Shown: piece by piece, positions 1 to 59,388 of the stretch
How the letters are laid out: every line of letters begins with the position of its first letter
Position numbering within the stretch: the first letter of the stretch is position 1
Source: a virus
Lineage: Duplodnaviria > Caudoviricetes
Reading direction: 5' to 3' (one strand)
Length of the DNA: 59,388 bases
IMG/VR virus record: IMGVR_UViG_3300043159_000017
Location: 1 to 59,388 of that record
The notes under the pieces: model-generated
Told to the model about the DNA's origin: nothing
Databases searched by the model: none
Seen by the model: only the letters and a program-made list of their open reading frames with translations
Program-made: the position numbers and the translations under genes

Positions 1-333
1 ATGCGACCGAAGCATCCCGACGCATTCCTCCTGCCCCTGCTGCTGCCGGTGTTCGTCATCGGGCTGTTTCCGCTGCTGATCCTGGGCGTGGTCGGCTTCC
101 TCGGCATCGGCGTCATCGGGCTGCTGGTGCTCTTCATCGCGGTCGGCGACGAACTCGACGCGACCGCCCTGTTCTCCCGCCGGATCGTCACCCAGGCCAG
201 CGTGCACCCCTCGGAGCGCGCCGGCTACCGGATGGATCTGCGCGCGGCGCTGCGCCCCGCGTTGCTGATGAAGTTCGCCGGCGCCGGCCTGATGGTCGTC
301 GGATACGGTGGATTCGTCTGGTCGAGGTGGTAA
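1..333 (+). CDS. Small membrane protein, probably host flank
   Basis: 110 aa ORF with hydrophobic helices, convergent with the phage late operon. Confidence 0.6.
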   Translation: MRPKHPDAFLLPLLLPVFVIGLFPLLILGVVGFLGIGVIGLLVLFIAVGDELDATALFSRRIVTQASVHPSERAGYRMDLRAALRPALLMKFAGAGLMVVGYGGFVWSRW

Positions 334-573
334 CGAGCGGCGAACGGCGCGTCGCCGGCGCCGCAACGCAACGGCTTATCCTCCCCCGCCGCGATCCGCC
401 GCGACCAGCGGCTCAGCAAGCGATTCGCTCGCGCTACCTGTTGCTCGCCATTCGCTATTCGCCGGGGCGCCGTTGCCGATTCGCCGAGCCTCGGGCGTCG
501 CCCGACGCCATTCCTTCGCAGCCCGCCATCCTCGGCGGCTGCTCGCTACTCGCTACTGGCGACTGCGCGGGCG

Positions 574-885
574 CTAGGTTTTCGCCACCACCAGGCCGAT
601 GCCACGGCGCAGCTCGTCGATCCATTTCTCGTGCATGTCGAGGCGGCTTTCCTGCACCGCCAGCGCGGTCAGCACGTCGCCGAGCTTCTTGATCTCGGTC
701 TTGAGTTCCGCAATTTCGATGGCCTGGCGCTCGGCGGCTTTGTTCTGGTTCTCGATCGACAGCGTGATGACGGTGTGCGTCTTGCCGAGCCGGTAGGCGA
801 CGCCGAGGCCGCCGCCCAGGATGGCGAAGATCTCGATGATGTGCAGGACGTCGGGGAGGGTGAGCACGAAGCCTTCGATCTGCAT
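574..885 (-). CDS. Phage membrane protein (TM + coiled coil), lysis-module associated
   Basis: N-terminal TM helix then coiled coil; GAGGAG RBS; last gene of the late operon. Confidence 0.65.
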   Translation of the reverse strand: MQIEGFVLTLPDVLHIIEIFAILGGGLGVAYRLGKTHTVITLSIENQNKAAERQAIEIAELKTEIKKLGDVLTALAVQESRLDMHEKWIDELRRGIGLVVAKT

Positions 886-940
886 TGGGAGCTCCTCGGC
901 GGCCGGCTCCGATCACCGGTCACTGGTCACTGGTGACTGC

Positions 941-1546
941 CTACGGCAGCTTGAACAGGCCGAGCGCGCCGCCGGACAGCACGGCGCCGACGAGGGTGGC
1001 GATGTTGCGCTGGCTTGCCTGCAAGGTCGGGGCGCAGGCGATCGACAGGTCGGAATTGGGCTGCAGCTCATTGATCAGTTCCGACGCCAGTTCGGCCGTG
1101 GTGACGACGTGCGGATCGGGCTTGGAGAGCGGCGCCTGGCCGGCCGGGCACGCGTTCGGCGTCGGCGCGCTCGCGCCGGGGGCAAGCGGCCCGCACAGCG
1201 GCTGCTGCTGGGCGGTGAGCAGCTTCACCCAGGCGTCCCAGCACGGCATGGTGATCGTGTTGTTGGTCGCGTGCGCGCGCGCCGACGCGTAGGTGAAGTC
1301 GGCCAGCAGCTTGGCGAGCACGTCGTCGTTGAGCTTCTCGAGCAGGTTGCCGGCGCCGTCCTGGTTGACCGTCCCGTCCGCATTGCGGCAGCCCGGCAGG
1401 AGGTTCGCCGGGTCGCAGGGGAAGCCGTGCGTGGTGACGCCTTGTACGGGCACGGCGGGCGCGGCGGGGCGCGCCCTGCCCTGCCCGAGCGCCGGCGATG
1501 CCGCGAGCGCGAGCGCGGCGATCGTGATCGGGATGAAGCGGTTCAT
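941..1546 (-). CDS. Secreted hypothetical protein
   Basis: Start re-assigned to MNRFIPITIAALALAASPALG (signal peptide, AGGAG RBS, ATGA overlap with upstream gene). Confidence 0.65.
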   Translation of the reverse strand: MNRFIPITIAALALAASPALGQGRARPAAPAVPVQGVTTHGFPCDPANLLPGCRNADGTVNQDGAGNLLEKLNDDVLAKLLADFTYASARAHATNNTITMPCWDAWVKLLTAQQQPLCGPLAPGASAPTPNACPAGQAPLSKPDPHVVTTAELASELINELQPNSDLSIACAPTLQASQRNIATLVGAVLSGGALGLFKLP

Positions 1547-1980
1547 CTGTCTTGCTCCTGTGAACAGCGGCGCAGGCCTGAGGCCGCGCCGGGCATGATT
1601 TTCAGATTGCGGGTGAGGCCGCCGTGGCGGGCGAGCCAGGCGCGCACCGCCGGCGGATAGTGCGCCATCAGGTAGGCCGTACCCTCGGGACTGTCGCGGC
1701 CGTAAGTGAAGCCTGATGCGTCGCGCGGCTCGTAGGCCCGGTGGAAGCCGAACCTCGCGCCGGGCGTCACGCACACGTGCGGCAGGCCCAGCACCAGGGT
1801 GCAGGCGGAGATGCAGGTCCCGGCCACGACGATCTGCTCGCCGCGCCGGGCGATGGCGGCGTAGCGGTCGGCATATTCCCCAAGATTGCCGCCGTGGTCC
1901 TCATAGATGACGAGGGCGGAGGCCGGCGCGGCCAGCGCCAGCCATAAGACGGCGGCGAGAGCGCGCGTCATTGGCATCAC
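1543..1980 (-). CDS. Secreted protein with ClpP/crotonase-like CxSAC motif
   Basis: Signal peptide, DHGG..., GTCISACTLVL, FGFH motifs resemble a rhizobial hypothetical family. Confidence 0.6.
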   Translation of the reverse strand: MMPMTRALAAVLWLALAAPASALVIYEDHGGNLGEYADRYAAIARRGEQIVVAGTCISACTLVLGLPHVCVTPGARFGFHRAYEPRDASGFTYGRDSPEGTAYLMAHYPPAVRAWLARHGGLTRNLKIMPGAASGLRRCSQEQDR

Positions 1981-2198
1981 CCCATGATGAAGAGCGCGAC
2001 CGCCGCGATCGCGTTAGATGCGAAGAACGCGATGAGCGCGTAGGGGGTAAGATCGTCGGCCGCGTCGTGGCAGACGTTGCGCAGCGGCGGGCATGACCAG
2101 ATTGGCAACCTGTCGCCGGCGCGCATCACGGCCGCCCACACGGCAACCGCGATGCCGACCGGGATCAGCGCCAGCAGCTTGAACACGGCGGCGCTCAC
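1977..2198 (-). CDS. Small two-TM membrane protein
   Basis: GTG start overlapping the holin stop; two hydrophobic segments. Confidence 0.5.
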   Translation of the reverse strand: MSAAVFKLLALIPVGIAVAVWAAVMRAGDRLPIWSCPPLRNVCHDAADDLTPYALIAFFASNAIAAVALFIMG

Positions 2199-2422
2199 GC
2201 GGCCGGCGGCGCAGGGGCGGCCGGGGCGGCAGGCTTGTCCTTCGCCTTCGAGCCGGCGCTTGAGCCCCAGATGTAGCCGACGACGATCATCACGACGTTG
2301 TCGAGGCTGGCGTCGGTCTGAAACTTGAGGAACTTCATCGCCAGCCAGGCGAGGAGGATAAGCGCGCCCAGGATGTTGGGCACGTCGAGAAACTTCTTCA
2401 CGGCGTCCTTGAGCGAGTCCAT
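2195..2422 (-). CDS. Putative holin
   Basis: 75 aa, two TM segments, YxWGSSAGS motif, near endolysin. Confidence 0.65.
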   Translation of the reverse strand: MDSLKDAVKKFLDVPNILGALILLAWLAMKFLKFQTDASLDNVVMIVVGYIWGSSAGSKAKDKPAAPAAPAPPAA

Positions 2423-2526
2423 GCGTCTGCTCCGTTGATGAAGTTGTCAGTCCGAACCTGCAGCGGCGGCCGCCCGCGTCCGCGCATGCGAAACCGGTCG
2501 CCATAGGCGGCCTTCGGCCGCCGTTC

Positions 2527-3066
2527 TTATGGTTGGAAGAACGCCGACGCTGAGCGTCGGCTATGCGCTGGCGGCAAAATCGTAAGGCGCACGGCGAACA
2601 CGCCGGCGCCGAGCTTGCCCAGCGCCCGCGCGGCGCCGCGCGAGAGGTCGATGATGCGGCCGGCGACGTAGGGCCCGCGGTCGTTGATGCGCACGATTAC
2701 GCATGGCGCCTGCGTCGCGGACTGCGCTCGCCGACGCAGGCGCGGGCCTGCTGCCGCGCATACGCGCACGCGCGTGCCGAACGGCAGGCGGCGATGCGCG
2801 GCAGTCAGCCCGTCGGGGCGGAAGCGCTCGCCCGATGCGGTGAGCCGGCCGTGCGCGTACCAGCTCGCTTTACCGCTCTCGGCGTGCGCGACGCTCGCGG
2901 TGAGCGCGAGCAGGAGCAGCGCGAGCGCCGTTCCCCGGATGCGGCGCAGCGTGGAGCAAAAGCGGAACGGTGCGCCGCTGATCCGGGGTCCACCTGTCGC
3001 CCCTGGACCCCGGGTCTGCGTCGCAACACTTCGTGTTGCGCCGCGCCCGGGGAACGAGACGCGCAT
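2527..3066 (-). CDS. rlpA: RlpA-family (DPBB) lytic transglycosylase with repeat-derived insertions
   Basis: [38 protein letters not shown] motifs. Confidence 0.85.
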
Positions 3067-3738
3067 CAGACGATGCTGGTATTCAGCGCCCCGCCGGCCC
3101 AGGCCGCGCGCAGCGCGTCATCGGTCCCGTCGAAGGCGTTCAGATCGGCGCCGTTCTCCAGCCCCGGGGCGGTGTGCGGCAGGGGTCCGACGCCGTCGCC
3201 GGTGTACTGGAGCAAGGTCCAATCGGCCCACGGCGCCGGCACGCGGATGTGCTTCTTGAGGTCGGCAAGCTCGATCGCGCCGAGGCCGGTCTTGTACTGG
3301 CACAGCCACAGCGGCCGCGCCTTGAAATAATCCGCGGCGGCGGAGCTGGCGTGCGCCAGCGGACTGATGTGCTCGAAGACGCGGTTGCCGGCCGGTCGCG
3401 TCCTCGACGAACCGCATGAAGTCGTAGGCCTGCAGCCCGGACATCGGCGAATGCGGATTGTCCTCGAAGTCGAGGCACAGCAGCGTCGCCGCGTCCGGCT
3501 GCGCCACGGCGAGGAAGTGCTTGGCGTGCGCCTGCGGATCGTCGCCGGTCGCGAACGAATAGGCGCCCCACTTCAAGCCCGCGGCGAGCGCCAGCGGGCG
3601 CCGGTGCGCATATTGGTCGTCGGTCATGCCGACGCCTTGCGTCGCCTTGTGGATGACGCCGACCCCGCCGGAGGCGGCGAACTTGGCGAAGTCGACGGGA
3701 TTGAAGTGCGCCATGTCGGCGACGACGGGACGGATCAT
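3066..3738 (-). pseudogene. GH25 muramidase endolysin, frameshifted near 3390
   Basis: HKATQG, GAYSF, LDFEDN motifs in the first frame; C-half (GNRVFEH...LWLCQY...WTLLQYTGDG...DLNAFDG) continues in another frame to TGA at 3066. Confidence 0.85.
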
Positions 3739-3751
3739 GCGGACGCTCCTT

Positions 3752-3871
3752 GTAGGGTGGGCAAAGGCGCGTTAGCGCCGTGCCCACGCGGTTTAATTTG
3801 TTTGGTGGAAGCGAAGACGTGGGCACGCGCCTGACGGCGCTTTGCCCACCCTACGGGCTAATGCGCCCTAC
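3752..3871. repeat. GTAG-family REP doublet
   Basis: GTAGGGTGGGCAAAG...CTTTGCCCACCCTAC inverted pair. Confidence 0.85.
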
Positions 3872-4128
3872 TTGCTCAGCCCATGTTCTTTGATCCACGC
3901 CGCCTGGCAGCGCAGCGAGATCGAGAACTTGTGCTCGCCCATGCAATCGCGGATGCGGGCACCGTCGCGCGCGGCATATTCCTTCGGGCACAGCCGGCGC
4001 ACGTCGCCGTCGCAGGCGCGGCGAATGGCGGGCGAGGCGTCCTGCGGATGCGCGGGACGCGGGATCGCCAGGATGGCAAGCGTCGCGATGACCACGAGCC
4101 AGATGAGCGGCTGAAGCTGCCAGTGCAT
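3868..4128 (-). CDS. Secreted cysteine-rich small protein
   Basis: Signal peptide; ACxxDVRRLC...CM...IS.RC pattern. Confidence 0.7.
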   Translation of the reverse strand: MHWQLQPLIWLVVIATLAILAIPRPAHPQDASPAIRRACDGDVRRLCPKEYAARDGARIRDCMGEHKFSISLRCQAAWIKEHGLSK

Positions 4129-4139
4129 GGAGAATTTCC

Positions 4140-4250
4140 GTAGGGTGCATTAGCGCCGCAGGCGCGTAATGCACCTCTTGTGTTGTTTGACTTGTGTTGT
4201 CCGTGAGGGAACCCGGCGCAATACGCGGCTGCGCCGCTATTGCGCCCTAC
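4140..4250. repeat. GTAG-family REP doublet
   Basis: GTAGGGTGCATTAG...TATTGCGCCCTAC. Confidence 0.85.
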
Positions 4251-4711
4251 GTATTCGGCGGTGGCGCGAAGAAACACCGCCGCGAGCCGTCCGGGCGCTT
4301 GCAGCGCCAGTAGGCGCCGTCCGGCGAGGGCTGCGCCTCGGCATAGGGCACGATCTCGGCGCGCACGTGCTCCTGCCCGTCGTCCTCGGTTTGTTTGACG
4401 ACGACGTGGTAGCCGTCCGCGCGCGCGGAAACCTGTTCGCTCGGCAGCACGAAGCAGTCGCCTTCCCCGCAGCACCATTCGCCGGCGGCGTTGCGCAAAG
4501 CCCCGCGCGAGATCCAGCTGTCGTGCGCGTCGAGGCTCGCCGCGAGGAACAACCAGATAGCGAAGGCGAGGACGAGCAAGCCGATGATGGCCGGCCAGGG
4601 AGCGGCGAATAGCGAGTACCCCCGGGTCGAAGAGCCCGGGGGGAGTAGTGAAGCGTGCCCGCTGTTCTTTCTATTCGCTATTCGCCATTCGCTATTCGCG
4701 GACGTCTTCAC
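4247..4711 (-). CDS. Cys-containing exported phage protein with repeat-derived N-terminus
   Basis: TM/signal then HDSW...WCCGEGDC...SPDG.YWRC...CFF; N-terminal ANSEWRIANRK comes from a heptamer repeat. Confidence 0.7.
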   Translation of the reverse strand: MKTSANSEWRIANRKNSGHASLLPPGSSTRGYSLFAAPWPAIIGLLVLAFAIWLFLAASLDAHDSWISRGALRNAAGEWCCGEGDCFVLPSEQVSARADGYHVVVKQTEDDGQEHVRAEIVPYAEAQPSPDGAYWRCKRPDGSRRCFFAPPPNT

Positions 4712-5355
4712 TCCTCACTCCATTCCACAAACACATTGAGCACCGTGCCGCCCGGCATCGTCGCGCCGTTGAGGTTGAGGTAGAGGCCTTCGGCCGCGGA
4801 ATTGAGCACGATCGATTTGTCGTTGACCGTGCCGAAGTCGAACTCGACCGGCACCGCGGCACCGCCCGAGCCGGCGGTGGAGAGGTTGATCTGTTGCGCC
4901 CGGATCGCGCCGACGAGCGTCCCGGCGGTAGGCGCGGCAGCGAAGCTCGAGGCGGCGGCGGTCGCGGCGCCGTCGTTCGAATCGTGGCTCACCGCGGTGA
5001 GCGCGGTCGGGGTGCCGCCGGAATCCGCGCTCGAGCGCTTGAGGAGCTGCACGTCGAGCTGGTTCGCCGCCGCCGCCCGTCCCGACACGGCGAAGCGCAG
5101 CACCCGCACTTGTTTGCTCGCCGACCCGACGATGCCGACGATGTCCTGGGGCGTGGCGTAGGGCGAATAGGCGATGACCGCGGCCGAATAGGTCGGCTTG
5201 CGGCCTTCCGCGTTCGACATCTGCGCCCCGGTCTTGTCGAGCGAGACGACCTGCATCGAGGTCGCCGCAAAGGCCGGATAGGCGGTGCCGTAGACTTGGC
5301 CCATCTGCGGCTCGCCGGTGCCCTGCCCTTGGGTAATCACTCGTCCAGCTTCCAT
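4708..5355 (-). CDS. Putative virion structural protein
   Basis: Ala/Gly/Thr-rich beta-type sequence ending VEWSEE; AGGAG RBS; in late operon. Confidence 0.6.
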   Translation of the reverse strand: MEAGRVITQGQGTGEPQMGQVYGTAYPAFAATSMQVVSLDKTGAQMSNAEGRKPTYSAAVIAYSPYATPQDIVGIVGSASKQVRVLRFAVSGRAAAANQLDVQLLKRSSADSGGTPTALTAVSHDSNDGAATAAASSFAAAPTAGTLVGAIRAQQINLSTAGSGGAAVPVEFDFGTVNDKSIVLNSAAEGLYLNLNGATMPGGTVLNVFVEWSEE

Positions 5356-5601
5356 TTCGGTTTCTCCTGCCGCGTTTTTTCCGTTGCGCCCTCGCCGGCG
5401 CGCTTGGTTCACGACGCGCCGGCAGCGGGCGCCGCTGTCGCAAGTTTGGACTGTCGATTGCGACGGCTTATCCCTCCCTCTTGCGGGGAGGGTGGTCGCC
5501 GAAGGCGACCGGCTGGGGGTCGTTGTTTGTTAGCGGTCGCCGTGCGACACTGAACTACCGAAGGCGTCAGCGACCTGTGCAGAGAGCCTTGGCGGAACGC
5601 G

Positions 5602-5784
5602 ATGAAACGGCCGAATAAGAAAGACGAAGTGCGCACTTGGCGCGCGTCGCTGATCAAGAGCCGAGCGGAATATCTCGGCCTCGTCCGCGCAACGGATCGG
5701 AAAGCGGCCGAAGCGGCCGCCATCGAGCAGTTCAACCTGACCGCTGAGCAGCAAAAGCGGCTAGTGCTACAGGAACAGTTGTGA
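5602..5784 (+). CDS. Small hypothetical protein (60 aa)
   Basis: YLGLVRA.D...A...AIEQF; a paralogous remnant lies at 47059-47181. Confidence 0.7.
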   Translation: MKRPNKKDEVRTWRASLIKSRAEYLGLVRATDRKAAEAAAIEQFNLTAEQQKRLVLQEQL

Positions 5785-5953
5785 CCAAACCCGCTTGCTT
5801 CGCTTCGGCGCAATACGCTTCGCTATTGCGCCCTACGGCCCTGATCCGAAAAACGCCCTCCGCCCGTTTAAGTCGCGGTTGAAATAAAGGAGCGTTGTGG
5901 TATTAGATGGCTGCAGGCTCGCTGAGAAATAGGCGAGCGCAGCGGGGCGGCCT

Positions 5954-7111
5954 ATGGACTCACCGTCGGAGGCGAGCATTCGATCAGCTACAGCGCCGCA
6001 GTTGCGTTTTCACCCACTGAAAGCGTTCATATTTCAGCTTGTGGTTTTGCTTTTCGCATCACTCTTGGCCACAATCGTATTCGCCTATATTGAGGATGGA
6101 CCGGAGTTGTCGCTTGGCAGTATTTTATTTGTTTTTAGGCGCAATTCAATTAATAACTTGGCTATTACGCTAGCTTTCTTCTGGGGTATATGGTGGTCTT
6201 TGCTCAAGCTAGCTCCAAGCGCGCTATCTTGGCTCCTTCCGTTCAAGCACTCGCCCCCGGGCATCCAAGCGAGCCGGCCGGAAGACGGGGCGGGTTTGGA
6301 AATTGGCGATCCGATCCGCACAGAAAAGCTAGAAGTCCTCAGAACGATAGACCAACGCATCGAGCGCCTAAGAGGAACAACATTGGCTTTCCTTTTCGGA
6401 ATAGCGCTTTCTTTGATTACTGGAGCTTTTGTGATTATTTTTGCTGGAAGGTTGACGAGTTTGGACGCCTCGGCGGTGAGCAACGTGGACAGAATTAAAT
6501 CTGACTTGGCAGATGAAAGCCGCAGGCTTTCTCGACTATACCAATACCAGAGCCTCTTTACTCAGATTGACACCGCAAAGAATGCCCAGGCACCGAAAGA
6601 CACTCTAGATAAGTTGGACCGTCAAGTGGCAACCTTGCAAGATCTGGTAACCCCCTCCCCGCCCGATCTAGCAACTTCGAAAACACTCATTGCCGATGAA
6701 AAAGAACTGATCACAAATATACACAAACTGCTGGACGCAGCGTGGACGAAGGAGCTTAGTTCGGATCGCGGTTACAATGATTGGCATTATATAGCGGCGA
6801 CGGCCATAACGCGCGTCGGCGTGGTGCTCATCATCGTATACTTGGTTCAAATACTGATGGGTCTATATAGGTACAATACGCGTCTAATTTCGTACTATAG
6901 CTCGCGTCGTGATCTGCTTGTTCTATGGGACGGGAAGCAACGCGGTTTGAAGCCTCTTGATGAGATGCTGGCTTCGTCCCAGATTGACTTCGGGAAGGAG
7001 CCGAAGCACCCACTTGAAGATTTGTTCAAGGCGCTAGGAAGCAAGGTAGATTCGATTATTTCGGGACGTAAGGCAGCCGCTACGGGCAAACAGGAAGTCC
7101 CTTCGCCATAA
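5954..7111 (+). CDS. Low-GC multi-TM/coiled-coil membrane protein (moron)
   Basis: 385 aa, about four TM segments, AT-richer than flanks, opposite strand. Confidence 0.8.
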   Translation: MDSPSEASIRSATAPQLRFHPLKAFIFQLVVLLFASLLATIVFAYIEDGPELSLGSILFVFRRNSINNLAITLAFFWGIWWSLLKLAPSALSWLLPFKHSPPGIQASRPEDGAGLEIGDPIRTEKLEVLRTIDQRIERLRGTTLAFLFGIALSLITGAFVIIFAGRLTSLDASAVSNVDRIKSDLADESRRLSRLYQYQSLFTQIDTAKNAQAPKDTLDKLDRQVATLQDLVTPSPPDLATSKTLIADEKELITNIHKLLDAAWTKELSSDRGYNDWHYIAATAITRVGVVLIIVYLVQILMGLYRYNTRLISYYSSRRDLLVLWDGKQRGLKPLDEMLASSQIDFGKEPKHPLEDLFKALGSKVDSIISGRKAAATGKQEVPSP

Positions 7112-7202
7112 TAGTCGTGTGCAGGGCAATACACGCTAGGTGTCCGATTCCGATAGCGGAAACCCGCCGTCGCATCCGTCGCAGTGGCGTCGGACTCATC
7201 CC

Positions 7203-7706
7203 CTACTCCGCCCTGGCGAACTCGCCGTATAGCTCGTGCGCGGCGGCGGCGTATGCTTCGTGCGCGGCCTCAGCCGTCGCGTGCCGGCCGAGAAAATAGG
7301 CTCGCCCGTCCTTCCAAATCCGCGCGATCCATTTTCCCGTTTGTCGATCAAAGCGGACGCCTTTAAATCCCGACGTGTTGTTGCGGTGACGCCGTCGATT
7401 GGCGCTGTTGTGGGAAAACGTCGCCAGTCGCAGGTTGTCCCAGCGGTTGTTCGTGGGGTCGCGGTCGCGGTGATCTATCATCGGCCGGCCCCACTCGCCC
7501 TTCATGTATAGCCACGCGAGCTGGTGAGCGGTGTACGTGCGGCCGTCGATACGGATGCACCGATATCGGTGACTGAGCGAACCGGCGAGGTCGCCGATTT
7601 GAAAAGCGGAGCTCACCCGTTGCAGCCAGCGAAACTCCCCGGTCTCGGGGTCGTAGTGCAAAACCTCACGCAGCCTCTCCGGCGTGAGTCGCGGGCGGGT
7701 TCTCAT
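7203..7706 (-). CDS. HNH endonuclease with C-terminal AP2 domain
   Basis: AHQLAWLY, IDHRDRDPTNNRWDNLRLAT, NTSGFKGV, W.ARI...LGRH.TAEAA..AY. Confidence 0.9.
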   Translation of the reverse strand: MRTRPRLTPERLREVLHYDPETGEFRWLQRVSSAFQIGDLAGSLSHRYRCIRIDGRTYTAHQLAWLYMKGEWGRPMIDHRDRDPTNNRWDNLRLATFSHNSANRRRHRNNTSGFKGVRFDRQTGKWIARIWKDGRAYFLGRHATAEAAHEAYAAAAHELYGEFARAE

Positions 7707-7771
7707 CGGTGTCTTGCAAAAATAGAAAAGGGCCGCGGGCGGCCCTTGGCGGACGCCGGATGCGGCTCGGG

Positions 7772-7954
7772 TCAGGCGGTGGGCGCGAGCGCCGGCTTGG
7801 GCGCGTTTGGCGGGTTTGGCGGCGCGATCGAACCGGCGATGCCCGGCGTTTGTTTGCTCGCCGCCTTGGCGAGCGCCAGGAAGCTGTTCGCCTTGCGCCG
7901 CATCGGCGCCGGGTCGGACGCTTGCAGCGCCTTGCGCCGGAAGAGTTGCGTCAT
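7772..7954 (-). CDS. Small basic hypothetical protein
   Basis: MTQLFRRKA... start immediately after the upstream stop. Confidence 0.45.
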   Translation of the reverse strand: MTQLFRRKALQASDPAPMRRKANSFLALAKAASKQTPGIAGSIAPPNPPNAPKPALAPTA

Positions 7955-7955
7955 C

Positions 7956-8993
7956 TCATGATGTTGCTGTGCTGCGAATCGCATCGGCGGCTCCTGGTCC
8001 GTAGATGAGGTCGATTTCGGCCGGGCTCGCGTGACCGCCCTCAAGCGCGTTGTGAATCGCTGCGGTCTCGAACGCGTCGGCCGCCGGCAGCGCTTTTGTG
8101 GCCATGAGCCGCGCGGCTCCATCGAGGTCGGCGGCCTCGATCCGATCGGGCGGCACACCCGTGTCGCCGACGACGCGCTCCAGCATGGTCCGATGGGCGG
8201 CGACAAGCTGCGGGTCCGGCGCCGCGGGCTGCGTCGCCTCGGCGACGGCGTCCCCGTTTGCCGCCTCCGCCGCGGGCTCGGGTTGCGGCGGCGCTTCGGC
8301 GGCGGAATTGATGTCCGCCGGCACGCTTGGCTGGACGTTCGGCTGTTGCGCAGGCCTTGCCGCGCGGCCCGTAGCCTGCCGACGCCTCTGCTCCGCGATT
8401 GCCTGATGATAGTCGGCGAGCGATCGGTGATAGGCGATCATGTCGCCAGCCCGAAACGCTTGGATCGCGGCGTTGAGCGCGGCAATCTGGTTGTGCACCA
8501 ACTGCTGTTGCGCCTTATCGGCGCCCTGGATCGCCGCGCCGGCGCCGCTCGCAAAAGCCGCGGCGGCCGGCTTGTTCCAGTTCTGCCCCGCGCTCGACAG
8601 GCCGGCGCCGAGCGCCGACATGAAGCGTCCCGTGTTCGGCCCGAACAGACCGGCTGCGTTGGCCTGAGGCGCGAGGGCACCGCCCAGCGCATTGCCGATG
8701 ATGGGCGGCATGTTGCCCCAAGCGGCGCCCTGCCCGGGCGGGGTCGGCGGCGTCATACCGGCCGGCGGGGCAAGCGGGACGTTGAGGCCGCCGGGCTGCG
8801 CCGGCGGGGCGGTCGCGTCGTTGGGGGTTGCCGTCGCGGCGCTCGCGGCCGGTTGCGTCGCGCTGTTGGGTGCCGCGGGGACCGCGGCCGGCGGCGCGTT
8901 CGGATCGAGCAGCTGCTGGATCGGATAGAGCGGCGACGGCGGCAGGAAATCCGTGCCGAGCACACCGGAGCCGAAGATGCTGTCGGACGCCAT
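7956..8993 (-). CDS. Putative DNA ejection/internal virion protein
   Basis: Ala/Pro/Gly/Gln-rich; position after the tail hub as in podoviruses. Confidence 0.55.
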   Translation of the reverse strand: MASDSIFGSGVLGTDFLPPSPLYPIQQLLDPNAPPAAVPAAPNSATQPAASAATATPNDATAPPAQPGGLNVPLAPPAGMTPPTPPGQGAAWGNMPPIIGNALGGALAPQANAAGLFGPNTGRFMSALGAGLSSAGQNWNKPAAAAFASGAGAAIQGADKAQQQLVHNQIAALNAAIQAFRAGDMIAYHRSLADYHQAIAEQRRRQATGRAARPAQQPNVQPSVPADINSAAEAPPQPEPAAEAANGDAVAEATQPAAPDPQLVAAHRTMLERVVGDTGVPPDRIEAADLDGAARLMATKALPAADAFETAAIHNALEGGHASPAEIDLIYGPGAADAIRSTATS

Positions 8994-8994
8994 G

Positions 8995-10089
8995 TCAGGC
9001 CCCCTGCGTGTACATCGATGCGGGCATGATGCCGGTCGGCGTGTTCACGTAAGGGATGCTCGAGTTGCTGCCGATCATGTTGCCGAGCGTGTTGGAGCCG
9101 CCGAACAAACTTGCTCCCGTGCCGAGCCCGATGCCGGTGCCGAGGCCGGAGAAGGCGGAGCCAAGCAGCGACCCGGCCAGATTCCAGCCGGCGTTGTTGG
9201 GCTGCTGCGTCTGCGTGGTGATCGGCTGGCTCTGGTATGAGGACGAGAGCGTCTGGTTGAGCGCGGGCAATTGATACTGGTAGGGCCCGAGCAAATTCTG
9301 CAGCTGCTGGTTATAGGCCGCGTTCATCTGCTGCTGGGTGTTCTGCTGCTGCTGGGTGCCGGCCTGGTTGAGCGCCTGGGCGAGGTCGAGCCCGGTGCCG
9401 GTCGTGTACTGCGAGAGGTTGGTGAGCGCGTTGCCGGAACCGAGCATGTTCTGCAGCCGCTGCTGGCGCAGCGCCGCGTTGGTGGTCTGGGCGTTCATCA
9501 AGTTGGAGACGTCGACCCCGCGCAAATTTGCCGCGTTCTGGAACGCGTTCTGATAGGCCTGCCCGGTCGCCTGGCCGGCGGCGAGCATGGCGTCGTAGTC
9601 GGTCTGCGCGTTCTGGATGCCCTGGCGCGTGTCCCCGAAGGCGCCCGCCGCGGTCGCCTGGCTGCCGACCCCGCCGGCGCCGGTCAAGGCGATGTCGGCC
9701 TGGCGCGAGATCGCCGCGAGCGTCGGGTTGAGCTCGAATTGCAGGTTGGGATCGACGTATTGGGAGAGCGAAGCGGTCGCCGGGTTGACGTTGCCGCCGA
9801 GCACGCTCGGCAGGCTGACGCTCATGGCCGGCGCCGAACCGTAGCTGGCGTAATCGTTGGCGATCGTGTTGTAGAACGGGTTGTTGGCGTTCGGCGCCGA
9901 GGCGAGGTTGCCGATCTGGCCGAAGGCCTGGCTCTGCTGCGGGGTGAAACCGGCAATGCCCTGCAGCGGCGCGCTGAAGGGATTGCCGGCGAGGCTTTGG
10001 GCGAACGACAGATTGTTCTGCCCCGCCGCCTGGATGACGCCGGACGGGGTCGTCGTTTGCTGGTTCGTGGTGGTCATGCCGAAGCACAT
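8995..10089 (-). CDS. Putative DNA ejection (pilot) protein
   Basis: Gln/Ala/Gly-rich, AGAFGDTRQG motif, glycine-rich hydrophobic C-terminus. Confidence 0.65.
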   Translation of the reverse strand: MCFGMTTTNQQTTTPSGVIQAAGQNNLSFAQSLAGNPFSAPLQGIAGFTPQQSQAFGQIGNLASAPNANNPFYNTIANDYASYGSAPAMSVSLPSVLGGNVNPATASLSQYVDPNLQFELNPTLAAISRQADIALTGAGGVGSQATAAGAFGDTRQGIQNAQTDYDAMLAAGQATGQAYQNAFQNAANLRGVDVSNLMNAQTTNAALRQQRLQNMLGSGNALTNLSQYTTGTGLDLAQALNQAGTQQQQNTQQQMNAAYNQQLQNLLGPYQYQLPALNQTLSSSYQSQPITTQTQQPNNAGWNLAGSLLGSAFSGLGTGIGLGTGASLFGGSNTLGNMIGSNSSIPYVNTPTGIMPASMYTQGA

Positions 10090-10133
10090 GGCGCTCGCTC
10101 CGCAAGCGAGCGAATAGCGAATAGTTGTTCCCC

Positions 10134-10210
10134 GTAGCCCGGATGGAGCGGCGCAGCCGCGCAATCCGGGGCGGCTTTCCCCGCATTCCGCTGCGCTCCA
10201 TGCGGGCTAC
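10134..10210. repeat. GTAG-family REP doublet
   Basis: GTAGCCCGGATGGAGCG...CGCTCCATGCGGGCTAC. Confidence 0.85.
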
Positions 10211-10829
10211 GATCTATTCGCTGTTCGCCGCTCTCCTAACAGAAGTGGTTTGACGAACGTCACCGCCGCCGTGGTCCGGCGCTGCTTGAGGTTCACGATC
10301 AGCGGCACGCCGACTTGACGTGCTATCGCATCGCCTTCGGCGAGGAGTCGTGGACCGGCCCAGCGATGGCCGGGCAGCGTGAAGAACCAGCGGTCGGTGA
10401 AGAAGTGGTCGTCGCCGTACCACCAGGGCACGAAGATGGCGCCGAGCGTGCCGACGAGTTCTCCGTCTTCGAGCGCGATGAGGGCAAAGCCGTAGTCGCC
10501 CCGTTTGACCACGCGCCACACCTCGGCGATCGACTTCTCGCCGTTGATCGGACAGTGCAGCACGGGCCGCGCGACCGTGCACAGGAAGCGGTGGATGGCG
10601 ACGACGTCGGCGTCCGACGAGGCGGCGCGGATGAAATGGCCGGCGCGGCCTGTCGGTTCCCCTCCCCCCGCGCGCGAAGCGCGTGGCGGGGAGGGGTCAG
10701 GGGTGGGGGGCGCTTGCGCAAAAGAAAGCGCCCCCACCCGGCTCCCCCGGGTCAAGCCCGGGGTCGCCACCCTCCCCGCGCTCGCTCCGCTCGCGGGGGA
10801 GGGAAAGCCGTCGGGCCGCGCGGCCCCAT
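10207..10829 (-). CDS. GNAT-fold-like podophage tail-region protein; 5' end disturbed by a palindromic insert
   Basis: IRAA..D...GELVG.LG...WWY...DRWFF.LP.HR..G..LL pattern; start uncertain. Confidence 0.55.
10643..10822. repeat. Long palindromic repeat (CCCTCCCC...GGGGAGGG family)
   Basis: Inverted termini; relatives at ~5470, ~14860, ~29720-29858, ~52150-52290. Confidence 0.75.
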
Positions 10830-11095
10830 TAGGTCGGCCCTGTCCGCTTGACCCCGCGGGCGCGGAAGTCGGCGATGAGGGTGGCGATGACCGCTGCGAG
10901 GTTTTGCGTCGTCGGCGCCGTGACAAGGACCTGCCTCGTTGTGGTTGGGGTCGTGTCGGACGAGTAGCTGTCGAAGATCTGCGCCGGCTCCTCCTGGGAC
11001 GCCCGCTCGATCGTCTGCAGGCACGCCCGGATCCAGGCGAACTGCGCCGCCGGATCGGATCCCGGCGGCGACGGCGGCAAGGTGATGGGTTTCAT
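10829..11095 (-). CDS. Small phage tail-region protein
   Basis: 88 aa, co-oriented with the late operon. Confidence 0.6.
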   Translation of the reverse strand: MKPITLPPSPPGSDPAAQFAWIRACLQTIERASQEEPAQIFDSYSSDTTPTTTRQVLVTAPTTQNLAAVIATLIADFRARGVKRTGPT

Positions 11096-11327
11096 GACAG
11101 TGCCTTCGGCCGGAAAGTGGGTTGATAAAAGAGTTCAGGCCGCCGACTTTTCAGGTCCGGCGTTGCACTGTTTGGACTTATTGCCGCGTCCAGGCCTAAA
11201 TCAGCTACCGGAGTCGTGCGAACTACGTCCGCTATCCGGGGCAATCTGGACTAGATATGCTCGGTCGGCGCGGAACCGGAGACTCGGTCCGCCCGTCGCC
11301 GTTGCAATCGTCAGTGTCGACGAGCCT

Positions 11328-14129
11328 CTAGCTGGTATGTATCACCTGGGGCTGCCAGATGCTCGACACCGTGCCAATCACGCTGCCGCCGGTGACATGG
11401 TCGTTGGCGATCAGCCAGGTCTCAACCTGACCGGTCGTGGTGTTGCGCCACACGACATCGCTGGTGCCGTTGCCAGTGAGGTCGCCGATGCCCGCAAGCT
11501 GCCACGCGCTCGACATGGTGCCCAACGCGGTGCCTCCGGTCATCTGGCCGTTGGTCATGAGCCAAGTGTCGACCTCGCCGGTCGAGGTGTTGCGCCATAG
11601 AATGTCGCTGGTGCCGTCGCCGTTGAAATCACCGGTTCCGAGCGACTGCCACACGCTCGACGCGTGGCCGATCGCCGTGCCGCCGTTGACCTGGTCGTTG
11701 CTGATCAGCCAGGTATCGACCTCGCCGGTCGTGGTGTTGTGCCATAGCACGTCGCTGGTGCCGTCATTGTTGAAGTCGCCGATGCCCGCGAACTGCCAGG
11801 CGCTCGACACGGTGCCCAACGCGGCGCCTCCGGTCATCTGGCCATTGTTCATAAGCCAGGTGTCGACCTCACCGGTCGAGGTGTTGCGCCACAGAATGTC
11901 GCTGGTGCCGTCGGCGTTGAAATCGCCGGTTCCCAGCGGCTGCCACACGCTCGACGCGTGGCCGATCGCGCTGCCGCCGGTGAGTTGGCCGTTGGTGATC
12001 AACCAGGTATCGACCTCGCCGGACGGGACGTTCTGCCACAGCACGTCGCTGGTGCCGTTGCCGGTGAAGTCGCCGGTCCCGGCGAACTGCCAGGCAGTCG
12101 ACAGCGTGCTTAACGCCGCGCCTCCGGTCATCTGCCCATTATTGATCAGCCAGGTATCGACTTCGCCCGTCGCCACCTTGGTCTGTTGGGACCGCCACAG
12201 CAGATCGGAGATCCCGTCCCCGTTGAAGTCGTTCGGGTGCAAGGCTCTGAGGCGGAGGTCGACGCCACTCACCGGATCGGCCGTTACCGAGAAAGGCAGC
12301 GTCGGCGCATTCGCAAGCGTGACCGTGTCAAAGGTGGCGCTTGCCGCCGTGTTCGGGTCGAAGCTCAAGGTCGTGCCGGAGAAGTGGAACGAGAAATGCG
12401 CCGGGTCGGCGTCGGTGATGACGATCTCGTCGCCGTGCTCGAGATCGGTGATCGTGTCGCCGTTGAGGTCCAGGGCCGTGGACCTGAAGACGTTGGCGCC
12501 GGCGCCGCCCGAGAGCGTGTCGACCCCGGCTCCGCCGCTGATCGTGTCGTTGCCGGCGCCGCCGGTGAACGTATCCCCGCCGTCGTTGCCCTGGAATGTG
12601 TCGCCGAGGTCGTTGCCGTGAACCGTCACGGGCACACCCTGGCCCGGCGCGTAGTCGGCGAGCATGATTGTGTGCACGCCGGTGCTTGCGAGCGTCAGCG
12701 TGATGCCGGTGGCGGCCTGCAGCGGCTCGAAGGTGAGGTTGTCGACCCCGACGGTGACGCTGGCCGACCCGATGTCCGTGACGACGATATCGCCGGGCTG
12801 GGCGGCATTGACGGCGCTCTGCAGGGTCTGGAAGCCGCCCACGTCCTGTCCCTGATTGTCCACGAGGTCGTAGGTCTGGCCGTTGATGACGACCCTCTCG
12901 ATGCCGGTCAGCCTGTCGGTGACCGCGCCGTTGGTGACCACCCATTGGTTGGTCTGAATGGCGACGTGGTAGCCCGCGCCGTAACCTTGGACGGTATCGA
13001 CGCCGCCGTTGCCGACAAACGTATTGCCGTTGGGGGCGCCGCCCATCACCGTGAATACGTCGTTGTTGGTGCTGCCTTCCAGATCGTCCGGTCCACCGGT
13101 GCCGGTGACCGTCCAGGCGTTCGTTGACGTGGGGTCGGGGAAGAAAAAATAATTCAGCGCATTCCCGGTGTAAGTGTTGTTGTCCTGGACGAGCGCTGTG
13201 TTGAATGCGCCGAACGAGCCGTCATCGGCGAGAGCAAAACCTTGATCGGTTATGGTGTTGCCCTCGGCGGTCGGCGCGTCGACGCCCAGGAAATAAATAC
13301 CCGCGCTATTCACGTTGCCGGCAAGGCCTGTCACGGTATTGTTGCTGACCGTCACTCCGCTGCCGGACTGGAATATGATAACGCCGTTCGAGCCAAAATT
13401 TGCATCGCTGACCCCGGTAACTTGGTTCTGTGTGATCGAGCCGGTTGCGCCGAGTTCTAACTCGATGAGGTTCTGCGAAAGATTGGTGGGATTCGCACCA
13501 ACCCCGGTGACGGTGTTATTGTTCACGTTGGCGGTCAGCCCCGCCCCTTCCATCCGGATACCGTCTCTCTGGAAGTTGTCGACCGTCGAGCCGCTTATCG
13601 TGAACGTCTGCGTCGAGCTGTTTGTGTCGTTAACGATGATGCCCGCGTTGCCCTGGCCGCCTTGCAGCACTCCCGACTCGACGTCCTCGGTGCCGGTGAC
13701 GTGGACGTTGCTGACACTGAGGCTCGAGTTCACCCCCTCGATGCCGATAAGGTCGCCGCCGCCGTTGGCACCGAGGGCGTAGATCACGCCTTGATTGTTT
13801 CCATTGACCGTCAGATTACTGACCGTGACGCTGGCGCCGTTCTCGGCGCCGACCAGCGCATCGGTGAAGGTATGATTCTCGCCGGGGTTCTGTATGTTGG
13901 AAACGAGACTGGTGTAGTCAGGTGAAAGAATGACCGTCTGGCTCGGGTCTGCGCCCGTGCCCTCGATCGTGAGGTTCGTCAAGCCGTTGACGGTGACCTG
14001 TTCCTGGTAGGTGCCGGGGGCGACTTGAATGGTGTCGCCGTTGGCTGCCGCGTTCACGGCGGCCTGGATAGTCGAGAACGATCCGATGGGATTGTTTGAT
14101 GTGTCGAAAAGCGTGACGGGAAGAGTCAT
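11328..14129 (-). CDS. Large surface/secreted protein: beta-helix + RTX Ca-binding repeats + FG-GAP/VCBS repeats
   Basis: TIQAAVNAA..GDTIQVAPGTY, GGAGNDTIS/GGAGVDTLS, about six GDFNGDGTSDILWRN repeats. Confidence 0.9.
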   Translation of the reverse strand: MTLPVTLFDTSNNPIGSFSTIQAAVNAAANGDTIQVAPGTYQEQVTVNGLTNLTIEGTGADPSQTVILSPDYTSLVSNIQNPGENHTFTDALVGAENGASVTVSNLTVNGNNQGVIYALGANGGGDLIGIEGVNSSLSVSNVHVTGTEDVESGVLQGGQGNAGIIVNDTNSSTQTFTISGSTVDNFQRDGIRMEGAGLTANVNNNTVTGVGANPTNLSQNLIELELGATGSITQNQVTGVSDANFGSNGVIIFQSGSGVTVSNNTVTGLAGNVNSAGIYFLGVDAPTAEGNTITDQGFALADDGSFGAFNTALVQDNNTYTGNALNYFFFPDPTSTNAWTVTGTGGPDDLEGSTNNDVFTVMGGAPNGNTFVGNGGVDTVQGYGAGYHVAIQTNQWVVTNGAVTDRLTGIERVVINGQTYDLVDNQGQDVGGFQTLQSAVNAAQPGDIVVTDIGSASVTVGVDNLTFEPLQAATGITLTLASTGVHTIMLADYAPGQGVPVTVHGNDLGDTFQGNDGGDTFTGGAGNDTISGGAGVDTLSGGAGANVFRSTALDLNGDTITDLEHGDEIVITDADPAHFSFHFSGTTLSFDPNTAASATFDTVTLANAPTLPFSVTADPVSGVDLRLRALHPNDFNGDGISDLLWRSQQTKVATGEVDTWLINNGQMTGGAALSTLSTAWQFAGTGDFTGNGTSDVLWQNVPSGEVDTWLITNGQLTGGSAIGHASSVWQPLGTGDFNADGTSDILWRNTSTGEVDTWLMNNGQMTGGAALGTVSSAWQFAGIGDFNNDGTSDVLWHNTTTGEVDTWLISNDQVNGGTAIGHASSVWQSLGTGDFNGDGTSDILWRNTSTGEVDTWLMTNGQMTGGTALGTMSSAWQLAGIGDLTGNGTSDVVWRNTTTGQVETWLIANDHVTGGSVIGTVSSIWQPQVIHTS

Positions 14130-14928
14130 TAAGGTTGCTTCCTCAGTTGTTTTATCGAAAAACTCGCTCCGACGATGGCCGGCCGAGCGTCCAAAATAGT
14201 GCCCTCAGGCGATCAAGGTCGTCAATCGCTTGAGCGGACTATCCGTGAATATTCCGAAGGTATCGAAACATTCGCTAATTCAACTGCGAAATGAAATGCA
14301 CCGAACTTCCGATGGCATCTTTTGCGCGGTTCGGCCAATCGTGCCTGCGCACTGATGGGCACTGTTATGGGTCATTCTGAGACGTGCCGGGCAAAGTTCT
14401 ACCGGGCGGTACGCCGATCGATTGACCTTTGATGTTCACCGAGAGGGTACGACGCCCGGTGCGTAGCGCTGCTGCGGCCCGACGACATCCACCGCATGCT
14501 CTCGCCGCAGGAGGCGCAGGGGCTGCCTGGCTACCGGGAATCGCTCATTGATCGGGCTCAATTTTCTGGGCCGTGCGAGCGGCCGGACGCACTCAATGTC
14601 CGTTGTTGTGAAGGGCTTCGGATGCCGGCCCCCATGTCCGCGTTGCGTCCGGTATCCTGCCTATTGCGGACGTCGTGGCTGAACTCGCCGCGCATCGCGG
14701 GGCCAGCCGTCCCGTCTCCCTCACACGCCAGAGCATCTTTCGTTCCTTCGGAATCGGGACATGCTCTAGAAAGTATTGATTGGCGCAGGTTCTTATCGGC
14801 GAACCGGGACCCACTTCGCCGGAACATACGCTAGAGGCCGCTGCCTCTATCCTGCCTTTGCCCCCACCCCTGACCCACGCGCTTCGCGCGCGGGGGGAGG
14901 GGAACCGAGAGGCTGAGCGGCGCCCCCG

Positions 14929-14944
14929 TTAACAGCCCGTTCAC
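14929..14944 (+). promoter_or_regulatory. Possible CtrA box
   Basis: TTAA-CAGCCCG-TTCAC, one mismatch to TTAA-N7-TTAAC, ~50 bp upstream of 14995. Confidence 0.45.
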
Positions 14945-14994
14945 CATCTGTTGGTAAATATCGGCGGTCTTTACGCTTTCGAAAGGTTCGACCG

Positions 14995-15510
14995 ATGTCG
15001 CAGGACCCCACCCACTGGCTGCGCGGGCACATGCGCGAGCATCTCGCCGGCTCGGCCGCCGAGGCGCCCGGGAAGGTGGTGAACCTGGATCGCCCGGCCC
15101 CGGGCGCCGCGCGCGGCCGCGGCGCCGCCGCGCTCGAGCTTGTCTATCAGGCGGCCGAGGCCATCACCGACATCGAGGATCGCGCCAACGATACCGAAGC
15201 GCGCGCGAAGTCGCTCGTGCGCAGCGCCATCGAGAAGCTGCACGCGGCGGAAGCCCGCGTCGAGTCGGCGGAGACCGCGCGCCGCGAGGCGATGAATGAA
15301 ACCGCCGCGCGGCTGCAGGAGGCGGTCGAGGCGCTCAAACGCGCGGAAGGGCGGGTTGCCGCCGCGGAAGCGGAGGCGTTTGCCGCCGCGACCCGGGCGC
15401 AAGCGGCCGAGGCGCGGGCGGTCGACGCGGAAGCCGCGCTCAGGAACATCGAGCACGCGATCCGCACCAAGCTGCTGCGCGAGGCGCAGGCACGGTCGGC
15501 GGCCGCATAG
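14995..15510 (+). CDS. Ala-rich coiled-coil hypothetical protein (host-like)
   Basis: 171 aa heptad-rich ORF with high-GC codon usage. Confidence 0.75.
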   Translation: MSQDPTHWLRGHMREHLAGSAAEAPGKVVNLDRPAPGAARGRGAAALELVYQAAEAITDIEDRANDTEARAKSLVRSAIEKLHAAEARVESAETARREAMNETAARLQEAVEALKRAEGRVAAAEAEAFAAATRAQAAEARAVDAEAALRNIEHAIRTKLLREAQARSAAA

Positions 15511-15556
15511 CCAGTGATCAGTGATCAGTGATCAGTGATCAGTGATCAGTGATCAG
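15511..15556. repeat. Tandem heptamer (CAGTGAT)n
   Basis: Six tandem copies. Confidence 0.9.
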
Positions 15557-15596
15557 AAGTATGCGTGTAATTTCCGATCTGATAACCGGTCACTGA

Positions 15597-16076
15597 TTAC
15601 TGAGTCCTTCTTTTCCTGCCCCGCCGCGTCCCCCCGTTGCGAGACGCCGCCGTCGCGGCGCCCTCGACCATTTGCACGATGCTCTCGCGCAGGCCCGCGG
15701 GCTTGTTGGGAATGGCGGAAAACGCCTTGAGCAGCCGCAAGGCGCCGATGCGGCCGAGCATGCCCACCGCCTCGGAAAATTTGGCCTGATCCTTCGGATT
15801 GACCGCGGCCGCCGGCGCCGCCTTCCTGTTCGCCCCCAACAGGTACGTCACCTGCACGCCGAGCGTGCGCCCGATGCGCGTCAGCCGCCCCATGGAAATG
15901 CGGTTGGCCCCGCTCTCGTATTTCTGCACCTGCTGGAACGTGACGCCGATCTGGTTTCCGAGCTCGGTTTGCGACAGGCCGCGCGCAATGCGTTGAACGC
16001 GCACCAATCGTCCGACCTCGACGTCGACGTTGTCGGGTCTCCGTGGATCTCGTGCTTCGGCCGCCATCGAAAGCAT
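15597..16076 (-). CDS. XRE-family HTH transcriptional regulator
   Basis: DVEVG..VR..R..RGLSQTELG..IGVTFQQVQKYESGANRIS. Confidence 0.9.
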   Translation of the reverse strand: MLSMAAEARDPRRPDNVDVEVGRLVRVQRIARGLSQTELGNQIGVTFQQVQKYESGANRISMGRLTRIGRTLGVQVTYLLGANRKAAPAAAVNPKDQAKFSEAVGMLGRIGALRLLKAFSAIPNKPAGLRESIVQMVEGAATAASRNGGTRRGRKRRTQ

Positions 16077-16598
16077 CCCTCTTGTTGCCACAACCTGTTG
16101 TTTTGCCGCGGCCGGAACGCCATCCGGACGCGCCTTCCCGACTCATGCGAGCGGAAACAGACGCCTCCGATAGCACATGTCCGCGGCAGTAACGAGCGCG
16201 CAATAATACGGGGGCGCTTGCCCTGCACGAGCGTTTTTATCAATCGAGGGTTCCGGGAACGGAAGCGCGGCATAACGCATATGAATTGAGTAGAAATCCC
16301 GCGAGCCGCGCGCGCGGCGGTCGCGACAACTTAGACTAATTGACGCAAGGGAACCTGCCACCGGGTATCAGGCGCGCAGGCGGGCGAAATCGCCCGGTTC
16401 CGCGCCCGCATTAACTATGCGGATGGGAGGTGCGCTCGGGAGGCCGGGAACGCCTGGACACCCCTGCGGCAACCGGACAAGGTAAATGAAAGATGAACGG
16501 ATAACCGACGACAGAGGACGGACCAAGGACAGACGCCAGGCCGCGCGGGTCTCCTTCCATCCGCTGTCGTCTGTCCTCTGCTGCAAAGGAATACCGGT

Positions 16599-17060
16599 AT
16601 GAACAAGAGGAAGGCGTTCTCGCACCGCGCTGCCGTCGCCGTGCTGGCCGGCATGCTTATCGTTCCGGCCGGCGCGCTCGCGCGCGGCGGCGGCCACGGG
16701 TTCGGCGGCGGCCTTCACGTCGGCCCGGTGTTCGGTTTTCCGCATCGCATCGCGCCCCACTTCGGGCACGGCTTTGCGCGGCGCTGGCCGGCACGGTTCG
16801 CGTGGCGTTTCCACCGCTGGAATTTCCACCGGTTCGCGCTGCATAACGGCAACGGCGCGGGCGCGGCCTATCCGTTCTCCGACGCCGGCGCCGCCTACGT
16901 TCCGAGCGACGTCACCGGGGCGATCGGCGCGCCGGAACCTGCAGCGGTGTTCGCCCCGCCAGCGCCCGCGTCCGCCGACCACATCGGCTGCCAGTCGCAC
17001 GGCTACGACGTGCCGGGCGAAAGCGGCGGCGTCGTCAAGGTGACGGTGACGCGGTGTTGA
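16599..17060 (+). CDS. Secreted Gly/His/Phe-rich hypothetical protein (host-like)
   Basis: Signal peptide, RGGGHGFGG, C-terminal C...VP...GG...VTVTRC. Confidence 0.75.
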   Translation: MNKRKAFSHRAAVAVLAGMLIVPAGALARGGGHGFGGGLHVGPVFGFPHRIAPHFGHGFARRWPARFAWRFHRWNFHRFALHNGNGAGAAYPFSDAGAAYVPSDVTGAIGAPEPAAVFAPPAPASADHIGCQSHGYDVPGESGGVVKVTVTRC

Positions 17061-17066
17061 GAGGGA

Positions 17067-17285
17067 GCGAATAGCGAGTAGTGAGCAGTGAGTAGCGAAT
17101 AGCGAGTAGCGAATAGTGAAGCGGGCGCGCTGCGCTTCTTTCTATTCGCTATTCGCTATCCGCTATTCGTAGGGCGCAATAGCGCAGCGTATTGCGCCGT
17201 TTTCTGGCGATCCGTCGCGGACTGCGCTCGACGACGGATCGCTTGCGGCGCATTACGCGGCCGATCGGCCGCTAATGCGCCCTAC
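17067..17285. repeat. Inverted GCGAATA heptamer array followed by a GTAG REP doublet
   Basis: gcgaatagcgagtag.../ctattcgctattcgc then GTAGGGCGCAATAG...TAATGCGCCCTAC. Confidence 0.85.
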
Positions 17286-19114
17286 CGCCGCAGCCCCAGC
17301 GGCTTGACGTAGGCCTGCGGCACGCCCCAGCGGAAGTATGAGCCGAGCGCGGCGGACGAGATCGACAGGCTGAGGTAGCGGCCGGAGGAATGCCAGTCGA
17401 TGAGCTGGTCGCCGGGCGAGACGGTCTCGGTCTCGCTGTCCTCCGGCGCGGCGTCGCCCAGGCGGTCGTAGGTCGACAACGTGAAGGTGATGGTCCCGGC
17501 CTGGTCCTTGAAATCGCTCTCGATGCCGTCGATCTCGCACACCGAGAGCGACTTATCGAGGGCGAACGGCGCCAAGGTGAGGTTCCACGGCAAAGCAACA
17601 CCGTTGGCGTCGTTGCCGTTGTCGTGCTGGTAGCCGTAGCCGTCGACGTCGAAGGCGATCACCCGCGTGTCGCCCTGCTGGAAGTGGGTGCCCGAGCAGC
17701 GGGTGCCGCCGGCCGTGCCCGGCGCCCAGCACTGGTCGTTGATGTGGTAGCGCGCCAAGAGCGTCGGGTTGGCATTGCCGCTCGTCGTATAGTGGAAGTC
17801 GATGCGGTTGTACTTCGGCACGTATATGGCGTGGCACTGGTAGGTGCCGATCAGCTTGTCGACCGCATCGAACACCGCCTTGCGGATATCCTCGACGTTG
17901 TAGATCGGGTGCACCGAGCCGTCGTACATGAAGAAATTGTCGAACCCCATCCAATAGGCGATGCCGTTGACGGTCACCGCGGCGCCGGGCGAGATCAGCC
18001 CGCACTCGGTCGCGAGGATCGAGGTGTTGTAGACGTAGAGGCTGCCGGTCCATTGCATCAGGTACGCCGCGGCGTCCGACCAGATGAGCGAGAGGAACGG
18101 CCCGAGCACGCGGCCGGCGACGAGCTTGGTGCCGACCGTGAGCGTGCGCGAGTTCGCCGTGTTCTGCGCGGTCGGCGTCCAGGTGGTGTAATCGCCCTGC
18201 GAGCACCACTGGATCACCATGCCGGTCAGGAGTGCGACGACGAAGCGCTCCTGCGTCACGAACATGAACCGGCAGGTGGTCGGCGCCTCGGCGTCCGCCG
18301 AGGCGAGCGCGGCGCGCGGCCACGGTTGCGCTTGCGTGGGGTCGAACAGGTAGATCGCGCCGGTGTTGTAGGTCGCGAGCAGGAGCTGGCCGAAGTGGTC
18401 GAACGACCACACCCGCGGCTCGAAGAAGATCGAGGAGCCGGAGCGCGGCGAGCCGTAGGTGCTCGAGCCGTAGGGCCCGACGCCGAAGCCGGTGCCCTGG
18501 CTGCCGAGCTCGGTGCCGACCGTGATCTCGTATTGGTATTGCACCGTGCCGCCGCCGGTCGCGGCCGAGGTGGCGGCGACCCCGCAGTCGAACACGTAAT
18601 GGTTGGCGTCGGTGACCGAGAGCACCAGGAAGGTCCCGGTGAGCTGGCCCGCGGTGAGCCCGCCGACGCCCGAGCCGACCGAAGTGAAGATCACCGTGTC
18701 GCCCACGCCCACGCCGTGGCCGGTGTCGGCGACGGAGACTTGCGACTGCGTCCCCGCGGTCGTGTTGGTGGTGAACGGGTTGGTGAGCGCCGCGCCGCCG
18801 GCCAGCCCCGCCGAGGTGCGGCGGAACGGGGTCACGTCGTTCTGCGCCAGGTTCGTGTCGTAGACGTAGAGCTTGCGATAGGTGCCGACGGCGATGAACT
18901 CGTTCGCCTGGTTGTCGCGCCAGGCGTGGCTGGCACGCGGCTGGCCGGAGGTCGGGGTCGCGGTCTGGCGCACCCAGCCGCCGATCTTCTGCGGCATGCC
19001 GCGCACGAAGTGGATGGCGTCGCACGCGGTCCACCGCCCCGCCGCCGTCTTGCCGGTCTCGGTGACCACCACGCCCGGCGGCGGGGTGATGGGAAGGGGG
19101 ATCGGCTGCGCCAT
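17282..19114 (-). CDS. Tail hub / DNA stabilization protein (P22 gp10-like)
   Basis: 610 aa beta-propeller-like; PQKIGGW, WSFDHFGQ, IQWCSQGD, CGLI, YWMG; follows adaptor and fibre. Confidence 0.75.
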   Translation of the reverse strand: MAQPIPLPITPPPGVVVTETGKTAAGRWTACDAIHFVRGMPQKIGGWVRQTATPTSGQPRASHAWRDNQANEFIAVGTYRKLYVYDTNLAQNDVTPFRRTSAGLAGGAALTNPFTTNTTAGTQSQVSVADTGHGVGVGDTVIFTSVGSGVGGLTAGQLTGTFLVLSVTDANHYVFDCGVAATSAATGGGTVQYQYEITVGTELGSQGTGFGVGPYGSSTYGSPRSGSSIFFEPRVWSFDHFGQLLLATYNTGAIYLFDPTQAQPWPRAALASADAEAPTTCRFMFVTQERFVVALLTGMVIQWCSQGDYTTWTPTAQNTANSRTLTVGTKLVAGRVLGPFLSLIWSDAAAYLMQWTGSLYVYNTSILATECGLISPGAAVTVNGIAYWMGFDNFFMYDGSVHPIYNVEDIRKAVFDAVDKLIGTYQCHAIYVPKYNRIDFHYTTSGNANPTLLARYHINDQCWAPGTAGGTRCSGTHFQQGDTRVIAFDVDGYGYQHDNGNDANGVALPWNLTLAPFALDKSLSVCEIDGIESDFKDQAGTITFTLSTYDRLGDAAPEDSETETVSPGDQLIDWHSSGRYLSLSISSAALGSYFRWGVPQAYVKPLGLRR

Positions 19115-19155
19115 CGATTCGACTTCACGGCATGGTTGCGATAGTGCTCACGGGC

Positions 19156-19875
19156 ATGGGCGTGACGCAGAAGATCCGCGACATCAGCCGGCCGGCGCGG
19201 CGATTTGTCATGTCGGCGATTGGTGCCCTTGGCTACGAGCTTTCAAGGAAAGACGAGCATGGCCGCATCGTATTCTCGGCGGACGGCGAAGATGCGATCG
19301 CGCTTTCCTGGCTCTGTGACCATTTCGGTCTTCGCAAACAGGACATCCGCTACCTAGATGTCGGTGCCGGTCACCCCTGTCAGCTCAGTAACACCTTTCT
19401 AATGTATCGCTGGGGCGCGAGCGGCGTTTTGGTCGAACCTGACCCTGATCAGGTCAGGAAGCTCCGAGCCAAGCGCCCGCGCGATCTAGTCATCCAAGCC
19501 GGGATTGCTTTCGATAATAAGCGGTCCGGTACGCTCTGCCGGTATGAGAACCGCCTCTTTAATAGCTTGATCTCCTCACGTGATCAGACCTGGTCGGGGC
19601 CGATTGCCGATCGTATTGAAATTCCGCTGATGCCGATCAACGATGTCATCGCCCTTTCCGGCACGACCCCGCATTTCATCTCGATCGACACAGAGGGGCT
19701 AGATTACGAGATTGTCGCCAGCATCGATTTTGATCGCTTCAGGCCATTCGTAATCTGCGTAGAGTTGTGCCGGCCGCCCGCTGATTTCCTTGCCCTGCTC
19801 GGTGGCTGGGGTTACGAGCCGATTGTCCGAACCACGTACAACGCCTTATTCGCATTGATGGAGCGCCCGCGGTAG
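19156..19875 (+). CDS. FkbM-family methyltransferase
   Basis: YLDVGAGHP..LSNT, GVLVEPDP, FISIDTEGLD, RPFVICVE. Confidence 0.9.
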   Translation: MGVTQKIRDISRPARRFVMSAIGALGYELSRKDEHGRIVFSADGEDAIALSWLCDHFGLRKQDIRYLDVGAGHPCQLSNTFLMYRWGASGVLVEPDPDQVRKLRAKRPRDLVIQAGIAFDNKRSGTLCRYENRLFNSLISSRDQTWSGPIADRIEIPLMPINDVIALSGTTPHFISIDTEGLDYEIVASIDFDRFRPFVICVELCRPPADFLALLGGWGYEPIVRTTYNALFALMERPR

Positions 19876-19937
19876 GCCGCTCTTGGTGTTGATCAGCGAT
19901 TGGACCTCAAACCTTGGTTGCGGTACGGGTGACGGGC

Positions 19938-20759
19938 ATGGCGAACCTCGTCCAATCCCTGCGGAGCGCGTATCGAGACGGTAAGCCGCTCCCCGAGTTC
20001 AAGAGCCTTCTGCCCCGCCGGCCTACCATCATCGAAGTGGGCGCGCATGACGGCAGCACGACAGTCGGCTTTCGACGATTGTTTCCTCGTGCGCGCATCC
20101 TGGCGTTCGAGCCGGAGCCGCGGGCCATTGCGAAGTTCCGCGCACGAGCCGAACTGCGCGATGTGACGCTCCTCGAATGCGCGGTTGCCGACCGCGGCGG
20201 GCAGGCCACCTTTCACCAGTGCAGCGGGCGCCCTCCTGGTTATACGGGCGACGATTGGGACGCCTCCGGATCGATCCGCAAGCCGACCGGGGTCATCACC
20301 GCGTATCCGTGGATGACCTTCGACCGCGAGATCACGATTCAGGTCGTTCGTCTCGACGATGTGGCGCGAAACATCGACGCGATCGATTTGATCTGGGCCG
20401 ATGTCCAGGGTGCCGAAGAGGACCTCATAAGGGGCGCTGCCGAGACGCTCAAGCGCACCCGTTTTTTTTACACCGAATGTTTGGAGAGCGGTGACTACGA
20501 CGGGCAGATCGGCCTATCCGAGATTTGCGCCCTGCTCCCAGAATTTGAGATCGTCGAAGTCTTTGCTTATGACGTGCTGTTTAGGAATGCGGCGCTGCCT
20601 CAAGCTCGCTCGTGGTGGCCCCGATCTTGGTGGTCTTATCCCCGCCAAGCGGAGACCAGCAAGTTGCCGAGTTCGCCTGATTGCGTGTTCCAGCCACCGG
20701 CCGGGACGTTCGCAAGACCATTCGCCGTATTGATGCCGAGCGCCGGTGGCGCGACGTAA
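19938..20759 (+). CDS. FkbM-family methyltransferase
   Basis: IIEVGAHDG, AFEPEP, RLDD, IDLIWADVQGAE; 3' end overlaps the tail fibre gene. Confidence 0.9.
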   Translation: MANLVQSLRSAYRDGKPLPEFKSLLPRRPTIIEVGAHDGSTTVGFRRLFPRARILAFEPEPRAIAKFRARAELRDVTLLECAVADRGGQATFHQCSGRPPGYTGDDWDASGSIRKPTGVITAYPWMTFDREITIQVVRLDDVARNIDAIDLIWADVQGAEEDLIRGAAETLKRTRFFYTECLESGDYDGQIGLSEICALLPEFEIVEVFAYDVLFRNAALPQARSWWPRSWWSYPRQAETSKLPSSPDCVFQPPAGTFARPFAVLMPSAGGAT

Positions 20760-22480
20760 CGTGCCGTCATCGTGCAGGACAGCGCATTGCCGCCGGCGGC
20801 GGCCACACCCTGTCCACCGAAGCCCGATGCAGCGTTCGTCGCGTTCCATCCAACCGCACTGGAAGGTCCAGCACTTGAATTGTTGACATTCGCTCCGCTC
20901 AGCAGCGCGCTGTTGTCGAACATCTCCTCGGCGAGGCCGGTGAACACCGTGTTGCTGACGTTCGCGGCCCAAATGCCGAGGCTGGATTGCTGCGGGATCG
21001 AGACGGTGCCAGCGGCCCCGGCGCGCAGCGCGATCGGCGCGCGGTTGAACGCGTTCCACACCCCGAACTTGCGCGACGTGCCGAAACCGAAGTGGCAGGT
21101 GACCTGTCCGGCGGCGGCGTCGATGAAGATCGAGCCGAGATAAGTGCCTTGGTTGGCCGGGACCGTATAGGTGGTCGATCCGTTGCGCGCGGTGATCTGC
21201 ACCGCGTTGGTGAGGAGGCCGCCGACGCGTGCGAGCTGGGTCGTGCCGGCGCCGGTGCCGCGCGAGCCGGCACCCGCGGCCGAGTTCGCCCACGCCGGCC
21301 CGGTGCCGATCGTGAATGCGCCGGCGTTCAAGAAGGCGAACACGTCGTAGATCGTGCTCGCGAGGTGATTGCTCACCAAGGTGAGCGTCTGCTCGGAGAA
21401 CGCTTCGTTGATGAAGACGCTGCCGTTGTAGACCGGGCAGAGATTCCCGGCGTCGGACGGCGTGTAATAGACCGCCGTCGCGCCGATCGCGTCGGCGTTC
21501 ATCACCGGCGTGCCGCTCACGAGCGTCAGGCGCCCCTGCGGCGGGACGGCGGCCGGCTGCACCGGATAGACGGGATTGAGCAGCTCCCAACGCGTGTTCG
21601 CCAGGTTATAGCGCAGCAGCAGTTCGGCGAGCGCGCCGGCGATGTCGCCGGGCACCAGCGCGGTGCCGCCCGATTTGGTGATCGTGTGGGCGGTCAGCCC
21701 GTTCGGCGCGAAGGTGGGCGTCGTCGTGGCGTTCGCAGCGCCGGCGCGCACGCCGACAATGAGCCCGTCGGTGAGCGCGGTGACCGCCGGGTTGAAGGTC
21801 GCGGTGATGGCGTCGGCGGTGCCGCCGGCCGCAACCCACGCCTGGATGACGGAGACGCCGTTGACCTCCAACGCGTTCGGCGAGAGCACGTTGACGACGC
21901 TCGGCGTGCCCGCCCCAGGCCCGGTCACCTGCAGCACGTCGGCGCCGGCGATCGACAGGCGCATGTCCTGGGTGCCGGCGCGGCGCCAGCCGGAGCCGGT
22001 CTCGTTACCGAAGCTGTAGCTCGGCGCGGCCGCCGTGCCGTCCGGCATCTGCACCTGCCCCCAGTTGAAGGGGCCGACGTTGACCTGCGTGCCGCAGATG
22101 ACCTGGGAGGTGACGTTGGTCGGGATCAGCGCCGGGGTTCCGCCCGGCGTCTTCATGAACACGCTGAACCCGTTCAGGGTCACATCGTTGATGACGATCC
22201 AGCTCTTGTTGAGCGCCGGGACGATGATGGTCGCGTTGGAGGTGAGCGGACCGCCGGTGATGACGAGCTGGGCGAACCGAACCTGGCTCGGTCCCGCGGG
22301 CGGCGGCGAGCCCGACAGATCGGTGGTGCCGCCGGTGCCGACCGCGATGGTCGTCGGGTTGGCGATCGCGTCCTCGAGGATCTGGAAGACGCCGTTGTTG
22401 AGATTCGTGCCCCAGGTGTTGTTGTCGCCCCCGATGCCCATCACGATGGTGCCGAGGGTCGAGGTGTAAGTATCCGCCAT
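20636..22480 (-). CDS. Tail fibre/spike protein
   Basis: MADTYT...GGDNNTWGT N-terminus, DGTAAAPSYSF, GGTADAIT, PQGRLTL.SGTPV modules. Confidence 0.8.
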   Translation of the reverse strand: MADTYTSTLGTIVMGIGGDNNTWGTNLNNGVFQILEDAIANPTTIAVGTGGTTDLSGSPPPAGPSQVRFAQLVITGGPLTSNATIIVPALNKSWIVINDVTLNGFSVFMKTPGGTPALIPTNVTSQVICGTQVNVGPFNWGQVQMPDGTAAAPSYSFGNETGSGWRRAGTQDMRLSIAGADVLQVTGPGAGTPSVVNVLSPNALEVNGVSVIQAWVAAGGTADAITATFNPAVTALTDGLIVGVRAGAANATTTPTFAPNGLTAHTITKSGGTALVPGDIAGALAELLLRYNLANTRWELLNPVYPVQPAAVPPQGRLTLVSGTPVMNADAIGATAVYYTPSDAGNLCPVYNGSVFINEAFSEQTLTLVSNHLASTIYDVFAFLNAGAFTIGTGPAWANSAAGAGSRGTGAGTTQLARVGGLLTNAVQITARNGSTTYTVPANQGTYLGSIFIDAAAGQVTCHFGFGTSRKFGVWNAFNRAPIALRAGAAGTVSIPQQSSLGIWAANVSNTVFTGLAEEMFDNSALLSGANVNNSSAGPSSAVGWNATNAASGFGGQGVAAAGGNALSCTMTARYVAPPALGINTANGLANVPAGGWNTQSGELGNLLVSAWRG

Positions 22481-22491
22481 GGGGGATCCTC

Positions 22492-22571
22492 GTAGGGCGC
22501 ATTAGGCGAAGCCGTAATGCGCCGTGACGCATGTCGGCGCATTACGCGCCTGCGGCGCTAATGCGCCCTAC
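22492..22571. repeat. GTAG-family REP doublet
   Basis: GTAGGGCGCATTAG...CTAATGCGCCCTAC. Confidence 0.85.
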
Positions 22572-23476
22572 TCATCGTGCAGGTACGTGTCGAACACGGC
22601 GCCGCGGTACATCAGGTCGGCCTCGGCGTTTGTCTGCTCGACGAGGGCCGAGAGCGCGGTCACGTCCTTCTGGTATTCGGTGTCGTTGCGCATGAAGTCC
22701 CAGGCCTGCGCGGTGCAGGCCTTGCGCAGCAGGTGCGGGTAGCGGTTGGTGAGGAAGTTGGTCGGGTTCGCCGCCGACAGGATCGGCAGCGATTGGAAGT
22801 ACTGCAGATTGCAGTTGGTCTGCTGGGCAAAGGCCACGTCGAAGAAGATCGTCTCGTTCCACACGCCCCAGTAGATCGGCGTGCCCTGGACGAGGTTGTC
22901 GCAGATATAGGTGACGGCGGTCCCGCCGCCCGCCCCGCTCGCGGACGGCGGCGCGCCGAGCGGGGTGACGTCGATGGCGAAATCGTTGGCGTCGACGATC
23001 GCCACCACGTCGAAGGTGCCGGCGATGGTCACGCCGTTGAAGGCGGTCGCGCCGGCGGTGAAGAACGTCGACCCTTGCGAGAAGCCGTGGTTCGCGAGCG
23101 CGACGGTGACGAGGGTCGAGCCCGCTGCGGTGGTGAACGGATTGGGCCCGAGGCTGCCGGTCGTCTCGGTATAGGTGCGCCGGCGCTGGATGAAGTTGGG
23201 GTAGCGCTGCTCGATCTTGGCGCCGGTGCCGAGCATGGAAATCTTGCCGATCGGATCGAGGAAGCCGGCCGGCAAGGCGACCTGCGACGCGCCCACGCCC
23301 AGGTCGAAGTTGAAGTGCGCGCGCATCTCGCGGGTGCGCAGCATGGAATAGAGCAGGCTCTGCGCCTCCTGGAGCACTTGGTCGGCGTCGAGCTTGGAAT
23401 AGTTCACCCAGCGGGCGATCGAGCCGGCGGTGTTCTTGTCGGCCACCAGGCTCGTGTACGTCATGGCGTAGGTCAT
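22568..23476 (-). CDS. Head-tail adaptor protein with inserted beta domain
   Basis: MTYTSL...LRTREM...LP.GFL...TNFLTNRYP; NPFTT..GST.VTV...HG insert shared with the tail hub. Confidence 0.7.
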   Translation of the reverse strand: MTYAMTYTSLVADKNTAGSIARWVNYSKLDADQVLQEAQSLLYSMLRTREMRAHFNFDLGVGASQVALPAGFLDPIGKISMLGTGAKIEQRYPNFIQRRRTYTETTGSLGPNPFTTAAGSTLVTVALANHGFSQGSTFFTAGATAFNGVTIAGTFDVVAIVDANDFAIDVTPLGAPPSASGAGGGTAVTYICDNLVQGTPIYWGVWNETIFFDVAFAQQTNCNLQYFQSLPILSAANPTNFLTNRYPHLLRKACTAQAWDFMRNDTEYQKDVTALSALVEQTNAEADLMYRGAVFDTYLHDE

Positions 23477-23561
23477 CAGAACCTGCTCCCGTAGCCCGCA
23501 TGGAGCGGAGCGGAATGCGGGAACGGCCGCCCCGGATTACGCGCTTCGCGCTCCATCCGGG

Positions 23562-24047
23562 CTACGCCTCTTCGCGCACAGGTGCCGTCCCGCCGCCGGC
23601 GAGCAGCTGCTTCGACGCCTCGCTCGCCGGGATCAGCTTCGCGTCATTGACCAGGAACTCGATGGCGTCGGCGAAGGTCGTCACCGACTTGTTGTAGCGC
23701 TCGCGGATGGCGGCGAAGACCTTGGCCGGCACGTAGCGGGCTTCGCCCTTGGCCCAGAGCTCGAGATTGACCTCAGATGACAGAGGTCGGATGTCAGAGG
23801 TCGGATCGTTGCTTCCCGACATCTGATCTCCGACATCTGACATCTGATGTCCGACATCTGGCGCCCGCGGCGCCTTGGCGTCCGCGGCCGCCATCTGGTC
23901 GGCGCTGCACAGTTCCGTGCACAGCTCACCGTGGGCGTCGAACGGCAGGCCGTCCTGCCAGAAGCGGGCGCGGTTGGGATGGTCGCCGTGCTCGCTCGAG
24001 TGATAGCGCGAGCGGTCGAGGCGCAGGGGATGAACGTCGTTGGGCAT
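23562..24047 (-). CDS. Hypothetical phage protein with in-frame heptamer insert
   Basis: F.QDG..FDA.G motif; CAGATGT-type repeats encode DVGHQMSDVGDQMS. Confidence 0.7.
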   Translation of the reverse strand: MPNDVHPLRLDRSRYHSSEHGDHPNRARFWQDGLPFDAHGELCTELCSADQMAAADAKAPRAPDVGHQMSDVGDQMSGSNDPTSDIRPLSSEVNLELWAKGEARYVPAKVFAAIRERYNKSVTTFADAIEFLVNDAKLIPASEASKQLLAGGGTAPVREEA

Positions 24048-24166
24048 CGGAGCTCCTTCAAACCGCGAATAGCGAATGGCGAATAGCGAATAGAAAGAAC
24101 AGCGAGCGCGCGTCACTACTCGCTATTCGCTACTCGCTATTCGCCGGCGGCGGCGAAGCCGCCGCC

Positions 24167-24263
24167 TCAGTGGTTCGGAATGTACGGGCTCTCGTTGCCG
24201 TCGCCGCCGCCGTCGCCGCGGTTGTCCTGGACCGCGGAGGGGCCGGTGAGCGAGTGCTTGAGG
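24167..24263 (-). pseudogene. Duplicated 3' end (~31 codons) of the 29865-30188 gene
   Basis: Encodes LKHSLTGPSAVQDNRGDGGGDGNESPYIPNH*. Confidence 0.9.
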
Positions 24264-24781
24264 GACGATGGTAGCGAACCGGGGCCGTTGCCGCCGCAAC
24301 CCGCGCCGTCGAAGCGTTTTCGCTCACTATGGTTCCGCCCGGCGCCGTGATCGCTCGAACCCGATGGCGCCATGGAGCGCCAGCAGGAATCAGTGACGAC
24401 TGCTGCCGAGGACAGCTCAAGGCAACGCCATGCTCGCGGGTCTTGGAAAAAATATAGGCGAGGATGGCAAACGGCTTTGCGCACCATGCCAACGACGCCA
24501 GCCCTCCTGACGTGGGGAATGCAAACATTCCAAATGCCAGGATAAACCAACCCTGGTCGGGCGGACTCTCGTGCGCATACTCAATCCCCGGCAAGCGCCA
24601 GGGAGATCAGGTAGCAAACGACCGCTGCATCCGAAATACAGTCCGGCCAGGGCTCTTTCACTTAATCTCAGCTTCGCTTAATTTTGCTAGCAAACCTTGC
24701 CTCCGCTTCGTGCGCAATATCGTTGAGAAGCTGCGCCCGAGTGGCGCTGGGGAACTCCCCAACAAAAGTGCGCTCAGAACT

Positions 24782-26374
24782 CTACGAGCCCACTAACCCG
24801 CCCAGCGTGGGCGGCGGCTCCAATGCTGGATTTTCAAATATATCCTCGCCAAGCCGATATCCCTTCTCTTGTAGGCCGTACTTGCGCCTGGCCTCCAGTA
24901 GCGGTAATAGAGTTTGGTTATATATCTCTCTAATCGAAACATCCTTTGCGTTGTCAAACTCCTTTCTAATTTGCTCATCGGAGATTCCAAGTGGTGGCGT
25001 GTGCCCGATGCGAACCTCCTCGTAACAAAAGTGAAGGTAGGCAAGCTGAATAAGATAGCGGCTCTTCATACTCAACGCCTCTCCGAGGACGTGCATATAA
25101 TGGCGCACCCCGTCTGCGATTCGGCCCTGTCGATAGTGCAGCAGACCCTCAGTCGCTGTCAGAAAAAGCTTGTCTCTATCGTCAACGACCAAGCGCTTGG
25201 CTCTTTCTAAATGACTGGCGGCTTCGCTTAATTTATCATCCATGATGAGGGCAAACACCAAATTATTTAGCAAGGTTATATCCTTCGGATTTGCACGCAA
25301 CCCCCGATTACTGAAATTTTGACCGAGCTTATAGTCCCTCAACATTTCACAGGCAAGGAAACTGCCCTTTTGCGCGGGCCTGACAGAAAATGGTTCATCC
25401 TCAAACCATTGAGCGCACGACTTAATTGCATCCATCCAGCTCTCGGCCACCGCAGCATGCGCGGCGCGTGCTTCGTGAGTCTTTTCAGACTCCAATAGAG
25501 TCACGTCAAACGCCACGCCATAGCGTTGCGACAGCCAAAAGAGCTGGGCCACAACGTTTTCGTTCGGCGCTCTTGCGCTTACCCTGAATAGTTTGCGGGC
25601 CTTCTTTATTCCCCCACTTTTTAATTCCAACGTTCCCAGGGCAGCAGCCAACTCCGTTATCTGGCCAGGATCAGCGCTTGCTGCCATCAACTCACGGAAC
25701 TTCTTAATCCCGGGAACCTCGAGATCGCCGAGGTCTGCAACCGAGACAAATGCCGCTGCCACCCAGGGATCGTGTTCGGCCGCCGACTTAAGGATATTCC
25801 ATGACCTTTTCAATTCGTCTCGGTGAACATAAAAGCGGGCCGCAGAACGCAGCACAAACCTATGTGTCGGTGCCAATTCTAGCGCAACACGTAAATGGGA
25901 AGCAGCTTGCTTAGTCAGTCCCTGTGAGGCGTACAGTCGCGCAACTTCGACATGCAACACAGCGTTCCTCGGATTTTCCTCAAGTTTTCTCTTGATCATC
26001 CTTATTTCAAAAGAATAGTCGCTTTCCAAATCGAAGGTCTCTTCAGGCGCGCCAGCATGCTGCGTCTCCTCGTTTATAAGGGAAATCGCAAGCCGCTTTA
26101 GGTTATGTGACGCCTCATCGCTCTCGATAATCAGCCGCGCCGCATCTTCGACTAAATCTGATTTCTCTCCCAGTGCGCCAACAAATAAAACCTCGGATGC
26201 ATTTTCAATTGTCCTGTGTGACGACCAATCCGCTATCACCCTTCGAAATTCCATCTCAATTTCGTCCACGCTTCGATGCACACGCGCGAGACGGAGCTCG
26301 GTCGCAGGTGTCCGTCGAAGCTGACGCCATCGCGGGATGACCTTACGATCATCATCTTTCGGAATCTCATGCAT
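24782..26374 (-). CDS. TPR-repeat protein, low GC
   Basis: Helical repeats (NPRNA.LHVEVARLY..., LNNLVFAL..A..L); overlaps the kinase stop. Confidence 0.8.
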   Translation of the reverse strand: MHEIPKDDDRKVIPRWRQLRRTPATELRLARVHRSVDEIEMEFRRVIADWSSHRTIENASEVLFVGALGEKSDLVEDAARLIIESDEASHNLKRLAISLINEETQHAGAPEETFDLESDYSFEIRMIKRKLEENPRNAVLHVEVARLYASQGLTKQAASHLRVALELAPTHRFVLRSAARFYVHRDELKRSWNILKSAAEHDPWVAAAFVSVADLGDLEVPGIKKFRELMAASADPGQITELAAALGTLELKSGGIKKARKLFRVSARAPNENVVAQLFWLSQRYGVAFDVTLLESEKTHEARAAHAAVAESWMDAIKSCAQWFEDEPFSVRPAQKGSFLACEMLRDYKLGQNFSNRGLRANPKDITLLNNLVFALIMDDKLSEAASHLERAKRLVVDDRDKLFLTATEGLLHYRQGRIADGVRHYMHVLGEALSMKSRYLIQLAYLHFCYEEVRIGHTPPLGISDEQIRKEFDNAKDVSIREIYNQTLLPLLEARRKYGLQEKGYRLGEDIFENPALEPPPTLGGLVGS

Positions 26375-27467
26375 TGATTCTTCCTGGTCTGATCTCCAGT
26401 CTGCGAGCTATTACATTCAGCTCCGATATGAAGCGCTGAAGGTCATAGGGATCACCGTGTTTAACTCGACGCGCGGCAGGGTGCCCGCGCAAGAAAGGAT
26501 CAGGAGCGGTTGCATAACGAAGAAGCATAACGATGCGTGCCACAAGATCCGCGTCCAGAACCTTTGGCAGGAGCTCGGCTTCAAATAATCGAGCAATCTC
26601 AGAGTGCGCATCGATGAGGAACGGCAATACGTCGCGAAAAAACACTCCCAGATCGCGCCCTCCGAAATAAATTGGCTTATGCTCAGGTGCAAGCTTGTTC
26701 ATCAATTCAGACGTTATCGGAACTCCCATCATTACGAAGTAAATCATGCTGCCAAACAGATACAGATCCGTTGCCCCTCGTTGCTGCCGTGCATCGAGCA
26801 CTGGTGACCCATAGAGCAATTCTGGAGGTGCATATCTGAATGCGCCCGGCACCTTTGCCGTATCGTGCGGCGCCTGTTTGGTTGAACAGTGTGCGCGCCC
26901 CAGATCACCAAGCTTGCTGGTTGATCTCTCACCGAAGATCAGGACGTTCGATGGTTTTGTATCCTGGTGATAAATGCCACGAAAATGCAGCTGCTGAAGA
27001 GCGGTTGCGATGTGTTGCAAACATCTAACCCGCCAAGCCACAGTGCAGTCTTGCTGCGTCGACAAGAAAAGTCTTGCGTCACTCTCGGCGAGCTCAAATA
27101 GCAAGTAATAGAGTCGACCGAACGGTACTCCAGAATGCGTCACTACCCCGTGAGAAAGAACTTTGACGATTCGAGTCATTTTATATTCTGAACATATATC
27201 GAACAGGTCGCGCTCGAAATTGTAGCTTTTGACGAGTTTTTCCAATTCCTTCATGGGATCGTCGGCACTAAATGCTCGCTCAAAGTCATACGCCTTCATA
27301 AAGGCTCGTTCACTCCCGCGGCTTGCGATATACCCATATGAAAATGCGCCGCCAGTTTGCTTCGCAAGCCTGACGGCCTTTTCGACAATTATCCACCCGT
27401 CATTGAGACGGACCCCGAGGAGCGGATCCTTATCCGGCTTGTCTTCGGGATAGTAATTACTGGACAT
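26367..27467 (-). CDS. Hanks-type Ser/Thr protein kinase, low GC
   Basis: GGAFSYGY loop, AFMK, HQDTKPSNVL, DLG, YAPPE, DLYLFG. Confidence 0.9.
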   Translation of the reverse strand: MSSNYYPEDKPDKDPLLGVRLNDGWIIVEKAVRLAKQTGGAFSYGYIASRGSERAFMKAYDFERAFSADDPMKELEKLVKSYNFERDLFDICSEYKMTRIVKVLSHGVVTHSGVPFGRLYYLLFELAESDARLFLSTQQDCTVAWRVRCLQHIATALQQLHFRGIYHQDTKPSNVLIFGERSTSKLGDLGRAHCSTKQAPHDTAKVPGAFRYAPPELLYGSPVLDARQQRGATDLYLFGSMIYFVMMGVPITSELMNKLAPEHKPIYFGGRDLGVFFRDVLPFLIDAHSEIARLFEAELLPKVLDADLVARIVMLLRYATAPDPFLRGHPAARRVKHGDPYDLQRFISELNVIARRLEIRPGRINA

Positions 27468-27840
27468 CTACTGGCCCCAACTATCGCTGAGCCCAAGCCA
27501 TATAGATCAGTCCAAATCGCGGCACAACGGCAGATTTCATTGCGACGGGACGGTCGTCAACAGGCATAACAGTTGTTATCGAGGCGCTTCATTTTTCGCA
27601 TTGCTGGAGAGTAATTGGCTCGCTCGCTTAGTGGCCTATCCTTGTGGCGTGCTGGGGGCACACTGTACCCCGCCCAACTCAGTTGCGCCCACCCCTCCCC
27701 ACAAGGGCTAAGGGTAAGCCGTGGTACTGCGGGAGGTTCCGGGTCTGCATCGCACCGCTACGGGCACCCCGTTGCGCAAAAGCGCAACGGGGACCCTCGC
27801 GCTGCGCTGCGCCCGGGACACTGAGGCGCGCCAGCGCGCC

Positions 27841-28146
27841 TCAGTGGTTCGGGATGTACGGGCTCTCGTTGCCGTCGCCGCCGCCGTCGCCGCGGTTGTC
27901 CTGGACCGCGGAGGCACCGGTGAGCGAGTGCTTGAAATTGGCCTCCGAGCCGCCGAACCCGGCCATGCCGGTCTCGTTCGGCAGCTCCATGTCGGAGGTG
28001 TCGAGCGGGTAGGCGCGCTTGATGGTCTGGGTGCGGTAGCCGGGCAGATCGACGATGCCCGAACTCTCGTGCAGCTTGGGATTGCCGCGGCCGGTGCCGG
28101 CGTCGGTGCCGGCCTTGACCTCGGCCTCGGTGAACTTGCCGAAGCG
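27841..28146 (-). pseudogene. 5'-truncated duplicate of the 29865-30188 gene
   Basis: About 306 nt of near-identity; lacks the first ~6 codons and start. Confidence 0.9.
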
Positions 28147-28275
28147 CCGTCGGCAATTCCGGGTAATTCAGGAGGCAAAGCCTAGTGGCCGATTTTGCTC
28201 TCGCGAGCCCAACTCCGCGGGGCGGGCGAACCGCCGACGGTCGGATGAACAGTGCGGGTTACGCACTGTTCTCCT

Positions 28276-28800
28276 TTAAGCAGCCTCGTTGAGGAGCGCG
28301 ACGTCGGCTCTCGTCGCCGCGGGAGCAGCCTTCCTAAACCGCGGCAGACGAACGACGGGAGCCGTCACGACGGGGGCCAGTTGTTCTCGCAGACCAAGTA
28401 GGTGACTGTACAGCTGCGAGAATGCCTTGACTGGCTCGTCTATGAGTTTCTCGGGTCCCTCGCCGGCGCGCGCGAATAGCAGCGAGCTGTAATGCGAATA
28501 GCGCGCCGCCAGCGCGGCCGCGCCGAGATCAGCCGCCGCACGATCGACCATTCGCCAAGCGTCTTCAAACAGCCGTTTCATGAACGGCTCGATTTCTGTG
28601 AGCTCAGGCCATGTAGCCGTGTTTACCTGGTCGAGTTCAGCAGGCGTCAACCGTTTTCGGAAAAGAAGTCCGAGCCAACGCATGTTACCTTGCTTCCACT
28701 GCGCGTCCAGTAAATACGCGACCGGAATGACAAGCGAATCCGCCCGGGTTAGCTTCGTTCGAAACTCGATGCGCCACAGGGCTCGTCTATGGTCTGGCAT
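28276..28800 (-). CDS. HipA-like kinase partner (possibly DUF3037-like)
   Basis: GAGGAG RBS; immediately downstream of the kinase. Confidence 0.65.
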   Translation of the reverse strand: MPDHRRALWRIEFRTKLTRADSLVIPVAYLLDAQWKQGNMRWLGLLFRKRLTPAELDQVNTATWPELTEIEPFMKRLFEDAWRMVDRAAADLGAAALAARYSHYSSLLFARAGEGPEKLIDEPVKAFSQLYSHLLGLREQLAPVVTAPVVRLPRFRKAAPAATRADVALLNEAA

Positions 28801-28810
28801 CGTCCGCTCC

Positions 28811-29560
28811 TCAAATGCCCAGCATCCGATTGAGATGCTTTCGGCGCTCATCAAGAATCCGCTTGATGCGGTTCTGCTCCTCAGTCGTTAACAAGCCATC
28901 AAGCCGGTGCACCAGCCCTTCGATAGTTGGCCAGTCTAGGGTGTGAATCCGGCCTGCGGTATCCGTAAGGGCGGCCTGGCAATCGGCGCGGCCGGCCGTG
29001 GCGTACCCTGCGCTGGCAATAACGGCAAGAGGGTCGTTTTGATTGCCATGGCAGAGCGAATGTGAATGGTCGATTGCGACGATTGCGCAACGGTCGCCTT
29101 GAATTTCGTAGAGGACGTTTTGTCCATGGCCATTATGATCACTATCTCCGAGCCATGTCCAGAACACCCGCATGGCCTCGAGCGCAGGGGCCGCCTTGTC
29201 GATGTGCGTAACTCCACCGGCATCCCAAAGCCTCGCGGACTCCAAGCACGCCAAGGATAAGGCCGTATCATGGTCCCAAGGTGGCACCCCCGGTTCGCCA
29301 CTGCGAATAACGACAGGCGCCACGGGAAGGAACAGCAAGCGCGCCAGATCGGAAGCAATCTTCTCCCGCGCGATGACCAGTTTGTTTGCTTGTCGCGGCT
29401 TCGCGTAGGCGATGCTGCCGTCGGCAAGCTTTACAGGGCAGGACCCATCGGCGCTATTCGAGAAGTCGCCGTTTCTCGTAATCGCGATCGTCTGGATCGG
29501 ATTGTCGAACCAGTCCTTTGCCCGCGGCCCTGTCGATGGATCGAAGAAAACAAACGTCAC
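28811..29560 (-). CDS. HipA-like (PI3/4K-fold) kinase
   Basis: AYAK, REKIASDLARLL.LPV, WLGDSDHNG..NVL, AIDHSH. Confidence 0.75.
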   Translation of the reverse strand: MTFVFFDPSTGPRAKDWFDNPIQTIAITRNGDFSNSADGSCPVKLADGSIAYAKPRQANKLVIAREKIASDLARLLFLPVAPVVIRSGEPGVPPWDHDTALSLACLESARLWDAGGVTHIDKAAPALEAMRVFWTWLGDSDHNGHGQNVLYEIQGDRCAIVAIDHSHSLCHGNQNDPLAVIASAGYATAGRADCQAALTDTAGRIHTLDWPTIEGLVHRLDGLLTTEEQNRIKRILDERRKHLNRMLGI

Positions 29561-29864
29561 GCCGCGCTTTGCCCCCAGCCACCTTGGGCACTAAACCATA
29601 CAATTGTACCGACCACAACTCATATCTAAGGGTTGTCCAAGACCAAGGTAGCCTGTGGAAAGCGGTCCCTAGAAAAAATCCGTTCCGCTTGCGTTCACTC
29701 GGCCGATTTCGGCCAGCACCCAGCGCGCGGCGAGGGTGGCGAGCGAAGCGAGCCGGGTGGAGATACTGCCGTACACTACGACCCCTACCCCGGCCGGCCT
29801 CGGCTTCGCTTCGGGCGCGCCCTCCCTCCCCGCAAGGGGGAGGGAAAGCCGTCGGGCTGCCGGT

Positions 29865-30188
29865 TCAGTGATTGGGGATATAGGGCGACTCGTTGCCGTC
29901 GCCGCCGCCGTCGCCGCGGTTGTCCTGCACCGCGGAGGGGCCGGTGAGCGAGTGCTTGAGGTTGGTCTCCGAGCCGCCGAACCCCGCCATGCCGGTCTCG
30001 TTCGGCAGCTCCATGTCGGAGGTGTCGAGCGGGTAGGCGCGCTTGATGGTCTGGGTGCGGTAGCCGGGCAGATCGACGATGCCCGAACTCTCGTGCAGCT
30101 TGGGATTGCCGCGGCCGGTGCCGGCGTCGGTGCCGGCCTTGACCTCGGCCTCGGTGAACTTGCCGAAACGGCCTGGGGATTTTGCCAT
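29865..30188 (-). CDS. Hypothetical phage protein (intact copy)
   Basis: MAKSPGRFG...PYIPNH, AGGAG RBS. Confidence 0.8.
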   Translation of the reverse strand: MAKSPGRFGKFTEAEVKAGTDAGTGRGNPKLHESSGIVDLPGYRTQTIKRAYPLDTSDMELPNETGMAGFGGSETNLKHSLTGPSAVQDNRGDGGGDGNESPYIPNH

Positions 30189-30276
30189 GGGGATTCTCCT
30201 GATGTAGGGCGCAATAGGCCGAAGGCCGTATTGCGCCGGTTGGCGGCGCATTACGCGGCTTCGCCGCTAATGCGCC

Positions 30277-30489
30277 CTACGGCGAATAATCTTCCGCGTC
30301 GCTCTCCGGCGGCCAGTCGACGCGGGTGCCCCCGCCGGCGGGCGGGCGCACGCCGGTCTCGCGATCGGCGCGGGAGAGGCAGGTGTAGCCGTCGCGGCCG
30401 GCGTCGCCGGTCGCGGGGATCTTGCGGTTGTCGGGCAGCGGGTTCGCGGGCGCGATCCGCTCCGGAACGTTGCGCAGGCGGCCAAACAT
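30277..30489 (-). CDS. Small hypothetical phage protein
   Basis: AGGAG RBS; co-oriented. Confidence 0.6.
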   Translation of the reverse strand: MFGRLRNVPERIAPANPLPDNRKIPATGDAGRDGYTCLSRADRETGVRPPAGGGTRVDWPPESDAEDYSP

Positions 30490-30601
30490 TTGGGCTCCTT
30501 TGGAGCGCGAATAGCGAATAGCGAGTAGCGAATAGTGGTTCGCTGCTCTTTCTATTCGCTATTCGCTACTCACTATTCGCTCGGCGGCCGCAGGCCGCCG
30601 T

Positions 30602-31060
30602 CTAGAACCACTTGATGACGACGTAGACGACGCCGGTGCCGGCCGGGGTGCCGCCGACGCCGGCGGTCAGCGTGACGACGAAGGCCGTATCCTTGGGGAT
30701 GCGGGCCTTGTTCATCGCCACGTGGCCGGCGTAGTCGGACAGCGTGATCGGCGGGTTGCCGGTCCATGCTTCCTGGCTGGCGCGCTTCGGGGTCGACGCC
30801 GCGGTGTAGCCCGACGTGGCCGAGGAGCCAAGCCGATAGCGCGCATAGGTCGTGTCGCCCGAGGTGGTGCCGACGTCGACCTCCGGCACGGTGGTGGTGC
30901 CCACCATGTTGGCGCTGATGTCGACGAGGATGTCCTCGACGTGGCCTTCGCGGCCCTTGGGGCCGATGTAGTTGAAGGCCGCCGTGGTGGCGCCGAAGGC
31001 GGACGAGGGGATGGTGATCACCTCCACCTGCGGGATGGCGTAGTGAGCCGGAATGGTCAT
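30602..31060 (-). CDS. Putative capsid decoration/cement protein
   Basis: Directly after the capsid; Thr/Gly-rich beta sandwich ending G...V.V.I.W. Confidence 0.6.
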   Translation of the reverse strand: MTIPAHYAIPQVEVITIPSSAFGATTAAFNYIGPKGREGHVEDILVDISANMVGTTTVPEVDVGTTSGDTTYARYRLGSSATSGYTAASTPKRASQEAWTGNPPITLSDYAGHVAMNKARIPKDTAFVVTLTAGVGGTPAGTGVVYVVIKWF

Positions 31061-31076
31061 GGTTGTGTCCTCCTGC

Positions 31077-32063
31077 TCACGCCGCCGAATCCCACTTCAC
31101 GATGCGCCCGTTGAGCGCGTCGGAGTGGACGAGGCCGAAGCCGCCGAGGTAGTACCAGGCGATGCCCTTGGAGCGGCCGAAGTCGCCGGGGATTTTGGCG
31201 CGGATTTCCTCGGGGATGCACAGCGCCTCGGTGACCGTGTCGCCGCCCATCCAGAACGCCCACGACGACTGGGCGTTGTCCCAGGCGTCGGCGGTCCCGC
31301 CGTACGGGTCCCAGGTGGTCGAATCCGCCGCCCCGCCCTTCGGGATGAAGGTCTGCTCGATGAAGCGGCACGATTCGTAGCGCCCGACCTCGCCGTTGAA
31401 GATGAAGACGATGCCGGTCTCGGTGTACTGGTGGATCGTCTCCAGCTGGTTCTTGAAGTTGCGGTAGGTGGTCGGGTGGCTGATCACCACGTAATCGTCG
31501 GCGATGTAGGGCGGGATGTTGCGCTCCTTCATCGTGTCGACGATCGCCTTCACGTGGCCGGTGCCGAGCGCGACGTTGTTGGTCTGGCTGGCGGTTCCGC
31601 CGGTGTCGAGGGTGATCGAGGTGGTCGAGGTCGCGGTCGAGGCGCGCAGCTGGCAGTTGTTGAACTGCAGCATGGCGGCGATGTCGAAGTATTTGCGCGC
31701 GTCGTCCTTGAGCGTCTTGTCGAGGATCGACACGACGTCGTGCTTGGCGAGATCCGAGAGCTTGCCGGTGTAGGGGATCGAGTTGCCGGCTTCCTGCACC
31801 TGCAGCGAGTGCTGCTGCACGGTGAAGTTACTCTCCGGGATCGGGTCGGTTTCGAGCAGCTGCCGCCCCTGGGTGGCAACGGTCGAATAGACGTTCCAGT
31901 GATACATGTCGCCGCGGTTGAGGCCCTTCTCGGAGCCATCTTTGGCGTCACACAGCTGGCGGAACTTCGTCAACGGCTGCACCTGCTGGCGCAGCACGTC
32001 CGAGAGTTCGTCGCTGTACATGAAGCCACCTTCCGCGGAGACAGACCAAAGTTGGCCCGCCAT
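31077..32063 (-). CDS. Major capsid protein (N4-gp56-like family)
   Basis: 328 aa; FRQLCD..., GEVGRYESCRF, DFGRSKGIAWY motifs; follows the scaffold. Confidence 0.88.
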   Translation of the reverse strand: MAGQLWSVSAEGGFMYSDELSDVLRQQVQPLTKFRQLCDAKDGSEKGLNRGDMYHWNVYSTVATQGRQLLETDPIPESNFTVQQHSLQVQEAGNSIPYTGKLSDLAKHDVVSILDKTLKDDARKYFDIAAMLQFNNCQLRASTATSTTSITLDTGGTASQTNNVALGTGHVKAIVDTMKERNIPPYIADDYVVISHPTTYRNFKNQLETIHQYTETGIVFIFNGEVGRYESCRFIEQTFIPKGGAADSTTWDPYGGTADAWDNAQSSWAFWMGGDTVTEALCIPEEIRAKIPGDFGRSKGIAWYYLGGFGLVHSDALNGRIVKWDSAA

Positions 32064-32107
32064 GGAAGGGGTTCCTTTCTGATTGATGGGCGCAAACCAC
32101 CAACCTC

Positions 32108-32202
32108 GTCATCGCCCGCGCAGGCGGGCGATCCAGTACGCCGTGCATGGCCAGAAGCGAGAGGCCGGGGTTACTGGATGCCCCGCTTTCGCGGGGCATG
32201 AC
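32108..32202. repeat. Palindromic repeat (GTCAT..CCCGCG...CGCGGGGCATGAC type)
   Basis: Inverted termini between scaffold and capsid. Confidence 0.7.
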
Positions 32203-32213
32203 GAGGACGGGGT

Positions 32214-33557
32214 TCACGCCACGATCTGACCGCGGGCTTTCCGCATCGCCATCACGGCCGCGCTGCGCCGCTGAGCCATGGTTTGCTCAGGGAGCGGCGC
32301 TGCCGGCCTTGGCGGCACGGAGGCATTCGCGGGCTGGGTGGGGATGGCCGCGCGGCGCTCCTGGCGAGCCGTGGTGAGCTCGACGCGGGGCGCGGTGGCC
32401 GCGGGATTGGGTTGCGTGGTCGGTTGCGGCGCAGGCTGCGGCGACGGCCGGGGCGCTGGTTTCTCGCCCCGCCAGGTCGCGTATTTGTTGCCCGCCTGTT
32501 CGAAAATCTCGCCGATCGCGCGCACCGGCGCACCGAACGCGCGCAGCTGCGTGTGCAGCCCGTTGCGCTCGTCCTGCGTGCGCGGCAGCTCCTTGAGGAT
32601 GCCCTGGGTGACGGCGGCCTGCAGGTCGGCGTTGATCTCGCGCTGCACCTGGGTGGTGACGGCGTCGCGCGCGAACTCGTCGGAGCCAAGATCCGGATGC
32701 GCCTTCTCGAACGCGGCCAGCGCCCGCTGCGAGGCGGCCAGCTCGTTTTCGATGCGCACCTGACGCGCCGCTTCGCGGGCGGCCTCCTGGCGCGCCTTGG
32801 CGGTCTCGCTCTCGATCGCGCTGCGCAGCTTCGGCCCGGCCGCTTCGGCGCCCTCGAGCTGGATGCTCTGCGCAAGCTCAATGTAGGGATCCGGCCCCGC
32901 CTGCGCCTCGCTACGCTCGGCTTCGGCGGGCAAGCCCTCCGTAGCCCGCAGGGCGGAGGAGGGCTGCCGTGACAGCGCGAGCACATCCTTGGCGGATTCC
33001 AGCAGGTTGCCGGCGGCGAGCGACTTCTGCGCCTCGGCGACCACCTGGTCTTCCGGGATGTGCATCTCGACGCCGTGCACTTTCACCTTAATGAGCCGGG
33101 GCGCCTCGGGAGCGGCAGGGGACGGAGGAACCGGGCCAGCCGGCTGCGCCTGGGTGTCTGCTGGGGGTTGCGCGGGCTGCGATTCCTCCGTCCGCTGCGT
33201 TCCGTCATCGGTCGCCGGCGCGCCCTGCCCTGCATACGGACCGTAGGTCTGCGATGGATCCTGGAAATTGCCGTGGAACTCGACCTGGCCGCCTTGGGCG
33301 GCGCGCTTCTCCTTGAAGCGGGCGGCGATCGAGGCGCGGTTGCGGTCGGTCGCGGTGACGCGCTCGAGCGGCTTCGGTTGCTGGCCCCCGGGCACTTCGT
33401 CCCGGGGGTCGGGCGCGCGCTGTTCCGGTTGCGCGGGATCGGCCGCCGGCGCCGGCGGATTCGGGCTATCGGGCGCCGCCTGGCTCGCGATCTCGCGCGA
33501 GGCCTCGGTCTCGGCGGCGACGCGCGCCGCTTCGGCGGCCGTCTGCAGGTCGGTCAT
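32214..33557 (-). CDS. Capsid scaffolding protein
   Basis: Pro/Ala/Gln-rich, KVKVHG.E motif, helical, basic C-terminus, directly upstream of the capsid. Confidence 0.7.
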   Translation of the reverse strand: MTDLQTAAEAARVAAETEASREIASQAAPDSPNPPAPAADPAQPEQRAPDPRDEVPGGQQPKPLERVTATDRNRASIAARFKEKRAAQGGQVEFHGNFQDPSQTYGPYAGQGAPATDDGTQRTEESQPAQPPADTQAQPAGPVPPSPAAPEAPRLIKVKVHGVEMHIPEDQVVAEAQKSLAAGNLLESAKDVLALSRQPSSALRATEGLPAEAERSEAQAGPDPYIELAQSIQLEGAEAAGPKLRSAIESETAKARQEAAREAARQVRIENELAASQRALAAFEKAHPDLGSDEFARDAVTTQVQREINADLQAAVTQGILKELPRTQDERNGLHTQLRAFGAPVRAIGEIFEQAGNKYATWRGEKPAPRPSPQPAPQPTTQPNPAATAPRVELTTARQERRAAIPTQPANASVPPRPAAPLPEQTMAQRRSAAVMAMRKARGQIVA

Positions 33558-33573
33558 GGGTCCTCACTTGCTT

Positions 33574-33695
33574 GTAGCCCGCATGGAGCGTGTAGCCCGC
33601 ATGGAGCGAAGCGGAATGCGGGGACGGCCGTCCCGGATTACGCGCTTCGCGCTCCATCCGGGCTACGATCGCCTGCGGCGCTCCATCCGGGCTAC
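33574..33695. repeat. GTAG-family REP cluster
   Basis: Two GTAGCCCGCATGGAGCG and two CGCTCCATCCGGGCTAC units; similar to 23491-23565. Confidence 0.85.
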
Positions 33696-33697
33696 GA

Positions 33698-34084
33698 TCA
33701 GATGCCGAGCCGGGCGCGCTCGGCCTGCGCTTGCGCTTTTGCATCGTCCTCTGGAGGCGCAACCAGGATTTCCAGCTCATCGCGTTCGGCGTCGGCGACC
33801 TCGTAGCGCTGGTCGAGCCCTTCGTTGACGATCTCCTTGAGCCAGCGCACGAGATCGGCGAAGCGCTTGACTTCGTTCTGCAGCCGCGTGATCGCCGCCG
33901 CATCGGAGGGCGGGGTATCGACGAGCGCCGCGATCGCGTCGGCGCCCTCGCGCCGCGCCTTCGCCAGCACGGCGACGAGCGGGCGCATGCCGTCTTTGGC
34001 GCGCGCGGTGAGCTGCTCCTCGATGTCGGCGGAGACGAGCGCCGCGCGCTCGAGCGCGAGGGTTGCCACAGGATCGCGCGTCAT
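33698..34084 (-). CDS. Hypothetical helical phage protein upstream of the scaffold
   Basis: 128 aa co-oriented ORF. Confidence 0.7.
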   Translation of the reverse strand: MTRDPVATLALERAALVSADIEEQLTARAKDGMRPLVAVLAKARREGADAIAALVDTPPSDAAAITRLQNEVKRFADLVRWLKEIVNEGLDQRYEVADAERDELEILVAPPEDDAKAQAQAERARLGI

Positions 34085-34095
34085 GGGCTGCGCCC

Positions 34096-34201
34096 GCGAA
34101 TAGCGAATGGCGAATAGCGAATAGAAAGAGGTGCCACGGTCGCGCTTCCCTATTCGCTATTCGCTACTCGCTACTCGCCCTCTTCGCTATTCGCTATTCG
34201 C
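34096..34201. repeat. Inverted GCGAATA heptamer array
   Basis: Same family at 4606-4699, 24064-24143, 30506-30580, 38138-38215, 43548-43628. Confidence 0.85.
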
Positions 34202-35319
34202 GCCAAAAACGCGATCGCGGCTTCGCGCTCCTGCCGGTCGAGTTCGTCGAGGGCCTGCAAGGCCTCCATCGCATCCATGGCGTCGACGTGGTCGGCGATG
34301 GCGTCGACCGTCGCCGCGGCCGGCGCCAACGGTGTGCGCGCAACCGGCCGCGCCGGAGGCCGGTAGAGGTCAAGCGCCGGCGGCCGCAGCTGAGCCAGCT
34401 GCGGCACGAAGGCCGAGCCGAGCACGTCGGCAAGCCGCGCCGGCTGCTGCGACCCGATGACGTCGGCAAACGTCGGCGGCGCGGTCGCCGGCTCGATTTG
34501 GCGCGGCTGTCCCGGTTTCTTGACCTTACGCTGCGGCGGCTCTTCATCTGCCGGCGGGCGCGTCGGATCCGGCAGATACCAGCCACCGCCCCCGCCCAGA
34601 AACGGCAGCGGCAGCGAATCGAACGCGAGGACCTGGTGACTGCCGGCGCCGAGCGCCGGCTTGACCCGCACCGGCTCCGACCACCAGGCGAACCAGCGGT
34701 CGGCGAAGATGATGTCTTCGTCGAACGGCTCGAACTGCTGCTCGGTGGCGGGAACGAGCACCGCAGGGCGGACGCGGGCCGGTTCCGAAAGCGGCTGGAA
34801 CCACCGATCGACGAAGACGACGTCCTCGTCGAAGGGCGAGACCTGCTGCTCGCCCGCGGGCAATGCGGGCCGGACCCGCACCGGCTCGGCGAGCCAGTTC
34901 CACCAGGAGAACGAGACCTTCGGGAACGGATCGGGCGCGAGAAACTGCTGCAACGCGGCCGGCAGCCCCGGCTTGAGCCGCACCGGTTCGGCGAGCGCCG
35001 CATACCAGCCGATCGAGACGATCGGCGCCGGCTCGAACGCGATGACGTGCTGTTCGCCCGCCGGCAGCGCCGGGCGAACCCGCACGGGCTCCGACCATGC
35101 CTGATGCCACCGATCTTCGGTGACGGTCTCGGCGAACGGCGGCGCTTCGACGTAGGTCAGCCCCGACGCGATCAGCGCGACGGCGAGCTGCGGCGCGATC
35201 CTCTGGCGCACCGGCTCCGAAAACGGCTGGTGCCACTTCGACTCCAGGACCGGCTCGCTCGCGCTCGGGACGAGCGCGGCAACGGCCGTCTGGGTCAGGC
35301 CGGTGATGCCGGCGGCCAT
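34171..35319 (-). CDS. Trp/Pro-rich tandem-repeat protein
   Basis: Six repeats of about 31-40 aa with W..(P/A/W).(S/A)EP(V/A)R. Confidence 0.75.
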   Translation of the reverse strand: MAAGITGLTQTAVAALVPSASEPVLESKWHQPFSEPVRQRIAPQLAVALIASGLTYVEAPPFAETVTEDRWHQAWSEPVRVRPALPAGEQHVIAFEPAPIVSIGWYAALAEPVRLKPGLPAALQQFLAPDPFPKVSFSWWNWLAEPVRVRPALPAGEQQVSPFDEDVVFVDRWFQPLSEPARVRPAVLVPATEQQFEPFDEDIIFADRWFAWWSEPVRVKPALGAGSHQVLAFDSLPLPFLGGGGGWYLPDPTRPPADEEPPQRKVKKPGQPRQIEPATAPPTFADVIGSQQPARLADVLGSAFVPQLAQLRPPALDLYRPPARPVARTPLAPAAATVDAIADHVDAMDAMEALQALDELDRQEREAAIAFLARIANSEEGE

Positions 35320-35322
35320 GGC

Positions 35323-36636
35323 TTAAAGCTCCGCGCTGCCGGCAATCCACGCGGTCGTTTTGTTGAAGAAGATCGTTGCGCAGTTTCCAGCCGACAGCCC
35401 GGACGTGCCGCTGAAGCTCGACGTGCCGAGCACGTAGACGGTGCTTTGATCCAACGAACCGGAAGTGAATGCTCCACCATTAGACCCGGCGGCTGTGGCA
35501 CACGATATGTCGCCGATGGCGGACAGCGAAGTCGTCGGGGCTGCGCGCAATTGCACCGGCAGCAGCTGCACCGTGCCGAACACCGCGTTCGATGCGTATG
35601 CCTGCACCGGAGCCAAATAGTCTTGAGTGCTTTGCGAGTTCCTCCGGTAGTAGTAGCGCTGGCAGAACGCCAATTCTGCCGCTACCGGCCGCAGCTCCGG
35701 CGGCGGCGGGTTGGCGTTGAGCCCGGTCGCGACCGCCGGCGTGACGCGGATGTCGCAGGCGGTGATCGAGACCGACTTGCCCGACGTGCCGAAATTGTTG
35801 CCGAAGTCGAAAGTGACCTCGAGGCCGTTATAGGCCACCCCCGAGGAGACAAAGGTATAGGCGACGTTCGTCCAGGCGCCGTTGGCGCAGGATTGCAGGC
35901 TCACCGCGTTGACATCGGTCGTCGGGCTTGCCCAGTTGTCCTGCGCGCCGGCGTGCTTGACCGTGAGCGTCGGTGTGATCGATGCGCCGGTGTTGTTGAA
36001 GACCCACGCCTGCACCGTCACCGTCTGGTTGGCGAGCGGAGCGGCGACGTAGCTTTCGATCCTCTGTTTGACCAGGATGTCGGTGACGCTCGTCGCCCCC
36101 GTCATTGTCAGGTCGTAGTAGACGCCGGCGAGGCCGCCGATATTGCCCGCGGGACCGTTCGCCGCCACCGTGCAGCTCGCCCCGGTCGGCACGACGATCC
36201 AGCCATCGGCCGTATAGGCCCCCGCCGTCGTCACTGTGCTCGAGGACGTGCCGCGCTGCCAGACGTCCATCGCCGGGTTGCGGAACTTGTTGCGAAAGCT
36301 CCCTTGCGGCGCCTGGTTGATGTCCTCCGCGATCTCGGTGATGAAAACCTGCGCGTTGCCGGACAGGCTGATCGCGCCATTCGAGTTCGACGACCACAGC
36401 ACGTTGCGGGTCAGCGTCGTGCCGGACGACGTGTAGACCCCGATCCCGACTTCCCAGGCGTTGTTGGAATCGAGGATGAGGTACGGCACCGACTGGCCGG
36501 TGGCGACGCCCGCCGCGGCGAAGCTCATGAACGCGGCAAGGTTCGGGCTGACGTTGCCGAGCGCCGAACCGAGCGTGAGCGTGCCGGTGCCGGCGGTCGA
36601 CGTCGACATCCCGACGCGGTCGAATGCGATTCCCAT
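35323..36636 (-). CDS. Fibre-like virion protein (head or tail fibre)
   Basis: DRV..STSTAGTGTLTLG, WEVG.G.Y, RN..MDVWQRG, ELAFCQRYY motifs. Confidence 0.75.
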   Translation of the reverse strand: MGIAFDRVGMSTSTAGTGTLTLGSALGNVSPNLAAFMSFAAAGVATGQSVPYLILDSNNAWEVGIGVYTSSGTTLTRNVLWSSNSNGAISLSGNAQVFITEIAEDINQAPQGSFRNKFRNPAMDVWQRGTSSSTVTTAGAYTADGWIVVPTGASCTVAANGPAGNIGGLAGVYYDLTMTGATSVTDILVKQRIESYVAAPLANQTVTVQAWVFNNTGASITPTLTVKHAGAQDNWASPTTDVNAVSLQSCANGAWTNVAYTFVSSGVAYNGLEVTFDFGNNFGTSGKSVSITACDIRVTPAVATGLNANPPPPELRPVAAELAFCQRYYYRRNSQSTQDYLAPVQAYASNAVFGTVQLLPVQLRAAPTTSLSAIGDISCATAAGSNGGAFTSGSLDQSTVYVLGTSSFSGTSGLSAGNCATIFFNKTTAWIAGSAEL

Positions 36637-36642
36637 GTCGGG

Positions 36643-36900
36643 TTATCCCGCCAAAGCGGCGCGCAGCCGCGCCCGCGCTTCCATCTGCTCGAGCCTTTTC
36701 AGGAACGGCACGCACGCCCGCCCGACGCAAGCCGGGCAGATCAGGCCCATGCACTGCTTGCACAGGCCGCCGATGTCCGCGGGATCCGTGCGCGGCTTGA
36801 CGTGAACGATCGAGTTGCAGTGGGCGCACGTGATCGTGTCCCACTCTTTGACTCCTGCCTCCGGATCGGAGAGGCAAGCGTAGCCGCCCGGGCGGAGCAT
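36643..36900 (-). CDS. Small Cys-rich zinc-finger-like protein
   Basis: CAHC, CKQC, CPAC, C. Confidence 0.7.
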   Translation of the reverse strand: MLRPGGYACLSDPEAGVKEWDTITCAHCNSIVHVKPRTDPADIGGLCKQCMGLICPACVGRACVPFLKRLEQMEARARLRAALAG

Positions 36901-36907
36901 CTCAGCG

Positions 36908-37028
36908 TTCCCCGGACGCACCGCAGCGCGCAGCGGTGCGGTGCTGATCCGGGGTCCACGCGTGTCGCTCCTGGACCCCGGGTCTGCGGCGCACGCCGCT
37001 GACGCGGCGCAGCGCCGCGCCCGGGGAA
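36908..37028. repeat. Palindromic repeat (CCCCGGA..GCAGC...GCTGATCCGGGGTCC family)
   Basis: Same family as 2931-3053 inside rlpA. Confidence 0.8.
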
Positions 37029-37035
37029 AGCATCC

Positions 37036-37494
37036 TCACTGTTCCTCGTACATCCAGTCGCCGGTGGCCGAGCCGGTGTAGCCGCCGGAGAGCGTGCGCA
37101 GCGCGAGCCCGTTCGCCGCGGTCGCCGGGAACACGAGCTCCGAACCAGGGGCTGCGACCCAGCGGTAAGATGCCCGCTGATTGACGCCGACGTTCAGGAG
37201 CGAGGAGCCCGCCGTAATGGTCGGCTCGGCCGTGTAGTTGTTGTTGGCGCTGCCGAGCGCGGCGACGTCGGCCGGATCGAGCGCCTGCGGGGTCACCGAC
37301 GTGGCGGTGCCGGCCGCCGTCATGCGGCTGATGTCCCATTGCAGATAGTTATCGGCCGGCGTGCCGTTGGTGCCGATCAAGAGGTCATAGACCTTGCCGC
37401 GGCGCAGCGACCCGGAGGTCGCGGCGATCGACAGGACGGACTTGTAGGACCCCGAGACGGTCGATTGCGTCCCGGTGATTGCATATTTGGCCAT
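37036..37494 (-). CDS. Putative virion structural protein
   Basis: MAKYAITG..., AGGAG RBS; GTATSVTP.ALD..D motif also present in 4708-5355. Confidence 0.65.
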   Translation of the reverse strand: MAKYAITGTQSTVSGSYKSVLSIAATSGSLRRGKVYDLLIGTNGTPADNYLQWDISRMTAAGTATSVTPQALDPADVAALGSANNNYTAEPTITAGSSLLNVGVNQRASYRWVAAPGSELVFPATAANGLALRTLSGGYTGSATGDWMYEEQ

Positions 37495-37804
37495 CGGTGG
37501 GTCTCCTGAGAGGACGAGCGGGGGAAATGGGCGGCAGAGGCCGCGGCGCATTACGCGGCTCCGCCGCTAATGCGCCCTACGCCTCCCGAAGCTGAGAGGT
37601 GACGCATGCTGCACTGCACAAATCTGTTTGCGAGGTTGCGCCGGTAAGCCGATGATCGTGCTTCGATTTCGGCGCCAGACCTTGCATAGCCGGCATGCGC
37701 CGGGTGGGGTTTGCATCGCCGCCCGATCAGGCGTAATGCTACCGTCCGGTGGGACTTCGTGAGCGGGGCGAAGTCCACGGGGGGAGTTTGCATGCGAGGA
37801 GTAC

Positions 37805-37951
37805 ATGTCGAGCAAACACTTGAGGAAACGCAGCCTCCAAACCCGAAAGGCCGCCGGCAAGAAGCGTAAGCCCGCCAGGCGGACGAGCCTGTTCAAGGCG
37901 ATGAGCTGGTACCAAGCGGCCGCCCGCGCCATCGCCATCAGCCCGACGTAA
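37805..37951 (+). CDS. Very basic 48-aa peptide (below ORF-track cutoff)
   Basis: GAGGAG RBS; MSSKHLRKRSLQTRKAAGKKRKPARRT... Confidence 0.5.
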   Translation: MSSKHLRKRSLQTRKAAGKKRKPARRTSLFKAMSWYQAAARAIAISPT

Positions 37952-38119
37952 CGAGGGTCAGGAAACGGGCGTCGGGAACGCGCTCCTGCGTCGGACGCCT
38001 CTCGCCCTGACTCCTGATGCCTCACTCCCGACACTTCAGGATTCCGATGCGCTCGATCGTAATGATGGCGCTCGCCTGCATCGTCACGCCGGCATGGAAA
38101 AGGTGAAGGATCAGCTGCG

Positions 38120-38482
38120 GTGATCGAACGGAAAGGGGCGAATAGCGAATGGCGAATAGCGAATAGAAAGAGCTGGGTTTCGCTATTCGCTACTCACTAT
38201 TCGCTATTCGCTATCTCGATTGCGGCTGCCATCGCGGGCATCTTCGCCGCCCAGCCCGCCGCGGCCGTCGATTGCGCGCCCTACTGCGACTATACCCACG
38301 ATTACGGGCCGTATGATCTCAGCTGGAAGCAGCCCGGCCGCTATGCCTTCCCGGTCTGCGCGCCAAACGGGGAATGCGCGCCGCACGCCGTGCACGTCTA
38401 TTCGCCCGTTTCGGGCTGGCCCACCTATTGGCCCTACCGCGGCGTGCGCATCACGGTGCGGCCGCGGACCAGGCATCGGTAA
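38120..38482 (+). CDS. Secreted small protein with repeat-derived N-terminus (host-like)
   Basis: CAPYCDYTHDYGPYD...C...G.C.P. Confidence 0.65.
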   Translation: MIERKGANSEWRIANRKSWVSLFATHYSLFAISIAAAIAGIFAAQPAAAVDCAPYCDYTHDYGPYDLSWKQPGRYAFPVCAPNGECAPHAVHVYSPVSGWPTYWPYRGVRITVRPRTRHR

Positions 38483-38649
38483 TCAGGGATCAGGGATCAG
38501 GATTTCGTCAGTCCGACCGAGCCACATCGGCCGCCCGCGCGCGTGCATCACAAAACCAAGCGGCATAGGCGGCCTTCGGCCGCCGTTCTTGCCATCGAAG
38601 AACGCCGACGCGTAGCGTCGGCTATGCGCTGGCGGCAACATCAAAATGA

Positions 38650-38817
38650 TCACTGATTCCTGAATCTGAGAAACGCCCGCGCGGCGATGCGGCGCTGCGC
38701 GCCCAGTTCCTCGAGCGCGAGGAAGATCGCAAGAGCCACTCCGGCGACGATGAAACCGTATTCGATCGTCGTGCCGGACGACGTGTCGGTCAGGAAACGT
38801 GCGAGCAATCCGCGCAC
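38650..38817 (-). CDS. flp: Flp family type IVb pilin (below ORF-track cutoff)
   Basis: VRGLLARFLTDTSSGTTIEYGFIVAGVALAIFLAL; Flp G.T.IEY motif, GTG start with purine-rich RBS. Confidence 0.75.
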   Translation of the reverse strand: MRGLLARFLTDTSSGTTIEYGFIVAGVALAIFLALEELGAQRRIAARAFLRFRNQ

Positions 38818-39157
38818 GACCGGCCCCCTTCCACCGCTTGCCCCCTCCCGCTGCGGTATCAGCCATTTGCTCAGCGGGATTTAAGCCCTTCGGTAAAAAT
38901 ACTTATTAATTGGCACATGTTCTTATCGGCGAACCGGTACCCACTTCGCCGGAACATGCGCTGGAACTTTAGCGAGCCACATTTGCCTCATTTGCACCAC
39001 GCATGAGGCGAGTGTCCCGTGCAAACAATTGCACCATCGCTGCCGGCTTTGCGACTCACTGCAGCCCGAATCGAACGCGACACCGTTGCCGGGGATGGAG
39101 GCGAACGCCGCATCCGCCGCACGGCGGCGGGACGCGTTGCACAGGCGGGAGGGACCA

Positions 39158-40141
39158 ATGCCGCGCATGCAAACCGCGCCGGTGATACTCGCAATTCTTG
39201 TTGTTGCGGCGGGAACGGCGGACCGCGCCGCGCGCGGCGAGGAGTGCCTTGCCGGACCAAACGCGCCGGCGCCGCCGGGCAGCCATTGGTACTATCGGGT
39301 CGACCGCGCCGCCCACCGCAAATGCTGGTATCTCGGCGCGCAGCGCGCGAAGCGCCACCGCGCCGCATCGGCACGACCAAGCGCCGCGGCGGCGGAAGCG
39401 GCGCCCTCCGCCGGCGCATCGCCGCCCGTTGAATCTCCCGCGCCGGTGCAAGCGGGCGCGCTGACTCCGGACGCGGCCTTCGGCTCGCGCTGGCCCGAGG
39501 CGCCCAGCCTCGCGGCCGACGCGGCGCCACGCGCGGATGCCGACCGCGCCGCCGCGACGGCAGCGCCCGTGCCCGAGCGGATAACGGCGCGGCCCGTGCT
39601 CACGACGGCCGAACCCGCGCGCCCTGCGCCGGTGCCGCCCAAGCCGCAGGAAGCGGCACCGCCTCGACCTGCAGCGCCGCCACCGCCAGCCGCAGCGGCC
39701 GCGGGCGGGCGCAGCGGGCTTCCCGCCGCGCTGTTGGGCATCGCGTTCCTGCTGGCCGTGGTGGGCACGATGCTGGTGCGCGCCCGGCGCAGGCTGGTTG
39801 TGCGCAGCTGGAGTGAGATGCGTGGCCCGGACGAGCGCGCCGCGCCAGATTCCGTGCGCGTCCGCCGCGGACTGCGCGAGATCCTCGCGAAGGCGGAGGC
39901 GTATGAAGCGCGTCGCCCGGACGAGCGCGCGGCGCGATATCCGGGGGACTCTATGCGCATCCGTCGCGGACTGCGCGAGGTCCCCGCGAAGGCGGGGACG
40001 GATGCGGTTAGAACAGACATCGCCGCGGCGACGCTCCAACCGGCGATCGACCCGTTGCCGCCGGAGCCGATCGATGCCGCGCCGGACGTCGAGCAATCGT
40101 TGCGGCAATTGCTGCAGGCCTGGCAGCGCCTGGCGGCGTGA
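39158..40141 (+). CDS. Secreted/membrane Pro-Ala-rich protein (host-like)
   Basis: Signal peptide, CL..P...APPGSHWYYRVDR...RKCWYL, TM, internal duplication PDERAA...RRGLRE. Confidence 0.8.
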   Translation: MPRMQTAPVILAILVVAAGTADRAARGEECLAGPNAPAPPGSHWYYRVDRAAHRKCWYLGAQRAKRHRAASARPSAAAAEAAPSAGASPPVESPAPVQAGALTPDAAFGSRWPEAPSLAADAAPRADADRAAATAAPVPERITARPVLTTAEPARPAPVPPKPQEAAPPRPAAPPPPAAAAAGGRSGLPAALLGIAFLLAVVGTMLVRARRRLVVRSWSEMRGPDERAAPDSVRVRRGLREILAKAEAYEARRPDERAARYPGDSMRIRRGLREVPAKAGTDAVRTDIAAATLQPAIDPLPPEPIDAAPDVEQSLRQLLQAWQRLAA

Positions 40142-40149
40142 GAGTGGAT

Positions 40150-40237
40150 GTAGGGCGCATTAGCGGCGAAGCCGCGTAATGCGCCGGCTCGTTGCGGAAC
40201 GGCGCAATACGCTGCGCTATTGCGCCCTACGGGCTAC
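40150..40237. repeat. GTAG-family REP doublet
   Basis: GTAGGGCGCATTAG...TATTGCGCCCTAC. Confidence 0.85.
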
Positions 40238-42714
40238 AGTTGCGGCTGCAGATAACGAGCGCCCGAGATCCTCCCTGTGGTGGGGTCGCGCACGAACTCG
40301 ACGGGGGGACGCGGGGCGCGCAGGGCGGCCACGAGCTGCTGGATGGGATCGGACGTGTCCGCCGCGGGCGCGCCACCCTCGCCTTCCGGCGTCTGTTCGC
40401 GCGCCGCCTCGATCGCCCGTTGCTGCGCCTGCTCCTGCGCATCGGCGACCTGCATCGCGTGGCGGTGGCCCTGATCGTGCGCGGCGAGCATGCGGTCGTG
40501 CACCTGGTGGGCGTGGTCGAAGGCCGAGTTGCGCTCGTCGCTCGCCTGGCGGCGCTGCTCGAGGCCGACCTTGGCGATCGCGGCGGTGCCGAGCATCTGG
40601 GCGTGGCCGGCCTGCGCCTGGGCGTGCTGCGCCTGCGCGCGCTTCTTGGCGATCTCGGCGAGCATGTTCTGCAGCATCAGCCCCTGCTGCTGCTGCTGCA
40701 TTTGCTGCTGCTGCTGTTGCATCTGCGGGTTGGGCGGCTGGATCGTGAGGAAGCGCTTGCCCCCGTCGCGGTAGCCGACCGCGCCGAACACCTCGTTCGC
40801 CACCTCCTCGATGTTCATCGACACCTGACCGGTCTGGAACTCCTTGGTTTGCGCGGCAAGCGGCGCAAACACCGCGGTGGCGTCGCGGAACTTGGCGAGC
40901 CGCTGCTGCGGGTCGCCGACGCCGAGCCCGGCGTTGATGCGGATCGTCACCTGATGGTCCATCAGGTCGTCGGTGATGCGGTTGACCCCGTGCTTCTGCC
41001 ACAGCTGGGCGCGGCTGCCGGCGATGCCGAGGATGATGGCGTCGGATTCGTAATACTGCTCGAGCCGCACCACCTGGGCGAGCGCGGGCTCGGCCCAGGT
41101 CTCGATCCACAGGCGGATATCGAACTCCTGCACCGCGTTCGAGGCGCCGGCGATGAGCTTCAAGCCGCCGACCGTGTCGTTGAGGGTGCGGTTGGTCTGC
41201 ACCGAGCCGGCGTTGAACTGGCCGGCGAGGTCGTCCATGTCGACGTCGAGCTTCTCCATGCCGACGATCACCGACTGGGGGATGTCGACCGGCCGGGCGA
41301 AGTCGATGTCGTCGAGGCGGGTCACCAGGATATGGCTGTTGGGCCCGCGCCGGTGCAGCGCCTCGAGATCGACGCTGCGCCCGCGCACCACCTTGGTCAC
41401 CGGCGCGACGTTCTGCTTCATGGTGTCGAGATAGAGGTTGGCGACGTCGTTGATCTCAGCTTGAGTCTGCTGCCAGCTCTCGACCGGCGCCATCGGATAG
41501 ATGCGGTGCGCCTCGAGCGCGCCGTAGCCGATGACGACCGGCCGGTCGCCGGCCTGCTCGGGATAGACCTCGCGCACCGGCTTCGGGTCCGTGAGGAACG
41601 CCTTGTCGCCGAGCGAGAAGAAACACTTGTCCTCGCCGTCGATGCGGATGAACGCCTCGTAGACCCAGATGATGTCGAACTCGGCGGAGTTCTGCGTCTC
41701 GTCGAAGCGGTCGAGGCCGAACTCGCGCGCCCGCCGGATCGCCGCGGCGTCGAATTTCGAGGCCTCCGCCGTGCCCTTGAGGAGATCGGGCGGCAGCGCC
41801 TTCCACGGGTTGAGCGGGTCTTGCGTGCGCTTCTCCACCTCGTAGAGCCGCATCGGATACTTGAGCAGCAGGTAGGCGGCGCTCTGCGCCGGGTTGGTCC
41901 AGTCGGCCGCCGGATCCATGATCACGCACTCGGGCGGGAACAGGCGGATGTCGGGGCGGTCGATGTCGGGGACGTAAACGGGGCGTTTCGTCGTCTCGTA
42001 GGCGCCGGTCGACGCATTGAGCGAGAGCGCGGGATTGCCGGCTTCGTCGGTCGCGTCCTCCTCGTGCGATTTCCGCAGCTCGAGCTTCCAATACTGCTTC
42101 GAGGCGCAGATGCCGGCGATCTGGGCGTCCTGGCGCGCACCCATCGCCACCAGGAACCACGGCAGCGCGGCGCGGCCGGAGGTGCGGTCGGTGCGGTAGT
42201 TGATCAATTCCTGCATCAGGCCGGCGGCGGCGCGCTGGCCGGCGTCCGCCTCGTCGCCCGCCGAGCAGGTGATGGCGTCGACCGTGCCGAACAGGGAGGC
42301 CGCCACCGCAGCCTGGTCCTTGCGCACCGCCGAGCGCGTCTTGGGGCGGAAGATCTTCGAGCGATTGGCCCAGTCGCGGTGGCCGTACTTGGAGCCGACG
42401 AAGTGCTCGTTGTGGAACGCGCGGTAGGACCGCGACCAGGCGCGCCGGTTGACCTGCTGGACGTAGAGGTTCGCCTGCTGCTCGGCGATGGTGATGAGAT
42501 GCAGGTAATCGGGCGCAGAGCCTGCCCCCGGGCTTGACCCGGGGGTCCCCACCCGCTCGGGCGCGCTGCCGGGGGGCGTCGCGGCGTCGAGCGCGTGCTG
42601 GTAGAGGTTGTTGACCCCGTCCTCGCCGGGCGGCGAGCCCTGCTCGAAGAAGCCGACCTGGCTCACCCGCGCATCTCCGACGGGGTCTTCGCCTGGGGGA
42701 GTGGCGCGGAGCAT
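40234..42714 (-). CDS. Portal protein (P22-like)
   Basis: 826 aa downstream of terminase; SKIFRPKTR, MDPAADW, Q.EIN...N..LD, long Gln-rich helical C-terminus. Confidence 0.88.
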   Translation of the reverse strand: MLRATPPGEDPVGDARVSQVGFFEQGSPPGEDGVNNLYQHALDAATPPGSAPERVGTPGSSPGAGSAPDYLHLITIAEQQANLYVQQVNRRAWSRSYRAFHNEHFVGSKYGHRDWANRSKIFRPKTRSAVRKDQAAVAASLFGTVDAITCSAGDEADAGQRAAAGLMQELINYRTDRTSGRAALPWFLVAMGARQDAQIAGICASKQYWKLELRKSHEEDATDEAGNPALSLNASTGAYETTKRPVYVPDIDRPDIRLFPPECVIMDPAADWTNPAQSAAYLLLKYPMRLYEVEKRTQDPLNPWKALPPDLLKGTAEASKFDAAAIRRAREFGLDRFDETQNSAEFDIIWVYEAFIRIDGEDKCFFSLGDKAFLTDPKPVREVYPEQAGDRPVVIGYGALEAHRIYPMAPVESWQQTQAEINDVANLYLDTMKQNVAPVTKVVRGRSVDLEALHRRGPNSHILVTRLDDIDFARPVDIPQSVIVGMEKLDVDMDDLAGQFNAGSVQTNRTLNDTVGGLKLIAGASNAVQEFDIRLWIETWAEPALAQVVRLEQYYESDAIILGIAGSRAQLWQKHGVNRITDDLMDHQVTIRINAGLGVGDPQQRLAKFRDATAVFAPLAAQTKEFQTGQVSMNIEEVANEVFGAVGYRDGGKRFLTIQPPNPQMQQQQQQMQQQQQGLMLQNMLAEIAKKRAQAQHAQAQAGHAQMLGTAAIAKVGLEQRRQASDERNSAFDHAHQVHDRMLAAHDQGHRHAMQVADAQEQAQQRAIEAAREQTPEGEGGAPAADTSDPIQQLVAALRAPRPPVEFVRDPTTGRISGARYLQPQL

Positions 42715-42725
42715 GGGGACGTCCC

Positions 42726-42822
42726 GTAGGGTGCATTAGCGCCGCAGGCGCGTAATGCACCGTTTGCATTTGTCTGACAGGCAGCCGGCGCATTACGGCG
42801 CTGCGCGCCTAATGCGCCCTAC
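42726..42822. repeat. GTAG-family REP doublet
   Basis: First unit identical to that at 4140. Confidence 0.85.
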
Positions 42823-43286
42823 GAAGGCACCTTTCGTGAGCGATCGAGCAGCACGGAATCCCGCTCCCTTGCTTCCAGGAAGCGGTCGAGGTCGAATTTT
42901 CCGCGCGGCAGCCGATAGCGCTCGAGCAGCTCGCCGCCGCCCTTGAGCACCGCCTCGGCGGTGAGGTCCTTGCCTTTGACGAGATAGGCGTAGTGCGCGC
43001 CCATCAGCACCGGGATGCGAAAGGCGACGTAGCCCTGGTGGCTGTCGGCAACCACTTCCCAGTCGTGGCCCGGGTAGGCCGTGTCGAGAATGCGCCGAAC
43101 CGCCCGCGCAGCGGCAACGTCGGTACGCGCGCGCGAAAAAGAGCCGTCGCCCGACGGCACGAACCGCGCCTGCACCTTCATCAGCCGGCCGCCCGAGCGC
43201 CCGATCTCCTCGCGCACGAGGATGGGCATATCGCCCGCGCCGGCGATGGCGGACTCCGCCGGCAGCGCGCTGCGCACATTGCTCAT
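42819..43286 (-). CDS. Hypothetical phage protein
   Basis: YPGH.W.V...GGELLERYRLPR motif; between terminase and portal. Confidence 0.7.
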   Translation of the reverse strand: MSNVRSALPAESAIAGAGDMPILVREEIGRSGGRLMKVQARFVPSGDGSFSRARTDVAAARAVRRILDTAYPGHDWEVVADSHQGYVAFRIPVLMGAHYAYLVKGKDLTAEAVLKGGGELLERYRLPRGKFDLDRFLEARERDSVLLDRSRKVPS

Positions 43287-43293
43287 GGGATTC

Positions 43294-43515
43294 TCACAGA
43301 TAGGGCGCGAAGTACCAAACACCCGATTTCTTCTCGGTGTAGTCGTGCGCCACATTCGACTGCGTGCCGGGCGATTGTCCCGGCGGAAAGGTGGTGAGCG
43401 AGACTGTGCCGTTGGCGTTCACGCCGGTGATGATGGCGGGATAGGCGGTGGTGGCGTTCGCCCGATAGATGACGAGGTGGCCGGCCTGCGGGCCGGCGCC
43501 GGGGGCTGCGGGCAT
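43294..43515 (-). CDS. Small hypothetical phage protein
   Basis: G..V.Y.....PAIIT.V...G.V.L..F.P. Confidence 0.7.
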   Translation of the reverse strand: MPAAPGAGPQAGHLVIYRANATTAYPAIITGVNANGTVSLTTFPPGQSPGTQSNVAHDYTEKKSGVWYFAPYL

Positions 43516-43647
43516 GGGTGGATCCTTGATGAACGAATTGCGGAAGCCGCGAGTAGCGAATAGCGAATAGCGAATAGCGAGTTCAGCGCGCTCGCTTCAC
43601 TACTCGCTATTCGCTACTCACTATTCACTCGGCGGCCAAGCCGCCGA

Positions 43648-43753
43648 TCAATAATTCGCGTAAGCGCCGCGCTTGCTGCGGTCCGCGTGGAACCAGCGGC
43701 CGGAGAACTCGTATTCGATCTCGTGGTGCTTATCGCGCTCGAAGTTCGGGTCG
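43648..43753 (-). pseudogene. Duplicated 3' end of the 45137-45349 gene
   Basis: About 106 nt encoding DPNFERDKHHEIEYEFSGRWFHADRSKRGAYANY*. Confidence 0.9.
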
Positions 43754-43904
43754 CCTGGGTGACGAGCGAGAGCCACGGCAAGGGCGATCCTGAGATTGAA
43801 ATGCTCGACGGGCCGTGTCAGGCTGAGCCGCGTTGCGTGCAGAATGATAGACACCAGCCATGCGGCCAAGCCCGTCCGGGCTCGCGCCCTACCGGAGAGT
43901 GTTC

Positions 43905-45092
43905 ATGGCGCGCTTGTTCTGGACCAAAGGCATCGACGTCGTCGGCATGGCCGGACAGTTCTGGATTTTCGCGATCTCGGCGGATCGCGAGATGATCTAC
44001 AAATATTGGGACGGAGCGAATTGGCAGCCGTCGGCGTCGGGGTGGAACTCCCTGGGCGCCGACTTCGTGAGCCCACCCTCGGTCGCCGGGCGCGGCGATC
44101 CCGGTACGGTGCAGATCGACGTGGTGGGCGTGGGCGTGACGAGGAACAGGTTCGGGCAAACGAGCACGGCGGTCCTGCACAAGTTCTGGAACGGCAGCGC
44201 ATGGCAGCCGGCGAGCGCGTGGGACAATCTGGGCGAAATAACCCTCCAGGACCCAGCAAGCAACTGGACTGCGCCGGTTGCAATCACCGGCGCCGGCCCC
44301 AATAGGCTCGACGTCGTTGCAATCGATGCAAGCGGCCAAGTCTACCACAGATACCTGGCGAGCGGCGCGTGGCAGCCGGCCGCCGGCTGGGAATTGCTCG
44401 GTGCCGGAGTTCGCGGTGCGCCGGCGATTGCCGGGGTGGGTCGACCGCCGCTGCGCTTCAACGTGTTCGCAGCAGGAACCCCTCCTCCCTACAACATCCT
44501 GCACCAGTATTGGAACAACAGCAGCTGGCAGCCATCACAGACCACGTGGGAGAGCATGGGCGGTGCCGCCAGCGAAACTGCCCCCGAGGCCTTTGGCGGG
44601 GTGGTCGCGGCCGGGATGAACTCCGACACTCAGTTCGACGTGTTCGGTTTCAGCGCGGATGCGTCGGCGATTTGGCAAAAATCATTTTACCTCGCCGACC
44701 CATCATCGTGGCACCCATTGCAGCAATGGAACGCCATGAATTTGACCGGATTCCCGGCCGCCGTTGAGTCCGGTACTCCTTTCAATCGGGTGGACCTGTT
44801 CGTGACCGACGATCGGGTGTTGCATTGCTCCAAGCCCGTCGGCCCGGGCGGCGGATTTTCCGCGGTGGAGGATATCGGGGGTGGGTTACCTGCGTCGATT
44901 TGGGTTCCTGCCGCCGCGGCGGACTGCATCTACCCGGCCTTCGGCACCGGACAAATCCATGTCGCGTACATCAACCAGGACGGCATGCAGCACAAATATT
45001 ACGACGGCAGCAACTGGCAGCCCTCGCAAACCGGCTGGAACCCGATCGGAAACGGCCTCAACAACAACGGGTTCTCGTGGCCTGGTAACTAG
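43905..45092 (+). CDS. Trp-rich repeat beta-propeller, lectin-like
   Basis: Repeats HK(Y/F)W.G..WQPS..GW..LG; GGAGAG RBS. Confidence 0.75.
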   Translation: MARLFWTKGIDVVGMAGQFWIFAISADREMIYKYWDGANWQPSASGWNSLGADFVSPPSVAGRGDPGTVQIDVVGVGVTRNRFGQTSTAVLHKFWNGSAWQPASAWDNLGEITLQDPASNWTAPVAITGAGPNRLDVVAIDASGQVYHRYLASGAWQPAAGWELLGAGVRGAPAIAGVGRPPLRFNVFAAGTPPPYNILHQYWNNSSWQPSQTTWESMGGAASETAPEAFGGVVAAGMNSDTQFDVFGFSADASAIWQKSFYLADPSSWHPLQQWNAMNLTGFPAAVESGTPFNRVDLFVTDDRVLHCSKPVGPGGGFSAVEDIGGGLPASIWVPAAAADCIYPAFGTGQIHVAYINQDGMQHKYYDGSNWQPSQTGWNPIGNGLNNNGFSWPGN

Positions 45093-45136
45093 CCCTGGCC
45101 CGGCGGCCATGCTTGCGCCGGCTTGGGCGTCTGCCG

Positions 45137-45349
45137 TCAATAATTCGCGTAAGCGCCGCGCTTGCCGCGGTCGGCGTAGAACCAGCGGCCGGAGAACTCG
45201 TATTCGATCTCGTGGTGCTTATCGCGCTCGAAGTTCGGGTCGGCTTGCGTCACCAGCACCAGCCACGGCCGCGAAGTCGCGGTGACGCGGTTGTTGATGG
45301 CGTTGCCCTGCATGTAATAGGGCGGCAGCTGTTCGGTCGGGAGCGTCAT
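45137..45349 (-). CDS. Small hypothetical phage protein (intact copy)
   Basis: MTLPTEQLP...GAYANY. Confidence 0.7.
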   Translation of the reverse strand: MTLPTEQLPPYYMQGNAINNRVTATSRPWLVLVTQADPNFERDKHHEIEYEFSGRWFYADRGKRGAYANY

Positions 45350-45430
45350 TTGCTCTTTTCCTCTTCGACGCCATGCACTAAAGGAACCACAAAGCTGCTG
45401 CCCGCTGCGGCAATCGATGGGAGCGATGTC

Positions 45431-46168
45431 GTGAGCTTGATACCGGGATGGGACTCGATCGCAAGCGCAGGCTGGTGGAGTAACTTCTATTTCTGGGCCG
45501 GCATAGCCGGCCTGCTTCTGTTGGGCGTAAGCGAGGTTGTCTCCCACCGGTATACGGAACGAAAAGACGAGCTGGTTGCTGAGGATCAAGACGCTACTCA
45601 GAGAAGACACGATGAAGAGATGGCGCGCCTTCGTGTGGAAGCCGCACGGTTATCGGCCGAGGCGGACTCGGCTCGGGCCGCTATCGCAAACGCCAATACT
45701 GAAACGGCGAAAGCCAACGAGTCGGCGGCTAGGGCGAATGAGCGCGCTGCCCAACTAAAATTGACCCTAGAACAGGAAATTGCTGCGCGCCAACCGCGAA
45801 ACATCACCGCGGACGAACATGCAAGAATGGTGGCATATCTGCAAACGGCGAGACCGAAAGGAGCGATTGTTGTAATCTGGAAGATCTTTGATGAAGAAGC
45901 AGAGCAATTTGCGAAAAAGATCATTGCAGTTCTGAAGGACGCTGGATTCGACACCAGCGAAGGTAACGGCCCACTTTCATTCGGCACTCCTGGACAGTGG
46001 ATCGTTGTGCGTGACCTTAAAACGTTTCAAAGTACTCCCAATGCAATCGGTGCCATCCAAGGTGCTTTTCGAGATATCCTCCATATCGAATTTGATGGGG
46101 TACAGCGAAAGGACCCATGGCCTGATCTGGGAGAGGTCGTAATTGCCGTCGGCAGAAAGCAGCAATGA
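45431..46168 (+). CDS. TM + coiled-coil hypothetical protein (moron)
   Basis: Lower GC, one TM then coiled coil; start uncertain. Confidence 0.7.
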   Translation: MSLIPGWDSIASAGWWSNFYFWAGIAGLLLLGVSEVVSHRYTERKDELVAEDQDATQRRHDEEMARLRVEAARLSAEADSARAAIANANTETAKANESAARANERAAQLKLTLEQEIAARQPRNITADEHARMVAYLQTARPKGAIVVIWKIFDEEAEQFAKKIIAVLKDAGFDTSEGNGPLSFGTPGQWIVVRDLKTFQSTPNAIGAIQGAFRDILHIEFDGVQRKDPWPDLGEVVIAVGRKQQ

Positions 46169-46323
46169 ATGCCAACGCACAGGATCGGAAGTGGATGGTC
46201 CGCAGTAGCGGCGCAGGGTCAGCGGGAATCGGCTGCAAGTCAATGAATCGCAAATCCGATATAAGACCGAATTGGAATATCTAACTTCTGTCCTAGAGGG
46301 CCGAGGCCGCGAACTGAGGCGGC

Positions 46324-46593
46324 CTATGGGCGCGGCGGCCAAGCTATCTTGCCGTCTTTTCGATAAGTCTCGACAGGGGGGCTCGACCAGACGCGGTTGA
46401 TGATATAGCCGAGACCCGCTCCGGCGGCGACTCCTGCCACAAGGCCAATGACTGGCGCGGCAGCAGTCGAGGCTAGTCCTAGACCAATGACGGACCCCAG
46501 AGCCCCAAGGCCGGCCGCTCCGGCGCTTACGCTTTCTCGCTCCTGGGCCCTCACCGCAGGGTCGTCAGTGGCGGCGGAGTGATGCACGGTCAT
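46324..46593 (-). CDS. Small glycine-zipper-like membrane protein
   Basis: GAAGLGALG..., GLVAGVAAGAGLG. Confidence 0.55.
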   Translation of the reverse strand: MTVHHSAATDDPAVRAQERESVSAGAAGLGALGSVIGLGLASTAAAPVIGLVAGVAAGAGLGYIINRVWSSPPVETYRKDGKIAWPPRP

Positions 46594-46605
46594 TTTCCGG
46601 CCCTC

Positions 46606-46989
46606 TCAGACCTTGTGGCACAAGTATACCGAAAAAATGAGGAGCCCGCCAGTTACCGCATACACGCGTACGCTCGCATTAAACGTAGGATCGTGTCGCC
46701 AAATTACAATCATACCAGCGTACAGCGATACCGCGATAGCGGCAAACATCAAACCACCGCCCAGAGCCGGGCGCTGGGCGATAGTAGGCAAAAGATTGTA
46801 CATGGAAGCACCAATTAGCGTGATACAGTAGAAGGTTAGCGCCCAGGGCGTCATTTCTCCTACTACCAAGGTCCAGTTAATTGGGAATTGCGGTTGCCCG
46901 GTCGACCAGAGCAAAACCACTATGGCTGACATTACAACGGGCCCGGCAAGAGGGGCCACAACCTGCCACAGGAACCATTGCCACTTCAT
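46606..46989 (-). CDS. Four-TM membrane protein, low GC
   Basis: 127 aa hydrophobic; GGAGG RBS. Confidence 0.7.
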   Translation of the reverse strand: MKWQWFLWQVVAPLAGPVVMSAIVVLLWSTGQPQFPINWTLVVGEMTPWALTFYCITLIGASMYNLLPTIAQRPALGGGLMFAAIAVSLYAGMIVIWRHDPTFNASVRVYAVTGGLLIFSVYLCHKV

Positions 46990-47058
46990 TTGCCCCCTCC
47001 CCTAACTCGCGGAAGGATTGCATAAGAGGGCAAACCCGCAAAGTGCTATTTAGGACAC

Positions 47059-47181
47059 GGGCTGGAACACCTCGGGCGGGTAACCGCACCGGATCAGGCG
47101 GCTGCCAAGGCCGCCGCCGTTGCGGAATTTGGACTGAAAGATCACGAGCGGAAGCGACTGCTTCTGCAAGAGATCCCGTAA
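47059..47181 (+). pseudogene. 5'-truncated paralog of the 5602-5784 gene
   Basis: LEHLGRVTAPDQAAAKAAAVAEFGLKDHERKRLLLQEIP*; in-frame stop upstream and no start. Confidence 0.7.
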
Positions 47182-47213
47182 GGGTCTCAGCCTCCCGGCG
47201 TTCGCGCTCACCT

Positions 47214-47486
47214 CTACCCGCCGGCGATGACGCGCATGGCCCGCGCCGGCATGTCGGGGGGACGGCGCGGCGGCAGGTCGGAGAACCGCGCACCGCAGGA
47301 GCCGCGCGGCTCGTCGCGCCACGGACAATCCGACGACAGGCGCACGATCAGGTCGTCGAGCAGGATCTCCGAGCCGAACTTGACCGCCGGGCGCGCGAGC
47401 CGGTAGGCCCCTGCCCGCTTGCACGTGTCGCAGCGCACCCGAACCAGAACCCACGGATAATCGACCAGCCGCCGGATGCCGGACAT
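47214..47486 (-). CDS. Small Cys/Zn-ribbon protein, probably SOS-regulated
   Basis: VRVRCDTCKR.G.Y...DCP...CGA.F.DL; LexA box upstream. Confidence 0.7.
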   Translation of the reverse strand: MSGIRRLVDYPWVLVRVRCDTCKRAGAYRLARPAVKFGSEILLDDLIVRLSSDCPWRDEPRGSCGARFSDLPPRRPPDMPARAMRVIAGG

Positions 47487-47499
47487 GGCCTGAAATTGA

Positions 47500-47523
47500 G
47501 AACGCAGCGGGAACAAAAGTCAA
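47500..47523 (-). promoter_or_regulatory. Alphaproteobacterial LexA box overlapping a sigma70 promoter
   Basis: GAAC-GCAGCGG-GAAC (GTTC-N7-GTTC on minus strand) next to a TTGACT -35. Confidence 0.75.
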
Positions 47524-47597
47524 GGCGAAGGCGCGCAACGCCGTGCCCGCCTAGGCTTGGTCAACCTAGGACTATGAACCCTTGCCCACGCTTGCGT

Positions 47598-50183
47598 TTA
47601 CTCGTCAAGAACATTTGCTTGTCCAATCGAGCCTGAGCTGGGATTCTTGAAGTAACTAATTGCGCTTTCGATTTGCCTAATCACAAAGCTCGACCCTGTT
47701 CGATCACCTCCAAACTCCGGGTACGCCTTGCTCAACTCGCTGTGTTCACGTCGCAGATACTTAACAAACTCCTCAACACATCTTGCCACTTGAAACGCAC
47801 CCAAGTAACCACTCTGGTTTTCCCTACGGATGGATTCCGCAATCTGTTCGGCGACCCGCTGTTCTGAAATGGGGGTAACCGTGAGTATCCCGTACAAATA
47901 CTCCAACCGTTCGCAGAGCACCCTCAAGTGAATAAAGCCCGACGCGGTCACCTTCACGCAATCGGATAGCTCGATTTTCGACTGATTCATGTGGTCCGCT
48001 TCAATTAGCTGATTACGAAGAAGCCAAGAACACGCACCCATGACATCTTCGCGTACGAACCCCCGACGCTGTAGCACATCAGCTATGTGCGCAACCGAGA
48101 AGAAGCCCTCCAACCCGATCTCGCCTCGCACTTTGCGGTTATCGCACAGCCAAAAGAGAATGTCCGGAAGAATAAAGTTGTTGGGCTGTTCCCATTGATC
48201 CTCGAAGTGAAATACGTTGCTTACAAAGCCAGAGTTCTCGCTGAAAAAACGATATTCGGTTCGCATCAGGATTTTCAAAATCGTATACTCTGGAATTGCA
48301 ATTCCACCAGCGCCTTTTACGGTGGATGTAATCGCTTCCTCTCGCAAATGGCCAGAATTGAGAATACTTACAAACATATCGAGTGCCCGACGAACATTTC
48401 GTCCTGCAAGTCCCTGAAGTATACGCGAAACGTTATGCTTGCGGTCGAAAAGCTCGAGATAGATTCCCTTCAGGAACTCCCCAACCATTGAGTTCGGATA
48501 AATAATCTTTGCGCCACTACCGAGGTAATATGCTAGTGTTTCAGGGGTGTTGTTCGCCAAATACTCGAGACTCAGTTCTAATCGTCGTTTCACAACGTCA
48601 AGAAAACGGGGCGGCGCAATGTGGAACACAACTCCACTACGGAAGGTATCTAAAGGCGGCCGATCCTTAAACCTCTCGTAGGTTTCATCGCGCATCTGTA
48701 GAATGACGAAGGCCTTGGTTTGATCCATAAACCATAGCGAAAGTTGAAACGCCGCAAGCTGATTGTCCAAATTAAGCCGATCCACGTTGTCCATCACGGC
48801 AACAATTACTTCTCTACGTTCACCGGCGAAGTGACGACAAATACCGAATGCAAGACGCTGGGGATCACTTTGCCACTTCTGTAAGTCATCGACACGCATC
48901 TTCTGTGCGTCAGGTGCGGAAATCTTTTTCTTTATTTCGTCATAAATGCCGCGCCGTTTTTGCAAATCCTGGGAAAAAATACGTGCCAAATTTTCGTTCG
49001 CGTACGGGTCAAATCCGGGATTTTCTTTGGCAAAGCTGTCCACGAACTGTTGGCACAACCAATTCTCAGCCGAGCCAAGGGATTCTGGGGATGTGTTGAA
49101 ATCAATAAAAGCCCAATGGGTCCACCGTCTTTGTTCTGGTGGTTGTAACAATTCTTTGTAGCGCCGCGCGAACAACGATTTACCGGTGCCAACACCACCC
49201 GTTATCAATTGCAGCTGGCCATGAGCTGGAGGAGCGTCCTTAAAACTTCCAATAGCCGCGGCCAGCTTCGGTTCCTTCGCGCGCGTCGGAGTAAGTTCCT
49301 GTGATAGCGAACCACGACGACTAACAATTCTATCCTTAAGTAGCGCTTCAAGTATCCTATCGTATTCTGTTACATCGTCTGAACCGACATAGCCCTTTTC
49401 GTATATGTCGCGATCATCGTTTTGCGCCGCCGAGGTGAAGTAGCGTCGCATGAGCGGCGATAGTTCAGCAGCAAAGGTGTTGAACGGCTTTTTGGAATTA
49501 ATTAACGCCTGGCCGCCGGCGATCGAGTATGGTTGAACCGCGCGCGCCAGGCGAATTGCGGCAAGGCATTTTGCGGCATGACCTACTAGCACGCGGTGGT
49601 GGCAGAGCCTTCTGAACGCCTCGAGCGCAGCGCTACCAATGCCGATGTTGGCGATTTTGAGCACCAACTCAGGCTTGGCGTCCCAGTGACCGACGGCAAG
49701 TTCCAGACCGTTACAGGCAATGATGATATGACAGGGATTAACGCCGGTCTTATAGTGTTGATTCAGGTGTCTAGCATAGAGGGATGCCTCGCGGTATCCG
49801 ACTTCAACGGGCACCTCGGGGGCCTTCGCTTCGACGACCATAACGGGGAGAGCGACTTCCCATATTGAAAAATCGGGATAATAACCACCTGCCTTTCCGG
49901 CTTTCTTATCCAGGACCGTTGGTGCGAGGTAGTCCTTCCCCCTAATCGAGCTAAGTGGAATCTCAAGGAAATTGGCGCCTGTGAGCAAAGGTAATATTAC
50001 CTTTGCTTCCGCGTCCGCTTCAGTCTTCACTGCGCCTGCTTCGATAATTACGCTGGCGGGACTATCTGAATGAGCATCATTCATGCTGGCCTCGATAGCG
50101 GCGGCGCTGGTGGCGCCATCATGACCTTCCAATTTGGACTTGAAGTCGGTGAAAGCATCACCAGCGGTCCAGGGAATTTTCAA
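47598..50183 (-). CDS. HsdR_N-like PD-(D/E)xK nuclease fused to a P-loop ATPase, low GC
   Basis: EADAEAK.I.PLL, YYPDF, VVEAK, ACNG; Walker A GGVGTGKS, Walker B VMDNVD; start may be nearer 50084. Confidence 0.8.
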   Translation of the reverse strand: MKIPWTAGDAFTDFKSKLEGHDGATSAAAIEASMNDAHSDSPASVIIEAGAVKTEADAEAKVILPLLTGANFLEIPLSSIRGKDYLAPTVLDKKAGKAGGYYPDFSIWEVALPVMVVEAKAPEVPVEVGYREASLYARHLNQHYKTGVNPCHIIIACNGLELAVGHWDAKPELVLKIANIGIGSAALEAFRRLCHHRVLVGHAAKCLAAIRLARAVQPYSIAGGQALINSKKPFNTFAAELSPLMRRYFTSAAQNDDRDIYEKGYVGSDDVTEYDRILEALLKDRIVSRRGSLSQELTPTRAKEPKLAAAIGSFKDAPPAHGQLQLITGGVGTGKSLFARRYKELLQPPEQRRWTHWAFIDFNTSPESLGSAENWLCQQFVDSFAKENPGFDPYANENLARIFSQDLQKRRGIYDEIKKKISAPDAQKMRVDDLQKWQSDPQRLAFGICRHFAGERREVIVAVMDNVDRLNLDNQLAAFQLSLWFMDQTKAFVILQMRDETYERFKDRPPLDTFRSGVVFHIAPPRFLDVVKRRLELSLEYLANNTPETLAYYLGSGAKIIYPNSMVGEFLKGIYLELFDRKHNVSRILQGLAGRNVRRALDMFVSILNSGHLREEAITSTVKGAGGIAIPEYTILKILMRTEYRFFSENSGFVSNVFHFEDQWEQPNNFILPDILFWLCDNRKVRGEIGLEGFFSVAHIADVLQRRGFVREDVMGACSWLLRNQLIEADHMNQSKIELSDCVKVTASGFIHLRVLCERLEYLYGILTVTPISEQRVAEQIAESIRRENQSGYLGAFQVARCVEEFVKYLRREHSELSKAYPEFGGDRTGSSFVIRQIESAISYFKNPSSGSIGQANVLDE

Positions 50184-50356
50184 CCCGGTAGTTGAGAGGT
50201 TTTACCACATCCATGATGCGATGTCTGCGCTCGTCGGGTGCCGGACCCGCCGCGCGAAGCGCGGATAGGGGTCGGGCGAGCCCCGTGCACCGGACTAGGG
50301 CAGGGATGCCCCCACCCGCCGCCGCTGCCCGGCAACATCTAGAGGGGGGTAAAGAA

Positions 50357-52138
50357 TTACGCATCCGGATGCACCGGCGGCTCCCACTCCGCCCGCTCCC
50401 ACTTGCTGGCCGCGACCGGCTGCATGTCGTAGATGCGCGAGCAGGCGTCGATCAGGTCGTCGTGCGGGGCGAACGGGAAGAACAGCGCCTCCTCGATGAA
50501 GGCGCGGGTGAGGTCGTAGCCGTTGCGGTCCTCGTCGAGCCGCTTGATCGGGCGGACGATGCGATAGAACTCGCCGGAGGCCTCGCAGGCGCGCTGCAGC
50601 TTCGTCGGGCCAAGGAGGGGGGTGTAGACGATCTGCCCCGCCTTGAACGAGGCCTCCGGTGAATCCGTGCCGGCGCGGGCCGCATCGGCGTCGCTCCACA
50701 CGCGCCAAGTGGCCTTGCCGATGGGGCCGCCGAAGTCGGGGTGATGCACCACCGCCGGCAGCAGAAACTTGCCCGCGCGCAGATCCGGCTCGAGCCGCTC
50801 GACCCGGTCGGGCTTGGAATGGGCGGAGCCGTCGCGCGGGAAATTGAGCTCCTCGATGGGGAACCAGGTGCGGTCGCGCTGCTGCCACTCCGCGATCACC
50901 TCGACGTCGACCATGGCGCCGTAGCGCTCGTAGCCGACGCGGCACGACTGCACGCCCGGCTGCGTGCTCCAGTAGCCGTAGAGCTGCTTGAGGAACCGGT
51001 AGCGCTCGGAGAGCTTCATGCGGTGGCGCACGCCGTCGAGCAGATACTTGTTGCCGGCGGTGTCGACCCCGATCACCGCGATCGCGGTGCGGTCCGAGCG
51101 CGCGGTGCGGCTGCCCTTCGACGGGTCGCACAGGATGTAGACGTTGAGACATGTCGGCCGCACCTCATAGCCGGTGAGCCATTCGGCGCGGAACACCGCG
51201 ACGTTGCCGGCGCGCGGGTCGAGCAGCATCTGCGCCGACACGGTCGAGCGCTGCGCCGACTTGATCTCCTCCCACCGTTCGGCCGAGAGCAAAACGGGCC
51301 TGCCCTTGAGCGTGCCGTCGTCGGTCGCCGGATGGATGCGCGGCTCGAGCACGCCGCGCTCGAGGATGATCCCGTAGGTGTCGCCGAAATGATAGCGCGT
51401 GCCGGCGTGCCACTTGCGCACGCCCTCGGCCTTGCCGAGGTTGTCGGACAGCTCCCAGCGGTCGGTGGTTTTCTTGATCTGCTCCGGGGAACCGACGCTC
51501 TCGACCGTCACCACGTCGTCGTAAACCAGGAGGCCGTAGTGGCGCGAGGTGGGCTGGCCGTCGACGAGGCCGTGCGCCTCGATCGTCGCCTCCTTGGGAT
51601 TGGACATCCGCTTGACGACGATGCCTTCGTTCTCCGACCACTTGGGCGCCTCGCGCGCCGGCTCGCGCCACAGCACGTCGGGGAAGAGCGTCTTCAGATA
51701 ATCGTTGCTCTCCAGCTCGCGCTTGATCTGCACCAGGAAGGCCTTGGCGATCGGCTTGGTGTGGGAAAAAATCGCCACGGTCAGATCGGGGTCGCTCAAG
51801 ACTTCCTGGATGACGCCGGCAAAGGTGATGATGGTCGACTTGTAGTGATAGCGGCTCCACAGATCCAGATGGCCGTCGGGCGCGCGCTCGACCTCGCGGC
51901 AGCGCTCGAACAGCCACGGGTGCTTCACGTCGAGGCGGCCGAGCGGGCCGGAGAGAAGAAAATAGCGGTCGTTGCAGGCGAGGAAGGCGCGTTCGCGGGC
52001 GGTCAGCGCGCCGACGTGGGCGCCATACCAGGCGCGCGTGCGCTCGAAATCGAGGTAGGGCAGCTCGTCCGTCAGCTGCGCGCGGAGCCACCCGGCTTCA
52101 TCGGTGAGATAGCGCGCGCCGCGGAGCGGAGGGATCAT
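50357..52138 (-). CDS. terL: Terminase large subunit
   Basis: SRYHYKST Walker A variant, LLVYDD Walker B, GTRY, YILCDPS and HDDLIDA RNase H motifs. Confidence 0.92.
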   Translation of the reverse strand: MIPPLRGARYLTDEAGWLRAQLTDELPYLDFERTRAWYGAHVGALTARERAFLACNDRYFLLSGPLGRLDVKHPWLFERCREVERAPDGHLDLWSRYHYKSTIITFAGVIQEVLSDPDLTVAIFSHTKPIAKAFLVQIKRELESNDYLKTLFPDVLWREPAREAPKWSENEGIVVKRMSNPKEATIEAHGLVDGQPTSRHYGLLVYDDVVTVESVGSPEQIKKTTDRWELSDNLGKAEGVRKWHAGTRYHFGDTYGIILERGVLEPRIHPATDDGTLKGRPVLLSAERWEEIKSAQRSTVSAQMLLDPRAGNVAVFRAEWLTGYEVRPTCLNVYILCDPSKGSRTARSDRTAIAVIGVDTAGNKYLLDGVRHRMKLSERYRFLKQLYGYWSTQPGVQSCRVGYERYGAMVDVEVIAEWQQRDRTWFPIEELNFPRDGSAHSKPDRVERLEPDLRAGKFLLPAVVHHPDFGGPIGKATWRVWSDADAARAGTDSPEASFKAGQIVYTPLLGPTKLQRACEASGEFYRIVRPIKRLDEDRNGYDLTRAFIEEALFFPFAPHDDLIDACSRIYDMQPVAASKWERAEWEPPVHPDA

Positions 52139-52343
52139 CTTTGCTTCGGTCCCCCTCCCCCCATTCGCGCAGCGAATGGCGGGGAGGGGTTAGGGGTGGG
52201 GGGTGCTTGCAACGAAATCACACGGAAGAAAAATCCCCCCACCCGGCGCCGCTGCGCGGCGCCACCCTCCCCGCCAACGGGCGGGAGGGTTGGAGCAAGC
52301 TTGGTCTCCGTCTTTCGCTGAAGCGTCGGTAGGTGTGCACGCG

Positions 52344-52757
52344 CTAGTCGCTTCGCGAGGGAGGGATGACCGGAGAGGACCACGCGGCAATCGCGTTCGC
52401 CAGCGGGTCCGCCGGGCGCGGCCGCGCGGGCGCGATCTCGTTGGCCTCGAGCACCGCGACATCGATCAGGGCGGCGCGCTTGTGCAGGCCTTCGATCGCC
52501 TGCACGAACGCGGCGGCCGACTTGTCGAAAAAGGCGGCGACCTTGTCGGGAGCGGCGTGCAGGGTCTTGGCGCCGTCGCGCAACAGCGCATCGGCCGCGC
52601 AGGCGACGGCGGCGAGCAGCTTGCGGCCGGCGCGGCGCGCGAGATCGGGGTCATCGAGCGCCTCGCACGCCGCCATCGCGGCGTCGAGTCTTGCCAAACA
52701 TTCGCGCAGCGCCGCGTCATCAGCTGCCGCAGCCATATCGCTTGTTTTATGGGCCAT
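52344..52757 (-). CDS. Helical protein in the terminase small subunit position
   Basis: Directly upstream of terL; no clear TerS motif. Confidence 0.5.
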   Translation of the reverse strand: MAHKTSDMAAAADDAALRECLARLDAAMAACEALDDPDLARRAGRKLLAAVACAADALLRDGAKTLHAAPDKVAAFFDKSAAAFVQAIEGLHKRAALIDVAVLEANEIAPARPRPADPLANAIAAWSSPVIPPSRSD

Positions 52758-52842
52758 AAATTCGACCTCGGCGGTGGAAAGGGCTTTGTCGCGGCACATG
52801 CTGCAGCTACAATTTCTCATGGCATGGGGAGAGGGTTAGCGC

Positions 52843-53391
52843 ATGTTCATGCCGGGGCGACGCATGGCGTCCGCGGCATGGGGGCGGCTTGCTGTGGTGC
52901 TGACAGGGGCGGCAGCCTTGTTTGGCTGCGCGGGCGTGAGCAACGGCTCCAATTTTCCGGCGGTGGTGCACAACGCCGGCGCGCCTGCGGCAGGCATGTC
53001 GCGCGTGGTGCTTTACCCAACGCGCGACGCCGACGCCACGACGCTGCAGCTTGACGGGGTCCTGGTCGGACGGCTCAAGCCCGGCACGTTCACGTATCGT
53101 GACGTTCCCGCCGGCGGTCATGAGTTAGTCGCGGAACCTCCGGCGATGGGCAGGCTGGAACGGTACGCGTTCGGCACCTCCGTCGGGCAAACGTATTATC
53201 TCAAGGTCGATGCGACGGACTTTGCCAAGTGGAACCATGAAGCGGCGGGAGCCAGCGCTCTGGGCGGGGCAGCCGGTCCTTACATGATCAGGCCTCGCCC
53301 CGAAGACGGCACTTCGCTGTTCAAGTTTGTGAACGTCAACGCTGCAACGGCCGCGCGGGAGCTGGCCGACATGATCTTACTGTCGAATTAA
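52843..53391 (+). CDS. Lipoprotein, DUF2846-like
   Basis: LFGC lipobox; LDG..VG.L.PG.F.Y.DVPAG.H; GQTYY. Confidence 0.75.
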   Translation: MFMPGRRMASAAWGRLAVVLTGAAALFGCAGVSNGSNFPAVVHNAGAPAAGMSRVVLYPTRDADATTLQLDGVLVGRLKPGTFTYRDVPAGGHELVAEPPAMGRLERYAFGTSVGQTYYLKVDATDFAKWNHEAAGASALGGAAGPYMIRPRPEDGTSLFKFVNVNAATAARELADMILLSN

Positions 53392-53419
53392 ATGATGGAA
53401 CTCCACAAAATGCTGGAGC

Positions 53420-54058
53420 GGCACCCTGCATTTCGGAAGCTCGCAGGTTTGCCGGCGCCCGTCAAACGGGGTGCGTCAGTTTGGCACAAAAGCGCCGACA
53501 AGTGCCGCGGCGCAAACGGGATTTTCTCTTTGTTAATCGCGCTCTGTTAAGAGCACAGGCGCGAGACAGGGGCGCGCGCATGCGCGCGAAGGGGGAACCA
53601 TGTTCAAGATCAAGGCCGCCTTGGCCGCCGCACTGGTCGCGGCGCCCGTCATATGGGCGGGGGCTTCACTCGTGTCGAATCGTGCCGCCGAACAGGCGGA
53701 GCCGGCCACGGCGGATCAGGTCGACACGTTCCAATTGATGTCGGCTTCGCAGCGGCTGCCGATGCATTCGTACGCCGCCTACTGATCGGCGTAACCGGGC
53801 AATCAGAACCAGCGTTGTTATTACTTTTTGTTGTCCGATTCCTGCGCGTGGCACCGTGCATTTCGGAAGCTCGCAGATTGGCGGGCGACCGTCAAACGGG
53901 GTGCGTCAGTTTGGCCCAGGGCGGGAGCCGGTGGGTCATCAGCAATCGGGAACAGCGCCGTTATTACTTTTCGTCGTCTGATTCCTGCGAGTGGCACCGT
54001 GCATTTCGGAAGCTCGCAGATTGGCCGGCGACCGTCAAACGGGGTGCGTCAGTTTGGC
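53420..54058. repeat. Three copies of a 66-bp direct repeat (53420-53485, 53850-53915, 53993-54058)
   Basis: GGCACC(C/G)TGCATTTCGGAAGCTCGCAG...CCGTCAAACGGGGTGCGTCAGTTTGGC. Confidence 0.9.
53600..53785 (+). CDS. Small secreted hypothetical protein
   Basis: Signal peptide; purine-rich RBS. Confidence 0.65.
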   Translation: MFKIKAALAAALVAAPVIWAGASLVSNRAAEQAEPATADQVDTFQLMSASQRLPMHSYAAY

Positions 54059-54126
54059 TCAGGGCAGACCGTATCCGTTTGTTAAATATTACGATCTTCG
54101 AATGGTCCGCCCCGGGAGAAAAGCCG

Positions 54127-54339
54127 ATGCCTGGCCCCACGGTCGCCGAACTTGACGAGCGCATTGCGGCAATCCGGCAGAATATCAACGACTTGGTCGA
54201 ACAGGCCGCCGCCTACTCGGGTGCCGAAGATGAAAACAGGGCGGCGGACCGGATCGCGCAGCAAGAGCAGGAGCTCGCAAGGCTCAATGAACTCCGAGAC
54301 GCTCTGTTGCGCCGGCCAGGAGCCGGTCATCAGCCATAG
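54127..54339 (+). CDS. Small coiled-coil protein
   Basis: MPGPTVAELDERIAAIRQNI..L.EQAAAYSGA.DE; GGAG RBS. Confidence 0.7.
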   Translation: MPGPTVAELDERIAAIRQNINDLVEQAAAYSGAEDENRAADRIAQQEQELARLNELRDALLRRPGAGHQP

Positions 54340-54625
54340 GGGGGATGACTTTTCTTCGAATCGTGGTCCCGCTCGACCTTATTGTTTGAGCATAATCTTT
54401 TCCGAAGACCGGTACCCACCCCGGATCCATGCCTGCCCCGGACTTTGATCCGGGGTCCAGGCCAGGCTTTTTCGGAATCATGCTCTCGGCAGAAAGCCAT
54501 CGGAAAAAACGCGGTGCCGGACCGCACCCAATGCTCCCGCTCGATCCGAACGCCGTGTCGTCGGAACCGAGGCAGCCCGGGTCGCACACCGCGACCTGCC
54601 ATCGCCTCCGACCGACGTCCGGTCG

Positions 54626-54886
54626 TCAAATATTCGGATCCTCGGCGTCATGCGCGCGGAGGATCGCCTCCCGCAGGCGATGATCGAGCTTGCCGCGGTT
54701 GAGGATCACCTTGTGGGAATGCACCGCCTCGATCGCGCCGAGCGGCACGACGAAGTCGCCCGCGTTCTCCACGTAAATCACCAGTTCGCGCCGGCCGCGC
54801 GGCGCCACCTGGCGCACGGCGCCGAACGCCTTTTCGCCGTCATGGGCGAAGACCTCGAACCCTTCGCGGATATCGTCCTGCGCCAT
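54626..54886 (-). CDS. Small PRC-barrel-like hypothetical protein
   Basis: IREG.EVF..DG...FGAVRQV...YVENAGDF.VP. Confidence 0.7.
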   Translation of the reverse strand: MAQDDIREGFEVFAHDGEKAFGAVRQVAPRGRRELVIYVENAGDFVVPLGAIEAVHSHKVILNRGKLDHRLREAILRAHDAEDPNI

Positions 54887-55091
54887 GCCCGCCTCGCAAC
54901 GAAGGAAGCCGCCGGTACCGAAGCCTTGCCGATTTGCGCCGGGGTGTCAAAGAAGCCGGCGCCGAATTCGACCGCGGCGTCGTTCGGGCCATTGCCCGGG
55001 CCACTCGCGCATGTCAGGGGAGCGAACCGCGCAATCGTCCAGTCGATAGCGAAGACGCATCGAGCTCGATTCGCGATCGATCCCAAAGACG

Positions 55092-55394
55092 CTAGACCCA
55101 ATTGCCCCATTTGTGTTCAATCCCTTCTTTTTCGCAAAACGCGCGGAATTCATCGACGGCACCGCTTCGATTGGAATATTTCTCGCGCATCAGCGCGAAC
55201 GCGAGTTTGGCAAGTGCCATGGCAGGAACATCGACCCAGAACTCGTAATCAGCGTCACCCCATATTTCCTCCGTGAGCTTGCCCATGTCCTGGGCCTCCA
55301 AACGGACCGAGCCGTCAGCGCTAACAGACAGGCGGACCGAGCGGAATTCAGTGCCTTCTTGACGGTATATTTCGGCAGAATAAGTGTCGTTCAT
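55092..55394 (-). CDS. Hypothetical protein
   Basis: GAGG RBS before MNDTYS; acidic 100 aa. Confidence 0.65.
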   Translation of the reverse strand: MNDTYSAEIYRQEGTEFRSVRLSVSADGSVRLEAQDMGKLTEEIWGDADYEFWVDVPAMALAKLAFALMREKYSNRSGAVDEFRAFCEKEGIEHKWGNWV

Positions 55395-55575
55395 TCCTCG
55401 CCCTCCCAAGGAAGTCCAAAATTCGCGTAACCGGCATTCCCCGCCGAAGCGGTGGTGGGCGGGAAAGTCCGGTCCCCGACATAGGCATTGCTCCTGGTAG
55501 CAATTATGCGTAAACTTCAATGACCGGTTGATCTAATCGATTCGGTCGACAGTTGCCGTCCTATGGGGTGGCGCC

Positions 55576-55773
55576 GTGCCGCTGACGCCGCGAGAGGTCG
55601 AAGTCTTAGGGTGGGTCGCGCGCGGCAGGACCGCCAAGGAAGTCGGCGTCATTCTCAGTATCACTAAACGAACCGTGGAAGCACATCTAGCAAACGCAAT
55701 CGTCAAGCTGGGAGCGTCGAACCGGGCTCATGCTATTGCAATTGCCATATCCTGCCAAATGATCTTGTTCTGA
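55576..55773 (+). CDS. Stand-alone LuxR-type HTH protein
   Basis: LTPREVEVL.WVARG.TAKEVG.IL.ITKRTVE.HL.N...KLG..NR. Confidence 0.85.
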   Translation: MPLTPREVEVLGWVARGRTAKEVGVILSITKRTVEAHLANAIVKLGASNRAHAIAIAISCQMILF

Positions 55774-55934
55774 AAAAGGGCCACTCTCAAATTCAAAAGG
55801 GGCCGGTGGGGGTTAAATGGGGCCAGTACCGAATCGAGACGTGCGCTAGAAACTATTGATTGGCGCATGTTCTTATCGGCGAACCGGTGCCCACCCCGGA
55901 TCAAGTCCGGGGCAGGCTTTCGCCGGAACATGCA

Positions 55935-56783
55935 CTATCGGCTGTTCCCGGCCCGCCGCTCGATCCAACCCTTGGCGAGCGCGGCCTGGACGATCGCGGC
56001 ATCGAGATCGGCGGCGGGCACTTGTCCGCGCGCCGCCGCGACGGCGTGACGAATGTCGCAACCGGCGCGATCGCGGCCGAAGCCGGTCAGGCCGCGGACG
56101 GTCGGATCGCCGGTATCGAGCTTGAACGCATCGACCGCGGCGCGGTTGTCGACGAACCACCGCGCCAGCAAATCGACGAGCGCCCCGGCGAGCGGGCCGG
56201 CATCGGCGGGCCGCCGCCCGACGCCCCGCGCCTTGCGCTCGCGCGGCGCGGCCGCGAAGCCGAACGACACCGCCAGATGCCGCAGCAGCAGCTGCAGGTC
56301 CTGGTGCAGCAGCGAATTGATCTCGCGGTCTTCCACGCAGACCGTGAACAGCGCGTTGCGCGCGGTCTCGGGAATGTGATCGACCAGGTGCTCATAGGCC
56401 CGCCGCGCCTGGCGGACCCGGCGCTCGAAGCGCTTGGCGAGATTGGCGTCGGCGCGCTCGTGCGCGTCGCGCGCAAAGCCGAAGCCGCGCTCGTAGGCGG
56501 GGCTCGCGCAGGTGCGCCGCGGCGCGCCGCTCAGCCGCTCGTAGCGGCCGACGATCTCGCCGACGCGGAAGCCGGCCTCGACCTCGGCGTCGGTGAGAAG
56601 CCCGAAGATCGACAGGCGGCCCAGCACCGTTCCGGCGTAGGGATGCGCCCCGCCCTTGACGGCGCCGTCCTTGATCCGCCGCCACAGGGTCGGCGCGCGC
56701 ACGTCGCCCTCGTCCGTGGGCTTGATCTTGCCGCCGGGATAGCGCTCGCCGGCAAGGCGCGGGCGGCCGGGATACCCGCCCAT
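55935..56783 (-). CDS. Putative late-gene regulator (Q-like position)
   Basis: GRPR..GER.P.G N-terminus, GT.LGRL...G.L...E.EAG; last early gene before the packaging region. Confidence 0.5.
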   Translation of the reverse strand: MGGYPGRPRLAGERYPGGKIKPTDEGDVRAPTLWRRIKDGAVKGGAHPYAGTVLGRLSIFGLLTDAEVEAGFRVGEIVGRYERLSGAPRRTCASPAYERGFGFARDAHERADANLAKRFERRVRQARRAYEHLVDHIPETARNALFTVCVEDREINSLLHQDLQLLLRHLAVSFGFAAAPRERKARGVGRRPADAGPLAGALVDLLARWFVDNRAAVDAFKLDTGDPTVRGLTGFGRDRAGCDIRHAVAAARGQVPAADLDAAIVQAALAKGWIERRAGNSR

Positions 56784-57112
56784 CAGGGCGCTCCGGCGGC
56801 CGGTTTCTTCCACACGTGGGCGCTCAGGCCGCTCCGGTTGCGGCGGCGCTCGCCGGTCTTCTCGATCAGGCCGGCGTGGAAGAGCTCGGAGACGCGCGGG
56901 CGGACCGCGAGGACGCTCTCATCGAGCGTCGCGGCGATCTCGTCGGCGGTCAGGCCGGACGGCGTCGCCGCCAGCACCTCGAGGACGAGACCGCGCAGGC
57001 GTTCCGTCTTGGCGAAATGCGTCCGCGTGGGACGGCGCCGGACTGCGCCGCCTTCGTGCGGCACGACGGACGTGGCGCCGGTCGCACGGCCATATGGGAC
57101 ATCCGACGCCAT
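56783..57112 (-). CDS. Winged-helix DNA-binding protein
   Basis: GLTADEIA..L....LAVRPRVSEL...GLI..TG.RR. Confidence 0.75.
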   Translation of the reverse strand: MASDVPYGRATGATSVVPHEGGAVRRRPTRTHFAKTERLRGLVLEVLAATPSGLTADEIAATLDESVLAVRPRVSELFHAGLIEKTGERRRNRSGLSAHVWKKPAAGAP

Positions 57113-57113
57113 G

Positions 57114-57473
57114 TCACCAAAACCGATCGCGGTCGCCGATCTCGGCGCACAATTCGGCGGGCGAGGAGGGACCCGAACGGCGCGGGGTCGGATGGAGCCG
57201 GCGGATGAGGCGGGCCGCGGGCGGCTTCGGCACCGGTCCCCTCGCCCGCTCGGTGCCGCGCGCTATTTCCCGCCGCACCGCGTCGCAAAACGCCCGGTCC
57301 ATGCGGATGAGCTCGACCCGGCTCCACGGCAAGGTCGCATCGCATTCATGCTGCGCGCGCACGTAAGTCCGCTTGTCCGGATTGCGTTCGAGATGGACGG
57401 CGTGGAACGGCACGCCGCGCGCTCGCGCCCGGCGGGCGTAGAAGCCGTGCGGTCTTCTCCGCTTAAGCGTCAT
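57114..57473 (-). CDS. Basic hypothetical early protein
   Basis: ATGA overlap with cro; co-oriented. Confidence 0.55.
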   Translation of the reverse strand: MTLKRRRPHGFYARRARARGVPFHAVHLERNPDKRTYVRAQHECDATLPWSRVELIRMDRAFCDAVRREIARGTERARGPVPKPPAARLIRRLHPTPRRSGPSSPAELCAEIGDRDRFW

Positions 57474-57769
57474 GACGCCTGACCTCCGTGGCGGTGGGCG
57501 GTTGCAGGTGAAGCGGCCTCCACCGGGACGTCGGCCGGCCGGCGCCAGAGATCCGGGCGCAGCACCGAGGCGGGCACCGCGCCGCCGGTGGCACGGTGAA
57601 TGGCAAGCGCAAGGCGCGGGGAGACTCGCCCGCCGATTTTGGCCTTCGAGATCGCCGCCTGGCTCACGCCGCAGGCTGCCGCGAGCTTCTGCTGCGTTTG
57701 CGTCAGCGCGATCGCGCGCGCGACGGCCGCGCCGACCGAAGGGAGATCGAAGGCTGGCTGTCCATCCAT
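57470..57769 (-). CDS. cro: Cro-like (YdaS-type) regulator
   Basis: Q.KLAAACGVSQAAIS....VSP..A..I..ATGG.V....LRPD; divergent from cI. Confidence 0.85.
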   Translation of the reverse strand: MDGQPAFDLPSVGAAVARAIALTQTQQKLAAACGVSQAAISKAKIGGRVSPRLALAIHRATGGAVPASVLRPDLWRRPADVPVEAASPATAHRHGGQAS

Positions 57770-57775
57770 GCCGCC

Positions 57776-57857
57776 ACTATAAACACCCAAAGTATTCCAT
57801 GTCAACACCAAAGGCATGCAGCGAATGACTTGCTTTCAATACAATCGGTGTTATAAG
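57776..57857. promoter_or_regulatory. Divergent promoters and three operators of the lysogeny switch
   Basis: Minus TTGACA-18-TATAGT; plus TTGCTT-16-TATAAG; AA(C/T)AC-N5-G(T/C)(A/G)T(T/G) at 57782, 57804, 57838. Confidence 0.7.
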
Positions 57858-57912
57858 CTCCGGTTATGCCGAGTCGCGCGCCCGCCGCGCAACGACCAAC
57901 CGGAGCGACGTC

Positions 57913-58569
57913 ATGAAAATAGGACAGAAGATCCGCCGCCGGCGGGAGGAGCTGAGGCTGAGCCAGGCCGACCTCGGCCGCCAGGTCGGCGTCTCCCAGG
58001 CGACGATCGACAAGATCGAGGCCGGGCAGACGGCGCGCTCGCGCTATCTGCCGTTGATCGCCGTCAAGCTCGGGCTGCCGCTCGAGGAAATCGATCCCGG
58101 CCTCGCGGCGCTCAGCGCCGCGGGAGCGCTCACCGGCCCGGTCATTCCCGGCATCGAACTCATCGGCGATCGCGATTTCCCGATCTACGCGTCGGCCGAG
58201 GGCGGCTCCGGCCAAATCGTCGTGTCGACGGACGCCGTCGACTTCATGCCGCGCCCGGCGCCGCTCGCCCACGTCAAGGGCGCCTATGGGCTCTACATAA
58301 CCGGCGAGTCCATGGTGCCCGAATTCGAGCCGGGCGACGTCGCCATGGTCAACCCGCACCTGCCGATCGTCGCCGACGTGACCTGCATCTTCTACGGCGA
58401 GCGGGACGGCGCGACCCGCGCCACCATCAAACGGCTGGTGCGCCAGACGCCCGACGTCTGGCACGTCAAGCAGTGGAACCCGCCGGAAGGCATGAAGGCG
58501 CAGTTCACCTTGTCGAGATCCGAATGGCAGCTATGCCACCGCACCCTGGGGAAATATTCGCGGCGATAG
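57913..58569 (+). CDS. cI: CI-like repressor (XRE HTH + S24 peptidase)
   Basis: LSQADLG..VGVSQATI.KIE.G; AEGG cleavage region; GESM serine; TIKRL lysine. Confidence 0.92.
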   Translation: MKIGQKIRRRREELRLSQADLGRQVGVSQATIDKIEAGQTARSRYLPLIAVKLGLPLEEIDPGLAALSAAGALTGPVIPGIELIGDRDFPIYASAEGGSGQIVVSTDAVDFMPRPAPLAHVKGAYGLYITGESMVPEFEPGDVAMVNPHLPIVADVTCIFYGERDGATRATIKRLVRQTPDVWHVKQWNPPEGMKAQFTLSRSEWQLCHRTLGKYSRR

Positions 58570-58658
58570 ACGGACCAGGGGACAGAGATCAGGTATCAGC
58601 GGGCATATAATGGTGGTTGGATTGATCGCTTATATCTGAGCACTGACGTGGGGCAGGA

Positions 58659-59159
58659 ATGACGAAGCACCTCGGCCATTTGATCGGCATTGCAGTTGCC
58701 TGTGCGTTGGCGGCGAGCGCCGCGAGCGCCTACACTTTCACCAGTCGCGAAGGCAAATTCACCGCCGAGTTCCCGGCCGCGCCCACGCTTGAGAAAACCC
58801 AGCACAAGACCAACAGCGGCACCTCTTACGATCAATATACGTGGTCGACCGAGAACAAGGACGGCTGGTGGGGCGTCGCCATGATTATCTATTCCAAGCC
58901 CATGGTGAAGGATTACGACGTCCACACCCAAGGCGCGGTGGACGCCACCAAGGGGACGCTACGCAGCCAGAAAACCATCCAGCAGAGCGGCGCCCAGGGT
59001 CGCGAGATCATCATCGACCTCCCGCAATCCGGGGTGGTCCGTCAGCGGCTCCTTTGGGTCGACAACCGCTTTTATCAGATGGTGTTCAGCGGCGGGCCCG
59101 GCACCGGAACCACGCCCAATGTGGATGCGTTCCTCAACTCGTTCCAAACCGTCAAATAG
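58659..59159 (+). CDS. Secreted hypothetical protein
   Basis: Signal peptide; F.AEFP..P ...FLNSF. Confidence 0.75.
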   Translation: MTKHLGHLIGIAVACALAASAASAYTFTSREGKFTAEFPAAPTLEKTQHKTNSGTSYDQYTWSTENKDGWWGVAMIIYSKPMVKDYDVHTQGAVDATKGTLRSQKTIQQSGAQGREIIIDLPQSGVVRQRLLWVDNRFYQMVFSGGPGTGTTPNVDAFLNSFQTVK

Positions 59160-59229
59160 ACAGGGGTCGGAAATCGACGATCGGATTGGGCGCCGATGAC
59201 CATCATCCGGCCGCGGCCGCAAGGCGCGT

Positions 59230-59388
59230 TTAGCGCATCGGTGCGGCCACGACCCGCGAGTTGATGCTGCCGGCGGCCGGTCCGGCGGCGATCTGCGCCT
59301 GCACGGTGACGGCGGCTGCCAGCATGACCGCCCCGGTCACCAGACCGAAGACAAAGCCGTACAAACCGAGGCTTTTCTTGTCCGCCAC
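59230..59388 (-). CDS. Small membrane protein, probably host flank
   Basis: GTG at the window edge: ADKKSLGLYGFVFGLVTGAVMLAAAV. Confidence 0.55.
   Translation of the reverse strand: MADKKSLGLYGFVFGLVTGAVMLAAAVTVQAQIAAGPAAGSINSRVVAAPMR

Follow-up and report, generated by a model that had tools for sequence, protein, structure and literature searches.

A podovirus-type prophage with an SOS-type switch and conserved late genes that may be grounded in the chromosome of a soil Xanthobacteraceae bacterium

From our point of view, there is about an even chance that the DNA analysed here represents a chromosome-fixed ('grounded') podovirus prophage, which would be inherited vertically and would have lost its recognisable integration, recombination and replication genes. 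What it appears to have retained is an SOS-type switch, a seemingly complete set of packaging, head and tail genes under purifying selection and many cargo islands. The window, a stretch of 59,388 nucleotides, is the entire IMG/VR record IMGVR_UViG_3300043159_000017 (class 'provirus'; CheckV completeness estimate 92%) and derives from a soil Xanthobacteraceae chromosome. Its ends are cut at gene boundaries, with the first base opening an ATG and the last base closing on a GTG start, and the flanks of the window itself cannot be read because it is the complete record. Among cultured phages, neither a near nor a distant match to the window was found at the level of DNA or TerL, and no TerL of the phage records exceeded 27% identity.

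The earlier note on this DNA had claimed an intact cI/cro switch, and both genes are present where it had placed them, with family matches for each:

57913..58569, plus strand: cI-like repressor, 218 aa (HTH_3 3.7e-10 and Peptidase_S24 1.6e-7, Pfam; phrog_4)
57470..57817, minus strand: cro-like HTH regulator, divergent from cI (PF15943 YdaS 5.9e-9, P22_Cro 6.7e-4, phrog_35 2.4e-18)
55935..57473, minus strand: early cassette p119-wHTH-p292, the three ORFs after cro
57114-57473, minus strand: p119 (no Pfam or PHROG family)
56783-57112, minus strand: wHTH, 109 aa (phrog_1123)
55935-56813, minus strand: p292 (no Pfam or PHROG family)
58659-59159, plus strand: secreted 166-aa protein at the right edge (no match in G001)
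59231-59388, minus strand: 51-aa membrane peptide at the right edge, its GTG start being the last base of the record

The repressor combines an HTH with a LexA-type S24 self-cleaving domain (serine motif GESM) and is found at 87-94% identity in at least 20 metagenome loci. That the element is headed by a phage-type SOS switch rather than by host regulation is an observation that lends domestication no support. As had been noted, only three genes lie between cro and the accessory block and none is recognisably replicative, with 0 of the 3 ORFs after cro matching a replication family. All 69 homologues of p292 are unnamed or 'hypothetical', and its AF2 model (pLDDT 71) gave no fold match above Z 4.8. 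Since p119 and p292 fit no known fold or family, 'no replication gene' means that none is recognisable, and both could be replication proteins that are not recognised as such. The same short early region recurs in the relatives L056, L057, L058 and G001, which have in common with the window the order cI / cro-p119-(wHTH)-p292, 3-5 kb of variable cargo and TerL; wHTH found no match in L057 or L058.

The reported lack of an integrase was borne out by six-frame searches of the window (E<=0.1), which returned no tyrosine recombinase, serine recombinase or rve domain (PF00589, PF00239, PF00665), and no transposase was recognisable across the 59 kb. The earlier note had also proposed an inspection of the flanks. 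On the cI side of relatives, the right side being the scope of this comparison, nothing recognisable as an integrase or replication gene turned up over 10-17 kb in six contigs, including the 17 kb of G260:C241, when the ORF translations were read and named by eye. The genes after cI had been described as host-like, and the same permease and nitrile hydratase flank indeed adjoins cI in five metagenome contigs (L046, L050, L051, L056, L068) and in the MAG contig G260:C241, which matches the last 338 bases of the window (59051-59388) at 99% identity before host genes follow. Repressor and host DNA directly abut, the site bordering a permease / nitrile-hydratase / cobalamin gene cluster, and this single locus in six contigs agrees with the long residence that had been postulated from the window. 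The shared flank would also be expected if an active phage re-integrated at a specific site. In G260, an incomplete 3.1-Mb MAG, both edges are present at 95-99% identity (contig C4 matches 3728-5266 at 95%) and no late genes were found.

Terminase, portal, capsid, adaptor, fibre and tail genes were all recovered as open genes by profile matches where they had been reported, and the ORF proposed as scaffold exists, its identity resting on position with no family match:

52344-52820, minus strand: small-terminase candidate, 158 aa, by position only (no family match); kept upstream of TerL in G402-G404 and L056
50357-52138, minus strand: TerL (phrog_38, E 1.9e-39), forming with the preceding ORF the packaging genes 50357..52820
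29865..43869, minus strand: head module with fibres, syntenic with G012, G402-G404 and G001
42819-43869: small ORFs of the head module
40234-42714, minus strand: portal (PF23899 SU10_portal, 1.8e-21)
38120-40141, plus strand: two conserved ORFs within the head module
37036-37551 and 36643-36921: ORFs of the head module
35323-36636, minus strand: fibre (phrog_4492)
34171-35319 and 33698-34084: ORFs of the head module
32214-33557: scaffold candidate
31077-32063, minus strand: capsid (phrog_1357)
30602-31060, 30277-30489 and 29865-30251: ORFs of the head module
17282..24116, minus strand: neck and tail genes, interrupted by two FkbM genes
23562-24116, minus strand: neck/tail ORF
22568-23476, minus strand: adaptor (PF24175 SU10_adaptor)
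20636-22480, minus strand: 614-aa neck/tail ORF
17282-19114, minus strand: 610-aa virion protein (phrog_3287, 7.8e-41)
10829-11095, 10207-10926, 8995-10164 and 7956-8993, minus strand: distal late genes, syntenic with G012, L107, L108 and G001
7203-7706, minus strand: HNH-AP2 homing endonuclease (HNH_3 and AP2; phrog_99 8.1e-70)

Portal and adaptor belong to families common to Escherichia phage SU10 and its relatives, a similarity at profile level only, and the element would descend from a temperate podovirus with a portal and adaptor of this type. The 610-aa protein resembles 'stabilization protein' and 'needle head protein' entries of phage records, and the distal late genes possibly encode internal or ejection proteins. 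At the distal end, the window has no counterpart of an extra ORF of 415-545 aa in L107 and L108, 442 aa in G001 and 4189 aa in G012.

The fullest relative is a prophage at about 45.9-97 kb of G012:C5, whose TerL is only 62% identical. It shares the order TerL, portal, fibre, scaffold candidate, capsid, adaptor, 610-aa protein and distal genes, with a p292 homologue likewise upstream of the packaging genes. However, its late block spans a compact 19 kb or so, compared with 43 kb in the window, it occupies a different chromosomal locus, and it carries RecT-like, exonuclease, NinB, DUF1376 primosomal and MT-A70 genes in addition to the 4189-aa ORF; of these recombination and primosomal genes no trace was found in the window. 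Such a distant relative speaks against domestication, and it also counts for the grounded reading, as a relative outside the lineage whose recombination and primosomal genes the window lacks.

The chromosomal-type genes said to be interleaved with the phage genes were confirmed as cargo by comparison with relatives, with at least five insertions, some on the opposite strand, interrupting the late genes:

52843..55900: variable cargo between p292 and the packaging genes, with host dispersed repeats; content differs in L056, L058 and L046
52843-53391, plus strand: DUF2846 lipoprotein (Pfam)
53369-54065: three 124-nt repeats (D5, D12, D14)
near 54112-54339, plus strand: small coiled-coil ORF, conserved in G402, G404 and L046
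43860..50183, mixed strands: cargo island 1, including two small membrane ORFs; not in G012, other content at this place in other relatives
47598-50183, minus strand: 861-aa AAA/HSDR_N protein of low GC (about 0.50; phrog_14719 2.9e-74)
43860-45092, plus strand: DUF346-repeat protein of island 1 (Pfam)
43648-43756 and 45137-45245: 109-nt direct repeat
24130..29860, minus strand: cargo island 2 with a low-GC candidate defence pair, PDC-M71 (PADLOC: PDC-M71A 6.9e-94, PDC-M71B 1.8e-111); missing from G402, G403 and G404
28276-29560, minus strand: two further ORFs of island 2, no assignment
26367-27467, minus strand: kinase of the pair
24782-26374, minus strand: TPR protein of the pair
24163-24261, 27837-27935 and 29861-29959: repeats D2 and D7; island 2 is bordered by the 3' end of gene 29865-30251 in three copies
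19132-20759, plus strand: two FkbM methyltransferase genes inside the neck/tail block; no counterpart in G404 or L107
11100..17280, mixed strands: insertion relative to G012
16599-17060 (plus), 15597-16091 (XRE, minus) and 14995-15510 (plus): ORF trio present in L107, L108 and G001
11328-14129, minus strand: 933-aa FG-GAP/RTX protein (Pfam); not found in L107, L108 or G001, paralogues of its repeats on four G260 contigs
1..7111, mixed strands: left arm, whose belonging to the element is uncertain
5954-7111, plus strand: low-GC membrane protein of the left arm
4708-5412 and 4247-4711: ORFs of the left arm
3118-3826, minus strand: GH25 muramidase, frameshifted near codon 119 (N-terminal half PF01183 8.3e-13)
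2527-3066, minus strand: DPBB/RlpA-like lytic transglycosylase (DPBB_1)
574-1980: small secreted or membrane ORFs of the left arm
1-333, plus strand: ORF of the left arm
448 and 4605-4699: heptad hairpins in the left arm

Host repeats had been described at almost every junction. The repeats are real, and those of 80-160 nt are multi-copy in related host genomes. The heptad hairpins (36 motif matches against 0.01 expected), in contrast, belong to the phage lineage, because related viral contigs carry them at orthologous junctions and host flanks contain hardly any.

The late genes are under purifying selection, with dN/dS values of 0.24-0.30 for TerL, 0.19-0.24 for the portal, 0.12-0.19 for the capsid and 0.19-0.25 for the 610-aa protein and with no internal stop in any of them, so that the dN/dS comparison proposed in the earlier note argues against neutral decay. 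The same note had named a patchy distribution as a sign against its own proposal, and the late module is indeed patchy: of 401 family genomes, 4 contain a TerL relative and 9 contain p292 (2 of 10 in the genus), p292 is followed in L051 and L068 by 8 kb or more of host-like genes, and L050 has a truncated cassette, all three keeping cI without TerL in the sequence examined. This patchiness, the cI-only contigs and the frameshifted lysin likewise speak against domestication. Divergence of the element (dS 0.46-0.55 for cI, 0.37-0.62 for p292, 0.31-0.55 for TerL) is of the order of that of the flank genes (0.45-0.83), one of the comparative results that partly support the earlier note. For TerL, cI and p292, as for the host gene small109, divergence among the six pairs of four genomes is greatest in those that include L058; in this ranking the pairs depend on one another, small109 is a short gene and a GC3 near 0.9 compresses dS.

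A still-active temperate podovirus is a less probable though serious reading. Its initiator would be found among p119, wHTH and p292, its integration function would lie beyond the left end or be supplied by the host, the common flank would reflect site-specific integration and the purifying selection an ongoing infectious life. The unbroken switch and late genes (dN/dS <=0.30), near-identical sequence to window positions 1-10000 in 20 soil runs from 19 studies among the matches listed, the viral classification of related contigs, the patchy presence across species genomes, the G012 relative with its extra genes at another locus, the mostly viral nearest Atlas clusters of p292 (score 0.90-0.91) and the hairpins kept within the phage lineage all fit such a phage. 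It accounts less well for 59 kb without any recombinase or transposase domain, for none being recognised by eye in six contigs over the 10-17 kb past a cI that lies directly against host DNA, for an early region that again lacks recognisable replication genes in four relatives, for cI-only remnants at the same locus, for the parallel dS of element and flank, for the lysin frameshift and for a length 5-12 kb above the estimated size of relatives.

It is clearly more doubtful that the element is a decaying cryptic prophage whose particle genes serve no purpose today, in which selection keeps the repressor and cargo such as defence while the late genes of this strain are merely unbroken so far. 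In its favour, the best-conserved gene, cI (dN/dS 0.08-0.15), is still present in L050, L051 and L068, where the rest is gone, the GH25 gene is frameshifted, at least five insertions cut the late operon, and the 415-545-aa ORF is missing, the 345-aa ORF of the window matching both neighbours of the extra ORF in L108. However, late ORFs of 300-826 codons are unbroken in the window, G001, G402-G404, L056, L058, L107 and L108, and we disfavour this reading because neutral decay over a dS of 0.3-0.6, at which their dN/dS is 0.12-0.30, would have broken them.

Two known systems invite comparison with a grounded prophage. In PBSX of Bacillus (Firmicutes), a repressor heads a chromosome-fixed head-tail-lysis cluster without replication or excision genes, and the particle is contractile-tailed. 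The element resembles it in its phage-type repressor, in its late cluster without such genes and in its fixed site, and would resemble it in particles with host DNA only under the mechanism proposed below; it differs in its SU10-type podovirus chassis, its alphaproteobacterial host and its patchy retention. RcGTA, a gene transfer agent of Alphaproteobacteria, has a siphovirus-like build, answers to host regulators and is widely conserved. With it the element shares a phage-derived structural cluster, a conserved locus, purifying selection and the lack of recognisable replication and integration genes, whereas it has retained a cI/cro SOS switch, is built like a podovirus, occurs in few species genomes and was lost in some close relatives. 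Bradyrhizobium presumably belongs to the same GTDB family as the host of the window. A study of soybean Bradyrhizobium describes spontaneous podovirus-like particles with short tails and heads of about 60 nm, an enrichment of prophage-flanking host DNA in the particle DNA of two strains, and, for S06B-Bj, particle reads spread evenly across the genome, which its authors call reminiscent of GTAs while noting a low DNA yield (bioRxiv 10.1101/2022.05.06.490963). These particles are compared here without a sequence link to the element.

One could speculate how a grounded prophage of this kind would act. Upon DNA damage, the cI-like repressor would undergo RecA-assisted self-cleavage, its loss would derepress the cro-p119-wHTH-p292 operon, and p292 and/or the wHTH protein would switch on the late genes. 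Packaging by the terminase would begin in place, as the element would neither excise nor replicate, with headfuls running from the terminase end across the element into the adjoining chromosome, similar to lateral transduction or PBSX-like particles. A GTA- or PBSX-like role, in which the element would have been tamed into a particle-maker, is in our view possible but rather unlikely at present.

We consider it about an even chance that the element is an old SU10-type podovirus prophage, grounded beside a permease / nitrile-hydratase cluster and vertically inherited in a soil Xanthobacteraceae clade, with no recognisable excision or replication functions, with a switch and late module under selection, and serving as a landing pad for cargo. 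The window of 59,388 bases is the entire IMG/VR record, is classed as provirus with a completeness of 92% (CheckV estimate), begins at the ATG of one ORF and ends at the GTG of a minus-strand ORF. Since both ends are gene starts and the window holds no terminal repeat, its limits are those of the provirus caller and not natural ends; on these grounds and by its record class, the idea of a complete phage genome was rejected. GC lies at about 0.65-0.70, apart from three low-GC stretches, and neither a tRNA gene nor an Rfam family was found in the window. Genes were called by third-position GC, followed by ORF scans against family libraries.

Structural, endonuclease and lysis genes of the window
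50357-52138, TerL (phrog_38)
40234-42714, portal (PF23899 SU10_portal, 1.8e-21)
35323-36636, fibre (phrog_4492)
31077-32063, capsid (phrog_1357)
22568-23476, adaptor (PF24175 SU10_adaptor, 9.8e-12)
17282-19114, 610-aa virion protein (phrog_3287), resembling 'stabilization' or 'needle-head' proteins of phage records
7203-7706, HNH-AP2 endonuclease
3118-3826, minus strand, GH25 muramidase near the left end, frameshifted
near the left end, DPBB lytic transglycosylase-like ORF, intact

The portal and adaptor families, together with the absence of tail tube, sheath and tape-measure families among the window ORFs scanned, place the element in the SU10-type podovirus lineage, and because of that absence a short-tailed (podovirus) chassis is a fair reading. 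A megablast search of 50 kb against phage records for cultured relatives gave no match, and TerL reached at most 27% identity to phage records by tblastn. Paralogy among the ORFs at 4708-5412, 37036-37551 and 30602-31060 was not significant. The HNH gene was rejected as a packaging (cos) nuclease, being of the HNH_3 plus AP2 homing type with a copy elsewhere in the related record G402. The intact lysis gene of a functional lambdoid prophage was not found: the GH25 gene, the sole recognisable muramidase, changes frame near codon 119 and continues its C-terminal half in another frame, whether through genuine decay or through an error of the assembly; the DPBB ORF is intact.

In six-frame searches of the window, domains of tyrosine recombinases, serine recombinases and rve were all absent, the same searches giving matches in 14, 13 and 8 of 14 control genomes, respectively. 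The integrase that a lambdoid prophage carries at one end, next to an attachment site, was found neither in the record nor, by eye, beyond cI in the MAG contig G260:C241 and the metagenome contigs L046, L051, L056 and L068, the left flank lying outside the data. Contigs of G260 match window 56128-59388 at 98-99%, and C241 continues for 17 kb through the same flank genes as the metagenome contigs into apparent cobalamin genes. The gene content described in the earlier note (structural genes, a cI/cro switch, three ORFs after cro, neither integrase nor replication gene) was borne out by the family and six-frame searches, and the integrase or replication genes just outside the window that it had named as counter-evidence were, on the right side, not recognised when the translations of these 17 kb were read by eye. 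A 464-aa ORF at the end of the distant relative prophage in G012 was not upheld as an integrase, having no Pfam or PHROG match, and positions 5266 and 56128, where contigs of G260 end, were dropped as attachment sites, as they share no repeat and the contigs are short MAG pieces. The exact 49-base end pattern of the record had 0 matches in metagenome contigs. Logan contigs from four soil runs covered nearly every bin of window 1-20000, at a contig depth that is uninformative on excision and copy number; the only joints in these contigs connect repeats and have sides no longer than 43 bases, so that the comparison has no bearing on mobility.

A structural cluster without recognisable replication, integration and excision genes of its own is a trait shared with gene transfer agents, p119 and p292 being without family and the right flank alone being visible here. 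Gene transfer agents of the RcGTA kind are controlled by host regulators and not by a phage switch, whereas the head of this element holds a cI-like repressor with an S24 domain, together with a cro-like gene.

Switch and early cassette
57913-58569, plus strand, cI, with HTH and S24 domains and a GESM serine motif in the sequence
57470-57817, minus strand, cro-like gene facing cI
57114-57473, p119, first of three ORFs after cro
56783-57112, 109-aa winged-helix protein (wHTH)
55935-56813, p292

None of the three ORFs after cro matched a replication family. The homologues of p292 (n=69) are without exception unnamed or 'hypothetical', and its Atlas neighbours are viral; no usable match to a family or fold was obtained in Pfam, PHROGs, Foldseek PDB (none at E<=0.001) or VIA wide (best Z 4.8), its AF2 model has a pLDDT of 71, and neither single-sequence nor alignment search found it in viral contigs. 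The same layout, namely cI, then cro, p119, (wHTH), p292, 3-5 kb of variable host-like cargo, a 158-aa ORF and TerL, recurs in the metagenome loci L056, L057 and L058 and in the MAG G001, with no match for wHTH in L057 and L058; the short early region is a lineage trait. In contrast, the p292 homologue of G012 sits at a different locus and is surrounded by RecT-like, exonuclease, NinB, DUF2303, MT-A70 and DUF1376 primosomal genes, and the window retains no remnants of any of these.

A cI scan of metagenome contigs gave 57 loci, about 30 of them with a cI 87-94% identical, and at least 20 of these cI loci also carry parts of the cro-p119-wHTH-p292 cassette. Beyond cI, an identical set of host genes is found in L051 (a 474-kb contig), L046, L056, L068 and L050; named by eye from their ORF translations, these encode a 51-60-aa peptide, a permease of about 685 aa, a 109-aa protein, a ParA-like ATPase, nitrile hydratase beta and alpha, a hydrolase and an Ldh_2-type dehydrogenase. 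When an empty site was sought among 10 genomes of the genus, just two, G260 and G305, had a match to the flank permease, and the G305 contig stops within the gene. Of the 401 genomes sampled from the family, Xanthobacteraceae, 4 had a TerL relative at E<=1e-10 (G001 89%, G097 69%, G012 62% and G100 47% identical) and 9 had a relative of p292, which also occurred in 2 of 10 species genomes of G260's genus. G260, a MAG of only 3.1 Mb, contains both window edges and no late gene at E<=1e-30. Because p292 is followed in L051 and L068 by at least 8 kb of host-like genes with no TerL there, and L050 shows a fusion of cro with the p292 tail, retention of the late module is not general; cI always stays, being intact and 89-90% identical where late genes are not nearby (L050 4388-5541, L051 8099-10657, L068 8148-10657). 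The repressor appears to be retained in its own right, perhaps as a source of immunity or as a regulator of the host.

Between G260 and the metagenome contigs, the flank host genes have a dS of 0.45-0.83. Four genomes have TerL as well as the flank gene small109, namely the window (its flank taken from G260), L056, L058 and G001. Within this set, the three pairs that contain L058 show the greatest divergence in TerL, cI, p292 and small109 alike, which fits element-host co-divergence, within the limits of six pairs that are not independent and a single short host gene. On vertical inheritance at a conserved locus, as expected of a gene transfer agent, the observations point both ways: the same flank in six contigs and a dS that tracks the flank speak for it, whereas the scarcity of TerL (4/401) and p292 (2/10) and the missing late module in L051, L068 and L050 speak against it.

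The block from TerL to the distal genes measures about 19 kb in G012:C5, where TerL is 62% identical, versus 43 kb in the window. Compared with closer relatives (viral records G402-G404, G406 (L107) and G407 (L108), and contigs of the MAG G001), the following stretches are extra.

Stretches of the window that are extra relative to its relatives
43860-50183, DUF346-repeat protein and low-GC 861-aa AAA/HSDR_N protein (phrog_14719)
24130-29860, candidate defence pair PDC-M71 and two ORFs without assigned function
19132-20759, two FkbM methyltransferases
11328-14129, 933-aa FG-GAP/RTX protein
5954-7111, low-GC membrane protein

PADLOC assigned PDC-M71A (kinase, 26367-27467) at 6.9e-94 over residues 15-359 of 366 aa and PDC-M71B (TPR protein, 24782-26374) at 1.8e-111 over 1-461 of 530 aa; the two genes are adjacent on one strand, as a PADLOC candidate defence system requires, with a GC of about 0.52. 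Since two insertions are flanked by copies of the adjacent phage gene's 3' end, the sequence suggests that cassettes may have entered via recombination at gene ends. Within 24130-29960, the PDC-M71 pair is arrayed in tandem with another cassette of two ORFs; each of them is bounded by a copy of the last 100-300 bases of the gene at 29865-30251 (three copies, 89-97% alike), which suggests repeated entry at one gene end.

The 861-aa protein (47598-50183, minus strand) combines AAA_22 and HSDR_N-like stretches, belongs to phrog_14719 (unknown function, E 2.9e-74), had no PADLOC match and occupies the variable TerL-portal gap, in which relatives hold other genes. Stray copies of the C-terminal 30-48 codons of TerL, 73-80% identical to the window's TerL, occur within the variable slot, downstream of TerL, in G404:C1 (4131-4274), G403 (reverse complement, 3393-3536) and G406:C1 (1166-1255); they look like gene-end duplicates from cassette exchange. 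In the 933-aa protein, five tandem 147-nt units at 11352-12239 encode FG-GAP repeats, paralogues of which (76-82% identical) are found on four G260 contigs. Its slot is occupied in G001 by a Kup-type potassium transporter gene (L040, i.e. G001:C332, 124-2028, by reading the translation), directly upstream of the homologue of 10829-11095, which is either host-type cargo within the late module or a sign that the element is split in G001. An ORF absent from the window follows the homologue of its 345-aa gene and varies from 4189 aa in G012 (G012:C5 84383-96952; L021/L022) to 415-545 aa in L107 (11952-13199) and L108 (11954-13591) and 442 aa in G001 (L040 5367-6695); the shorter forms seem, by eye, to have a C-terminal nuclease-like module, and the window's 345-aa ORF matches both neighbours of the variable ORF in L108.

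The window carries heptad runs as well as dispersed repeats of 80-160 nt.

Repeats of the window
Repeated heptad (GCGAATA and its complement), between late genes: 448, 4605-4699, 10110-10228, 17067-17170, 24065-24144, 30507-30580, 34096-34201, 38138-38211, 43549-43621
Dispersed 80-160-nt repeats: 2930-3058, 10649-10807, 14730-14834, 17166-17285, 40150-40231, 52146-52275, 54344-54427, 55831-55940

The heptad motif has 36 matches in the window versus 0.01 expected and forms hairpins with stems of 28-30 bp (-48 to -62 kcal/mol, z -5.9 to -8.3). It is also present in G404, G403, G402 and G001 contig C97, at junctions that in G404, G402 and C97 correspond to those of the window; the host flanks in L046, L051, L068 and G260:C241 have 0 or 1 match, and the genomes of G001 and G100 have 42 and 20 matches elsewhere. 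We read the hairpins as a probable feature of the phage lineage and not as a sign of recent invasion. No U-run follows them and no Rfam family matches; they might be sites of mRNA processing or stability. The 80-160-nt repeats, 73-95% alike, have many copies in G001 and G260 (e.g., 54344-54427 on >20 G001 contigs) and resemble MITE- or REP-like elements of the host, here within the prophage. Of the repeats that the earlier note ascribed to the host, these multi-copy ones would agree with that ascription, and the heptad hairpins probably belong to the phage lineage.

A serious rival to the grounded prophage, possible but short of probable, is an active temperate phage with unrecognised functions. 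p292 could, as its position led us to propose, activate the late genes, or it could be a replication protein that went unrecognised, and p119, wHTH and p292 may include an unrecognised initiator, so that 'rep-less' means here that no replication gene is recognisable; the blank recombinase searches and an element dS that tracks that of the flank are less easily accommodated by a mobile phage. Plain decay, with which the frameshifted muramidase and the loci lacking late genes would agree, we regard as improbable, as it fits poorly with intact late genes. No late gene has an internal stop, and the dN/dS check proposed earlier, computed against relatives at dS 0.3-0.6, gave 0.12-0.30 for the late genes (TerL 0.24-0.30, portal 0.19-0.24, capsid 0.12-0.19, 610-aa protein 0.19-0.25) and 0.08-0.15 for cI.

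Within the reading as a grounded prophage, a GTA- or PBSX-like role is a narrower case that we hold to be rather doubtful. The repressor, the fixed locus and the lack of recognisable replication genes match a PBSX-like defective prophage; particles are a trait of PBSX, whereas here genes alone were read. Gene transfer agents of the RcGTA kind fill their particles with host DNA taken at random, each piece being shorter than the cluster of genes itself, and to our knowledge every gene transfer agent or PBSX-like element that is well studied has a long-tailed phage as its chassis. None of the titles and abstracts listed by a literature search describes a podovirus-derived gene transfer agent, and one may already be in print. 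Soybean Bradyrhizobium reportedly produces podovirus-like particles spontaneously; host DNA adjacent to the prophage was enriched in the particle DNA of two strains, and reads from one low-yield strain were even across the genome, which its authors compared to gene transfer agents (10.1101/2022.05.06.490963). No sequence link between those particles and the element was found; such a link may lie in the prophage tables of that preprint. One could speculate, with little confidence, that a clade among the abundant Xanthobacteraceae of soil keeps a podovirus-built, SOS-triggered particle system without excision or replication that packages the chromosome in situ; this would be a device for gene transfer or lateral transduction, short-tailed and unrelated to RcGTA, with landing pads that gather defence cargo.

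If true, a short-tailed GTA- or PBSX-like element in common soil bacteria would add to the routes by which genes are known to be exchanged, and it might account for the podovirus-like particles with host DNA reported from Bradyrhizobium (10.1101/2022.05.06.490963). Even on a sober reading, the loci capture one prophage at a single site in a dated series that runs from the full element to cI by itself, and as such offer material on how prophages become grounded, which genes selection keeps (repressor and cargo) and how cassettes of cargo come to lie between late genes.
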